DNA of 45,899 nt from a virus. Lineage: Duplodnaviria; Caudoviricetes. A program made the position numbers and the translations under genes. The stretch is from IMG/VR virus record IMGVR_UViG_3300005323_000062, positions 1 through 45,899 of that record. The stretch is one strand, 5' to 3'. The notes under the pieces were generated by a model. The model was not told where the DNA came from and made no database searches. It saw nothing but the letters and a program-made list of their open reading frames with translations. This document shows positions 1 through 45,899 of this stretch, in pieces; the first letter of the stretch is position 1; every line of letters starts with the position of its first letter.

Positions 1-123
1 GAACTAGTCTTAGAGATAGCTGTGTGTACGTCGTGAGAAAACAATATTGGCGTTCCATCCGTATTAACTAGCCCTGTTTCTGTAAGAACGCTTCCATTCG
101 CCTCAGTAGAAGCAACATAACCC
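1..123. repeat. Terminal direct repeat, copy 1 (identical to 45777-45899); assembly overlap of a circular or circularly permuted genome
   Basis: gaactagtct...gcaacataaccc occurs at both ends; an ORF reads in frame across the join. Confidence 0.95.
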
Positions 124-359
124 TTAATCGTTACCTCGTTATTAACCGTATCAAAGGTTGGATAACCGCTAACGAAAGCTTTATAATCGTTGCCACCACT
201 CCAAGCAGCAACGGGCGTAGTCAAACCAGTATCGCTAGCACTAGGTGTGGTCGTGCCAGTACCAATACCAAATTCAGAAACTACAGTCAAGGAAGAATCA
301 AACAAACGCCGAAGAGCCAAATTCTTACCATTAGAAACAACAACCCCAGTAACCGTCAT
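1..359 (-). CDS. Tail/baseplate protein (tail-collar or fibre-attachment like), 5' part; continues at 45776-45734, 133 aa in total
   Basis: Not in ORF track. ATG at 359 after AGGTGA; MTVTGVVVSNGKNLALRRLF...EFGIGTGTTTPSASDTGL...TEANGSVLTETGL...LFSHDVHTAISKTSSVEIIYTWVFGITD*; lies between baseplate hub and fibre genes. Confidence 0.8.
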   Translation of the reverse strand, partial: MTVTGVVVSNGKNLALRRLFDSSLTVVSEFGIGTGTTTPSASDTGLTTPVAAWSGGNDYKAFVSGYPTFDTVNNEVTIKGYVASTEANGSVLTETGLVNTDGTPILFSHDVHTAISKTS

Positions 360-368
360 AAAACTCAC

Positions 369-2516
369 CTAATAATATGTCTTCTCGTAATAAGTATAAT
401 ACTCGGCATCGCTAGTACCCCACCTCGCCGAACCCCAAGCCGAAGTAGTAACATCACTCCACCGCATAAACCCACTAGAATTACGAACCTCAACCTTTAA
501 ATACTTTGGCCTCAACCGAACAACAGACCCACCACTACGCAAAGCAGTAGTATAATCCCCATCACGAATCAACTCGTCCTGCAAAGCCTTAATCTTAGCC
601 TCTACATTAGCCCCCCACTCAGCAGTACGCCACTCCTTGTCACCCAAATAAAGCTCGTCGTACTTAGAAGGGTAAACAATAACGTGCCGATTAATGACTG
701 TGTTCCTAGTTACATTATTGATAGAATCAACTACTTCAATGGTCTGACCGACATCCAAATCAATAATAGCACTACCCTTTACCTTAATCTGAGAATAAAT
801 GAACGGCGTAGAATACTTAGCCAACAAGTTAGTAACCCTAGCCTGTGCGTCAGCGACATTCGTAATGTCTGTATAAACGAACTCTCGCTGCGACAAACCA
901 TACAAAGCCACACTAGAGTCATTCCTATCCTGAACAGGAACAGGAATGACATAAGTATAATCAACAACCACATTACCAGTTCCAGACGCGGGCGCAATCG
1001 CAAACACTATCTTCTTGCCATCCTTATCAATAGCATAATCCTTAAGGACGAGACCATCAGCATCGAAACCGCCACCCTCTTTAAGCGTTCCACCAACAGT
1101 AACCTTAGCAGATGCCGGAGACCGAAGCAACGTAAACGAAAGCTGAGCACCCGTACCATCAAACGCTTCCTGCGTCTCTACCTGAGTATTCGCACCTTTA
1201 ACAGTAATCTCGTTAGCCATCTCAGTCATATCAAACTTCCACTTAGGAACTTCAACCACGTTACTATTAGACCCACCAACGAATATTGTCGAGAGGTTAT
1301 TAGCTGCGCCTTTAGGCTGAAAATAAACCTTACCAGTCTGTGCCCTATAAAAGCACTGATAATCGAGCGATTCTGCCAAACGTTTTATCTTATCCATTGG
1401 GTCAGCATTCTTACAAGGGAATTGTCCTAAAACAATAGCCGAACCAGAATCAACAAAACAATCTGAATATGTAGAGGCATAACGAGGCCAATTTGATACA
1501 CGAACCTCGTCAATACTACCCTTTAAATGCGTGTCACTACCCCTAGAACCCAGACGAAAATCACAACCCGAATAAGTAACTAGCGTTTCGATTTCAGAGT
1601 GACCATCAACAACCCCGTTAACACTCACGTTCAAATCAAAACCATTAAACATTCCGGCAACTAAATACTGTGTTCCTGCAACCAAAACGGTAGAACCAGT
1701 AACCGTCGTTTCGCCGCTAGCGTCCGAGATAGTAAAGTAAGCTTGTCCACTAGAGTTAACTCCCAAAACCCAACCCGAACTAGCCCCACCGCCAGCCTTA
1801 GAGTAACTAGCTATCACTCCTTCTGCAATAGCAGCAGTCATAGTTACATAAGCTTCGATAGCGAAATTGTAAGTCAATTCTAATGCAGGAATAGAACCAA
1901 ACAGCACTTCACTAGTTGAACCGTTAAATGTTACTGCATTACCATACGTTCCAGCTGACTGAGTAAGAGCGACTACGCTAGTTGAAGAATAGCCATTACC
2001 ACTATAGTCGTAAATTGAAGTAGCTTCCTGCATTGGATAAAGAGCCAAAGTATAGTCGTCGTTATCAAAAGGCCCAGCGTACAAGCCACACCACTTGATG
2101 ACAATGTCTCTAACTAACTCACTTATCTTTCCACCATATAAGTCAACTGAAGAATCGTAAGTGTAATTGACTAGACGGCGAACCAAATTAGCCATCGGGT
2201 CTTTTCCGACAATATTTATAGTAGCCCCTTCCGGTTCGTAACTATCTATAAACCCATCGAATATCTTTTCATCAACGTCCGAAACCCAGCCGCGATAAAC
2301 CACCACGCTCGCATTATTATCTAACGTTACTAAAGAAGTGACAGTCTTAGCGCAGGTAATATTAATAATCCGAATAGACTCTCCATTAGACCTATCAAAA
2401 GTATATGTCTTTACATACCTAGTAACATCTATGCCGCCAACTAGCACTTTAGTAAGCATCGTTGGAGAGGTACGATAGTCATAAACTATCTTACCTCCGT
2501 ATTCTATAACCGTCAC
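369..2516 (-). CDS. Baseplate hub / tail tip protein with inserted LamG (concanavalin-A-like) domain
   Basis: Hub-like N-terminus (IFDGFIDSYEP...INIVGKD); LamG signature (VTFNGSTS...FAIEAYV...NVSVNG...LKGSIDEVRVSN); downstream of tape measure and distal tail genes. Confidence 0.7.
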   Translation of the reverse strand: MTVIEYGGKIVYDYRTSPTMLTKVLVGGIDVTRYVKTYTFDRSNGESIRIINITCAKTVTSLVTLDNNASVVVYRGWVSDVDEKIFDGFIDSYEPEGATINIVGKDPMANLVRRLVNYTYDSSVDLYGGKISELVRDIVIKWCGLYAGPFDNDDYTLALYPMQEATSIYDYSGNGYSSTSVVALTQSAGTYGNAVTFNGSTSEVLFGSIPALELTYNFAIEAYVTMTAAIAEGVIASYSKAGGGASSGWVLGVNSSGQAYFTISDASGETTVTGSTVLVAGTQYLVAGMFNGFDLNVSVNGVVDGHSEIETLVTYSGCDFRLGSRGSDTHLKGSIDEVRVSNWPRYASTYSDCFVDSGSAIVLGQFPCKNADPMDKIKRLAESLDYQCFYRAQTGKVYFQPKGAANNLSTIFVGGSNSNVVEVPKWKFDMTEMANEITVKGANTQVETQEAFDGTGAQLSFTLLRSPASAKVTVGGTLKEGGGFDADGLVLKDYAIDKDGKKIVFAIAPASGTGNVVVDYTYVIPVPVQDRNDSSVALYGLSQREFVYTDITNVADAQARVTNLLAKYSTPFIYSQIKVKGSAIIDLDVGQTIEVVDSINNVTRNTVINRHVIVYPSKYDELYLGDKEWRTAEWGANVEAKIKALQDELIRDGDYTTALRSGGSVVRLRPKYLKVEVRNSSGFMRWSDVTTSAWGSARWGTSDAEYYTYYEKTYY

Positions 2517-5500
2517 GAAAGTCTACCCCTTATACCAAATGGTCTAGTATCCGTTGGAACACTTTTCAAAAACAACCAACACCAAACCGAAACTGACTGA
2601 TTCAATGCCAATACAGAAGAAATGTTCTTAGGAACAGACGTCAAGTTTATAGCATTGGCGGTACTAGTCGTATTAGAGCAAGCGACATTCAAAAACGGTT
2701 TAGTTTCATTAACCCTAATTTGTACTACGCCAATCAGCGTCCCGTTGTTGGTAATATTGAAAGCTGGTCTTCCGAGAGTAATGTTTTGAGCAGTTGAGTT
2801 GCAATAAGTATTTACTGTGCAATTAGTAAAGTTTAATGCTGAACCACTATAGTCACTCCAGCCAGTTCCATTATAGATTTGGAAAAGTATAGAACCGACA
2901 GCTACTACTGCATAGCAAAGTTTGCTTGCTTCTACGTTTCCAGCCACATCTACGGATGAATAGTTTATAGTAAAGTTGCCACTATTCGTAAAAGAAAACA
3001 CCGTGTTGTTACTGAGATTAACTCCGTTGATTGTGTGTTGAGTAAAGGCTACTTGTGAAACCGAATCCGTGCCATTTAATCCAACAACAACTGGTGGAAC
3101 CACACCCAAACCCGTTGCATTACAAGTAGTTACTGGTGCAGTCTTATCGAGTGCCAAGTAGAATGTCTTGTTAGCTTCAATGTTTCCAGCAGTGTCTTGC
3201 GAGAAGCACTTGATTGTGTTATTCGCTTCGGTGGTAATCATGAAGAGAGTGTTGTTTGTTACCGTACCATTGCCAAGATAACACGTGGTGTACAATATAG
3301 GTATCGCGTCTGTAGCGTTAACTGCAACCATCTGGTTACTCTTATACCATACGGACTGACTCGTGTTTATGGTGGTAATTGGCAGGGACTTGTCTATAGC
3401 TATATAATATGTTTTGTTAGCTTCCTGATTACCTGCAACGTCAGTAGTTTGACACTTAAGCGTGTTGTTTGCGGAGTTAGTTACTAATATTAGTGTGTTG
3501 TTGCTTCCTGCCGCCCCGTTCAACCAACAAGTAGTAAAGAACACGCCAGACGTTCCATCAGTCCCATTAACTGCAACCATCTGATTACCCGAATACCAAA
3601 TTGACTGACTAGTGTTTATCGTGGTGACTGGCGCGACATTGTCGAGTGCAGCATACCTAGTTTTGTTAGCTTCCTTATTACCTGCCTTGTCTTGAGAGTA
3701 GAAAACATAGGTGTTGTTTCCTTGAATGTTTATTGAAAATATGGTTGCATTACTCACTCCACCGTTCCAATGCTGAGTGAAAAATACTTGCGAAACTGCA
3801 TCAGTTCCATTCAAAGCTATAGGGAGGACTGCAACACGATACCAACTATCCGTAATGTTTGTAGTAGTTACTGGCGCAACCTTATCCAAAGCTAGATAAA
3901 ATGTTTTATTCGCTTCGAGATTCCCTGCATTGTCCATAGATTGACATTTTATCGTGTTGTTTGCTTGCGTTGAAATTACGAAGAGAGTGTTGTTCGTTAC
4001 CGTACCATTGCCAAGCCAACAAGTCGTGAAAGCGACGTTGGAGGTACTGTCAGTTCCATTAACAGCCACCATTTGGTCGCTCGTATACCAGATTGATTGC
4101 GAAGTGTTAATCGTAGTAACTGGCGCAGTCTTGTCCAACGCTATATAGAATGTCTGTTCAACTTCAAGATTTCCTGCAACGTCTTGCGAAAACATCTTCA
4201 TCGTGTTATTCGCTTCAGTGGTAACTAAGATGGTTGTGCCATTAGTATAAGCACCAGCACCATTCTTATAAGTAGTGTAGAGCGTTCCAGATAATGTCTC
4301 GGTTACGGTCAAACCAATACCCGTATTGGCGCGATACCAAGTTGCAGAACCATTTTGAGCAGTTACGGGCGCAGTCTTATCGAGTGCCAAGTAGAACGTC
4401 TTGTTCAATTCGATTTCGCCATCGCTACCCTGTGAAAAACAGACTATCGTGTTGTTTGCTTGCGTCGTAATTGTAAAGATGGTGTTGTTTGTTACCGTAC
4501 CATTGCCAAGCCAACAAGTAGTGTATGCTATACCTGCACCATAAGTTCCATTTACTGCAACTGTCTGGTCAGACTTGAACCAAGCTGATTGAGAAGAGTT
4601 TATAGTAGTTATTGGTGACGACTTGTTTATTTGCGACCCAAAGAAAACTATTGGTAAGGAAGCAGCCTCTTTGCGTATCACTACATTCTTTATGTAGCCT
4701 GCTGTGGTGTAACCTACTCCGGGCGCACTATCGTAATCTCCAACGTAGAAATAAGAATACGGAACCAAGGTGGTTATTGCAATACTGTCGAGGAAACGTA
4801 CCGTACCGTTAGGGAAAGATATGTTGGAAGAAAGATTCTTGTTTATCTTTTTCGTGGTTACATTGTAGCCGGTCTTAAAGACTTCGTAATTATTGTAATT
4901 TGCATCTGTGTCTGTTCCACCCTCGCGTTTTTGCAAGATGAGTCTAGGTGCAGATTGTGGTTGGTCTCTGTGCCCTATGGCATTCAGTGAATCCGTCCAT
5001 TGATAAGATGTGGACGTTGCACCAATGTTCATACAACCGTTACCACTTCCAGAAGTCATATTGACAAAGTAATTCATAGAATAGTTTTCATCAGCCCCGA
5101 AAGCCAAAGCTACTGTAGCCGTGTCATTCGCTGTACCTCTATCATTTGACCAATTAAGCGTGTTCGAGGTAGTGTCTACAAAGAAATCAGTGCCACGATA
5201 AGAGAATTTATCGGTTGTGAAATCGTCATAGTATAGATATGTGTGACTGCAATCTTGCCCATTCTCGAAAGAATCTGTTCCGTAATACATATAGATTGAA
5301 GTGTTCGCCGAAGCCGCGAGATACGACACGTTCACATCGAAGAAAGCGTGGCTTGAATCAACTTTTGATGCAATACAATTTGGCAACTCATAGTTCTCTG
5401 AGCCATTCGTAAAGTGGACGTTGGTAAAGTTAGCATTCATTTGCGGATTCCAAGACACATTCATCCGAACAGCAAAGTTCGACTGAGCAAAACCAGAAGT

Positions 5501-6196
5501 CTCTGTAATATTTATCTGAACCTTTGTGAGTGTGTTGTTAATCCACCAAGCGTGACGGTTAAAAGGAACACCAAAAATACTCGCCTTCAAATCCACTATA
5601 GCGTCGGGGTTGTCACGAGAAAATCTGAATGCGACGAGTTTCGACTCGCCCTTCCTGAAATTCAAGTCGCCCGAAGTCATTGGAGTCCATTCTCCAATCA
5701 AGCGATATTCAGTCTTATATCCTGCAGCATATTTCTCGACGAAGTCGGGTTGGGCAGACTCGTTGACGAACCCAATCACCTTGACGGTTCTTTCGTCCCA
5801 AATAGTCTTGTTGATAGTCTCATTATGCTGATTATATACCCACAATTCCTTAAATGCAACATGAGGAACGAGTATGCCAGTAAAATTACTTGCCTTTATC
5901 GAATAGTTAAAATTGAAAGTCACATTATAGATGAGTTCACACTCTAAAAACCCATTCCTAGTTCCGCAATCACGAAGGTAAACCGAATTATTGCGTACTG
6001 CTGCATTAGTAATGTTCGCAGAGAACATAGTCTTGTTCGCAACATTCACATAAATCGTCAAGTTGTCGTCCGAATAATTCGTAGTGATGTCTCTAAACTG
6101 GTTAACATTACAATTCCCCTGAAGACAGAACTGTAAAGACAAGAAGTAAAGTAGTGCTACAGTACCAATAGACAAACCAATCTTTTTAATATCCAT
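2513..6196 (-). CDS. 1227-aa secreted/surface-type protein: signal peptide, DUF2341-like domain, seven Ig-like repeats, many N-x-S/T sequons
   Basis: MDIKKIGLSIGTVALLYFL signal-like start; QMNANFTNVHFTN...SANTSIYMYYG resembles DUF2341; D[KN]xxP[VI]T...DxAGNxE repeats. Confidence 0.75.
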   Translation of the reverse strand: MDIKKIGLSIGTVALLYFLSLQFCLQGNCNVNQFRDITTNYSDDNLTIYVNVANKTMFSANITNAAVRNNSVYLRDCGTRNGFLECELIYNVTFNFNYSIKASNFTGILVPHVAFKELWVYNQHNETINKTIWDERTVKVIGFVNESAQPDFVEKYAAGYKTEYRLIGEWTPMTSGDLNFRKGESKLVAFRFSRDNPDAIVDLKASIFGVPFNRHAWWINNTLTKVQINITETSGFAQSNFAVRMNVSWNPQMNANFTNVHFTNGSENYELPNCIASKVDSSHAFFDVNVSYLAASANTSIYMYYGTDSFENGQDCSHTYLYYDDFTTDKFSYRGTDFFVDTTSNTLNWSNDRGTANDTATVALAFGADENYSMNYFVNMTSGSGNGCMNIGATSTSYQWTDSLNAIGHRDQPQSAPRLILQKREGGTDTDANYNNYEVFKTGYNVTTKKINKNLSSNISFPNGTVRFLDSIAITTLVPYSYFYVGDYDSAPGVGYTTAGYIKNVVIRKEAASLPIVFFGSQINKSSPITTINSSQSAWFKSDQTVAVNGTYGAGIAYTTCWLGNGTVTNNTIFTITTQANNTIVCFSQGSDGEIELNKTFYLALDKTAPVTAQNGSATWYRANTGIGLTVTETLSGTLYTTYKNGAGAYTNGTTILVTTEANNTMKMFSQDVAGNLEVEQTFYIALDKTAPVTTINTSQSIWYTSDQMVAVNGTDSTSNVAFTTCWLGNGTVTNNTLFVISTQANNTIKCQSMDNAGNLEANKTFYLALDKVAPVTTTNITDSWYRVAVLPIALNGTDAVSQVFFTQHWNGGVSNATIFSINIQGNNTYVFYSQDKAGNKEANKTRYAALDNVAPVTTINTSQSIWYSGNQMVAVNGTDGTSGVFFTTCWLNGAAGSNNTLILVTNSANNTLKCQTTDVAGNQEANKTYYIAIDKSLPITTINTSQSVWYKSNQMVAVNATDAIPILYTTCYLGNGTVTNNTLFMITTEANNTIKCFSQDTAGNIEANKTFYLALDKTAPVTTCNATGLGVVPPVVVGLNGTDSVSQVAFTQHTINGVNLSNNTVFSFTNSGNFTINYSSVDVAGNVEASKLCYAVVAVGSILFQIYNGTGWSDYSGSALNFTNCTVNTYCNSTAQNITLGRPAFNITNNGTLIGVVQIRVNETKPFLNVACSNTTSTANAINLTSVPKNISSVLALNQSVSVWCWLFLKSVPTDTRPFGIRGRLS
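2905..4625 (-). repeat. Seven tandem ~80-85-aa Ig-like repeats inside the surface protein
   Basis: Units start KSSPITT, KTAPVTA, KTAPVTT, KVAPVTT, NVAPVTT, KSLPITT, KTAPVTT; DNA near-identities such as gttaccgtaccattgccaag (three copies) and gcagtcttatcgagtgccaagtagaa (two copies); boundaries approximate. Confidence 0.85.
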
Positions 6197-6201
6197 TCAA
6201 T

Positions 6202-6636
6202 TCACGTTCCACAAATAGTAAAAGTAATATCATACTTAATAAATGAATATGGATTACCCTCTACCAAACTAACGTCAAGAGTATTAATCTTAACCGTACA
6301 CGTTCCATAGAACTCACTAACATAAGTGAGTGGTGCATCCTGTTGACCAGCAATCAAACCAAACAAAGAATCTCCAGCCGGTTTCATAGCCGTATTATTT
6401 GGAGGGTTATTAGCCGAACCAGCAAAAACAAACTGTTGCAATTCCAACTTAGCATCAGCCAAAGTCGCAGTCTTAGTACCACTAATCACGATAGTACCCG
6501 TCACACCAGTAAAATCGAAAGCAAGCAAGTCAGCAGCGTCCGTCTTCGGAATAGGCAATAGAATCAAACCACTGTCTTTAGTGACTTGTTCCTTATTAAC
6601 GAAACCTAAATCAAGTCCGCTTAGTGTCCACGCCAC
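6202..6636 (-). CDS. Putative distal tail (Dit-like) protein
   Basis: 144 aa, beta-rich, just downstream of tape measure; positional inference. Confidence 0.55.
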   Translation of the reverse strand: MAWTLSGLDLGFVNKEQVTKDSGLILLPIPKTDAADLLAFDFTGVTGTIVISGTKTATLADAKLELQQFVFAGSANNPPNNTAMKPAGDSLFGLIAGQQDAPLTYVSEFYGTCTVKINTLDVSLVEGNPYSFIKYDITFTICGT

Positions 6637-6835
6637 GCTTAACTTCCTCTAACAACTTTTTAATAGAAACCATTTCCCCTTTCAAACTCGTTAACTCCGC
6701 CTTAGTATCATTCACAAACCGATACAACATACCCGTAGTCGCCGCGTCATTAGAACGAACCAAATTCAACTTCGATTCAATCCTCTGCAACCTATCCTCA
6801 GCCGATTCTGGTTCTTGCTTAACTTGCTCTTGCAT
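6611..6835 (-). CDS. Small coiled-coil hypothetical protein
   Basis: Overlaps both neighbours in the operon; heptad-like pattern. Confidence 0.55.
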   Translation of the reverse strand: MQEQVKQEPESAEDRLQRIESKLNLVRSNDAATTGMLYRFVNDTKAELTSLKGEMVSIKKLLEEVKRGVDTKRT

Positions 6836-8162
6836 AACTCGTTCTCCTCGACAACTCTATCTGCGTATCCCTTGCAATCTGCCTAGCCAACTCCTTAATA
6901 TCATAATCCTTAGAAATCTTAACATCACTAATATAAACAGTAATAGCTCCATCAGATTGTCCAGAACCGCCCCGACTACTCACACGCTCTCCCGCTTGTA
7001 AAGAATACAAACCACTCGAAGTAATTAAACCACCAGAATCTCGCAATCCTGAATTAGATGCAACGAACTGAGCACCAGCCAAACTACCAAAAACAGTATT
7101 TGCAAAAGCCGAATTAGATGACGAACTATTAGTTAAAGAAGAACTAGACGATGGACTAATAGTACCAGTTGTGAGCGAATCTAAAAGCGTTTGGTCTACG
7201 GTATTTCCCATAGTTGTAGTTATTCCGGTTGTCGTGGTCTTTCCCAAACCAGTAGAATACGCTGTTTCAGCCGCAGTCTTAGTTTTAGATACCGAAGCAT
7301 TATACTCATTAATCTTATTAGCAATCCACTTAAACAATTCCGTAATAGCAACAGCAATTAACGCCGCAGCAACAACTATTACAGCTAGTTCAGCAAAACT
7401 AGCTACGCCCAAACTTACTGCAACCCATTTAAACAAACCAGCAATTGCTGGAGCAATACTAGTAAGAGCAGTAGAAACACCTGTTTCTGTAGAAATCAAT
7501 GCGATTCCACCACTAACCCAAGCAAACAACCCAGTAATTGCAGTACCAATGGCCGCCAAAGCAGCTAAAGTAGCTTGAGCAACCAACAAAGTAGCCAACA
7601 GAGCCGCTATACCCATAAACAAAGCGACAACCGGATTCTCATTACCGGCCTTAACAGCCCCACCAGTAATCTGAGCGAAAGGTTTTAAAAACACCAACAA
7701 AGCCTTCATAATCAAAACAGACAACGGGATGAACCACGCGCCCATCAACTTCAAGAAAGCACCCAAAATCTTAAATACCGGAAGGAAACCAGTATTCAAA
7801 ACCTCATAAATAGCTGATACCAAACCAAAGATTCCACTAACCTTCAAACCCAAAGCCAAACCAGAAGCAATATCCTTTGAAAAAATACCCGCAACAGCCT
7901 TAGATACGCCTTGCTTATAACCAGCAAAACCACCAACACCAAGTTTGTCTCTCTTATCAGACAACATCGCTGCTTCTTCTTTAGCCTTAAGTCTAAGTAT
8001 AGCTTTCTCCATAGCGTCCAATTCTTTCTCAGCACGAGAACCAAATTTAGAATCGTCCTTAGAAGAAGAACGAGAACCACCCGGCACAGCACCCATAGCT
8101 GAAGCTACTTGATTATCCAACTCAAGTTTAATCCTAATAGTCCCGTCAGAGTTTTCAGCCAC
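6819..8162 (-). CDS. Tail tape measure protein (short, 447 aa)
   Basis: Follows tail chaperones; N-terminal IRIKLEL, Ala/Gly-rich hydrophobic helices, C-terminal GG...LQAGERV...ITVYI motif typical of tape measure ends. Confidence 0.8.
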   Translation of the reverse strand: MAENSDGTIRIKLELDNQVASAMGAVPGGSRSSSKDDSKFGSRAEKELDAMEKAILRLKAKEEAAMLSDKRDKLGVGGFAGYKQGVSKAVAGIFSKDIASGLALGLKVSGIFGLVSAIYEVLNTGFLPVFKILGAFLKLMGAWFIPLSVLIMKALLVFLKPFAQITGGAVKAGNENPVVALFMGIAALLATLLVAQATLAALAAIGTAITGLFAWVSGGIALISTETGVSTALTSIAPAIAGLFKWVAVSLGVASFAELAVIVVAAALIAVAITELFKWIANKINEYNASVSKTKTAAETAYSTGLGKTTTTGITTTMGNTVDQTLLDSLTTGTISPSSSSSLTNSSSSNSAFANTVFGSLAGAQFVASNSGLRDSGGLITSSGLYSLQAGERVSSRGGSGQSDGAITVYISDVKISKDYDIKELARQIARDTQIELSRRTSYARAS

Positions 8163-8346
8163 GTTTCATTGCCTTCTGTTGTTCCTTTAATTCCAAATCC
8201 TTAACCGCATCACTCAAAACCATTAACTCTTGCAAGTCAACCCAAGCCTCGCCATCAATCTCGCTCGGCAAGTAACCAAACTCTTTACAAAGTTTGTACC
8301 TGAAAAACGCCCACTCGAAACCCGGTTGCGGAGAACCGCGCTTCAC
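8155..8346 (-). CDS. Tail assembly chaperone, frameshift extension (gpGT-like T portion)
   Basis: LCKEFGYLPSEID motif; in the -1 frame of the upstream chaperone, open from the slippery site. Confidence 0.75.
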   Translation of the reverse strand: MKRGSPQPGFEWAFFRYKLCKEFGYLPSEIDGEAWVDLQELMVLSDAVKDLELKEQQKAMKRG

Positions 8347-8354
8347 ACCAGCCT

Positions 8355-8669
8355 TTAACTGGTACTCGCTAAAGGGCTTACTTCAGAGAGTTTATCAACC
8401 GCAACCACGAGTTTGTCATAATCCTCTGGATACAACTTATCCCTAATCGCCTGAAGAGATTTAAACTCTGCCGGAGACTCGATAGCAGCCAACACCCTCA
8501 ACTCGTTATACAAAACGAAATCCAAATCATAAGACCCATTAGCCGCTTTTACGTCACCACGAATCTTCATCGCATCCCGATACGCTTGATTGCGTTGTCC
8601 AGCACTATACTTCCTAAGAACAATCTTAGTCGGTACGTCCTTCCCAATCTCTGTTACTTCAACTTCCAT
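8355..8669 (-). CDS. Tail assembly chaperone (gpG-like)
   Basis: 104 aa between tail tube and tape measure; ends with a slippery heptamer. Confidence 0.75.
   Translation of the reverse strand: MEVEVTEIGKDVPTKIVLRKYSAGQRNQAYRDAMKIRGDVKAANGSYDLDFVLYNELRVLAAIESPAEFKSLQAIRDKLYPEDYDKLVVAVDKLSEVSPLASTS
8370..8376 (-). other. -1 programmed ribosomal frameshift site C CCU UUA
   Basis: X XXY YYZ heptamer in the correct phase (AGC CCT TTA); -1 frame reads CCC TTT AGC GAG TAC CAG TTA AAG GCT GGT GTG AAG CGC into ORF 8155-8346. Confidence 0.8.
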
Positions 8670-8683
8670 TCCTCAAAACACCC

Positions 8684-9757
8684 CTAAGCTAGATATGCTC
8701 CAGCTGTTGCATTCACAAAAGTAATCGGCGCACCAGTCGGAACAGCACCCCAATTAGTTTGTGTGAAGTCACGAATCATACACGTGAAGTCAAGCATAGT
8801 CACATCACCAACCTTAGTTGAGACGGATTGCTTCGTAAAGGCAGCAGCACCAATGTTGATTGTGAGCGTCCTTGCAGCAGTCGTCGCCCCAGAGTTAGTT
8901 GAAACAATCTTAACTGTCTCATCAACTTTGGGTGCTCCAACGCTAGCAAAAGTACTCGCGCCACTAGTGTCATTAGTGATTTTCTGTATAGCCCAAATCG
9001 CTTCATCAGTCATAGCAATCGTGCCATTCAAGTCAATTTCCAGTTGTTTAGCCGGAGACGCCTGAAGCAGTTGTGTTCCAAGAGAACCAACCCTCTCTAC
9101 ATTGTTATTGATTGTCAAATCAAAACTTTGCACCTGCGATATTGCAGTGCTGTTTGGAATAGACAAAGTAATATACTGCGGGGGGTGAACTTCGTCAGTA
9201 GAGAATGCGGCCGCTTGACCACCAGAATTAAGAGCAACCGATACGTTCTTAGCAATAAAGTCAGCAGTCATATTAAGAGGAGCACCCAAATCTCCTTTAA
9301 TACGAAGGTTAGTAATCCTGCAACCAGTATAAGTTTCAACAGTTTCAAACGCGGTACTACCCATTACATCAGTACCTCTAGTAACAACCATCGTAAATGA
9401 CGGAAGAGAAGAAACTTCTATGGGGGAAGCAGCAGCAGTCTTATAATTAATCCAGTGAGTATACACACCAGCAGCATCAGTAACAGCATCAGCACCCATA
9501 GCATAAGCTATAAGACGAGCATCCTGAAACAAACCATCAATAGTACCAGTCACATTAGCAGCAGTACCAACAAGAGCCTGAGATTCACGAACACCAAGAG
9601 CATTAACCCTAGTAGTATCAACACTAATCTCAGCATCAAGAGAATTAACATACATACCCATATTCGTATAACCAGTGCCGGGGTCTGTACCAAAAGTTGT
9701 TTCTTTTATCATTACCGCGCTAGTTACGGGCCCGGAGTAGTTTGCATTTACCGCCAT
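8684..9757 (-). CDS. Major tail tube protein
   Basis: Start moved to MAVNANY after AGGTGT; KETTFGTDP, LPSFT, YTGCRI, SFDLTINNNVE motifs of phage tail tubes. Confidence 0.85.
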   Translation of the reverse strand: MAVNANYSGPVTSAVMIKETTFGTDPGTGYTNMGMYVNSLDAEISVDTTRVNALGVRESQALVGTAANVTGTIDGLFQDARLIAYAMGADAVTDAAGVYTHWINYKTAAASPIEVSSLPSFTMVVTRGTDVMGSTAFETVETYTGCRITNLRIKGDLGAPLNMTADFIAKNVSVALNSGGQAAAFSTDEVHPPQYITLSIPNSTAISQVQSFDLTINNNVERVGSLGTQLLQASPAKQLEIDLNGTIAMTDEAIWAIQKITNDTSGASTFASVGAPKVDETVKIVSTNSGATTAARTLTINIGAAAFTKQSVSTKVGDVTMLDFTCMIRDFTQTNWGAVPTGAPITFVNATAGAYLA

Positions 9758-9768
9758 CTTACATACAC

Positions 9769-10245
9769 CTATGCAGTCTGTAACCACTTACCAGTTACAG
9801 TTACTGTTTTTCTAAAACTATTCATCGCCGGAGAAACACTAGTAGGAGACCCACCAGCACACCGGAGTAAATTAAAATACCCATTAGACGCTTCTGCCGT
9901 TTGAGCACCACGCTGCCAATCAGAAAACGTAACATTCGCTTGCCTATAGTTAGGGTTGTTCATTATAGTTTGCTCTATCTCCCCAGCTACTATTTCGCAA
10001 TCTTGTGGTTTGATGGCTTGGATTTCAAAATTAGTTGTGAAGATTCTCCAAGTCGGAGCAGTTGCGCCTAGGGCTGCAAACTGCTGCTGGGGAGAAAGAG
10101 TGTAAACGTTTATTCTAGGGAACTTGGTTGCGTCTACGCGTTCTCCGGGAGGGTACACTCGGTTGGATACGCTGGTTACATTATCCTTTAGGAGTTTAGT
10201 TAGAAGAAATGAGATTTGCCTAGTAGCTCCTGTCATCGGATTCAC
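9769..10245 (-). CDS. Tail terminator / completion protein
   Basis: VSNRVYP...FPRINV pattern; immediately upstream of tail tube. Confidence 0.65.
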   Translation of the reverse strand: MNPMTGATRQISFLLTKLLKDNVTSVSNRVYPPGERVDATKFPRINVYTLSPQQQFAALGATAPTWRIFTTNFEIQAIKPQDCEIVAGEIEQTIMNNPNYRQANVTFSDWQRGAQTAEASNGYFNLLRCAGGSPTSVSPAMNSFRKTVTVTGKWLQTA

Positions 10246-10302
10246 CGCCTTCTACTTGAAGGGCGCGTATACTAAGGCTGGTGTCGCGGTAGTATTTAAA
10301 GG

Positions 10303-10764
10303 TTACGGTTGGTCAAACTCGTGCTCTATCGCAAGAACGATGATGTTTTTAATCATATCCATGTTCCTTTTGATACTTTCTTGAACGAAAGGGTGAGCCG
10401 AGTTAACGTGCATTATACGCATAGCCTTAAGTTCTTCTATGGACAAACCGAGTTTGCTCATAGCCCATTCGCCAAGTGGCGTAGGAACTCCTTTCTTAAT
10501 TAGTGAAACCGCGTGTTTTTCAGTACCATACTGCATACTAGCCGCGTAGCTGTTACCAACGACAATAGAAACTTCGTTCTTGCTCGCTACGTCAACGTAG
10601 ACGCTAGCCTTGAGCGCACCAGTCCAGAAGGGAATCTCTCCAGAACCAGAATACTCGACCATCTCATTAGCCATAAACTCGGCGGCTTGCAATAACCCCG
10701 ATTCGCAAGCCCGGTCTAACCTAGCCTTAAAATCAGAAACAAAGCGTTCGGGAGTCGTTTTCAC
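10303..10764 (-). CDS. HK97 gp10-like neck/tail-completion protein
   Basis: PFWTGALKAS, SYAASMQYGT and AHPF motifs. Confidence 0.75.
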   Translation of the reverse strand: MKTTPERFVSDFKARLDRACESGLLQAAEFMANEMVEYSGSGEIPFWTGALKASVYVDVASKNEVSIVVGNSYAASMQYGTEKHAVSLIKKGVPTPLGEWAMSKLGLSIEELKAMRIMHVNSAHPFVQESIKRNMDMIKNIIVLAIEHEFDQP

Positions 10765-12128
10765 TAGAGAATCGTCGCCTCAACCCTCTGTCCCATCGAA
10801 TCTAGTGTGCGTAGAATATCCTCACGCAACTGTTTGATGTTACCTTCAGGAATGGCGAGCGGAACTGGACGACCCAACAATGTTGACTCTATAACATAAA
10901 CCGCAGAAAGCTTAGTAGTCAAATCTTCAATAATCTTAGGAACAGAAGTATACCCATAAGTATAAACCAAGACCACGTTCTTCAAACCACGAGAGAATTT
11001 CAAACCACTATCCTTACAAAGCGTAATCCGACCAGTAACCTTATCAACACGATACTCGCTATAATCCGCCACATCATCAGCGACATAAGTAGAGAATACA
11101 GCATCCTTAGTAGTATCCGCAGTCCAAGACGAACCGGAGTTACTAGATGTACAAACATTGCCACCAGTATAAGAGGCGTTAGTGCCAACAACCGCGAGGT
11201 AATACGCAGCAGTACCAGATGTAGCAGACTTCAAAACCAAGTGATAAGTAGAACCCTTAGTCAACGAATAGGGTATAGTAAACACTACGTCGTAAGTGTC
11301 AAAACTAGTCTTCGATGGCGCAGTAAGCGTTGCACTAGCCAAAGCAGTTCCAGAAGGTGAACCACTCGAATCAGCCTGCAATTCAATCGTAATGTTGGCA
11401 GCAGTTCCAGTATTATACTTTATTGAAAACGCGCACCTAATCATGGGCTTAGCATAACCAGCAAGAAAAGACTGAGAGACTTGATTAACCCCGCCAAAGG
11501 AAATACTAGTAGTCGCATTATCCTCATACGCTTGGTCTTTATACTCATTCAAAGCCAAAAGAGATATAGATTGAATCGGGTAATTCTCAGTCTGCAAATA
11601 CTTATCCTCAAGCAAATCGTTTGTCCTCGGCATATAAGTATTAACGTCATCGGTAAAACGAGTTGCTTGATAGGAGAATAAGTTCGTGAAACCCTTCGCC
11701 ATACCGTCGTAATATTGAATAGTACTCTGAGAATTTAAGAACACGCGACCCGTCCTACGGTCAACTTCCCCCTCAGCACGCAAAATATAATCAGCTACCA
11801 CCGACGACGCGATGTCGGCATAAAAATAGGCAGCAGTGATAGCACTAGCAGCAGGAGCGGAAGTAAACGTGATAAAGCCATTATCCTCATCCATAGTATA
11901 TGTGGTAGACTCGGTAGTACCAACGAATACTCTGTCTGTACCAGCAATCACGTTCTTATTATCGAAAGCGAAAGTCTTAGTTGATGAATCGCCAGTACCG
12001 ATAGCTTCTTGACCAACTAAGTTACCACTAGACAATGTTAATGGTATTGTAGAATACGTTCCCAAAAACTCGTAAACTTTCTTGGGAGTAGTATAATTGG
12101 TTGTCGTAATGGAACTAGTTCCAACCAT
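10764..12128 (-). CDS. Head-tail connector/adaptor protein with inserted beta-sandwich domains
   Basis: NYTTPKKV...ILRAEGEVDRRTGRVF...NVVLVYTYGYTSVPKII connector motifs; insert SQSF...ITIELQADSSGSPSGTALASATL. Confidence 0.7.
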   Translation of the reverse strand: MVGTSSITTTNYTTPKKVYEFLGTYSTIPLTLSSGNLVGQEAIGTGDSSTKTFAFDNKNVIAGTDRVFVGTTESTTYTMDEDNGFITFTSAPAASAITAAYFYADIASSVVADYILRAEGEVDRRTGRVFLNSQSTIQYYDGMAKGFTNLFSYQATRFTDDVNTYMPRTNDLLEDKYLQTENYPIQSISLLALNEYKDQAYEDNATTSISFGGVNQVSQSFLAGYAKPMIRCAFSIKYNTGTAANITIELQADSSGSPSGTALASATLTAPSKTSFDTYDVVFTIPYSLTKGSTYHLVLKSATSGTAAYYLAVVGTNASYTGGNVCTSSNSGSSWTADTTKDAVFSTYVADDVADYSEYRVDKVTGRITLCKDSGLKFSRGLKNVVLVYTYGYTSVPKIIEDLTTKLSAVYVIESTLLGRPVPLAIPEGNIKQLREDILRTLDSMGQRVEATIL

Positions 12129-12129
12129 C

Positions 12130-12357
12130 TTACTTTACACCCAACGCATTTGCAACTGTATTTACTACGGGGTCTTTAAAAAACATGATGAAAAAACCCA
12201 ACAAAGCTATACCGCCAGCGAAATACTTTTGATTACCGCGAAGTTCGTCAATTTCTTTCTGACGCTCTTCCAACTTTGCTTCCAAACGGTCAAAGCGGGC
12301 ATCCATCTTATCACAAATTTGTGACAGGGTTACTCGTATAGCTGGTTCTCTTGTCAA
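12130..12357 (-). CDS. Small coiled-coil protein with C-terminal TM helix (XhlA/holin-like architecture)
   Basis: RFDRLEAKLEE followed by YFAGGIALLGFFIMFF. Confidence 0.55.
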   Translation of the reverse strand: MTREPAIRVTLSQICDKMDARFDRLEAKLEERQKEIDELRGNQKYFAGGIALLGFFIMFFKDPVVNTVANALGVK

Positions 12358-12363
12358 AGGAAA

Positions 12364-12684
12364 CTACTCTCCACCAATGAATTTTTCAAACAACGAAACA
12401 TGGCGTTGTTCCAACTTCTTCTCCTCGTCCAACTTTCTCAAAGACGAAGCGATTACTTCTTCTTCTTTCTTACCAAACTCAAACGGTTTTCCGACCTTAC
12501 CTTTTTCAATATTCCAAGAAGCTAGGTTTCCTTCCTGTTTAAGTTCATACTCTACAAGTTCTTCGCCTGTGAAACCAATCTTTTCCAACAGGTTACGAAT
12601 CAACTTCAATGTAACGAAACTTCCTTCCTTGGGAAGCAAGTCCATTACTGTTAACCTTTCAATCACATTCAAATCCGTTTTCAT
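12364..12684 (-). CDS. Hypothetical protein
   Basis: 106 aa, GGGGT RBS-like site, within the late operon. Confidence 0.7.
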   Translation of the reverse strand: MKTDLNVIERLTVMDLLPKEGSFVTLKLIRNLLEKIGFTGEELVEYELKQEGNLASWNIEKGKVGKPFEFGKKEEEVIASSLRKLDEEKKLEQRHVSLFEKFIGGE

Positions 12685-12736
12685 TCAAATTACCCCCATT
12701 TAAAAAAATAAAAAAGAAAAGAAGTTAGCTCGCTTC

Positions 12737-13507
12737 TTACGAGCTACACGTTGCCGCGATAGTATACTCCACGTTATTGATGAGAACCTTCAAATACTGA
12801 CTAGTTCCACCAGTCAACTGCGAGGAAGTAATACAACCCGACGCAGTACTAAAGTTAAACACGTGCGTCAGGTTAGCAGCACCAGTTACCACGATTGCAT
12901 CCGTAACGGAAGCATCCGAAGACAAGTGAAGCAGTCCCTGACACGCAGTAACTCCAACTTCAGCAACAATGGATACACCATAGCACATTTGAGTTACAGT
13001 GCCAGCACCCTCTATGATAAAGAGTCCTGCGTTTACCCAACCCTTTGATGCGGTCTTACCTGAAGTCAAGACGGCTTTTCCAGAGATTGCAGTCAAGTGT
13101 GCATTATCGCCAGTAGTTGCCATGTCGTCTGCAATAGTCAAGTGACTCTGCAAACCATACGCATCCCAAATATTCTTCGAGAGCGAAGTCCTCACCATAC
13201 AAGTTGCAAGCTGGTGGTTGGGCTGATGAGCAGTAGTCGCAGCATTCTTAAAGTATGCTACACCTATAGTCTCATCACCAGACGTTCCGTGGTCAGCTAT
13301 TGAAGTTACACTCATCTGTAGAGGTACAACAGTACCGGTTGGTGTAATAGACTTCGTGGTACTAATAGTACCATAAGAAATTGCTCCACCATTAGTAGTA
13401 GTTCCAATTGAAAGAGCACTACTAAAAATCATCGTATTAGTCCAAGTAAGGTCTCCGCTGCCTGAAAAAGGCTGAACAGCCGTTCCCTGAGAACCCGTAA
13501 CGGTCAT
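12737..13507 (-). CDS. Putative virion decoration/head fibre protein
   Basis: Thr/Ser/Gly-rich beta protein downstream of capsid genes; GGTGAT RBS. Confidence 0.55.
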   Translation of the reverse strand: MTVTGSQGTAVQPFSGSGDLTWTNTMIFSSALSIGTTTNGGAISYGTISTTKSITPTGTVVPLQMSVTSIADHGTSGDETIGVAYFKNAATTAHQPNHQLATCMVRTSLSKNIWDAYGLQSHLTIADDMATTGDNAHLTAISGKAVLTSGKTASKGWVNAGLFIIEGAGTVTQMCYGVSIVAEVGVTACQGLLHLSSDASVTDAIVVTGAANLTHVFNFSTASGCITSSQLTGGTSQYLKVLINNVEYTIAATCSS

Positions 13508-13534
13508 TTTAAATCACCATGAATTTTGAAAACT

Positions 13535-13567
13535 AAAAAAAATAAATAGGGGGGAAAAATAACCCCT
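13535..13567 (-). terminator. Hairpin plus U-tract after capsid/decoration genes
   Basis: Minus strand AGGGG-ttatttttcc-CCCCT followed by ATTTATTTTTTTT. Confidence 0.55.
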
Positions 13568-13866
13568 TACTTCCCAATCACTTCAAAGACACGTTTATAG
13601 TTGTCTGCTCCTGAACCACCAACAGTGATAGTTAGAACGCCTGCAGAAACCGCAGTTGTCTGTGCGTCATCAACTATTACCGAACCCTCGGTTGTGTGAC
13701 GATAGCCAGTTACTCCCAAAAGAGTAACTATGCCATATGTCGAGAGGGTGATGGCAAGAGTGTCGCCCGAATCCGCTGTCGCAGCGGTTTCAAAGATAAC
13801 CCTCTTGATTCCCGGATTTGGTGCTGATTCAGTTATTACCGATGCAGATATCGCTGTCATAGTCAA
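13567..13866 (-). CDS. Putative capsid decoration/cement protein
   Basis: ~99 aa, beta-rich, directly after the major capsid gene; AGGTGA RBS. Confidence 0.55.
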   Translation of the reverse strand: MTMTAISASVITESAPNPGIKRVIFETAATADSGDTLAITLSTYGIVTLLGVTGYRHTTEGSVIVDDAQTTAVSAGVLTITVGGSGADNYKRVFEVIGK

Positions 13867-13871
13867 TCACC

Positions 13872-15050
13872 TTAGTCGTGTATAGTCACTATCTGCGAGT
13901 TGAATTCCTCGGCCGTGCAGATAAGCGACTCGTAGACCTTGTTCATAAACTTGTATGAATCGTTGGTCTTCGCCAGTTCCTCATAAGTAACGTCTTGGAG
14001 GACACGCATCTGGAGGGTGTCAGTTGACAACACCATCAACTTACGAATGTTCGTGCTAGTTGCTGGTTCGATGAACTTAGACGGGAGTATAGGCAAGCCT
14101 TCAAACTCCATAGTCTTCAAACCCCAAGCAATCTCGAAGTTAGTGTTCACATACCGCTGCTGGTCTTGCAACAATGACTTAATGTTATCAGTCGTTGTGA
14201 AGTCAGTCACGATTAGGTTCGGGTCTCCCTGTCCTAGAGTGCTTGAGTTATTGGCAGTCCTCGCAAGCCTAATAGCCTTACGCAAGTCAGGAATGGTTAT
14301 AGCCGTGTTCGCGCCAGCTATAGGTGCATTCGAGTTAGTGGTAATCAAACCAAGCAAACCAGTATACTCTGCACCTGCAGGAGTAGTGACTCCACCATAT
14401 GCGGTGCGCGAAGCAGTCGCATCACCGTTTATGATAGCATCCTCTTCAACGTACCTGAGTGAGATGGTCTTGTTGCGTACTTCCAAGTTAAGCGCGTCAA
14501 TGTACTGGTTCGCCAAATACTGCCTCGAAGAAGCAAGGTAAGGCCCAGTTACACGACCCACCGTGTAGAAATACTTAATCGGAGTTGACTTACGCTCATA
14601 AGTATCGTTAGCTTCCGCAAGAGGAGCATCCTCAATCGCAGCACCAACCACACCACGTGCAGTCAAACGGTTGTACTCAGCAGTACGACCATAGTTAGTT
14701 ACACGCGGAATGAGTTCAACGAGCGGAGTAAGACGCCTAGTCAAATCCACGATGGTCGGGTCAACATACAACGGAATCAATGACTTGTCAGTTGTACCTG
14801 CCGAAAGACCAGAGATTGACATAGCCTTCGAGAAGTCAACACCAGTTGCTTCTGAGAAAGCCTTCCTCAAACCATCACGGCCATCAAAACCACGCATCGA
14901 ATCAGTATACCTAGCCTCATCAGGGATAAGGTTAGTCATCTGACCAAAATTCCTCGCGGACTTCGCCACATTAGCCCGTACTTCACTCGGCGATTTACCA
15001 AGTGACTTTGCAACCTCTTCGGCTCCGGGCGCAAATTCATAATTCTTCAT
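13872..15050 (-). CDS. Major capsid protein (HK97 fold)
   Basis: LIPLYVDPTIVDL...TPLVELIPR, EEDAIINGD, FEGLPILPSKFI, YEELAKTNDS; follows the prohead protease. Confidence 0.9.
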   Translation of the reverse strand: MKNYEFAPGAEEVAKSLGKSPSEVRANVAKSARNFGQMTNLIPDEARYTDSMRGFDGRDGLRKAFSEATGVDFSKAMSISGLSAGTTDKSLIPLYVDPTIVDLTRRLTPLVELIPRVTNYGRTAEYNRLTARGVVGAAIEDAPLAEANDTYERKSTPIKYFYTVGRVTGPYLASSRQYLANQYIDALNLEVRNKTISLRYVEEDAIINGDATASRTAYGGVTTPAGAEYTGLLGLITTNSNAPIAGANTAITIPDLRKAIRLARTANNSSTLGQGDPNLIVTDFTTTDNIKSLLQDQQRYVNTNFEIAWGLKTMEFEGLPILPSKFIEPATSTNIRKLMVLSTDTLQMRVLQDVTYEELAKTNDSYKFMNKVYESLICTAEEFNSQIVTIHD

Positions 15051-15065
15051 ACTTCAATTCACCCT

Positions 15066-16169
15066 TTACTCGAAAGCAAACTTCTGCGCTGGAACTTTAA
15101 CGCCATTCTCAATAGCACCCGGCGCAGCCAAACCCTTCGGCGTAACCAACTGCTTCTCAAGAGCGTCAACCTTCGCATTAAGCTCTTCGTATTTCTTCTG
15201 CCACTCAACAGGCTCTGACTTACCGGAACAGCCACCAAAACTCATGCCAGCTGGGGGTTTCTCTCCCATGTTAGCACCACCCTTGGTATCACCGCTCACG
15301 ATGCCCATACCTTTCTTCTGCGCCTCAATCTTTCCAAGAATCTCCTTCAAGAGACCCTCAAAACGAGCGAGGTCAGTAGGAAGACCTTCGGACAAAGCCG
15401 GTTGATTGGACTTCTGAACGTCCGCTTCAGCGGTTTTGTTCTCCATCGAATCACCACTCTCTGAAACACTCTTTTCCGCCTTACCCTTACGCTTGGCACT
15501 TTCGAGTATCTCATCATCATCAATTTCTTTACCGTTTACTGCCTTTTTCTTTTTAGGCGGTACAACGGGATTCTTCTCTTCCGTTTCTCCACCATCACCC
15601 TTCACTTCATCATTGGCGTCTGTAATGCTAGTCGCCAACCTTGACTTCTCAAAGTCAAACGCCTTAGCAATACTGCCGGCAATGGTGGCGTCAGGATTAG
15701 CAGGAATACCCACCACGCTCACCTCATACAAATCAACATCAGAAATAACGCGGACGCTCTTCTGCAAATCTTCATCAAAAACAGTCTCGGCTTTCTTAAC
15801 CGAACCCGCGACACTCATAGACCGCAACACGCCTTCATTAACTTGAGTAATGTGGTCTTGAACAGCTTTAGCAGTCGAGGGTTTCCACTCTACCATCAAC
15901 TTATCTCCACTAATATAAGCATTAATAACTTTACCCAAACCCAACCCGTCATGCTTGTGGTTGAAGAATACTGTTGGGTTCTTCATCAAATCGTTAACTC
16001 CCTTAGCCAGAGCACTCTTAGACAAGCGTTCAGAATCGCGGTCTATACTAGTAGAACTAGCAACACCCAAAAACACTTGTTCGCCAGCCTCATTCTGAGA
16101 CTTCTGCATAGGAAAGATATGCTTAAAGATTACACCCTCTAAGTGCCCTTCCTTAGTAAAATTAGTCAT
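15066..16169 (-). CDS. Prohead protease (HK97/S78-type) fused to scaffold
   Basis: GVASSTSIDRDSE, VFFNH, SMSVAG, LYEVSVVGIPANPDA; charged/coiled-coil C-terminal half. Confidence 0.9.
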   Translation of the reverse strand: MTNFTKEGHLEGVIFKHIFPMQKSQNEAGEQVFLGVASSTSIDRDSERLSKSALAKGVNDLMKNPTVFFNHKHDGLGLGKVINAYISGDKLMVEWKPSTAKAVQDHITQVNEGVLRSMSVAGSVKKAETVFDEDLQKSVRVISDVDLYEVSVVGIPANPDATIAGSIAKAFDFEKSRLATSITDANDEVKGDGGETEEKNPVVPPKKKKAVNGKEIDDDEILESAKRKGKAEKSVSESGDSMENKTAEADVQKSNQPALSEGLPTDLARFEGLLKEILGKIEAQKKGMGIVSGDTKGGANMGEKPPAGMSFGGCSGKSEPVEWQKKYEELNAKVDALEKQLVTPKGLAAPGAIENGVKVPAQKFAFE

Positions 16170-16189
16170 GATATCAAAACAACCTCGCT

Positions 16190-16206
16190 AGTATATAAGC
16201 CTTGTG
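16190..16206 (-). promoter_or_regulatory. Archaeal-type TATA promoter (CACAAGGCTTATATACT) for the protease-capsid operon
   Basis: TTATATAC ~22 nt before ATG 16169; 16/17 identical to the motif at 23829-23845. Confidence 0.65.
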
Positions 16207-16290
16207 GTTGACTGGGGTGGAGGGGAAGGCGAGAACGGATAAGACGCCTTAAACCCAGCCAACCAACAAGAACCCGCCACTAAAGACGCA

Positions 16291-16596
16291 TCATACCCTC
16301 GTATCATATGTTATGGTAAAATCACCATAATTCGTAGTCGCTGACAAAGTTATATATAAACTCTTAGTAATCGCACAATTGAACGGAAACACCATACCAA
16401 TCGTAGGAGCAGTAATAGTAGCCAACACAGTACCAGACGACCCGCCATCCTTAATAGTCAAAACCGCGTCACTAGCCGGAGTCTTATTAACAATAACCGA
16501 ACCCAAAAAACCCGGCGTAGTAGTTATCGCAGTACCAGACTGCACCGCTGCATAATTAGCATACCGCAATGAATAACCCTTAATAACCTCAGCCAT
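16291..16596 (-). CDS. Small beta-rich putative virion protein
   Basis: GGTGGTG RBS; similar to the C-terminal domain of 17017-18813. Confidence 0.65.
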   Translation of the reverse strand: MAEVIKGYSLRYANYAAVQSGTAITTTPGFLGSVIVNKTPASDAVLTIKDGGSSGTVLATITAPTIGMVFPFNCAITKSLYITLSATTNYGDFTITYDTRV

Positions 16597-16641
16597 ACAA
16601 AAACACCACCAAAGAATTAAAAACCTTAACCTTTATAAAAC

Positions 16642-17010
16642 TTATGATTTAACCGATATACCTTCACTAGTAAATGGAACTGGTTCCGCAATCTCCTCTG
16701 TTATAGTAATATCCATCTTAGGTGTCCCCAACACTCGCGTATATACGCCCAAGAAGGCTGTTTCAAAATACTTAATAACATCAGCTTCAGAAACATCCGA
16801 ACCCGAATGAATAACAACTAAATTAGCAACATCCGCCTTAGGAATCTCACAACGCCAAACTACGCCCATGAAAGCACCACTAGTGCTAACTGTTGGAACT
16901 TCAACCACAAAACGTTCAGGCTCCTCCCAATAAACACCACGGAATTCATAATCATTCACCTTCTTAGAAAACCGTTCCAACGTCGCAAAATCAACCAAGT
17001 AAGTAGGCAT
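16642..17010 (-). CDS. Hypothetical protein
   Basis: 122 aa, GAGGG RBS, in operon. Confidence 0.7.
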   Translation of the reverse strand: MPTYLVDFATLERFSKKVNDYEFRGVYWEEPERFVVEVPTVSTSGAFMGVVWRCEIPKADVANLVVIHSGSDVSEADVIKYFETAFLGVYTRVLGTPKMDITITEEIAEPVPFTSEGISVKS

Positions 17011-17016
17011 AAACCC

Positions 17017-18813
17017 TCACTCGTAAACTATAGTGGCATCCAAACCATTACCAGTAGTAATCAAAATCAAACCATTATTGAAAGGGATATAATAATCCCA
17101 CACCCCAAGAGCCGCAGAAGCCGTAGTGATAATCCCAACCACCGGCGTAGAACCGGTCGAATTATCAACAACGGTAATATTCGTTCCAGATGTGTTATTA
17201 TAAATAATCTTATGCAAAATACCCGCACCCAACTTCAACGTGTGCGTAGCCGCATTACCTTGTAAGTGATAATAAATCGGTTGCGTCTCCATCTTACCCA
17301 TACGATAAATAGATGAAGTTCGAGCATTCATAGTCACAGACGCGCCCAAAACCGCAGAATTCAAACTGTCCTTAAACGCATGGAAATTCAAAGTATTAGT
17401 CCAAGACGCCGTAGAAGCTGACACGGTGTGCAAAATCAAACCTCCAAGAACAAAAACCACCTTACTATTAGTATAATAAATCTCGCATATCGCAACAGAC
17501 GCAGTTAACGCGTACTGCCCCAAATTACCATTAAAAGTCGTAACCTTAGTCTCCACACCACCCTTAGCAGTCACGACACTAAATTCCGTCCCGTCTAACT
17601 GAAACCAAGCCCCGTCAGTAATCGTCGGCATTGACGCACCCCAACCCAAACCCCAACGACGCTTATTATTTGCAGTCCCAGTATCACCGAGTTTACCAAC
17701 ACAACGGAACCTCATAGAAGAACCAGAAACATAACGAGCACGACGAACCGAATACGCATAAGCAGTAGCACCACTAGACGTTCCAGAGGTCAAAATGAGT
17801 TCACAACCAGTCTGCGTCACCGACGCGCTAGTACCGGTCGCATTAGTAGTCCAAAAGTTAGCATCAATAGCAGTGCCTTCAAAACCTGCTCCAACTAAAC
17901 GAACCGGCTCAATAACCCTAATATCTCCCGTTGGAGTATTATACGCTGGATTATTCAAATCGTCAGAAATGGCAGTCTTTAAAGCCCCACCATAAGTGAC
18001 CCCGACATCACCAACAGAAGTATCTGGTTTGATGCCACTAATACGAGAAGAAGTCGTCATCTCCTTACGAATAGTCAAATTCGTCAAACCAACATCTGTA
18101 TTAGTCGTGCAGAAAGAAATCTTAATCGCTATACAAACAATAGGATTAAAAGAATACACTTTAGTCCCATACTTAGTGCTATTAGTAGAGTCGTCATAAG
18201 TATTACGGACAGTCCCATCACTGCCAATAAACTCTATCTTCACATTACTAAAATACTTATTAGCAAGACTACAACCAAAACCAATCGAGTTCAAATAACG
18301 AGTCCTATAAAAAGCCAAGTATAAAACTTTTGGGTTAGTAGCGGTATCATTATACAAACCAGTATACAAGTCCTTAAACAAGTCAGATATGTTACCAGTC
18401 CAACCAACAGAAGTGCAACGAGCAGTATCTATATCATTCTCATATACACTATCCGTGTTAACTATCAGCGGGTTAAACGCGCCAATAGAAACCTTGTCAG
18501 AAGAAACAAGTTGAGTCTTCTGGTCTCCACTAGTTTGATTCGCTGAAGTTGCCGCGCCAGAAGGCAATGCCGACTTCTTCACACTAACGTTCAAACCATC
18601 AGAATCAACAACAGCACGAGTATCATCCGTAGAGTTCTTAATCTCTACCGCCCCAAGTTCAATATCACTCGATATCTCGACTGGCAACTTATTAGAAGCA
18701 GAAATAGAGTTACCGCTAGCATCAACTAACATTGAACGCCGAGCCTTGCTAGTAACCTCGTGTTCGTCCTGTTGAATTTGCCTATAATCCGTTAAACCCG
18801 TCACAGAGTTCAA
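17017..18813 (-). CDS. Putative virion structural protein (beta-sandwich/lectin-like domains)
   Basis: 598 aa, Thr/Ser/Gly-rich; IELGAVEIKN and LPSGAATSANQT motifs of the kind seen in phage structural proteins; directly after portal. Confidence 0.6.
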   Translation of the reverse strand: MNSVTGLTDYRQIQQDEHEVTSKARRSMLVDASGNSISASNKLPVEISSDIELGAVEIKNSTDDTRAVVDSDGLNVSVKKSALPSGAATSANQTSGDQKTQLVSSDKVSIGAFNPLIVNTDSVYENDIDTARCTSVGWTGNISDLFKDLYTGLYNDTATNPKVLYLAFYRTRYLNSIGFGCSLANKYFSNVKIEFIGSDGTVRNTYDDSTNSTKYGTKVYSFNPIVCIAIKISFCTTNTDVGLTNLTIRKEMTTSSRISGIKPDTSVGDVGVTYGGALKTAISDDLNNPAYNTPTGDIRVIEPVRLVGAGFEGTAIDANFWTTNATGTSASVTQTGCELILTSGTSSGATAYAYSVRRARYVSGSSMRFRCVGKLGDTGTANNKRRWGLGWGASMPTITDGAWFQLDGTEFSVVTAKGGVETKVTTFNGNLGQYALTASVAICEIYYTNSKVVFVLGGLILHTVSASTASWTNTLNFHAFKDSLNSAVLGASVTMNARTSSIYRMGKMETQPIYYHLQGNAATHTLKLGAGILHKIIYNNTSGTNITVVDNSTGSTPVVGIITTASAALGVWDYYIPFNNGLILITTGNGLDATIVYE

Positions 18814-21035
18814 ACCTCTAACTTTTTCTCCAAACGCGAGTCATTGGAGTCCAAAAACTTTATAGCCTTCGCTATCTGGATGGCTTTCTCTTCTAACGCC
18901 TTGCGCGATTCTGTAGCACCAATCGAGCGATAACCGTCAACCCAGTTCGGGTTCTCATTACCTTCGGCTGTAACCTCGTCCTTTTCGGGACTACCCTCGG
19001 CCTTATACCGCTCTGCTTTTGGTTTCGGCTTCTTAGGAGGTAACTTGTCGGCCGGGAAGCGGCGGTCGTGATTCAAGTCTGCCGCATTAGATAGTGGGTT
19101 AAATACGAAACCACGAATCTCATCCATCCTATTATCCCACGCTTGAGCCGAAATCGCTCCATGTTCCGGTTCTGCCGGAAGAGTCGCGCCAAAAGGATAC
19201 CTAGTCTCTGGCGTAGGAGACTCTCCTTCCGGACGACTAGTATTAACCGACACCGGCAAACTACGCGGGTGCTCGTACTCATAAGCCCTAACGCTCTGAG
19301 TACCACTATTAACCCTATCCCAACGACCAGCGCGGTCACCCCAATACTTAACAGCAGTCGCACCCTTAGTATCACGAGCAGCTTCGACGTTCTGCCGCTC
19401 CGCATTCCTCTCGCGGTCATCACTCTTGTTAGGTTGTTTCACACCCGGAGCACCCGGATTAAACTTCCCACCACCCATCGGCTTCCCATCGGGGCCAACT
19501 TCAGGCATATTACGCTGTTGAATCTCCGCAATAGCATCAAAACTCGACGTATCAATCTCAGCCAATGGAGGCAAGTCAAGCATCTCCCTAACCTCGTCCG
19601 GAGTAATGAAAGGCATAGTAGACAACAACTGCGCCCTCTGAGCCTTCTTCAACTCCTCGCGCACATTATCATAATGGAAGGAGAACTCAACATCATCAAA
19701 ACCAATAACATCCTTAACGAAGAACTTAGTATTCAACTGCTCCTCTAGCTCACGCTTCAAGCCACGAATGTGCTTGTCGAACATTTCCATGTTCACATCA
19801 GCAACAGCGCGGTTAGCTGAGTCTGATTCTCCAAGCAAAGCGGGCGGAACCTGCAAAGCCATGAAAATCTGTTGACGCAAATAACGCATGAACTCCAACC
19901 ACTGCATATCCGTGTTCGTTGGAGCGACGTTATCAACCTTAACCGAATCCTTATTCGGCACGTTCAACACTATATCGCGGTTATAAGAGTTAGACAAAGC
20001 CTGCAACTGTTGAGCAACACGCCCAAACTGCTCCTTATTAAACCCATACAGTTCATACAAGAGCCTTGGAATACCACCATTCCTCAACCAATCCGCATTA
20101 TACTCTTCAGCATCAAACTTAATACGACCACTACGAATTAGGGAGAACAAACCACTCATACCATACTGACGATTACCCACGACGTTAGATGGCAAGTGAA
20201 TCATTTCAGAAGGGTAAAAGTCAACACGACGATGCAGAACGCGCTGAATATACTTAATCGGCTCACCGTGCTCGTTATAATCAATCCTAATCGTTGAAGC
20301 GTCACGAGGATAAAACTCTAACACGCTGCCCTTCTTAACACTAGAATCATCACGAGACAAGTAAGTATCAGTCTTCTCGTCTCCAGAATCATACTTCTCA
20401 CCCGGAAACGCTCCCGCATTATCATCTTTATAGTCTCTAACCACACGAAGTGCAGGAGAATTCATCAAACGCTCAGTGCGTTTACGAATAACCGCGTCCG
20501 CTTCCTCCCACGAACCCATATAAAAAGATTCTGCACCAGCAACTTCCGAACCCCTAACCAACTCAACGTAAGCGTCTCCGAAAATCTGTTGCGAAAACAC
20601 GACGTCCTTCAAGAACTTATCAAAGTTATTAGACTTCAAGAACAACTTAATCTTCTTCTCAGTTAACTTATTCTTAGCTTTAATCTCATAACCATCACAA
20701 ACCAAGTAATCCACCTTGGTTTTGATAGCTGCGTAAACTTCTGGAATCTCTAAAAACATCTTCCAGAGAATCTTGTAGTTAACTGGTTGCTGTTGTCCCC
20801 AAACCGTATTACGAATAGACAAGTAATCTGGCGTGAGACCGTACCCGCCCGCATCCTTAACAGGCGGCAACCCCGCTTTATCATTAGGGTACACACTAGC
20901 AGCTTTAGCAATCACCGGGTGCATCGCGCCACTAGAAACCGGCACTGGCCCGATAATACCAGTAATAGGGTCTAAAACAAAAGTATTAGAATCAACTCGT
21001 TCAAAAGCCAAAGCCCTGCTCACCAAGTGCGCCAC
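18810..21035 (-). CDS. Portal protein with long charged C-terminal extension
   Basis: FGDAYVEL, EMIHL...QYGMSGL, WLRNGGIP, DMQWLE, ALQVPPALLG, ITPDEVREMLDLPP; follows terL. Confidence 0.9.
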   Translation of the reverse strand: MAHLVSRALAFERVDSNTFVLDPITGIIGPVPVSSGAMHPVIAKAASVYPNDKAGLPPVKDAGGYGLTPDYLSIRNTVWGQQQPVNYKILWKMFLEIPEVYAAIKTKVDYLVCDGYEIKAKNKLTEKKIKLFLKSNNFDKFLKDVVFSQQIFGDAYVELVRGSEVAGAESFYMGSWEEADAVIRKRTERLMNSPALRVVRDYKDDNAGAFPGEKYDSGDEKTDTYLSRDDSSVKKGSVLEFYPRDASTIRIDYNEHGEPIKYIQRVLHRRVDFYPSEMIHLPSNVVGNRQYGMSGLFSLIRSGRIKFDAEEYNADWLRNGGIPRLLYELYGFNKEQFGRVAQQLQALSNSYNRDIVLNVPNKDSVKVDNVAPTNTDMQWLEFMRYLRQQIFMALQVPPALLGESDSANRAVADVNMEMFDKHIRGLKRELEEQLNTKFFVKDVIGFDDVEFSFHYDNVREELKKAQRAQLLSTMPFITPDEVREMLDLPPLAEIDTSSFDAIAEIQQRNMPEVGPDGKPMGGGKFNPGAPGVKQPNKSDDRERNAERQNVEAARDTKGATAVKYWGDRAGRWDRVNSGTQSVRAYEYEHPRSLPVSVNTSRPEGESPTPETRYPFGATLPAEPEHGAISAQAWDNRMDEIRGFVFNPLSNAADLNHDRRFPADKLPPKKPKPKAERYKAEGSPEKDEVTAEGNENPNWVDGYRSIGATESRKALEEKAIQIAKAIKFLDSNDSRLEKKLEV

Positions 21036-22534
21036 GCGCCAAAATTATCATCAGAATCAAAGGGGTTTTGGACACCAGTAGACCTAACGTCCCCGGCAGG
21101 GTTGACTCCCAATACTATAACATCTCCAGCCCCACTAGTATTTAAAGGTTTGCTTTTCCTCTCAAAACTAGCGACACCAACATCGCCCTGAGGAGCCGAA
21201 ACCGCCGACCAAGCCAAACACAAAGCCATCACAGTATCATCATGATGACCCGAAGCAGCCATCATCTGCATATTATTATCATCCGTCAACTTATACGCGA
21301 AAAACCGAAGCTCCTCTAACAAAGCCGCAGTACCATCACAATCCGGCAACCTCACACGCTTCTGTTGAAAACCTAGAACGCACTGATTAACCAACAACTG
21401 CTTCTTCGGATTCGACTTCGAGTTCGCAAAAGTATAAGCCTCCGCTTGCGGTACGAGTGGCTTAATCCACTCAAACACCGGGTTCCCAGCACTCGAAGAG
21501 TCAACGATAACCCGCTGAGGCTGGAAAACCTCCGCCACCTCAACAATCCTCTCCTTACAAGCTTCCCAATACTTGTTCTCATCCTGTACAGCCATAGTAG
21601 GTTCATTAAAACGTTCAAACCACGCAACTCGAATCGCGTTCTCCTCACTAATATCCAACACCACAATAGCAGTAAAATCCTTCAATCGCGCAATATCCAC
21701 GCCCATCACATACCAGTGACCCTTCTGAGCAACCTTAACAATATCCTCATCAACCAAACACGGCTCAATAATACGCCCCGGAAACACGAAAGCCGAATCA
21801 TCCAAAAACTCAGCCATATACTCCTGACGCCAAACCAAATCCGGCGTCGAAGACTTAATGTAATCAAGCTCCTTAGCAGGCAAAAATGGGTTATCATACG
21901 ACGTAAAATGGAACGACTTCACTCGCCCGCTAGAATCATTAAGACCAAGGTTATAATACCGATAAAAATAATTACGCCCGTAAGGAGTAGAAATAAGAAC
22001 GAGTTCACCATCGAACCGGACAAGCATAGGCATAAGAACAGTATCGACAACATCATCAGGCAAAAATGCAGCCTCGTCCACCACAATACGATGACATGTC
22101 TCTCCACGAATATGTTCACCCTCATTAGCAACAGTAAAAAACTGAATCTTAGACCCATTATCAAAAACAATCATCGGATTAGGCGTCCGCACAACACGCA
22201 CAACCTTCTCCCTAAGTATTTCACTATCAGCGATAGTCTTCCGCATCATATTAAAAATAATAGACGCATTCTTATACGTACCAGCCACAACAAATTGATT
22301 ACTGTCCCGATGATACAAAGCCGTGTGCAACAAACACACATTCATCATAGACGACTTACCTGACTGCCGTCCAAAACAACCAACCCTAACCTTAGCCCGA
22401 CACTCCAAAAAACTACGCTGAGCCGCATGAGCAGTCCAACCCAACACCCTCTCAGCAAAAAAACAAACATCACTCCTAAGCCGAGCTACCTCCTCCAAAG
22501 ACAAAGCCGCAACATCAGCAATAGACAAACTCAA
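21020..22534 (-). CDS. terL: Terminase large subunit
   Basis: Walker A GRQSGKS, Walker B IVVDEAAF, ISTP coupling motif, QEYMAEF, nuclease GVDIAR..DFT and HDDTVMA. Confidence 0.95.
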   Translation of the reverse strand: MSLSIADVAALSLEEVARLRSDVCFFAERVLGWTAHAAQRSFLECRAKVRVGCFGRQSGKSSMMNVCLLHTALYHRDSNQFVVAGTYKNASIIFNMMRKTIADSEILREKVVRVVRTPNPMIVFDNGSKIQFFTVANEGEHIRGETCHRIVVDEAAFLPDDVVDTVLMPMLVRFDGELVLISTPYGRNYFYRYYNLGLNDSSGRVKSFHFTSYDNPFLPAKELDYIKSSTPDLVWRQEYMAEFLDDSAFVFPGRIIEPCLVDEDIVKVAQKGHWYVMGVDIARLKDFTAIVVLDISEENAIRVAWFERFNEPTMAVQDENKYWEACKERIVEVAEVFQPQRVIVDSSSAGNPVFEWIKPLVPQAEAYTFANSKSNPKKQLLVNQCVLGFQQKRVRLPDCDGTAALLEELRFFAYKLTDDNNMQMMAASGHHDDTVMALCLAWSAVSAPQGDVGVASFERKSKPLNTSGAGDVIVLGVNPAGDVRSTGVQNPFDSDDNFGAWRTW

Positions 22535-22899
22535 ACAGACTCAGACTCCCTACTCGTCTCAAACAAACGGTCAACCTTCTTCTTACCCAAAACCTGCAAC
22601 ATCCCAACCAAATTACGCTTCTCCGCCAAAATCACCGGAAACAACGCCATAACACGCGGGTCGGGCTTACGACCCTCCGACCGAGCTTCCTCCTCCTCAC
22701 GCCTAACAAAATCCTCACCAAGAGCAAGCCACTCCATATAACCCATCAAAGCATCCTCAGAATCCAAAGGACGCTTATCCGACACTAGGGGACGAGACTC
22801 CAAAAACTTCCCAACACTATACAAATCACGAGACTCCATACGCCGCTTCAATTCAACCAAAACCGAACCAGCAGGAGACTCTAACACTTCATCAGACAT
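22531..22899 (-). CDS. Putative terminase small subunit
   Basis: 122-aa helical protein overlapping the terL start; positional only. Confidence 0.45.
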   Translation of the reverse strand: MSDEVLESPAGSVLVELKRRMESRDLYSVGKFLESRPLVSDKRPLDSEDALMGYMEWLALGEDFVRREEEEARSEGRKPDPRVMALFPVILAEKRNLVGMLQVLGKKKVDRLFETSRESESV

Positions 22900-22900
22900 A

Positions 22901-23041
22901 TTATTTCCTCAAAGCCTTAACTTCCGTATACTCTAATCTACCCTTAAATTCCTCCTGCTTACCTATATTCCAATTCAAAACAGGCCGATAATAACCAACC
23001 ACACGACTATAAACCTCACACTTACGACCACACTCACTCAT
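22901..23041 (-). CDS. Stand-alone glycyl-radical peptide of class III ribonucleotide reductase (NrdD C-terminal segment), 46 aa
   Basis: Not in ORF track. MSECGRKCEVYSRVVGYYRPVLNWNIGKQEEFKGRLEYTEVKALRK*; R-V-x-G-Y...W-N-x-G-K-x-x-E-F-x-x-R is the NrdD glycyl-radical signature; GGGGGT RBS; fills the gap between neighbours exactly. Confidence 0.85.
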   Translation of the reverse strand: MSECGRKCEVYSRVVGYYRPVLNWNIGKQEEFKGRLEYTEVKALRK

Positions 23042-23552
23042 TACCCCCACCCCGCACCACAGGCTCATCAAGATTAACCCAACCCTCCTTCAAAGCCAAA
23101 GCAAACAACTCCTGAGTCGCCACCAAATCATTCACATTATGAGCAGCCACCATAAACCTCTCAGAATCCGTCGCAGTCCCACCAACAATCTTCTTACCCA
23201 ACCTAGCCACATTCCAACCAGACCCACACGGGTCAGACGGAACATAAATCCCCAAGTCACGACACAACATATCCTTCTTACAACGCTTACCCACAACCTC
23301 CATCATCACAACCATCAAATCAACGTGCTGATTAAACTTAACCGACCACCCTTTCTCCTTCAAAAAAGGCAAATCAAAACCAACACCATTATACGTCACA
23401 AGAACATCAAACACCAATTCCTTCTTCCCACCAGTCGGACAAGACAGTGCTTTAATCCCACTAGCGTCAGCAATCCCCACCAGCGAAATCTCATCCTTCA
23501 CAAAATCCAAACCAGTAGTCTCCAAATCCAAAAAACCAAAACTCCGATTCAT
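23034..23552 (-). CDS. RNase H-fold DEDD 3'-5' exonuclease (YprB/RNase_H_2-like)
   Basis: FLDLETTG, VTYNGVGFDLPFL, HVDLM, HNVNDL. Confidence 0.85.
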   Translation of the reverse strand: MNRSFGFLDLETTGLDFVKDEISLVGIADASGIKALSCPTGGKKELVFDVLVTYNGVGFDLPFLKEKGWSVKFNQHVDLMVVMMEVVGKRCKKDMLCRDLGIYVPSDPCGSGWNVARLGKKIVGGTATDSERFMVAAHNVNDLVATQELFALALKEGWVNLDEPVVRGGGNE

Positions 23553-23797
23553 CCAGCAACAACCTCCAGTCTTCGACTTTCGTTTTCCACCCTTCTTGAG
23601 GTGGAAACCCCCACCCCACTACCAGAACCAACCCTAACCTCGCTCCGATTAGCCTCCTCAACAACCGCAACCATCAAACGACGCAACATCTCCGACTTAC
23701 CAACACCCGCCCGCCTACACGCCTCCACAAACGCACCCTCTAACTCACGACTAGTACGATAATTCCGAGAAATATCAAAAACACAAGCCCTCCCCAC
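23549..23797 (-). CDS. Ribbon-helix-helix-like DNA-binding protein
   Basis: Start moved to GTG 23797 after GGTGG; strand plus ELEGAFVEACRRAGVGKSEMLRRLM pattern. Confidence 0.55.
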   Translation of the reverse strand: MGRACVFDISRNYRTSRELEGAFVEACRRAGVGKSEMLRRLMVAVVEEANRSEVRVGSGSGVGVSTSRRVENESRRLEVVAG

Positions 23798-23828
23798 AAA
23801 AAACCACCAAATAAAAAAAGAACACACA

Positions 23829-23845
23829 AGTATATAAGCTTTGTG
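23829..23845 (-). promoter_or_regulatory. Archaeal-type TATA promoter (CACAAAGCTTATATACT) heading the leftward arm
   Basis: Near-identical to the motif upstream of the protease gene. Confidence 0.65.
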
Positions 23846-24086
23846 TATACATTTCCCAAAACCACCCTATCTCAAAGAACCACCACCTTACCCCCGCCTG
23901 CACTCTTTTTTGGGACATTGGGGGGGCTTGGGTGCTGGTTGTGCGGGCGTTCTGTATTACGGGCGCATTGGTATTTGTAGTGTGATTATTTGTTCATACT
24001 ATTTGAGAGTATGTTAATGCTTGTAGTGTAGTAGGTAGATAGTGAATGAGAGAGAGAATAGAGGTATATATAATGTAAAAGAGAAT

Positions 24087-24350
24087 AGTATGAAAAAGTA
24101 TGAAAACAGTTTTAGCTTCCTTTGTTTGTTAAATAAAGCCTTGTCCTTCCTTGGTTTTAGTCTTTATATAGCAATGGTAATACTTCGCTGTTATGGTCTT
24201 TAGATGCTAAATCCTAAATCCTCCGTTTGCCAATCGGGGGTTTCTGGTGCTTATTTGACTTAAATGCTCTTATACCCTCAGTCCGTTTTAAGGGGTATTA
24301 CCGTCTGCGCTTCTAGTATTCCCATACTGTTTTTCATACTTCTTCATACT
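24087..24350. repeat. Inverted repeat of tandem AGTATGAA units; candidate origin or packaging locus
   Basis: agtatgaaaaagtatgaaaacagt (24087-24110) versus actgtttttcatacttcttcatact (24326-24350), in the non-coding divergence region. Confidence 0.6.
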
Positions 24351-24478
24351 TTTTATTTTGGCTTTTGGTTGTGCCTCTACTGGCTTATATATTGTATTAG
24401 TGGAAGTGTGGTTTAGTAGTGTTTATATACTTTGCTATATTGCTGTATTCGCCCTTTGTTGGGTGGAAGTGTATGAGA

Positions 24479-24643
24479 ATGGAAACGCAGGTGGTTGGTA
24501 GAGTGGATATATCGTCAATGCCGGTTGGCAGGTTCGTGCGTGAGTTTGACCGGTTGGGCATTTCTGTTAGTTTGGGTGCTTGTGTTGCGCCTAATGGCAA
24601 GGGTTCGGTGGTTGCGTCCATTGAGAGAGTGATGGTTATATGA
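24479..24643 (+). CDS. Small hypothetical protein
   Basis: METQVVGRVDI...; TTTATATA at ~24422 upstream; start uncertain. Confidence 0.5.
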   Translation: METQVVGRVDISSMPVGRFVREFDRLGISVSLGACVAPNGKGSVVASIERVMVI

Positions 24644-24756
24644 TTGGTTTCAGTTCCTTTGGTTCTGGTCAGTTGCAGGCTTGGGAAAAGAGGCGTAAGA
24701 GGCAGGGGGCGGCTAAAGCTAGGGCTTTGCGGGCTTTAGAGCGTCGGTTGCCTTAG
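24640..24756 (+). CDS. 38-aa basic peptide
   Basis: Not in track; ATGA overlap; MIGFSSFGSGQLQAWEKRRKRQGAAKARALRALERRLP*; followed by a long T-tract. Confidence 0.5.
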   Translation: MIGFSSFGSGQLQAWEKRRKRQGAAKARALRALERRLP

Positions 24757-24790
24757 TTTTTCTTTTTTCTCTTTTTCTTCTTCTTCTTTT
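24757..24790 (+). terminator. Oligo-U archaeal-type terminator
   Basis: ~34-nt T-rich pyrimidine tract directly after the stop codon. Confidence 0.6.
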
Positions 24791-25064
24791 GATTCTCTAA
24801 TTGTGTTCTAGCTGTCAGCGTTGGGCTTCTAGCTAGTTTCTTGCTGTTTTTGGTATAGCTGGCTGTTTGTTTTAGCCCCCTAGTGTTTGTTTTGGTTGGG
24901 TTGGGGTTGTTTGGTATAGACTTGTGGGGTGCTATTGGGGTTTTGCTTCTGTAATACAGAGCGCGAATGGTTTTTTGGGGTTTATATATTGGTTGTTTTG
25001 TTACTACTTTGTGGTAGTCGCGTTATTCTTTTTATATTGTGTTGTTTTTTTTTAGCTCGTGGGA

Positions 25065-25074
25065 TTTATAAATA
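25065..25074 (+). promoter_or_regulatory. TATA box upstream of the structured RNA region
   Basis: TTTATAAATA. Confidence 0.5.
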
Positions 25075-25099
25075 ACTGGTGGGTTTTTAAGTTTGTATG

Positions 25100-25905
25100 C
25101 TGAAAGTTTGTTTGCGATTGTTGAACCGGTCGCCCTGAGCGCGGGAAGCCAACCTTTCCGAGGCGTTAAAGGCTCGGTTCGATTCTCTTTGAGCGGTGCG
25201 GCCAACCCCCGCGATTGGTGGGGATTGTTGTGCGGCAGGCATTCGTGGGCTGTCTAGTGGTATAACTAGGTTTGCGTGCGTCTAGTTCGTGCGTAGGCAT
25301 TTGCAGGCTCTTTTGGGACTACAAAAGAAAAAGTCTTTTCGGGCTTTAGTATTTGCGTTCTTTTAGTGGCGAGCAGAGAAGGTAAGACCCTTGCAACTAG
25401 AAGGACTATTCGTCTATAGGCTTTGGATAGCTTGTAGGAGTTAGTAGCGTAGAACTCGCAACTCCGAATAGGGGTTTGGGATATGCTAACCCTGCGTATG
25501 GCTCTTTAGCTGGTAGCAACCGGCTTTGAGGGAGTGGTGCGCCTAATCACTTGGTTGATTAGGGTTAATGGTTAGTGCGAGCGTGTCAGCGAACTCTAAA
25601 ATAGTGACCCTAACGTCAATTTGGGTGGGTTTAGAGCGAGCAAGCGAAAGTAAGGTTCATTGACGGCGGGTAGTCTTTGCTTGAGTTTGGGCTGTTTGGT
25701 TTGAACGGCTAAATAGCTCGAACTCTACCATACTATATAGTTTAGTTTGATAAAGGCTAGACTATATAGTGACCTCTGGGGAAGAAGGGACAACAGTAGG
25801 GGCGAGTTTTCGGTAGCTAGATTTTCTATGCCTTGCAACAGAAAGGTGAAAAGCTACCAAATCACTCTTTAGCTGGTCATACTGGCTTGGGGTGGGATAG
25901 TGGTC
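25100..25905 (+). ncRNA. Candidate large (~800 nt) structured non-coding RNA
   Basis: No ORF >=60 aa; consecutive helices, many needing G-U pairs on the + strand (25357-25406, 25683-25725, 25731-25771, long-range 25289-97/25491-99); boundaries approximate. Confidence 0.6.
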
Positions 25906-25909
25906 TGAA

Positions 25910-26101
25910 ATGGATTACGACGGTGAAGGAAGAAGGAATAAGACCATCGAAGAAGTTGTTTCTGATGGGGTTAATAACATTATCATAGCGCCACTTATTG
26001 GTGGGCGTTATCTTGTAACAGCTACTTCCAGTAGGAATGGGGCGCAGGTTACTTATCGGAATAAGGAACAGCTTGTTTCGATGATTAAAAAACTCTTTTG
26101 A
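25910..26101 (+). CDS. Hypothetical protein
   Basis: 63 aa, followed by hairpin plus T-run. Confidence 0.6.
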   Translation: MDYDGEGRRNKTIEEVVSDGVNNIIIAPLIGGRYLVTATSSRNGAQVTYRNKEQLVSMIKKLF

Positions 26102-26109
26102 ATCCGTTT

Positions 26110-26129
26110 GGGGGCTTATGCCCTTTTTT
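26110..26129 (+). terminator. Hairpin plus U-tract
   Basis: GGGC-ttat-GCCC followed by TTTTTT. Confidence 0.6.
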
Positions 26130-26178
26130 AGTGTGAGGTTTTACTCGTCATGGGGTAGCTTCGCGGAAGTGGGTTTGA

Positions 26179-26346
26179 ATGGCCTATGCAGTGAATAAGG
26201 ATGGGCAGATAGTCATTACTCTGCCTAAGGGTGAGGGTAAGCCTAGCAAGTCGGGCAAGTCAATGATTCTTGACACAACTGGTGGGTTTGCTGACCTTGG
26301 GAATGGTCTTAAACTGTCCTACAACGTGATACGCGCTAAACAGTAA
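26179..26346 (+). CDS. 55-aa conserved-looking small protein (PSKSGKS...TTGG)
   Basis: Not in track; MAYAVNKDGQIVITLPKGEGKPSKSGKSMILDTTGGFADLGNGLKLSYNVIRAKQ*; followed by hairpin cttcttgg/ccaagaag and a T-run. Confidence 0.7.
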   Translation: MAYAVNKDGQIVITLPKGEGKPSKSGKSMILDTTGGFADLGNGLKLSYNVIRAKQ

Positions 26347-26457
26347 AGAACGCGCGTGCATTCTTCTTGGCTTTACCAAGAAGTAATTTTCTTCTTTTTC
26401 ATGCGTCTAAAAGGACAACCGGCAGTGCGAGACTGTAGGGGGCGGTTGTAGAAGGGT

Positions 26458-26832
26458 GTGGCGGCAGACTTTAGCAAGTATAGGGATATGGCTGGTAACG
26501 CTTGGGGGTTGAATGACGCTGGACAAGATTATGCTAATCACTTACTTGCAACTTTAAAGACGGCGATTAAGAAACTGGGTAATCATAAGATAGACCGTAT
26601 TCAATTGCGTAGTTTTGGAAACTGTGGCATCGCCTCTAGGTTTTTAGAAGTTACTGCGGATTATTTAGTAACTGAAAAAAACCTCAAATGTTTTAATGGG
26701 GTTCGTTTGGTTTTTGATATTTGCACTTGTGGGAGTAAGAACTGTTGGGGTTCTTGTTACTTAGTAGATGGGGCTGGCAAGAAAACAAAACTTCATACTA
26801 GCGGGAAGAAGGGTAATATTCCTTTGAGTTAA
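26458..26832 (+). CDS. Hypothetical protein (Cys-containing C-terminus)
   Basis: 124-aa ORF on the coding strand. Confidence 0.65.
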   Translation: MAADFSKYRDMAGNAWGLNDAGQDYANHLLATLKTAIKKLGNHKIDRIQLRSFGNCGIASRFLEVTADYLVTEKNLKCFNGVRLVFDICTCGSKNCWGSCYLVDGAGKKTKLHTSGKKGNIPLS

Positions 26833-26844
26833 AGGCGATTGTTA

Positions 26845-26961
26845 ATGCCGGTAGAAGTTAAGGTTAATAATGGTTGTCGTTTGCGTAAGCGTGAGGCTAA
26901 AGAGTTTATCGTGACTATTACGGAAGAACGGGTTCATTTAGGGGTTGTTTGTTTATGGTAG
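26845..26961 (+). CDS. 38-aa peptide with a degenerate CRF-type motif (NGCRLRKR)
   Basis: Not in track; AGGCGA RBS-like site; MPVEVKVNNGCRLRKREAKEFIVTITEERVHLGVVCLW*. Confidence 0.45.
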   Translation: MPVEVKVNNGCRLRKREAKEFIVTITEERVHLGVVCLW

Positions 26962-27149
26962 CAAATAAGAAAAGTAAGGGTTGGGTTTTTTCTTCTAAAA
27001 CGTTTAATATGCGTATTGTTTTTTCTAATTCTATAAGGATGGATAGGGCAGAGGCATTAGAGTATTTGGCTGATGCTTTAAAGAACGCGTTGCGTGACCC
27101 TGATGCTGATTGGCGGTTAAAGGCGATTAATAATGAACCCCGAACTTAA
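26955..27149 (+). CDS. Hypothetical protein
   Basis: MVANKKSK...; GGGGT RBS. Confidence 0.6.
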   Translation: MVANKKSKGWVFSSKTFNMRIVFSNSIRMDRAEALEYLADALKNALRDPDADWRLKAINNEPRT

Positions 27150-27285
27150 GGATATTAGGTTGTGTCCTTTGTGTAGTAAGCCTTATGATGTTGATAGTGA
27201 TGCGGCGGGAGTTGCTAGTAAGTATATTTGTCGTAAGTGTGAAAAGAAAGCTGAACGTGAAGGTCGGTTGAGAATAGCTCATTAA
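27133..27285 (+). CDS. 50-aa zinc-finger protein
   Basis: Not in track; CPLC...CRKC. Confidence 0.6.
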   Translation: MNPELKDIRLCPLCSKPYDVDSDAAGVASKYICRKCEKKAEREGRLRIAH

Positions 27286-27299
27286 GCGGGTGGTAGTGA

Positions 27300-27473
27300 A
27301 TGGCTGATAATTGCGTAGAAGTCAAGGGTAAGGCTATTTTCTTGGATGGTCGCGTGTTGTTGGAAGGCGACGAGTTGGTTCGTTTTAAAGAGAGCCTAGA
27401 CTTCGTGTTAAAGTATGTTAAACCTTGTGACGGGTTAGTAGAAATCAAGACGGCGGTGGATGCGTGTGGCTAA
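27300..27473 (+). CDS. 57-aa hypothetical protein
   Basis: Not in track; GGGTGG RBS; MADNCVEVKGK...; stop overlaps the next start. Confidence 0.6.
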   Translation: MADNCVEVKGKAIFLDGRVLLEGDELVRFKESLDFVLKYVKPCDGLVEIKTAVDACG

Positions 27474-27864
27474 TTGTCGGTTTCATAAGCGTTTCTCTAA
27501 CCCGAATGGGTCTAATGGCGGGTGTTTTTTGCTTCCTCATGTTGCAGAAGGTTGGGATAATCAAGTCTTGTATGCTTGTGGTGATTCGCCCGAAGGGGCT
27601 TTAATAAGGTTTAAAGAAGGCAAACAAGAAGAAACGAGTAGTAGTAGTTGGGGTGGTTCTAGTTTTATTCTTTGTGCTGTTGTAAAAGGTAGGCTGGGTT
27701 TTTCGTCTGACGAGCCTTTGCCTCTTGTTTTGCAAGTGTTACCTGACACGATTACTGTTGCTGAGTTAGCGGTTGTCATGGAAGCTAATAAAGAGTCTCG
27801 TTTGCAGACTCGACCGTTTTTGATTATTAATAAGAATAACATTAAACCGGAATGGTGGTTGTGA
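27466..27864 (+). CDS. NCRF-tag family protein 1 (MANCRFHKR)
   Basis: GTG start after GGTGGA; shared N-terminal motif. Confidence 0.8.
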   Translation: MANCRFHKRFSNPNGSNGGCFLLPHVAEGWDNQVLYACGDSPEGALIRFKEGKQEETSSSSWGGSSFILCAVVKGRLGFSSDEPLPLVLQVLPDTITVAELAVVMEANKESRLQTRPFLIINKNNIKPEWWL

Positions 27865-28166
27865 ATGCCTGTATGCGTGGATAGGTTGTGGGTTTTGATG
27901 GGTGCGTCGCAATACTCGCGTAATCGGTCAAGGGAACGCCGTTTGGGTATGCACAAAGAGAATGTGCCGCGTGGTCAAGGCGTGGCTCAAAAACGGGGGT
28001 TTGGGAAGTGCCTTTGATTTTTGATGATGGGGAGTTAGTTGGTATTCAAGGATTGCCTCCAACTGAAGATATGGTTTTGACTGCGGTTAATCCTATGAAT
28101 AGTAAGAATCCAGTAGTAGTCTTGCCTAATCTTAAAGTTAAGAAGTTAAAGAAAGGGTGATTGGGT

Positions 28167-28421
28167 ATGGGTAGAGTGTTTAGCGTGTTCGCGCTAGTAG
28201 TGCTAGCGTTGAGTGTTGGCGTTAATGCTCTTAGCGTGTTTGAGTTTAAGGACGCTATGTGGAAGCAGACGGCTAAAGCGTTGAAGTTTAGTCCTAGTTC
28301 GGCTAAGTATTTGGCTGTTTGTTATACTACTTTCAATGGGCAACTGGTAAGTTATAATTGTTTTACTCGTTACCCATTCATTGAGGCTAAGCCTAGTAGT
28401 ATTGGGGCTTTGATTAAGTAG
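28167..28421 (+). CDS. Small protein with signal peptide
   Basis: MGRVFSVFALVVLALSVGVNA-; GGGTGA RBS. Confidence 0.65.
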   Translation: MGRVFSVFALVVLALSVGVNALSVFEFKDAMWKQTAKALKFSPSSAKYLAVCYTTFNGQLVSYNCFTRYPFIEAKPSSIGALIK

Positions 28422-28811
28422 GTTCAGATGCTTATTCTCAGAGGGGAACGTGGCGATGGTGTAAGGTGGTGTGAGGCTTTCGCTCTGTCAAGTAGTTGAA
28501 GAAAGAAGGGTGACTTAAACCTGTGGGAGTTGGGTTGCTTTTTAAAGTATTTGGCGAAGATGGATTGTTAGCGATAGCATTGCGTAGCACGCCCAACAGC
28601 GGTCTTTGCGGCTTAGCCGGTTACGACCAAGTTGGGGTGGTTTCAGTTCGAGTCTGAACGGCGCGTTCTCTTTTGGGGGTTCGTGGTTCTTGGTGGCGCA
28701 ACACCGTGTTGTCAAGAGCTAGTTTATATAATGTATTATGTGATGCGCGTGTATTGGCACACGCGTATTGTTTGGGTGGTGGGTGTAAGCCGCCCAAACC
28801 GCGATTATTGG

Positions 28812-28893
28812 GTTGGTGTAGCAAATTGGATAATGCGAGTGGCTCAAGACCTCTTGCCTTAGGGCTTAGCAGGTTCGATTCCTGCCACCAACA
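28812..28893 (+). tRNA. trnL: tRNA-Leu (anticodon CAA), no encoded CCA
   Basis: Acceptor GTTGGTG/CACCAAC-A; D arm GCA..TGG..TGC; anticodon arm AGTGG-CTCAAGA-CCTCT (one U-U); long variable arm; T arm GCAGG-TTCGATT-CCTGC; TTTATATAA at 28723. Confidence 0.9.
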
Positions 28894-28908
28894 TTAAAGG
28901 TGTTTTGA

Positions 28909-29280
28909 GTGGGGAATTGTCGGTTTAGGGTTAGGAAGATTCCCGACTTTGAGGTTTATAGGGTGTTTAATGACGTGGGTGGAAGATATCATGACCCCTA
29001 TATTACTAGTAGTGATTATGCACAATCCATACTTAATGCCTTATATGAGTATCAACGCGATAATCCAAATAGGCATTATTGTATTGGTGTCGTGATGAAA
29101 GCTACTCATACAGGTAGTTCGGGAACTTGGGATGTTACTTATCGGGTAGTTCCTGCTAGTGTGTCGGCTGAATACTTAGAAGCGATACCGCACGAAGCGT
29201 CTTATAATGGTCATAGTCCTTTTGTGGTTTTGAATCGGGATTTGTTGTTGGATAGGTGGCGGGTAAAGAAAGATGGCTAA
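28909..29280 (+). CDS. NCRF-tag family protein 2 (MGNCRFRVR)
   Basis: AGGTG RBS; paralog of the next gene. Confidence 0.8.
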   Translation: MGNCRFRVRKIPDFEVYRVFNDVGGRYHDPYITSSDYAQSILNALYEYQRDNPNRHYCIGVVMKATHTGSSGTWDVTYRVVPASVSAEYLEAIPHEASYNGHSPFVVLNRDLLLDRWRVKKDG

Positions 29281-29638
29281 CTGTCGGTTTAGGGTTAGAA
29301 AAGTTGATTCTCTTACGGCGGGTGTTATTCATTTGCCTGCGGGAATAGCCCTTGACCCTTATTATCGGGGTTTTCAATCTGCGGAGTCAATGAAAAACGC
29401 GCTGAGTCGTTTTATTTCAGAGTTTCCAGATATGAAATTTGCTATGAGTGTTGTTCTTAACGTTAGCATTATTCGTGGTTTGTATGATATGAAGGTGCGG
29501 TTGGTTCCTGCAACTTTGTCGGTTGATGAAATTCAAGCTATGCTAGTTCCTTTTGATGAGAATACTTATCATTTTGTGATTATTAATATGGATTTGGTTA
29601 CTGACGCTATGCGAGTGAGTGAAAATGAGCAATTGTAG
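29273..29638 (+). CDS. NCRF-tag family protein 3 (MANCRFRVR)
   Basis: Shares DPY...S..NAL...R.VPA..S...F.V.N.DL with 28909. Confidence 0.8.
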   Translation: MANCRFRVRKVDSLTAGVIHLPAGIALDPYYRGFQSAESMKNALSRFISEFPDMKFAMSVVLNVSIIRGLYDMKVRLVPATLSVDEIQAMLVPFDENTYHFVIINMDLVTDAMRVSENEQL

Positions 29639-29945
29639 ATTTCATAAGCGCGATGTCTTTAAGGGGTTGTGCGACCCTTATGGTTTGATTTCTCAAGCAC
29701 CTAAAATTATAGTTTTGGGGGAATTCACTATTAGTAGGGTGTCAGATTCATATTTAGAAGCGCGTGAAACAGTAGAAAAGTATGCGATTGCTATGCCTAT
29801 TCGGGATAGTTATCACCCATATTATATTTATGTCGAGAATGGTGTTAATTCTCTTAAGTTGGTTACGACTGAGGAAGACGTTAAAGCCAAAAGAGTTTTT
29901 TATATAGTAATGATTCGTAGGTCGTGGTTTGGTTTTAGGAATTAA
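29625..29945 (+). CDS. NCRF-tag family protein 4 (MSNCRFHKR)
   Basis: Start moved to ATG 29625; paralog of the next gene. Confidence 0.8.
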   Translation: MSNCRFHKRDVFKGLCDPYGLISQAPKIIVLGEFTISRVSDSYLEARETVEKYAIAMPIRDSYHPYYIYVENGVNSLKLVTTEEDVKAKRVFYIVMIRRSWFGFRN

Positions 29946-29971
29946 TGATTTTCGTGTGGAAGTGGGCTAGA

Positions 29972-30316
29972 ATGGCTAACTGTAGATTTCATAAGCGGGA
30001 TGTTCTTTCTTTAGGGTTGCTAACTTGTAAAAGTAAGATTGGAAGAACGCTTTCTCCTCCAAGCACTCTTTCTTTCGATTTTGCAGAATCAAAAATAGAA
30101 GGTAGTTTTTCTAGGTATGTTGAAGCGGTAAATCGGCAAGCTGAATTAACTAAACGTTTTCCTCCAGAAAAAGCCTATAACCCCTATTTTATATATACGG
30201 AAGAAGCGGGCAACCCCATTTCATTTAGGTTAGTTACTACTACTAGTCAAATCCTTAAAAGGAAGTGTTTCGTGTTGATAGAATTAAACCAAAGTTATTG
30301 CAAGGAGGTGGGCTAA
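29972..30316 (+). CDS. NCRF-tag family protein 5 (MANCRFHKR)
   Basis: Start moved to ATG 29972; shares Y.EA, Y.PY.IY.E and LVTT with 29625. Confidence 0.8.
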   Translation: MANCRFHKRDVLSLGLLTCKSKIGRTLSPPSTLSFDFAESKIEGSFSRYVEAVNRQAELTKRFPPEKAYNPYFIYTEEAGNPISFRLVTTTSQILKRKCFVLIELNQSYCKEVG

Positions 30317-30318
30317 AA

Positions 30319-30624
30319 ATGCCTGCGAGAAAAACTAAGAAGAAAACTAGCAAAGCGAGTGGCGTAGAACGCATACCGAAGGATGTCCTGTCTGTAAAGA
30401 TGGGGACAGATGATAAGACGGTTCGTTTCAAGCTGTTCGCCAACCCGTCAGGTGACGGAGTAGATTTGAGGGCAGTCAATCGTTTTGGTGAGCCGAGGGA
30501 AAAGAGCCTCTTGCTTACAATACACAAGACGGGACTGATGGAACGCCACGCCAATGTCAGCGACAAACTGCACTTGAAGAAGAACAGGTATGGACAACTC
30601 TTGCAAAAGAAGTTCCGCGCCTAA
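30319..30624 (+). CDS. Basic small protein (paralog of 34814-35074)
   Basis: GGAGGTG RBS; MPARKTKKK...; followed by hairpin and T-rich tract (30647-30680). Confidence 0.75.
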   Translation: MPARKTKKKTSKASGVERIPKDVLSVKMGTDDKTVRFKLFANPSGDGVDLRAVNRFGEPREKSLLLTIHKTGLMERHANVSDKLHLKKNRYGQLLQKKFRA

Positions 30625-30703
30625 AACAAACCAGCAAAAGAGAATTGGGGGGCTTAATTAACCCCCTTATTCTTTCATTTTAAAACGGAGTTGATGGAGG
30701 AAT

Positions 30704-31987
30704 ATGAAAAGCGAAGTGAGTTTGGGTTGTGACCCAGAGTTTCTGATACTCGCTAAGGGTAGCACTGCGAGTAATGCGACCGTGTTACCAGCAGACCATT
30801 ATTTTAATGGTTCGATGGAAGCGGCGGTTGGTCACGATGGTCATTCTTCGACAGGAGAGTTGCGACCAAAACCAGCGGATTCGGCGGCAGAGTTGGTTGC
30901 TAACATTAGGCCGTTGATTCAAGAAATTTACAAGACGGTGCGTAAAGACGCCAAGTTTGGTTTGGTTTCTGCGGGTAACGGTGTGCGTGACCCGATTGGT
31001 GGTCATATTCACTTTGGTTATGTTGATGAACCAAGCGAATTCACTAAGCAGTGTTTGGATTTGTTCTTTAGCATTCCGTTGGCTTTGATTGAACAAGACC
31101 CGTATAATAAGAAACGCAGAACAGGTGACGGTTATGGTCAGCTTGCTACTACTAACTCTAGCGGCATTCGGATTCAATCTGCTTATGGATTCGAGTATCG
31201 TCCTCCCGCTAGTTGGTTAGTGTCTAAAGATATTGCTCTGTCAGCATTGTCTTTGGCTCACTGGGTTTGCGAACAATCTTATATGAAAGGAAGTCCCGCG
31301 TATAAGGCAATGCAGGTTGGAGTTGGAAAGATTACTGACTGGAATAATCTTAATTCTAAGTTTAAGAACGCGGATAAGACTTACTTGAAGCAAATTTATG
31401 ATTCACACATTAAAGGAGTAATAGACCTAGCACCCGACGAAGTTAAAGCTAACACTAAGACTTTGCGTGGAATGATTGACCGGCGTGAGTCTTGGAATGA
31501 ATGGCAAGACTTATCCGTTGGGTGGGGCTTGTCTTTTAATGGTGCGGTCGAAATTCAACCTTTCAATTTTGCTCACCGCGTCTTTGGCTTGCGTAGCATT
31601 GAAGCGCAGGTTAATACGCCGTTGATGGTTAATGAGGCTTTCAAGCCAATTAACATTGTTGGCGTTAGTGATTCTAATGCTAAGCGAGATGATTATACTG
31701 GCGCGATGTTGGTTTCAAGTAACTTGGCGGCTGGTGGCGAAAAGAGCGACTTGTTTAAGTCTTTCGCGTCATCTTTTGAAGATGCGGATTTGGAAGAAGA
31801 CCCGCTGTTGCCTGAGAACACTATTTCAATCGCCGAACATATCCGATACAATGAAAAGAGCCGCGCTTGTTTGGCTGAGTTCTTGACTAAATATCGTGCT
31901 AGTATGAAGGCGGCAGTAGAATTGAATGGGGCGGGTAAGCCTAAGAAAGTTCGCGCTAGCCGCCATGCGGCTTGTGGTAATGCGTAG
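30704..31987 (+). CDS. phiEco32-like COOH-NH2 ligase (glutamine-synthetase-fold amidoligase)
   Basis: LGCDPEF, GHDG...GELRP, PIGGHIHFG, RR..GYG, YGFEYR..SWL motifs. Confidence 0.85.
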   Translation: MKSEVSLGCDPEFLILAKGSTASNATVLPADHYFNGSMEAAVGHDGHSSTGELRPKPADSAAELVANIRPLIQEIYKTVRKDAKFGLVSAGNGVRDPIGGHIHFGYVDEPSEFTKQCLDLFFSIPLALIEQDPYNKKRRTGDGYGQLATTNSSGIRIQSAYGFEYRPPASWLVSKDIALSALSLAHWVCEQSYMKGSPAYKAMQVGVGKITDWNNLNSKFKNADKTYLKQIYDSHIKGVIDLAPDEVKANTKTLRGMIDRRESWNEWQDLSVGWGLSFNGAVEIQPFNFAHRVFGLRSIEAQVNTPLMVNEAFKPINIVGVSDSNAKRDDYTGAMLVSSNLAAGGEKSDLFKSFASSFEDADLEEDPLLPENTISIAEHIRYNEKSRACLAEFLTKYRASMKAAVELNGAGKPKKVRASRHAACGNA

Positions 31988-32002
31988 AGAGAGTGATTAT
32001 GT

Positions 32003-33364
32003 ATGTGTGGTATAGCTGGTTTGATTAAGTTGAAAGGTTCTACTCTTGACACCAAGACGCAACAACTATTGTTAGAGCGTCTTTTGTATGGCATTGAACC
32101 GCGAGGGGGGCAAGCTAGTGGGATTGGTTGTTACTGGTTTGGTTCTGAACGCAAAAGTCATTGGGCTAAGCAAGCGGCTGGCGCAGAGCGTTTCATTCAA
32201 TCCAAGTTCTTCGTTCAGGCAGCGACTATGGACGCTCACGCGTTCTTCTTGCACTCTAGGTTAGCGACGACGGGTAGTGTTGATAATCTTAATAACAATC
32301 ACCCCGTTCTGACTGAGCATTGTTCTCTGGTTCATAATGGCACTTTTTCTCAATGGAATTATAATAAGACTATGGAACGGGATGGTTTGAAACCAATGGC
32401 TAAAACTGAGGTTGATTCTCAGATTATTGGCTTGATGCACGATAAGTTTAAAGACGCTCGTGAAGCAGTCAAACACTTGGACGGTTCTTTTGCTTATGCT
32501 TTGTTTGATGACCGTTATAACCGCATTCAAATCGTAAAGCACTCTAATCCGGTTGTCGTGGCTTTGATTGAGGAGTTGAAGATAGTCTTATTCGCTAGCA
32601 CTAGGGAAGCTATTGAGTATGCTATTTGCGAGTTTGAATGCAAGTATAACTTCTTTGTTGTTCGTCGTCCTCGTTGGCAAGCGAATTATATTGAAATGAA
32701 GGACGATACGCTGCTTGAGTTTAACTTTACTAAGGACTCTTTCGTGGCGGATTATGTCCAGCCGGATAGTATAAAGAGTTCTCAGTCAGGTGCTTGTAAT
32801 GGCTGGTATGATGCTAATGGAAACTTTCATGCTTATTGGGAAGGCGAGGATGACGAGTTAGGAACACCATATCGCGGTTCTAACAATCAGACGATTCATG
32901 TTAAAAAAAACAGCGAAGATGGGTCTAGCGGAGTTCTTGTAGATAAAGTTATTAGGGTTATAAGGAATAGTGAGTTGCCGCCAAATCGGTTTGAGATTTC
33001 TCGCAACTTGGTTGATGATGAAGCCGGAAACCCGTTTTTAACAATGCTTAATTTGTGTTTCAAACAAGATATTAAGCAGGGCGTGTTGGGTGGGGCTAAA
33101 GGTTTTATCGTCACGCTTGATGATAAGGTTGATAATGTTGTTCGTTGTAATCGTATTTGGATGAAGCGTAAGGATGTTTGTGGGCGTTTCTCTGAAATTA
33201 TGGATACGATGGAAGCGATGATTGGTTTTGAAGATGAGGAAGCTAGAGCTGAAGAAGCTATGACTGAAACGGATATTAGTAAAGCGTTGGACGAAGAAGC
33301 GCAAGCGGCTTTGAGTGCTAGTGCGGATGCTGAAATTATGGAACAACAAGTAACTAATAACTAA
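32003..33364 (+). CDS. Class II (Ntn) glutamine amidotransferase with acidic C-terminal extension
   Basis: MCGIAG, RG..ASG, HSRLAT.G, NNHP, VHNG, EVDS, LDGSFA, FAST. Confidence 0.9.
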   Translation: MCGIAGLIKLKGSTLDTKTQQLLLERLLYGIEPRGGQASGIGCYWFGSERKSHWAKQAAGAERFIQSKFFVQAATMDAHAFFLHSRLATTGSVDNLNNNHPVLTEHCSLVHNGTFSQWNYNKTMERDGLKPMAKTEVDSQIIGLMHDKFKDAREAVKHLDGSFAYALFDDRYNRIQIVKHSNPVVVALIEELKIVLFASTREAIEYAICEFECKYNFFVVRRPRWQANYIEMKDDTLLEFNFTKDSFVADYVQPDSIKSSQSGACNGWYDANGNFHAYWEGEDDELGTPYRGSNNQTIHVKKNSEDGSSGVLVDKVIRVIRNSELPPNRFEISRNLVDDEAGNPFLTMLNLCFKQDIKQGVLGGAKGFIVTLDDKVDNVVRCNRIWMKRKDVCGRFSEIMDTMEAMIGFEDEEARAEEAMTETDISKALDEEAQAALSASADAEIMEQQVTNN

Positions 33365-33374
33365 GGTGTTTTGG

Positions 33375-33767
33375 ATGGGTAATTGTCGTTTTAGAGTTCG
33401 TGCGCTTCCCGTTGGACGAAAGTTTATTATCAAAGTTGATATTAGTAGGCGCATACACATACTAGAACCTGCTTGGATTAGGGGTTATGCTGGAGCGAAT
33501 TACGCTTTGCTTTCTTTAAAAGAAATGCGAGAAAGTGAACCATTCCGCCGTTTTGTTTTGGCTAGAACTTTACGAAAGGACGACCAACCGCCCGATAGCT
33601 TGTTAATAACTTTAGAATTGATAAAAGAGGGCATTACTCCTGAAGTTTTGGAATTTTTGCGAGTTTCAAACGAGTTTAGGCGCGACACTTTTCCGTTTGT
33701 GATTGTTGATTTGGATAAAATTGGTTCTGGTGATTGGTTGGATGAAAAAGCGAGTAAAAAAGTGTAG
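33375..33767 (+). CDS. NCRF-tag family protein 6 (MGNCRFRVR)
   Basis: AGGTG RBS; directly after the amidotransferase. Confidence 0.8.
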   Translation: MGNCRFRVRALPVGRKFIIKVDISRRIHILEPAWIRGYAGANYALLSLKEMRESEPFRRFVLARTLRKDDQPPDSLLITLELIKEGITPEVLEFLRVSNEFRRDTFPFVIVDLDKIGSGDWLDEKASKKV

Positions 33768-34137
33768 GTTTCACCAGAGGGATATTAGTTTTGATAAGCC
33801 TTGGACTTTCGCGCCTAAAAGGATAAATATGGATAATTATATATATACGGCTTATAAACGTAATGTTAGTTCTTCGCGTATTTTGATTGCGGATAGTAAT
33901 ACTCTTGGTAGGTTGAGGTCACGCTTTAAAGATATGGCGGCGTTTTATAAACACGATTGTTTAACTGACAATGACGAAGTTAACGAATATATTTTGATAG
34001 AACCAAAAGATTACGCTACTCAAAAGGGTTGTATTGTAACTTGCCATTGGAGTGAAGAGTTCATTGCTTTGCCGGTTGATTCTATTAAGCGCATACTATC
34101 GGGCGACCCGAAGATAAGGTCTGATTATGATGATTAA
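33742..34137 (+). CDS. NCRF-tag family protein 7 (MKKRVKKCRFHQR)
   Basis: GGTGA RBS before ATG 33742; variant motif. Confidence 0.7.
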   Translation: MKKRVKKCRFHQRDISFDKPWTFAPKRINMDNYIYTAYKRNVSSSRILIADSNTLGRLRSRFKDMAAFYKHDCLTDNDEVNEYILIEPKDYATQKGCIVTCHWSEEFIALPVDSIKRILSGDPKIRSDYDD

Positions 34138-34149
34138 GAGGTGTTTTAA

Positions 34150-34677
34150 GTGGCTTTCAAAGTAAGAAAATTGCCCGTCCCGAAGATGATTAAGTGTTAT
34201 GAAGATATACCTAACGGGTTTAATAGCACTTTCACGGAACGCATTGACACTATGAATGAGCATTTGGATTGGCAGAACTCGGCTACGGGTAATGTTAGGC
34301 GACAATTGTTCTTTTATAGGGCGGTTAGACCTAATTATAGAGCGTCTTTTGATAGTTATAATGAACGAACAGGTAATAGTTCGAGTAGTTCGTTTTTGAA
34401 CGAGTATGAGTTAATGGTTGGTTTTAATAGCCGTGTTGAACCTAATCGTTCTGGGGCTTTGAGTTTGGATTATCCTGTTTGGGCTAAGAAACCGTTTTTG
34501 ATTGTGATGAAGGAAGATATTATCAAAGATAAGAAAAAGAAAGAAGCAACTGCGACTAGCGTTGGGGCTGAAACCGTAACGACAGATGAAGGTATTGTGT
34601 TGTCTATGCCAAGATTTGTTTATGGTGCAGTTACCGACGAGCCGAGCGGTTTTACTGGCACGAGTATCAATAGGTAG
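34150..34677 (+). CDS. Hypothetical protein (starts MAFKVRK, possibly a truncated tag)
   Basis: GAGGTG RBS; KPFLIV segment recalls RPFLII/SPFVVL of tag-family members. Confidence 0.7.
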   Translation: MAFKVRKLPVPKMIKCYEDIPNGFNSTFTERIDTMNEHLDWQNSATGNVRRQLFFYRAVRPNYRASFDSYNERTGNSSSSSFLNEYELMVGFNSRVEPNRSGALSLDYPVWAKKPFLIVMKEDIIKDKKKKEATATSVGAETVTTDEGIVLSMPRFVYGAVTDEPSGFTGTSINR

Positions 34678-34813
34678 GCTATGCCAGACCCAGAAGAACC
34701 TTAAACTGTTACTATCGTGTAGTAGTTTCGGTAGGTATATATTCAATCGTATGCATTATATTCATTGCCCGTTTTTTGGGGTAGTTAAAAAAAACAAAGT
34801 AGGTGAGAACGGA

Positions 34814-35074
34814 ATGGCGAAGAAATTCGGCTTGTCCATATACGGACGGGCTAAGAGTAAGTCGGAAAAGGGGAACACGACTCTCGCCCTCGTTGCGAAC
34901 AGCAAGAGGGGCGGGGTAAGCGTGGTCGCTGTTGACGACAAGGGGGCTATCATGAAGAATGGTTGGCTCGTAACTTTCTGTGGAGATGGTAAGATTTACC
35001 GCCACAAGAAGGTTGACAAGGCACTTGGTTTCGCTCTTAAGAACAAGAGCGCAGTCCTGATGAAGAAACTCTAA
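34814..35074 (+). CDS. Basic small protein (paralog of 30319-30624)
   Basis: AGGTGA RBS, MAKKFGL...; followed by long hairpin 35098-35138. Confidence 0.75.
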   Translation: MAKKFGLSIYGRAKSKSEKGNTTLALVANSKRGGVSVVAVDDKGAIMKNGWLVTFCGDGKIYRHKKVDKALGFALKNKSAVLMKKL

Positions 35075-35172
35075 GGGCTAAGAACTAGTGCTTTTTTGGG
35101 TTGGGGGTAATCTCTCGTTTGAGTGTTATCTCCAACCCCCTAATTCTATTTCTTTATGGTGGGTGTTTTTGT

Positions 35173-35521
35173 AATGGGTAGGCCAGTAAAATTTGTTGGT
35201 TGCCACTTCCCTAATTGTGATGGGAAGCATTATTCTTTGGGTTTGTGTACGAAGCATTATCATAATAGGCGTGGGCGCATTCGTAATGCGGTTGCTTTAG
35301 ATACGTTTATTTTGATTGTTACTCGCTTTCCGGCATTGCCGAAGGGTGTTCGTGAGCCGCGTAAAGATTTGACTGCTTATCAGAGGGTAAAGGGTAATGG
35401 TCATGCGCGTTTGTGTCCAAAGTGTGGCAAGGTAACGCATACTAAGCCGCCCTTTTTGTGTCCTTTATGCACTATGAGGACGCCTTCTCGTGCTAAGCGG
35501 CGGTTGATTGGTAATGAGTAA
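35173..35521 (+). CDS. Zinc-finger protein
   Basis: C.FPNC...GLCTKHY and CPKC...CPLC. Confidence 0.65.
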
Positions 35522-35756
35522 TTGTCGGTTTCATCGCCCCACTTTAACAGAGCGCGTTAAAATATGGTATAAATACTCGTTTATGCTAGACCTAGATTAT
35601 AGGATTTGGTGGTTGCGAGCTTATTATCGCGTAGTTAAAAATGACGCTTCTCATACTGATGCTGCAACGTGGTTTATATTCGGGTGGGTGATAGTAATGG
35701 CTACTTTTATAGGTTTTATGTTAGGTAGTATTTTGGGTAGGCTTGTTGGTGGTTGA
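35514..35756 (+). CDS. NCRF-tag family protein 8 (MSNCRFHRP) with C-terminal TM helix
   Basis: Motif plus WFIFGWVIVMATFIGFMLGSILG. Confidence 0.75.
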   Translation: MSNCRFHRPTLTERVKIWYKYSFMLDLDYRIWWLRAYYRVVKNDASHTDAATWFIFGWVIVMATFIGFMLGSILGRLVGG

Positions 35757-36139
35757 GGTTGCCGTATTCCAGAATAGAAGACCGTAGGGCGGCTGTCACT
35801 AGACATTATCATCGTAACCCGCGAAAGGTTATAGCTTGGAATTTAGCTAGGCGCGGTAAGTATCGCACTCTTGTTCAAGAGTATAAGCGAGCTAAGGGTT
35901 GTGCTAAGTGTGGGTTACGTGAGCCAGTGTGTTTAGACTTTCACCACGTTAGAGGTAAGAAAGAGGCTTTAATTAGTGCGCTTTTAAACAGTGGCTTTGG
36001 CTGGGAACGTATCTACGCCGAGATGGTTAAGTGCGAGATACTCTGTGCTAATTGCCACCGTTTATTACACTGGCGAGCCACGCATCCAGCTTCTCCTTCC
36101 AGTCGCGTGAACGCACGGCGAAGTAGCAGTGCGCGTTGA
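35753..36139 (+). CDS. HNH endonuclease
   Basis: CAKCG...LDFHH...KCEILCANCHR. Confidence 0.85.
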   Translation: MRLPYSRIEDRRAAVTRHYHRNPRKVIAWNLARRGKYRTLVQEYKRAKGCAKCGLREPVCLDFHHVRGKKEALISALLNSGFGWERIYAEMVKCEILCANCHRLLHWRATHPASPSSRVNARRSSSAR

Positions 36140-36350
36140 GGTCTAGGCAGAATTTAGTGAACTCTACCTCTTCACGGGGGTCATACCTCCCGTTTTTGCA
36201 TTGTATTAAAAGGGGGGATTCCCCCTTTTTTATTGCGGCTAAATCGGCTTTCCCGTGGGAGCCAGCCGCTCGGATGACAAACCATCCTTTGCTTTCCAAG
36301 TAGTGTTTTATTTCATATTCGTAGCGGGTTCCTTTTGAATATTTCGTCAT
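36048..36350 (-). CDS. hjc: Archaeal-type Holliday junction resolvase
   Basis: KGTRYEYE...L...GWFVIRAAGS...DL.A......LIQCK (PD-(D/E)xK, Hjc pattern). Confidence 0.85.
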   Translation of the reverse strand: MTKYSKGTRYEYEIKHYLESKGWFVIRAAGSHGKADLAAIKKGESPLLIQCKNGRYDPREEVEFTKFCLDLNAHCYFAVRSRDWKEKLDAWLASVINGGN

Positions 36351-36368
36351 ACTTTTATATTATGAATG

Positions 36369-36386
36369 CGAAGGTATATATACTTG
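36369..36386. promoter_or_regulatory. Probable bidirectional TATA promoter (CGAAGGTATATATACTTG)
   Basis: Palindromic GTATATATAC between divergent hjc and replication operon; 17/18 identical to 40011-40028. Confidence 0.6.
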
Positions 36387-36428
36387 AGTGACACTAAATC
36401 TAATAAGTTGGATTAAGGGGGTTTGAAA

Positions 36429-36626
36429 ATGTTAACACAAACAGCAGTAGAAGCAATCATAGCCCCAGACGAGTTTCAAAAGTTCTTAGATTACGGCAAG
36501 ACAGTTCAAATACCTATTGGTTGTAATCACAAGGGACAACAAATGTATTTCGAGTATGACGTTCAACAGTATTTAAAAAAGAGGGATAAAGATGCCGAAT
36601 TGTCGGTTTCACAAACGAAAGTTTGA
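36429..36626 (+). CDS. Hypothetical protein
   Basis: GGGGG RBS; first gene of the replication operon. Confidence 0.6.
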   Translation: MLTQTAVEAIIAPDEFQKFLDYGKTVQIPIGCNHKGQQMYFEYDVQQYLKKRDKDAELSVSQTKV

Positions 36627-36816
36627 CCTGACATATCTCAGAGGTTTTTCCAAAAGCCATCATTATAGTTTGTTGGTGGGAATATATCGGCGTAGGTTAG
36701 TATATTATAATTCCAAAACGCAAGAAATGATGTATCCTGACGTTTTTAGAAAAATGGTAAAATCAAGCGGTTATAAAATGAAAGAAGTGTTCCCAAATGC
36801 CAAACTGCAGATTTAG
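36592..36816 (+). CDS. NCRF-tag family protein 9 (MPNCRFHKR)
   Basis: Motif at ATG; GAGGGA RBS. Confidence 0.8.
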   Translation: MPNCRFHKRKFDLTYLRGFSKSHHYSLLVGIYRRRLVYYNSKTQEMMYPDVFRKMVKSSGYKMKEVFPNAKLQI

Positions 36817-37063
36817 AGTAAGAGATTGTTCCAAATCGTCGTCCATAGGTTCTAAAATTAAGGATGAATTGGAAAAAATTCCACAATTTGCTTTAGTTCC
36901 CGGTGAACGTGCGAAATTTTTAATAGATGTATTTGCTCTCCCTACCGGAGAACCAATAATAACAGGTATGCGTATTGAAAAGACCAGACTGGACTATTTC
37001 AGTATTGGTGGTAGAAGCCAAAGGGCTTCTGAAAGATTCTACAAAATTACTAAGAGTGTGTGA
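36797..37063 (+). CDS. NCRF-tag family protein 10 (MPNCRFRVR)
   Basis: Motif at ATG. Confidence 0.8.
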   Translation: MPNCRFRVRDCSKSSSIGSKIKDELEKIPQFALVPGERAKFLIDVFALPTGEPIITGMRIEKTRLDYFSIGGRSQRASERFYKITKSV

Positions 37064-37069
37064 TTAAAT

Positions 37070-37264
37070 ATGCCAGAGTACAGTAAAGGTGACAAGTTCA
37101 CCGAAAAACTAACCAAAAGCGGCGGAAGCCACTACCTCCTAGTAGGGGAGAGCCTCAAGAAATACTTGGGATTAGAAGACGCAGACAACGACGAGCTGGT
37201 TCTCTTAATAGAAGAGTCAAAGAAAGGCAAATACCTAGCAATATACAAAAAGAACGGCGTTTAA
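37070..37264 (+). CDS. AbrB/MazE-like DNA-binding protein
   Basis: KLTKSGGSHYLLV...LKKYLGLE pattern. Confidence 0.55.
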   Translation: MPEYSKGDKFTEKLTKSGGSHYLLVGESLKKYLGLEDADNDELVLLIEESKKGKYLAIYKKNGV

Positions 37265-37266
37265 CA

Positions 37267-39279
37267 TTGGATGATAACTTCTCAGAACTAGTAATAGCCG
37301 TCTTCGCGCCCCTACGCGCAGCCGGAGTTAGCCCAGAAACCCAAGAGGTTTACAAACAAAAATACATAGCCCAATACGCAAACAAAGACGGGGCGGGAAT
37401 AATCGCCACGAGCAAAGAACTAAAAACGAGATTCGACTATCTAAAAGAAGAACACCTTGCACAAATATATATCTATGCTACTTCCGCATGGGAAACAACC
37501 CCCCTATCAGAGATTCAACTCTCTCCGAGTATGCGGACTGATGCGGTTGTGTTGGCGTTGAAGCCGAAGGTTATGAATGGCTCTACGTTTCAAATACACA
37601 AGATAGAGGGGGCGTTCCCCTTCAATGACGTAAAGCGAATGATACGCGATACGACGGTCTTAGACTTGTCCGATGAAGCTAAATGCAAACTACCCTTCTT
37701 CATATCTAAAGAGTTAACGCTTGGCGGGAACATAACTTCTTCGTTGGATAAGAAAGACAAGAGTTACTCTTTATACGAAGTGGGTATTAACGAGAAGACT
37801 AACGAGGTTAAGTTCTTATTCATAGGCGAACCCAGAAAGAAAGGACACCCGATGGGCGACATAATGACCTTCTCAATGCCACTCTATACTTACAAGTTCT
37901 TAGCCGAAGATGGACGCGAATACGTCTTATTCTCAGTCAAAGAATTGACGCTGGGTAGGCACAAAGTTACTGGTATGCGAATAGTAATCAGCGACTTGTC
38001 ACCCTTTGGTGACTCAGCCAAATTCTCAACAATGCGCCAAGTCCTATTCGTCCACACAGCAGAACCAGACATACACCAATTAAAACCAGAAGAAGCGCAA
38101 GCAATAGCATCCAAACACGATTACGAAACATTCATGTACTCCTTACGCGGCGGTTACAAACACCCCGTTTGGTTTGAAAAATTCATGGCAGCGTGGCTCT
38201 TATCAGGCAAAGACAGTGGCTATCCATTGCACATAGCTTGGCTATCCGAGGCGGGCGGGGGCAAGTCAAAATACATGACTGCGCTCTACGAGCAGTTTCG
38301 AGAACTGCAAAGGCCAGCAGCAATAGGAACACTCAAGGGTTTAGTTCCTCACTTTGGTGGAAGTGTGCCTGATGAGGGGTATCTGTGCAAGTGCCAGAGG
38401 TTCGGGTTCGTTGACGAGTTTTTCTCCATCCTCCGTCGCTCAACCTTCAACAAACAGGACACGGACTCTGGCACTAGCCTGATGCTACCCATCTTGGAAC
38501 ACATGACTTACCAAGGGGATTCGGGTTCACACGCTTCAATAACGGTTAAGCCGAGTATGCGGGCGTTGTTCTGTTCAAACATGAAGAACTATTATGGGTT
38601 CGAGAATATGTTTGAGATTAGTCAACACATTAGCAACGCTTTCATGTCCCGTATATTGTGGTATGTGCAGACTGACGCTCACGTTGCTTTTGTGAACGCT
38701 TACAAAGCTAAGGTAGCTGAGGCTGAGCGTGAGGCTGGCGAACCACTTTACCCCAAACATAGTGCCGAGTTCGTTAGTTTGGTAGATTATTGCACTAGCT
38801 TCATGTTGCCCGTCAAGTCGGAAACGGTTGAACAGATTTACGCCGAGTATGAAACTCGCGCCGTGCCGGACGGTTTGGCGGAAGTGTATAGGGCTAGGTC
38901 TCGTCACCACATTGCTTGCTTGGTGGACGGTATTGCTAAGGTTAATTGGATTACTCAAAAGCGTGACAAGTTGGAGATTAGGGACGAGGACATTATAGAG
39001 GCTAGTGCGATTTTCGGCACGATAATCTTGTCATGGACTCCACAATCAGCGTTGGGTAATGAGTGGGTTCCGGTTAGCATTAAGCTGAACTACTTGTCTT
39101 ACGACCAGCGTAAGTTGTATGACTTTATAAAGTCCAAGCCCAACGTGGGACGGGAAGATGCTTTAGTGTTTGCTCCAAATTCAGAAGCTAACCTGCAATT
39201 CTTGGTTGATAAAGGATTGTTAGAGTTAAAACGCTCAGAAGAGTTTGGAAAATGGTTATACGAAGCGAAGGCGGGTTAG
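37267..39279 (+). CDS. mcm: MCM-like AAA+ replicative helicase (divergent)
   Basis: LHIAWLSEAGGGKS (Walker A), T.KGL, GYL...GFVDEF (Walker B), ILE, FMSR arginine finger, sensor-2-like R, winged-helix-like C-terminus. Confidence 0.7.
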   Translation: MDDNFSELVIAVFAPLRAAGVSPETQEVYKQKYIAQYANKDGAGIIATSKELKTRFDYLKEEHLAQIYIYATSAWETTPLSEIQLSPSMRTDAVVLALKPKVMNGSTFQIHKIEGAFPFNDVKRMIRDTTVLDLSDEAKCKLPFFISKELTLGGNITSSLDKKDKSYSLYEVGINEKTNEVKFLFIGEPRKKGHPMGDIMTFSMPLYTYKFLAEDGREYVLFSVKELTLGRHKVTGMRIVISDLSPFGDSAKFSTMRQVLFVHTAEPDIHQLKPEEAQAIASKHDYETFMYSLRGGYKHPVWFEKFMAAWLLSGKDSGYPLHIAWLSEAGGGKSKYMTALYEQFRELQRPAAIGTLKGLVPHFGGSVPDEGYLCKCQRFGFVDEFFSILRRSTFNKQDTDSGTSLMLPILEHMTYQGDSGSHASITVKPSMRALFCSNMKNYYGFENMFEISQHISNAFMSRILWYVQTDAHVAFVNAYKAKVAEAEREAGEPLYPKHSAEFVSLVDYCTSFMLPVKSETVEQIYAEYETRAVPDGLAEVYRARSRHHIACLVDGIAKVNWITQKRDKLEIRDEDIIEASAIFGTIILSWTPQSALGNEWVPVSIKLNYLSYDQRKLYDFIKSKPNVGREDALVFAPNSEANLQFLVDKGLLELKRSEEFGKWLYEAKAG

Positions 39280-39296
39280 AGTGGGAGTTGATTGAA

Positions 39297-39434
39297 ATGA
39301 AGTGTCAACATTGTGGGTGGTCAGAAGGAATTTCTTTCTATGACATTAGCACGGTAAATATCGAAGTCATTTACATTAAGTTTCACTGCAAAAAGTGTGG
39401 CTATGTCCAAGAAGAGCGTTCAAAGGAGGAATGA
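39297..39434 (+). CDS. Small zinc-ribbon protein
   Basis: MKCQHCG...CKKCG. Confidence 0.6.
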   Translation: MKCQHCGWSEGISFYDISTVNIEVIYIKFHCKKCGYVQEERSKEE

Positions 39435-39437
39435 AAG

Positions 39438-39608
39438 ATGGCAGATTATATGAAGGTAGGAAAGATAGTTCAAGCGTCAAACCCAATTTGTTTATCTTGT
39501 AGATTATGGCATTTGCAAGAAACATTTGGAACAGATAACAAAAAGTATTGGAAATGTGGTCGTTGCAATGCTATGTTCGATTTCATTCCAATGAAGAAGC
39601 GGGTGTGA
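39438..39608 (+). CDS. 56-aa zinc-ribbon protein
   Basis: Not in track; GGAGG RBS; CLSC...WKCGRC. Confidence 0.6.
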   Translation: MADYMKVGKIVQASNPICLSCRLWHLQETFGTDNKKYWKCGRCNAMFDFIPMKKRV

Positions 39609-40021
39609 TGTTGTTCGTGATACAAACAAAGACGGCAGACGGAATTTATTTTGAAGTAGACCAACTACTTCATAGTAGAGATGCATACTTACCTTGTAGG
39701 TCAGAGAAAGGTAAAGAAGTTGCAAATAAGTGCGAAATTGGTTTAAAACAAGAATTTGTTTCTTTTTCTGATTATCAAGCTGAACGTGAGAAAGACCAGC
39801 AAGCGTTCCAGAAGACACTTGACAAAGCCCAAGAGATACACGAAGCTGAATGTGTAGCATTAGCAGCAAGAATACGAGAAATCGCCGATGGAATATCCTG
39901 CCTTGATGTCAGATGGTGTGACTTGAATGGAGATATTCGCCTGCTGTGCGATAATTGCCAGCTAAAAAGAAGCTGTTTTTTGTTGGCGGTTGAAATCGAG
40001 GGGAAGAATACGAAGGTATAA
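39608..40021 (+). CDS. Hypothetical protein
   Basis: TGATG coupling with the previous gene; MLFVIQTK... Confidence 0.6.
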   Translation: MLFVIQTKTADGIYFEVDQLLHSRDAYLPCRSEKGKEVANKCEIGLKQEFVSFSDYQAEREKDQQAFQKTLDKAQEIHEAECVALAARIREIADGISCLDVRWCDLNGDIRLLCDNCQLKRSCFLLAVEIEGKNTKV

Positions 40022-40028
40022 ATACTTG
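40011..40028 (+). promoter_or_regulatory. TATA promoter (CGAAGGTATAAATACTTG)
   Basis: Repeat of the motif at 36369. Confidence 0.6.
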
Positions 40029-40054
40029 TACATACATATAAGTGGGGGATTAAA

Positions 40055-40228
40055 ATGTTTGAGAAACGGAAGGAAGTGACGGCGTTAGACCGTCACGAAA
40101 AGGCGGCCAGAGTAATGTCAAAGATGATAAAAATCTTACAAGACGAAGGATTTATCATAGAGACACAAGTTTGCAGACATTTAAGTTATAATGGAGTTAG
40201 TTTCGATATTGATACGGTGTTAAGATGA
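40055..40228 (+). CDS. 57-aa hypothetical protein
   Basis: Not in track; GGGGGA RBS; ATGA overlap with the next gene. Confidence 0.6.
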   Translation: MFEKRKEVTALDRHEKAARVMSKMIKILQDEGFIIETQVCRHLSYNGVSFDIDTVLR

Positions 40229-40479
40229 ATCCGATTATAGCTCGTGAACGGTCTCTCTTCTTGAGGGAAAAGATAATCCAAGCTCTAACAAACTGTCACA
40301 CGCCTACGCCAATAGCGGGTGTTGTGCGGTTGATAAATGACTTCTTGCCTGAAGGTGAGAAGACTAGTCAGAACGTCATATCAGCAAACCTTAAACGCTT
40401 GCAGGATTCGGGTGCACTCGCTCAGAATGGGATTATGCAAGCTAAGATAGGACAATGTAAGTGCTATTATAAACCATGA
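40225..40479 (+). CDS. Winged-helix DNA-binding protein
   Basis: EKIIQAL...TSQNVISANLKRLQDSG...YY. Confidence 0.6.
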   Translation: MNPIIARERSLFLREKIIQALTNCHTPTPIAGVVRLINDFLPEGEKTSQNVISANLKRLQDSGALAQNGIMQAKIGQCKCYYKP

Positions 40480-40488
40480 GGGGATTAA

Positions 40489-40728
40489 ATGACTAAGAAA
40501 GTAGAAGCAAACCCGCGAAAAGATTACTACGACTCAGAAGAACACTATGAGACGCAGAAACTTCGCGACCAGATAAACGTAGCCGAAGACTTGATAAGTA
40601 TATCAAGAACTAACGCTGAAATTAAGGAAACCGAAGCCAAAACAAACTTCGTAGAAATAAAAACCTCAGCAGTAGCGGTGGCAATATTAATTGCAATCGT
40701 ACTCACCGTCAAATACATATTCTTCTAG
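40489..40728 (+). CDS. Small protein with C-terminal TM helix
   Basis: AVAVAILIAIVLTVKYIFF. Confidence 0.65.
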   Translation: MTKKVEANPRKDYYDSEEHYETQKLRDQINVAEDLISISRTNAEIKETEAKTNFVEIKTSAVAVAILIAIVLTVKYIFF

Positions 40729-40780
40729 AAATAGAAGCTAACGCCACGCCAAGGCGTAAAACTGGCGGAAGTGAAACCCA

Positions 40781-41413
40781 ATGGGAGACCTAACACAATG
40801 GGCAGAAGCGGACAAAGAAATCTTGGCAAACACCAAGTATTTCAAACCCGAAATAAACATAGAATACCAAGTATCCTTCGCAGACGTAACGCCTGAAAAG
40901 CGACCTATGCCCGTATGGGAGAAAGGGATTCAGAAGAAAAACCCAGACGGAACACCCATCCTCGCCGACCAGCTAATGGTTGACGTAACAATGGATTCCC
41001 TCAACGGACAGAAGGTGGATATGCTCTTCTCGTTCAGCGCGTCAAGCAAAGCGTTGTATGAAAAGGTCAAATCCTACGATATGAACGGGGTTTTGAAAAC
41101 TTGGCTCTTCTCATTCAAGAAGACCAAGAACGGAAACAAGACGGAGTGGCTTCTGACTCCTATCAAGCAGAAGCCCGCGGCGGCGGCTCCCGCCACCCCT
41201 TCTCTTCCAGAACCACTAGTGGGTTCGATAAAAGTAGATGTTATAAGAATGCCCGGCGTGAACATGGATAAGTTTGAAGCCGTAGCAGCCGATGGTTCGG
41301 TTCATGTCATAACGAAAGGAAAACAGGCCTTACCGGCAGAAATAGCTAGTACCCTAATAGACCACGGTTGTGCAGTTAGAGTAGTAGAGATGAATTTGGC
41401 GAAAGCAATATGA
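40781..41413 (+). CDS. Putative ssDNA-binding protein fused to a GINS B-domain-like C-terminus
   Basis: Beta-rich aromatic N-domain, AAAAPATP linker, then KVDVIR...FEAVAADG...KG...LPAEIASTLIDHGCAVRV. Confidence 0.5.
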   Translation: MGDLTQWAEADKEILANTKYFKPEINIEYQVSFADVTPEKRPMPVWEKGIQKKNPDGTPILADQLMVDVTMDSLNGQKVDMLFSFSASSKALYEKVKSYDMNGVLKTWLFSFKKTKNGNKTEWLLTPIKQKPAAAAPATPSLPEPLVGSIKVDVIRMPGVNMDKFEAVAADGSVHVITKGKQALPAEIASTLIDHGCAVRVVEMNLAKAI

Positions 41414-41494
41414 TAAAAACTCCAGTGTTTAATGAAGAGTCCCTTTGGCTCTTCGCAATCTGGATGGGCATATTAACTTTACTGGTGTTGTTAT

Positions 41495-41815
41495 TTGGTT
41501 GAGCAATTCTTCATAGACCCCGAATCGGGAATAAAACTAGGCATACTGACTACCAGAGGAATCACTGCAGAACACCTATACAACCCATTCACAGACTCGG
41601 ATTTACAGCCGACACCCAAGCCAATACAAGCACCAACCATTCGGTATTATTGTTGGGGTTGTCAAAGTTACATAACCGTGTTTCATCCAGAACACATAAA
41701 CCATTGTCCGGTTTGTGGTGCGATAATGGAGTTTATAAACATTAGGACTCCGAGAGGGCAAGATGTTCTAGCTCAACTGGCTGAACACGATGTTGGAAAG
41801 ATAAGGTGGGATTAG
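41495..41815 (+). CDS. Zinc-ribbon protein
   Basis: YYCWGC...CPVCG. Confidence 0.65.
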   Translation: MVEQFFIDPESGIKLGILTTRGITAEHLYNPFTDSDLQPTPKPIQAPTIRYYCWGCQSYITVFHPEHINHCPVCGAIMEFINIRTPRGQDVLAQLAEHDVGKIRWD

Positions 41816-42093
41816 TGGTAGACGTTGAAGAAGAACACGCTAAACTTAAACTCATACAAAAACTTAGTAGACGAAGACGCAACATAGTTTATAACCCGTA
41901 TAGGTTGGATGGCGTGTTGCCTAAAAATCCAAGAAACTCTCGCTTTACTAAACGCTTGTTGACTCGTCGCTTTTGGCAAGAAGCTCAAGACGACTTAAAA
42001 CTTGGAGTTAAGAGTAAGGAAGAGATTTTTGGCAGGTATTATGATAGAATGGGTTTGTTGCTAGGTTTTATAAAGCCCCGCAACCAAGAATAA
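41806..42093 (+). CDS. Basic hypothetical protein
   Basis: 95 aa, overlaps the previous gene. Confidence 0.6.
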   Translation: MGLVVDVEEEHAKLKLIQKLSRRRRNIVYNPYRLDGVLPKNPRNSRFTKRLLTRRFWQEAQDDLKLGVKSKEEIFGRYYDRMGLLLGFIKPRNQE

Positions 42094-42111
42094 AGATAGG
42101 TGATTTGAAGT

Positions 42112-42339
42112 ATGGTGGACCCAATAGTAATCTTAGCAGGAGTCCTAGGCGGAGCCGTTCTCGGTTGGTCTGGGTTTAGAAAGGCGAGTGTAGATGGTGA
42201 GCCATTCAATCCGCAGAAGTTTGCTTATTCAATGATAGCACCCTTGCTTGGTGGTTTGTTGGCTGGTCTCTGTTCGACAGACATACAGACTGCCGCGCTT
42301 GCGGGTATAGCTGGTAAGCTCATACAAGAGCACATTTGA
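42112..42339 (+). CDS. Small membrane protein (holin-like)
   Basis: AGGTGA RBS; two hydrophobic helices around GEPFNPQKF. Confidence 0.6.
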   Translation: MVDPIVILAGVLGGAVLGWSGFRKASVDGEPFNPQKFAYSMIAPLLGGLLAGLCSTDIQTAALAGIAGKLIQEHI

Positions 42340-42340
42340 C

Positions 42341-42540
42341 GCTAGCCCGAAAAGACCTATAGTCCTTGACTTCCGTCAGGAAGTTGAGGACGGAAGTTCC
42401 AAAAGGACAAGTCGGGGGTTCAGAGTAAGTTAAAGCATCCCTCGGAAATACTAGCGGCGAGTTAGCTAGCCAATGACTCGCACGGCCTAGCGTTTCTGAC
42501 GCGGTGGATAGTGCTTTAACGAGCTATGAAGAACCCCCTT
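42341..42540 (+). ncRNA. Candidate ~200-nt structured RNA or leader
   Basis: GGGGGTTC 42414-21/GAACCCCC 42531-38; GTTAAAGCA 42429-37/TGCTTTAAC 42512-20; hairpins at 42362-42391 and 42457-42481. Confidence 0.5.
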
Positions 42541-42564
42541 CGCCATTATTTGAGGTGGAATAGT

Positions 42565-42753
42565 ATGCCATGTAGATTTAGAAAACGATTTGCTTGCCCA
42601 TTTTGTAAGAGCAACGATACTGTTGTTACATTTATGAGAAAAGGTAGCGACCCCAATGTTAAGATAAGTTTTATAAGTATAACCAACAATGAACAGAAAA
42701 AAATAGAGTTGGATGCTTGTTTGGAATGTGGTAAGTTTTTTAAAGTGAACTAA
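42565..42753 (+). CDS. NCRF-tag family protein 11 (MPCRFRKR), zinc ribbon
   Basis: GAGGTGG RBS before ATG 42565; CPFC...CLECG. Confidence 0.75.
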   Translation: MPCRFRKRFACPFCKSNDTVVTFMRKGSDPNVKISFISITNNEQKKIELDACLECGKFFKVN

Positions 42754-42754
42754 A

Positions 42755-42964
42755 ATGCCAGATTTAACGGAAGCGGAACAAGAAGTCTTGAACGTCTTAG
42801 CTAAGCAGAGGGCTAAAGGTAGGAAGAAGTATGCGACTAATGGCTTGAACTTCAAGTTAAAAAACCCCGAAGTGTGGTTGGATTACGCTATTGAGGAAGC
42901 AGCAGACCAGTTACAATACCTAGTATGTATGAAGATGAAATACAAAGAGGCGAACCCGAAATGA
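42755..42964 (+). CDS. Small all-alpha NTP-pyrophosphatase-like (MazG-superfamily) protein
   Basis: R..KG.KKY...WLDYAIEEAAD...YL. Confidence 0.5.
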   Translation: MPDLTEAEQEVLNVLAKQRAKGRKKYATNGLNFKLKNPEVWLDYAIEEAADQLQYLVCMKMKYKEANPK

Positions 42965-43081
42965 ACGAAAATTTTTCATTCCAAACCTTCTTATGGACTT
43001 GTGGTTGTGGATGCGTAAACGATTCCACTATATGCGAAAAGTGCGGCAAGACCTATAATGCTGTTAATTAGGGGTGATTTT

Positions 43082-43963
43082 ATGTATAAACTCTTAGGCT
43101 ATACCGTTCTGGATGGGCTAGAATACCAAAAACTAACAACCCCAGACCCATCCATTGCCATTTGCAACGCAGACCTCACCAAATGCACAACCGACAATCA
43201 GGCACTCAAAACAAAGGTGTCTACACGCGATTCTGTGATAACCAACTTACAAGACCAAATTGAAGTCAAAACACAAGATATAGAAGCCCTCATGTCAAAA
43301 ATACCCAAACAAGACCCATTAGAACAGACTCTTACTAACAAATATCCAAAGCAATTCATACCTTACCTATATGGTTTTACATTCAACCAACCTAACGCCA
43401 GACTGCGTTTGGATGTTCGAGACTTCCTTCAACACTCAATAGATGACCAACTACCTACTATGGGTGGTGTAACTGATGATGAGAGAGCCACTAGATGTAG
43501 GGCTTACGTTCAAAGCTTCTTAACCTACCAACCAGACAAGACCCTGTATGGAGTAAATGAAGAGTGGCAGTTCGCCCCACTAACCATGCAACTAAAGAAA
43601 GGAGATTGCGAGTGTGGAGCTATACTAATGGCTAATATGATGATAAAAGCAGGCATACCATACTACAAAGTAAGGATAGCTTGTGGAACAGTAAAAATGT
43701 CAATCCAACCAGACGCAGAACAACTAGGCCACGCCTATGTCTGTTATTATCGTGATAATGGTGGTTGGGTAGTATTAGACTGGTGCTTTGACCCAATCAA
43801 TGCTAGCACACCAATAAACAAGCTACCACTACATAAAAACAATCCACTCTATATGCCAACCGAAGATGCGGTATGGTTCTCCTTTGACGCTAAAAATGCT
43901 TACGCTCAGAACAACTTCTATGACAAAGTGGACGAGAAGAACACAAAGAGGTTCATACCATGA
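43082..43963 (+). CDS. Transglutaminase-like cysteine protease with N-terminal coiled coil
   Basis: GGGGTGA RBS; LTYQPD...EEWQFAP.T...KGDCE, GHAY, LDW (Cys-His-Asp triad). Confidence 0.8.
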   Translation: MYKLLGYTVLDGLEYQKLTTPDPSIAICNADLTKCTTDNQALKTKVSTRDSVITNLQDQIEVKTQDIEALMSKIPKQDPLEQTLTNKYPKQFIPYLYGFTFNQPNARLRLDVRDFLQHSIDDQLPTMGGVTDDERATRCRAYVQSFLTYQPDKTLYGVNEEWQFAPLTMQLKKGDCECGAILMANMMIKAGIPYYKVRIACGTVKMSIQPDAEQLGHAYVCYYRDNGGWVVLDWCFDPINASTPINKLPLHKNNPLYMPTEDAVWFSFDAKNAYAQNNFYDKVDEKNTKRFIP

Positions 43964-44068
43964 AGGACTACAACAAATACAGTTTCACAAAAAACAAATG
44001 TAAAAAGCACCAATGCGTTATGATTAGGGAGCGGTTAGAGAACGGTTACATAGACCACTGCCCCAAAT

Positions 44069-44431
44069 GTGCGAGGGAGAAACGTGTCAATACCACTAGT
44101 GCCTGAAGACAAACTACGCTCTATCCAAGCAATGCAAGAACGCATACGCCAACGCAAAGAAATGAAAAAGAACGCCTCAATGCGAGGCGTGTGTGGGTTC
44201 TGTAAAAACCTCTATAGAGACCGGTTCGGCGGCTGCCAATGCGGAATAGTAATGCTCGGAGTAGGTCACGTTATCAAAAAACCCTTCGACGAAGGATGCG
44301 ACAAGTGGCAACCGCGAGAAAAATACCAACCAGAAGTCTACGCTAAAGCCATCCAAAACGAAAAGTTCGCTAAACGCCTACGCCAAATGGAACAAATACA
44401 ACGCTGGGGCGGAACAAGACAACCATTCTAA
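44069..44431 (+). CDS. Cys-rich hypothetical protein
   Basis: CGFC...CQC...CDKW; start uncertain; last plus-strand gene. Confidence 0.6.
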   Translation: MRGRNVSIPLVPEDKLRSIQAMQERIRQRKEMKKNASMRGVCGFCKNLYRDRFGGCQCGIVMLGVGHVIKKPFDEGCDKWQPREKYQPEVYAKAIQNEKFAKRLRQMEQIQRWGGTRQPF

Positions 44432-45717
44432 ACCCAAGCCACTATCTCCCAAACACCAGCTTTGCAAGTTCTACCAGAGTTTCCGGTATTCATACTCACC
44501 GTCACTTCGATGTATCTTGCAGAGATAGTTCCAGAGATTTTTTCATAAACCGAAGTAATTACCTGCTGTGTGTTTGCAGAAGCTGTTTGTGTTGAGTGCG
44601 TAGTATAGGTAGAATCATCCGTACTAGACTTAAGTTTTATAATTGATGTGCCAGACTGCGTTGAAGCACCACCAGCTATTGCGGCAGCCGCCCAACTCAA
44701 GCCATAAATTGATTTGACTGAACCCAAATCTATTTTTAAGAGCACTTCTTCTGCATCGGTTTCATAAGAACCCAACACATTCGTTCTATAATAGGTGGGT
44801 GTGGTTTCATCGTAATCTGAAACGTTGCCATCAAATACTTCACCAATCGTGCCCGTATTACTACCCCAAGTGGGTGTAGGAATGGTTGGTGAAACTCCAT
44901 AGCAACCATTCGTGTATGTTTCTGAGGTTGTGAACCAATTGGTTGTGTTGGTTGGAAACGTGCACGATTCTGCTGCAATCAAACAAATTGGGTTGCCAAT
45001 ACCATAAACCCCGCCAGTTTTAACATATTGAGCAAAACTAGAACGATTATAAGAAAGCATATCTCCCGCCGAAGGAACAAAAACATCGGTAACGGGCGTA
45101 ATGCCGGTTTTAGCGTATGCGTATTCATATACCGACGTCGCGTTTAAATCTGACGCGGTTTTCAGAGTGAACTCCGTAGTACGATAAGTCCTAGCCACAT
45201 CTGCGGCGAGCTTTGCAGTAGTTACATTCGCATCCAAAATCTTCGCGGTTGTCACTGCGTCCGAAGCAATCTGTGAAGCCACAACCGGCTGGAAAACCAA
45301 ACGCAAATCAGTAATATTTGCATTCACAATACTCGTAACGCCAGCAGCTACAGCTACAACCGCCAAAGCAATTGAAGAAGCAGCCAAGTCAGGAACAGCC
45401 GGAGAAGAAGCAGCAGTACCCGTAGTCACACCAATCGTGCCACTAGAGTTAGCGTATATAACGTCATAACGCGGATTAGACCCATCAGCAGCAGTAATAA
45501 TCACATTGCTAACGCTAGCCTTAGTAACTGTCGTTCCAGCCCACAAATAACTACCAACAGCCACATCTACACTCATATTAGCCCCAGCACTACGCTGAGA
45601 AACAGCCAAACCAGATACGACAACGTTTCCTTGCAAAGCCTGACTACGATTAGACTCAAAAATAGCCCAACCATTACCAAGCAAAGCATCTCCAGTTACA
45701 TAATTCGGAAAACTCAT
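44428..45717 (-). CDS. Tail fibre / receptor-binding protein
   Basis: N-terminal VVSGLAVS...MSVDVAVG...ADGSNPRYDVI...ITDLR; AVTTAKI repeats; C-terminal discoidin-like FDGN...IDLGSVK...ARYIEV. Confidence 0.8.
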   Translation of the reverse strand: MSFPNYVTGDALLGNGWAIFESNRSQALQGNVVVSGLAVSQRSAGANMSVDVAVGSYLWAGTTVTKASVSNVIITAADGSNPRYDVIYANSSGTIGVTTGTAASSPAVPDLAASSIALAVVAVAAGVTSIVNANITDLRLVFQPVVASQIASDAVTTAKILDANVTTAKLAADVARTYRTTEFTLKTASDLNATSVYEYAYAKTGITPVTDVFVPSAGDMLSYNRSSFAQYVKTGGVYGIGNPICLIAAESCTFPTNTTNWFTTSETYTNGCYGVSPTIPTPTWGSNTGTIGEVFDGNVSDYDETTPTYYRTNVLGSYETDAEEVLLKIDLGSVKSIYGLSWAAAAIAGGASTQSGTSIIKLKSSTDDSTYTTHSTQTASANTQQVITSVYEKISGTISARYIEVTVSMNTGNSGRTCKAGVWEIVAWV

Positions 45718-45733
45718 CTCAAATCAAACTCCT

Positions 45734-45776
45734 TCAATCAGTAATGCCAAAAACCCAAGTATAAATAATCTCTACC
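45734..45776 (-). CDS. 3' end of the junction-spanning tail gene (see 1-359)
   Basis: ...VEIIYTWVFGITD* in frame with 1-359 after circularisation. Confidence 0.75.
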
Positions 45777-45899
45777 GAACTAGTCTTAGAGATAGCTGTG
45801 TGTACGTCGTGAGAAAACAATATTGGCGTTCCATCCGTATTAACTAGCCCTGTTTCTGTAAGAACGCTTCCATTCGCCTCAGTAGAAGCAACATAACCC
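45777..45899. repeat. Terminal direct repeat, copy 2
   Basis: Identical to 1-123. Confidence 0.95.

Follow-up and report, generated by a model that had tools for sequence, protein, structure and literature searches.

Large structured viral RNAs are so far known from bacteria, where GOLLD (over 800 nt) and ROOL (about 600 nt) are, according to the accessible parts of two accounts, multi-helix viral RNAs of unknown function with a tRNA gene nearby (bioRxiv 10.1101/2024.12.08.627333; PMC12990946). A literature search of mostly open papers found no large structured RNA described in an archaeal virus, and the accessible part of a further preprint (bioRxiv 10.64898/2026.10.21.760802) mentions neither GOLLD, ROOL nor haloviruses. 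In the Haloferacalesvirus HF2, an ORF-free region (311–1969) is located near the left genome end; the available portions of the halovirus genome papers (PMC8707807, PMC7230728, PMC8651126) do not describe this region as an RNA. The locus analyzed here, at 25100–25905 of a groundwater virus, is placed in the same way: it opens the early arm and follows a TATA-like box. A sequence-only reading had proposed it as a new large non-coding RNA of an archaeal virus. A large structured RNA from the + strand is still the best reading, the promoter is of archaeal type and the virus is likely archaeal, but the 5′ 160 nt may belong to a small gene.

The whole stretch of DNA that was analyzed, hereafter the window, is a complete record of 45,899 bases with terminal repeats, and the virus is present in three groundwater DNA runs; the runs listed for it include none of RNA, which speaks neither for nor against transcription. 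Its late arm (terminase, portal, SU10-type capsid, tail) extends leftward from about 23830 and its early arm rightward from about 24400, with a GC skew flip near 24000. The searches run returned no close virus relative (terminase ≤39–40%, capsid ≤75%), and a search with a 55-aa neighbour protein matched that protein alone. Judging from the sequence, an archaeal host is likely, because the window encodes an Hjc resolvase (Pfam), contains TATA-like boxes and has the halovirus HCTV-2 (24%) as its only annotated capsid relative; Hafunaviridae did not appear in the capsid search. Host assignment via the tRNA of the window was rejected, as the 11 matching genomes among 301 were only 76–86% identical over part of the gene. 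This tRNA-Leu(CAA) (28812–28893, + strand; ARAGORN) lies 2.9 kb downstream of the RNA stretch, in a segment that also holds a TATA-like box and two hairpins (28723–28893, + strand).

Several further observations concern the genome as a whole. At the late/early junction, 23990–24350, inverted repeats (TAGTATG/CATACTA) accompany a GA-rich run and possibly mark a genome end or origin; look-alikes of these signals occupy the same junction in a capsid relative (L032:11500–11960). A pair of phiEco32-like COOH.NH2 ligase and class II glutamine amidotransferase is encoded at 30704–33364 (+ strand) of this likely archaeal virus. A 155-kb metagenome contig (L062, L064, L065) carries the RNA stretch three times, 45,776 bases apart, and is likely an assembly concatemer of the virus.

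The candidate RNA falls into the longest part of the window without an ORF of at least 70 aa (24644–26457). At the matching junction of the capsid relatives L032 and L036, no ORF-free stretch is longer than 455 and 300 nt, respectively. The three + strand frames of 25100–25905 contain 18, 23 and 14 stops, and about 650 nt of this tightly packed genome are free of any ORF above 41 codons (Table 1). The stretch had been described as free of ORFs throughout; nothing in it exceeds 54 codons, but an ORF of that length with a gene-like codon score covers the first 160 nt. Among 19 early genes the score spans −0.074 to 0.218, which includes the value found here, and an SD-like GGTG is present upstream; by these sequence features 25093–25257 may be a small gene instead of RNA.

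The TATA-like box reported earlier at 25065, TTTATAAATA, is present there. With the spacing seen in HF2, where a TATA-like box lies 28 nt before the start of the region, transcription is predicted to start at about 25091–25097. The assignment of this box as the promoter is putative, since several further TATA-like boxes occur in 24000–25100. At the 3′ side, no terminator-like site is found between the RNA core and the ORF at 25910, the first being at 26110–26130, so the RNA would be either cut from that transcript or its leader.

Table 1. Features in and around the candidate RNA (positions in the window)
Feature	Position	Strand	Basis
TATA-like box TTTATAAATA	25065..25074	+	sequence
54-codon ORF, TTG start, over the 5′ part	25093..25257	+	codon score 0.076
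Candidate large structured RNA, widest limits	25097..25905	+	folding z, no Rfam match
5′ helical domain	25120..25183	+	local z −2.3; 12-nt exact match with one halovirus
Well-folded core	25250..25905	+	z −5.25, 0 of 30 shuffles as stable
Bulged hairpin, module copy 1	25494..25542	+	z −4.70, 0 of 200 shuffles; missed in the sequence-only reading
20 nt identical to left-end region of HRTV-24-type Haloferacalesvirus	25514..25533	+	profile and exact match
Hairpin, loop 25614–20 complementary to 25659–65	25594..25665	+	complementarity; nested fold z +0.82
19-bp hairpin, 6 G-U	25683..25725	+	p 0.98
18-bp hairpin, 4 G-U	25731..25771	+	p 0.97
Module copy 2	25862..25895	+	hairpin z −3.08; missed in the sequence-only reading
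First early ORF, 63 aa, then hairpin and T-run	25910..26130	+	first such site 3′ of the RNA
NCRF-tag ORFs	27469, 28912, 29276, 29628, 29975, 33378, 35520, 36595, 36800; looser: 26869, 33757, 34153, 42565		

On the + strand, 25100–25905 folds with −309.5 kcal/mol (z −5.12, 20 shuffles), compared to z −2.56 (20 shuffles) on the − strand and −2.30 on the + strand with DNA parameters. With the two long hairpins left out, 25250–25680 has z −4.64, and for 25280–25680 the values are −4.23 on the + and −0.04 on the − strand. On either strand, no local fold of the genome is stronger than that of 25673–25792 (z −7.9). At the two ends of the stretch, 25097–25260 folds at shuffle level (z −0.35, 37 of 100 shuffles as good) and 25772–25905 has z −0.92. 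Among 17 control windows of 656 nt, a coding one at 34400 reached z −6.35 (10 shuffles) as against −5.25 (30 shuffles) for the core; since it folds as strongly, z alone does not set the stretch apart. The earlier expectation of folding beyond shuffles thus holds for the stretch as a whole and for the + over the − strand, but not for its first 160 nt, and one coding control equals it. The region is real, strand-specific, strongly folding and gene-free. The coding segment around the control (34400–35170, + strand; z −6.35 and −6.58) ends in a long hairpin near 35095–35140. A capsid-relative contig has a further segment near its end that is very stably folded whichever strand is considered (L036:14579–14756; z −7 to −8).

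Within the stretch, all helices named in the sequence-only reading can pair where it placed them; the 19-bp and 18-bp stems are complete, and 16 of 17 pairs form in 25357–73/25390–406. Its larger architecture was not confirmed: the long-range helix 25289–97/25491–99 has a pair probability of about 0 and costs 8.7 kcal/mol when forced, and the predicted ensemble does not support the multibranch domain as drawn. The 17-bp stem 25357–73/25390–406 (p about 0.55) competes with a 14-bp helix 25401–14/25665–78 (p about 0.45). In 25594–25665 the nested fold is no better than shuffles, and the complementary segments 25614–20 and 25659–65 could possibly form a pseudoknot. Of two minor letters in DNA run X1 (depth 21/339), 25684 A>G would leave pairing intact through a G-U, and 25671 T>G would disrupt pairing in the 14-bp helix; they point in opposite directions, are possibly sequencing errors near hairpins and were not taken as evidence. 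A second spot with small variant contigs in this run is located at 27209–27298.

The many G-U pairs had been taken to speak for an RNA. This argument is weaker than it had been made: in 12 strand-neutral stems the excess of G-T over A-C (28:9) is mostly due to base composition, which alone expects 2.2:1, though the two long hairpins have 10 G-T and no A-C.

These results bear on the possibility that there is no single RNA at all, and that the small gene at 25093–25257 is followed by local hairpins in a G/T-rich spacer, with the halovirus match described below being due to chance. The shuffle-level folding of the 5′ part (z −0.35), its gene-like codon score, the good folding of early-arm coding windows (one at z −6.35), a G-U excess close to composition and the lack of a homologue in any collection searched would all agree with this. 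We nevertheless consider it unlikely, given 650 nt without an ORF above 41 codons in a tightly packed genome, a z-score of −4.6 for 25250–25680 on the + strand only, the duplication of a hairpin and a probability of about 1 in 1000 or lower for the halovirus match.

A signal at the DNA level near the genome end, acting in ejection stop, packaging or replication via single-stranded hairpins, appears very unlikely to us. The fold is strand-specific and much weaker with DNA parameters (z −2.3), and the end-like repeats are found elsewhere, at 23990–24350, and are common to L032, which is without such a stretch. What speaks for a DNA signal is the closeness of the strand switch (about 24000, 1 kb away), the position of the HF2 region next to the terminal repeat and, as far as the available account goes, the T5 injection stop, which is a cis site in the left-end region.

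Compared to the Rfam covariance models, the window matched only tRNA at gathering score, and two chance rows (E 3.7 and 9.7) were added at E up to 10. GOLLD and ROOL, which the sequence-only reading had brought up, did not match even at E 10, and membership in either family was therefore dropped. Searches for OLE, ribozymes, group I/II introns, RNase P, SRP and tmRNA (Rfam models, ARAGORN) gave no match either. We regard the stretch as probably specifying a large non-coding RNA that falls into no catalogued family.

Ribozyme activity or self-splicing as an intron is highly improbable: no Rfam ribozyme or intron matched at E up to 10, a comparison by eye with the pistol, twister, hammerhead and group I/II motifs showed no fit, and no gene is interrupted. 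The possible pseudoknot 25614–20/25659–65 and an annotated hammerhead elsewhere in HF2 would be compatible with it. Another possibility is self-assembly into a multimeric RNA-only cage of the kind formed by GOLLD and ROOL, which are marked by covarying pseudoknots and kissing loops. The stretch shares their size class and viral origin, a tRNA gene lies at a distance of 2.9 kb, and several of its loops are 4-nt palindromes or can pair over 6–7 nt with segments elsewhere in the stretch. Complementarities this short are, however, expected by chance, and with no Rfam likeness at hand we regard a cage as quite unlikely.

No full-length homologue turned up in the phage and plasmid collections, in 18 related viral records, in the 401 genomes from a single archaeal phylum or with six pattern scans. 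Specifically, blastn in phages returned five records (best E 0.9), the plasmid search returned none, the 18 viral records reached by terminase or capsid yielded three short chance matches, the 401 genomes 17 scattered short ones, and nhmmer detected no homologue in 25 loci. The pseudoknot pattern hit four loci, none resembling the RNA, and the hairpin pattern one coding chance match. Haloviruses were reached with the module 19-mer (four loci: three Haloferacalesvirus, one chance), the 5′ junction (12 loci: five haloviruses, seven without likeness) and a two-block pattern, which recovered HRTV-10 only. The 20-mer, scanned against metagenomes, hit five loci, of which three were the virus itself, one was of halovirus type and one was a coding chance match (L063).

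The stretch carries a bulged hairpin twice. Within the whole RNA, the helix of copy 1 forms with probabilities of 0.93–0.98. Copy 2 has the same 13-nt 5′ strand (direct repeat 25502–14/25865–77), and its 3′ strand is changed with pairing kept; a repeat of this length occurs in 21 of 3000 shuffles.

For comparison with Haloferacalesvirus, we took the left-end region from HF2 (549–1960, about 1400 nt, G+C-rich) and 12 relatives; an alignment of 12 rows contains long-range covarying helices. A profile built from the first seven regions, before any likeness had been seen, has its best match in the 45.9-kb window at 25514–25533 (E 0.09). These 20 nt are identical in HRTV-24, which is one of 12 halovirus rows, and 13 nt are identical in six of 12; the 20-mer spans positions that vary among the rows. 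None of 5000 shuffles reached an exact match of 17 nt, 694 windows from 19 other loci did not exceed 15, and the next best of 112 windows of the same genome had 17 nt. In gapped local alignment the score was 41, with 38 for the best of 600 shuffles, which places the fair probability of the match at about 1 in 1000 or lower.

In the MAFFT alignment a second, collinear block (25494–25507) falls on an upstream block that is invariant in the haloviruses, with 11 of 14 letters matching; this two-block pattern, which was written after the fact, occurs in all 13 halovirus rows and the window. Next to the 20-mer, 10 halovirus rows have a stem that pairs through two-sided changes at two of its four pairs and is enclosed by a 5-pair helix with 99.2% of 126 cells paired, a structure picked by eye from that alignment. 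The window carries a matching bulged helix with counterparts of the invariant blocks and of this stem; by inspection it keeps three of the stem's four pairs, capped by a 4-nt loop.

Beyond this helix the likeness fades. The profile match is limited to 20–28 nt rather than being collinear over the full length, and among 47 halovirus blocks of 60 columns the only two with top matches on the RNA + strand both correspond to the 20-mer element. Two covariance models, R1 and R2, were built after the likeness had been seen. For the three-way junction that follows the promoter in the halovirus 5′ region, the best window match of R1 is 25120–25183, a weak resemblance (13.1 bits, E 0.1), and a 290-column profile of the halovirus 5′ region has no match there. 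Model R2 scored 13.4 bits in the window and was set aside; it adds nothing, because an unrelated HRTV-7 hairpin scores nearly alike (13.1 bits). The window would adopt the larger halovirus-like junction only at a cost of 22 kcal/mol. The module is absent from HRTV-7 and HSTV-2, of the same family as Haloferacalesvirus, and no third lineage with it was found in the searches run. Before their first early gene, HRTV-7 (L107) and HSTV-2 (L108) have an ORF-poor, hairpin-rich stretch of about 1.1–1.5 kb, which matches neither the Haloferacalesvirus profile nor the window. Derivation of the 20-mer from a host RNA, or complementarity to one, was also considered and rejected, as 18 of 151 genomes matched (≤3 mismatches), mostly once each and near the level of the reversed control. 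Since nothing beyond the helix aligns, we put shared descent of the window and halovirus helices, as judged from sequence, at about even odds.

With the first terminator-like site after the core at 26110–26130, past the ORF at 25910, the question arises of whether the RNA is a free molecule or a very long structured 5′ leader, acting in cis on the stability or translation of the first early mRNA. Archaeal leaders need far less than 800 nt, and here 800 nt would stand in front of merely a 63-aa gene. For a leader, the HF2 region likewise ends 9 nt before its first CDS, and in the supplement of the HF2 study (Table S4), as far as it is accessible, transcript F1 was amplified by RT-PCR from 1855, inside the left-end region, through the first CDS (PMC8707807). 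The same table names 1855 as the most 5′ primer of F1 despite listing one at 1712 (PMC8707807); in our reading this would fit a cut or block between them. Overall, a cis-acting leader seems rather unlikely.

Taken together, the evidence makes it likely that a functional RNA is made at this locus, from 25250–25905 or from 25097–25905. As for its role, we favour an immediate-early structured RNA that serves as a protein-binding scaffold or decoy for a conserved archaeal host factor, with a probability of roughly 0.45. This reading is suggested by the bulge-conserved short helix, which is present twice and perhaps shared across distant hosts and which resembles a host-factor site. The host polymerase would start near 25091–25097 from the TATA box at 25065, making the RNA the first transcript. 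Its ends would be at about 25095 and 25905; probably it would either be released by cleavage from a transcript that continues through the first small gene to 26130 or run on into that gene. The twice-carried bulged helix would then bind the host factor.

The arginine-rich NCRF tags, which had been proposed as ligands of the RNA, do exist: the peptide M-x-N-C-R-F-(H-K or R-V or H-R)-R opens the products of at least nine small ORFs in the early arm, and the tag looks kept as a peptide because synonymous codons vary. Nothing, however, ties it to the RNA. The NCRF-tag proteins scanned belong to no Pfam or PHROGs family, and a DNA pattern for one NCRF form retrieved no record from the viral collection, which included the haloviruses that share the helix. 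A search with an NCRF protein returned the query itself, a 123-aa protein, likely a paralogue of it within the same virus, and one weak match.

With respect to known systems, the candidate resembles GOLLD and ROOL in being a large, multi-helix RNA of viral origin and differs from them in lacking any Rfam likeness and in its likely archaeal host; it too has a tRNA gene in its surroundings, though at 2.9 kb instead of adjacent. The Haloferacalesvirus region corresponds to it in position, with both following a TATA-like box as the opening element of the early arm and adjoining the first CDS, and in a single bulged helix, where 20 nt are identical and a second block is collinear. In contrast, that region is about 1400 nt long and G+C-rich, as opposed to 650–810 nt for the window RNA; its helix carries a further stem in place of the 4-nt loop; the window has two copies of the module, and the rest of the halovirus region does not align. 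The viruses are otherwise unrelated in the searches run. More speculatively, and with somewhat less confidence than in the host-factor role, we propose that archaeal tailed viruses of unrelated lineages and habitats, namely the salt-lake myoviruses and this groundwater virus, begin infection by making giant structured RNAs with a common, conserved bulged-helix module for a conserved host factor, which would constitute an undescribed RNA superfamily. If so, it is testable in the cultured viruses HF1, HF2 and HRTV-24, and if the shared helix is homologous, it marks the functional core and moves the tests from an uncultured virus to cultured haloviruses with tractable hosts.

Follow-up and report, generated by a model that had tools for sequence, protein, structure and literature searches.

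The window, by which we mean the whole stretch of 45,899 nucleotides that was analysed, holds the complete 45.9-kb genome of an uncultured, tailed, probably archaeal virus. Eleven of its small proteins begin with variants of the peptide M-x-N-C-R-F-[HR]-[KV]-R-x-hydrophobic (hereafter the tag), and a twelfth retains half of it. No relatives of the virus were found in the databases searched, and the tag is known from this one genome. The twelve genes are listed below together with two context genes of the tagged cluster, a ligase and an amidotransferase, which are candidate readers of the tag at most.

27466..27864, plus strand: class I gene, family A, 132 aa, NCRFHKR, C-terminal Phe-hydrophobic strand at aa 118
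28909..29280, plus strand: class I gene, family A, 123 aa, NCRFRVR, strand at aa 105; first gene after the tRNA
29273..29638, plus strand: class I gene, family A, 121 aa, NCRFRVR
29625..29945, plus strand: class I gene, family B, 106 aa, NCRFHKR, strand at aa 92
29972..30316, plus strand: class I gene, family B, 114 aa, NCRFHKR, strand at aa 100
30704..31987, plus strand: phiEco32-like COOH-NH2 ligase (PF14395) inside the tagged cluster
32003..33364, plus strand: class II glutamine amidotransferase with an acidic C-terminal extension
33375..33767, plus strand: class I gene, family A, 130 aa, NCRFRVR, strand at aa 108; directly 3' of the amidotransferase gene
33742..34137, plus strand: probable class I gene, 131 aa, KCRFHQR, strand at aa 107
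34150..34677, plus strand: probable class I gene, 175 aa, half tag F-K-V-R without N-C-R, strand at aa 116
35514..35756, plus strand: short tagged protein, 80 aa, NCRFHRP, predicted C-terminal membrane helix
36592..36816, plus strand: short tagged protein, 74 aa, NCRFHKR
36797..37063, plus strand: short tagged protein, 88 aa, NCRFRVR
42565..42753, plus strand: short tagged protein, 62 aa, PCRFRKR, zinc-ribbon-like CxxC...CxxC body

The eleven tagged starts listed in an earlier, sequence-only reading of this DNA all read as stated there. C-R-F-[HR] was present at the start of 11 of the 65 genes examined, compared to 0.002 expected (0.0018 for the first 8 residues of the 44 plus-strand genes). 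CRF lies within the first 13 residues of 11/65 proteins, and no other unrelated 3-mer at either terminus is common to more than 3/65. A six-frame scan detected CRF[HR] twelve times in the window, eleven copies being the listed plus-strand gene starts and the twelfth being an off-frame minus-strand copy within the portal gene; no internal CRF was found in the 44 plus-strand genes. All tagged genes are located on the non-structural strand and contribute a quarter (11/44) of the non-structural proteins. Most of them overlap or abut the preceding gene, and several upstream genes terminate within the motif. The 27466 and 28909 genes start with GTG, seven of the eleven tagged starts are preceded by a GGTG/GAGG-type ribosome site of 4–6 nt at a distance of 6–8 nt, and the other four show a match of only 3 nt. 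No common TATA box was recognized in a rough look at the 11 upstream regions. The public collection gives the tagged start for 9 of 10 proteins looked up; it calls the 29972 gene from 29945 instead, which would place the tag 9 residues in, and also contains an untagged 57-aa call for 35514. The tag cysteine is invariant (11/11), and its distance from the N-terminus differs (positions 3, 4 and 8), the tag of 33742 being preceded by a 7-residue basic extension. In 8/11 tags, His goes with Lys and Arg with Val, keeping the charge near +3, a pairing read from tag copies that are not independent.

The tag is conserved at the level of the peptide, not of the DNA, as the sequence-only reading had held. 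Twelve pairs of same-peptide tags differ by 2–7 nt, with every change silent, and none of 20,000 column shuffles kept the tag peptide. When a DNA weight matrix was derived from the 11 tag sites, these sites ranked 1 to 11 (26.2–17.4 bits); the next site scored 13.4 bits, and no intergenic or antisense copy exceeded that value. The synonymous codon variation described before is seen for arginine, for which CGN and AGR codons are both used at both tag positions. The cysteine and phenylalanine codons hardly vary (TGT in 10/11, TTT in 11/11), a bias that exceeds the average plus-strand codon usage (p=0.00075) but is within what the tagged genes, which are T-rich in their own usage, would give (p=0.105). 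The 5' folding energy of tagged genes was not different from that of untagged genes (p 0.50).

The non-structural region contains several divergent small paralogs, and the earlier description of the tagged bodies as unrelated, with only two paralog pairs, was overstated, since eight of the twelve look like one divergent paralog family. These are seven tagged genes and the half-tagged 34150, which have a C-terminal Phe-hydrophobic strand in common; the underlying second motif (Phe plus three hydrophobic residues, aa 92–118), a pattern chosen after seeing the sequences, was found in 8/12 genes, compared to just 8 occurrences among all 53 untagged proteins (12,047 aa). The tag and this strand are the only elements common to all class I members, the tag being fully retained where the bodies are 20–34% identical. 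Outside the tag, the bodies of families A and B were aligned by hhalign with a probability of 0.08. In the structure models of both families, the order of strands and helices is the same, the top fold match is the same (7w63_A, Z 4.0 and 4.3), and 5 entries of 50 are common to the two fold searches, so that one shared fold is predicted for the eight bodies. No viral match under E 0.001 was obtained in the fold searches (best structural Z 4.0–4.3), and the tagged proteins showed no match above cut-off to any known family, inhibitor families included; the bodies apparently represent an uncatalogued small fold. The 33742 protein resembles that of 29972 (z 3.7). The 34150 gene, previously listed as a degenerate tag, does belong here as a family member keeping only F-K-V-R, and its loss of N-C-R indicates that at least one member can do without the full tag.

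The tag was placed differently by the two models. In that of family A (29273), residues 16–117 are folded, with pLDDT values of 77–90 in most blocks of the body and a mean of 76, and residues 1–15 have a pLDDT under 50 and are predicted to be disordered, although low values from a 4-sequence alignment may reflect a failure of the model rather than a disordered tag. The family B model is poor (mean pLDDT 49) and shows C4-H7 as a strand, located in its better-than-average part. Such a strand fits an integral element of the fold and counts against a docking function.

The four short genes lack the family strand at the expected place. For 35514, a membrane helix is predicted (hydropathy 2.14), and the protein shows a weak likeness to 34150 over 20 aa (E 8e-4); 36592 has no detectable link to class I; 36797 weakly resembles 42565 (z 3.2), whose zinc ribbon was matched by Pfam with E 0.007, below the cut-off. 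The tag is thus present on at least two different bodies without the family strand, a membrane protein (35514) and a zinc ribbon (42565), which agrees with the sequence-only reading, and the body classes carrying it amount to at least three. The tag of 36592 is at least three silent changes away from any same-peptide tag (P 0.009 if unselected), and that of 36797 at least five from every one (P 4e-4 if unselected), although these changes could predate the graft. The four short bodies may have arisen from a few genes by deletion or as chimeras, leaving two to three independent grafts. A further candidate was rejected as a clean copy:

26845..26961, plus strand: 38-aa ORF with GCRLRKR, weight-matrix score 10.6 bits

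Formerly taken as a degenerate tag, this ORF shares a repeat of 60 nt (70% identical) with the start of the zinc-finger gene 27133, in which the CPLC knuckle aligns with the CRLR of the ORF. It is more likely a decayed duplicate of the 27133 start than a tag.

Because the tag occurs on at least two different bodies, the peptide is likely to be a portable docking label. We judge the chances to be about even that it is the flexible N-terminal docking peptide of the class I family, grafted onto two to three other bodies and binding one putative partner. The portable address tag proposed before is supported with respect to peptide-level selection and the different bodies, but most carriers (8/12) belong to one likely family. 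The tag would have arisen in the founder of the eight-gene family and been the only N-terminal element kept while the bodies diverged to about 20–33% identity or less. Recombination would have carried the gene start, consisting of the ribosome site and about nine codons, onto two to three other bodies, on which selection would have retained the tag. Its binding site would be an acidic pocket, most likely that of a cytoplasmic host protein (hub or protease), which the extended peptide would enter with Cys and Phe on one face and Arg/His/Lys on the opposite one. The diverging bodies would be exchangeable effectors or adaptors that serve counter-defence or the takeover of the host. A search for cellular proteins with a motif to be mimicked yielded 7 matches, with about 7 expected by chance.

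Should docking be the role of the tag, a nine-residue bait would reveal a host or viral hub shared by one in four non-structural proteins, in a group of hosts for which hardly any takeover mechanism is known, and the virus would provide a case of building new effectors by gene-start grafting. A bolder reading, which we offer tentatively and rather doubt, is a modular adaptor library, in which recombination would have spread one portable gene-start cassette encoding Cys-Arg-Phe that connects 11 of the 44 non-structural proteins, a membrane anchor and a zinc ribbon among them, to a single undescribed receptor. This receptor would be a host hub or, through strand donation, the fold of the family itself. 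New effectors would then be made simply by gaining the first nine codons. The significance is limited by the tag coming from one genome, with a putative partner and a host known at most as probably archaeal.

Two alternatives compete with docking on the same models. We regard it as unlikely that the tag serves self-assembly as a donor strand entering the groove of another class I body, the paralogs forming mixed oligomers and the tagged membrane anchor and zinc ribbon being recruited as caps or cargo. Such an exchange would fit the two monomer models, which show the tag as disordered (family A) and as a strand (family B), the presence of just the tag and the C-terminal strand throughout class I, and the overlapping runs of class I genes; however, the C-terminal strand may be just a buried core strand of the fold, and 34150 has this strand with half its tag gone. 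Improbable as well is an ordinary paralog family, in which the motif would serve its own monomer as first strand or as metal ligand, and the four short genes would be recent, decaying chimeras that just inherited the start. The sequence-only reading had named such a family as one outcome that would refute it, and this case is partly borne out: eight of the twelve bodies are alike, sharing the second motif, the element order and the top match, and the low-confidence model has the tag as a strand, but the better model puts it outside the fold. Diversified paralog arrays are known from archaeal viruses, as covered in part of PMC11065993. Between the short-gene tags and the closest tags of identical peptide, 3–5 sites differ, all of them silently, which is unlike recent neutral copies. 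In half of the tags, Arg occupies the place at which a C-x-x-H metal site would require His.

Of docking, capsid loading, ligase substrate and DNA site, the last three are the weaker explanations. That the tag directs proteins into the capsid in the manner of the T4 capsid targeting sequence (CTS) is very unlikely, and this proposal gained no support, although the virus encodes a prohead protease and the tagged proteins are small, divergent and mostly basic. One of them (35514) is a predicted membrane protein, the tag occurs on no structural or scaffold-region protein, and [LIF]-x-E is found in the first 30 residues of only 1/11 tagged proteins, with the site defined as in the portion of PMC9026906 used here; the virus's own protease may cut elsewhere. 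T-ending codons make up 0.62–0.88 in tagged genes vs. 0.38 in the major capsid gene, a bias also found in many tail genes. Similarly remote is an enzyme-recognition leader modified or cut by the ligase and amidotransferase, or by a transglutaminase-like protease at 43082. Both enzymes score above the Pfam cut-offs (PF14395, 116 bits vs. a cut-off of 25; PF13522, 41.5 vs. 27), the pair lies in the middle of the tagged cluster, and the tag cysteine is invariant, but its position relative to the N-terminus is not fixed. Moreover, a shared N-terminal 4-mer in more than four ORFs within 10 kb occurred at none of 30 other viral ligase loci, compared to nine ORFs in the window, so this proposal gained no support either. 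Related ligase families without a Pup-like neighbour are expected to make small peptides rather than protein conjugates, according to the part of PMC2588565 consulted. Least probable is a site in the DNA or mRNA that falls in frame at gene starts, or an effect of the nascent peptide on translation, despite the nearly invariant TGT and TTT and the upstream genes ending inside the motif, because the tag variation follows the genetic code, the top weight-matrix sites include no out-of-frame, intergenic or antisense copy, the codon excess vanishes against local usage, and the folding energy is like that of untagged genes. The codon, matrix and folding tests do not bear against the nascent-peptide variant.

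Four known systems invite comparison. A phiEco32-type module of ligase and class II amidotransferase is present inside the tagged cluster, and the amidotransferase also accompanies 15 of the 30 other viral ligases, which identifies the pair as a common module without tags. Since the 30 loci lack shared tags (and the motif was absent from the whole records of 5/5 such loci), the tag is not a known part of this module. The T-even internal proteins (IPI-III of T4), as far as the excerpts of PMC3012670 and PMC9026906 describe them, likewise conserve about 10 N-terminal residues on small, diverse and mostly basic proteins, and both peptides are proposed to route varied proteins to one place. The CTS terminates in an L/I-x-E protease site and directs soluble capsid cargo; here, such a site is lacking in 10/11 tagged proteins, Cys-Arg-Phe is invariant, one carrier is a membrane protein, and most carriers form one paralog family. 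The PCNA-binding APIM motif, [KR]-[FYW]-[LIVA]-[LIVA]-[KR] in the section of PMC6881253 used, is also a short basic-aromatic linear motif with R-F-x-x-R spacing and a possible N-terminal location. The tag differs by always having His or Arg at position 3 and by an invariant Asn-Cys outside APIM; the full consensus occurs in 0/11 tags, with four of the five positions matched in four tags, three in six and two in one. AcrID1-type arrays and early anti-defence clusters of archaeal viruses, from what part of PMC11065993 reports, resemble this locus in their many small, very divergent paralogs in an early region. Those arrays share an upstream DNA promoter motif, whereas the element shared here is a translated peptide at the start of mostly overlapping genes.

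All 11 tagged gene starts were read here as the sequence-only reading had listed them, each opening with a version of M-x-N-C-R-F-[HR]-[KV]-R, mostly in one of two forms, HKR or RVR. CRF[HR] occurs 12 times in the six frames of the window, 11 of these being the tagged starts, and 11 of the 65 proteins have CRF within their first 13 residues. Among the 44 plus-strand genes, the expected tag count was 0.0018, and none carries an internal CRF. A ribosome site of 4–6 nt lies 6–8 nt upstream in seven of the tagged genes, and the public gene calls begin at the tagged start in nine of the ten proteins looked up, the exception being 29972. Because a hydrophobic residue (I, V, L or F) stands two places past the last Arg in 8/11 tags, the motif extends over about 11 residues. 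The genes, named by their starts, are:

27466, 28909, 29273 and 33375, plus strand: tagged genes of family A
29625 and 29972, plus strand: tagged genes of family B
33742, plus strand: tagged gene leaning toward family B
34150: gene with the half tag F-K-V-R
35514, 36592, 36797 and 42565, plus strand: short tagged genes

The 38-aa ORF at 26845, previously taken for a degenerate tag copy, was set aside because its start is a copy of that of the zinc-finger gene 27133 (26828–26887 and 27116–27175; 60 nt, 70% identical). In this duplication, the C-R-L-R of the first copy lines up with the zinc knuckle C-P-L-C in the second, hinting that a C-R-x-R start may arise out of a zinc knuckle.

With the tag removed, the four family A bodies were still related to each other (local z 2.6–21), as were the two of family B (z 14), toward which the body of 33742 leans (z 3.7); the profiles of the two families did not detect each other (probability 0.08). 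Each of the seven genes on the family A and B sides (33742 included), and also 34150, has a pattern of Phe plus three hydrophobic residues in a single copy, at residues 92–118; the 53 untagged proteins, 12,047 residues in all, contain it only eight times. Composition shuffles gave P 0.03–0.05 for each of the four genes of this class outside family A, with a product of about 3e-6, all for a pattern picked after the sequences were seen. A DNA repeat spans the Phe-hydrophobic strand in 27466, 29273, 33375 and 34150. The models of family A (mean pLDDT 76) and family B (49, poor) both end in strand-helix-strand-strand-helix-strand, and against 48,161 solved chains they had the same top entry and 5/50 entries in common among the matches listed. 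Because all Z values were at most 4.3, no fold can be named; another fold search gave nothing under E 0.15, and the pilin domain, the top match common to both models, was rejected as too weak. Based on the common strand, the DNA repeat, the same order of elements and the overlapping fold matches, we read 8 of the 12 bodies as probable members of a single family that is old and has expanded. The Phe-hydrophobic strand is absent from all four short genes: a membrane helix is predicted for 35514, 42565 encodes a CxxC...CxxC ribbon, and no link to family A was found for 36592 and 36797. Because 35514 weakly resembles 34150 (E 8e-4) and 36797 weakly resembles 42565 (z 3.2), the sequences suggest that these four may stem from only two to three independent events. 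The 11 starts with a real and undescribed tag stand, and clearly different bodies are present at least in the predicted membrane protein and the zinc ribbon; the spread over unrelated folds is smaller than had been proposed.

With about an even chance of being correct, our preferred reading is that the tag is a putative short linear docking motif for one partner, born in the family and grafted onto a few other bodies. It would have originated among the paralogs and been transferred by moving gene starts, and it would be read by a single partner, in the likeliest case a cytoplasmic protein of the host; if this partner were a protease, the tag would be a degron, and the bodies may act as effectors. 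The tag form does not follow the body, because the neighbours 36592 and 36797 both begin with M-P-N yet carry HKR and RVR, respectively, and family A includes both forms. Eight of the 11 tags combine H with K or R with V, which keeps the charge about constant, and the tag may fit an acidic binding site. The position of the tag relative to the fold bears on two unlikely alternatives, namely strand donation among family members and, ranking next, a motif that forms part of the fold of an ordinary family accompanied by decaying chimeras. The models, built from two to four sequences, disagree here: residues 1–15 of family A are unstructured (below pLDDT 50) and the domain begins at residue 16, whereas C4–H7 forms a strand in the poor family B model. 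The genetic argument is stronger than the models, as the tag is kept on bodies unable to hold the family fold: the tag of 36797 shows at least five changes, silent only (P 4e-4), and that of 36592 at least three, silent only (P 0.009), in both cases with silent changes that may predate the graft.

Two enzymes are encoded inside the tagged cluster:

30704..31987: phiEco32-like COOH-NH2 ligase (related ligase families are the concern of PMC2588565, as far as the part available shows)
32003..33364: class II glutamine amidotransferase

Each has a C-terminal extension of about 140–180 residues with no family match. A role of the tag as a leader for these viral enzymes is quite improbable: none of 30 further viral loci encoding a ligase of this family shares an N-terminal word in more than four ORFs, and 15 of the 30 also contain the amidotransferase, so the enzyme pair is an ordinary one and not tied to the tags. 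A C-R-F ORF beside the ligase of one such locus (L083) was rejected as unrelated, since its motif lies 15 residues into a zinc-ribbon-type protein; the same locus has two COOH-NH2 ligases, an amidotransferase and, from sequence reading only, an ATP-grasp-like gene in one run (4723–10783). The amidotransferase of the window's virus, a strongly acidic protein (net −16), is one candidate for the partner of the basic tag under the docking reading.

That selection acts on the peptide and not on a DNA site, as had been claimed, is borne out by several results from sequence comparison. A DNA matrix of the tags found no other copy near the score of the 11 sites, whether in a different frame, on the other strand or between genes, and its third codon positions are least informative (0.70 bits vs. 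1.30 and 1.54). The 12 pairs with an identical 7-residue core differ by two to seven bases, all silent, and 0 of 20,000 within-column base shuffles preserved the tag peptide. A nucleic-acid site or translation effect at the tagged starts is very improbable: the codons for Cys and Phe are nearly invariant, more so than expected from average plus-strand usage (p 0.00075), but the tagged genes are rich in T-ending codons (214:61 vs. 540:458), and the excess loses significance when their own usage is taken as the reference (p 0.105). Folding energy around tagged starts does not differ from that of untagged genes, and neither an antisense RNA nor a repeat copy of the motif was found in the window.

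The family A profile matched 4 of 550 candidates and the family B profile 3 of 70, all from the window's virus; against 1.84 billion representatives, family A gave six matches, its own four and two long multi-stretch proteins (E 1e-4). No match to the bodies was found in annotated phages, nor to either profile among 14 large proteins of the window's virus; in the Atlas, 29273 had no usable match and 36797 scored only 0.80. Exact patterns of the HKR and RVR forms, which a drifted tag would escape, gave 0 loci in three viral scans, where records very near the window genome may be absent, and 0 in ten distantly related virus records. The metagenome matches comprised 56 loci: nine on a 155-kb concatemer of the window's virus with 100% identical proteins and 47 single matches (13 contexts). 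The latter were rejected: 46 fall within a longer reading frame in a different phase, and the remaining one reads C-S-F. In 185,579 genomes, seven matches were obtained vs. about seven expected. Within these exact-pattern scans, the tag is not seen above chance level in any other virus or genome, and three groundwater runs show no variant of any tag. The capsid scan found the window's virus only, the terminase scan only matches of 26–32% identity, and ligase relatives share 27–37% identity.

The virus record is complete and bounded by direct terminal repeats. According to family searches, terminase, portal, prohead protease, capsid and tail tube form a minus-strand head-tail module; the non-structural genes occupy the plus strand, beginning at about 25.9 kb. 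The host is presumably archaeal, because Haloarcula tailed virus 2 was the only capsid match among 50,697 phage records (24%, E 8e-6), an archaeal-type Holliday junction resolvase scores above the family cut-off and the ribosome sites belong to the GGTG type; the best terminase matches, Thermus phages at about 30% identity, are uninformative on the host. Virus DNA is present in three groundwater metagenome DNA runs, two of them possibly its source, no RNA runs containing it were listed, and no repeat-flanked spacer was found in loose-end contigs of the sequencing runs. Further features are:

23830–25900: about 2 kb with no convincing gene between divergent gene blocks, no Rfam match, and GC skew changing from about −0.6 to +0.3 near 23.9 kb; likely an origin or control region, possibly with a structured RNA
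28684–28721: 16-pair hairpin within 390 nt upstream of the tRNA
28812–28893: tRNA-Leu(CAA), with its end 15 nt upstream of the gene that opens the main tagged run
30319–30624 and 34814–35074: small basic genes rich in C-ending codons, closing the two tagged runs; candidate paralogs, with an alignment z of 5–5.6 but no alignment by BLASTP
36048–36350, minus strand: Holliday junction resolvase lying among plus-strand genes; it overlaps the end of an HNH gene
37267–39279: 670-aa protein with no match in Pfam, PHROG, NCBIfam or solved structures; possibly a very divergent helicase, judging by Walker-like stretches
43082–43963: transglutaminase-like cysteine protease with a coiled-coil region, adjoining a small membrane protein at 42112; possibly a lysis pair

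The literature search, which covered few subscription papers, yielded no description of the motif, and the string matches listed were all unrelated. The spacing of APIM is alike, and its consensus, as far as seen in PMC6881253, is matched in 0/11 tags. The T4 capsid targeting sequence, in the parts consulted of PMC9026906 and PMC3012670, is alike in logic, being a decapeptide that routes varied proteins; the tag is not filed under it because the cleavage-site feature is present in only one of the 11 tagged proteins and a predicted membrane protein is marked, and capsid loading is about as improbable as the enzyme-leader role. Overall, the earlier interpretation as a portable tag is retained for selection on the peptide and for its presence on different bodies, and is revised in that most of the bodies probably form one family. 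Paralog arrays are known from archaeal viruses, and in those described in the accessible part of PMC11065993 the common element is a shared DNA promoter, whereas that of the window's virus is a peptide.
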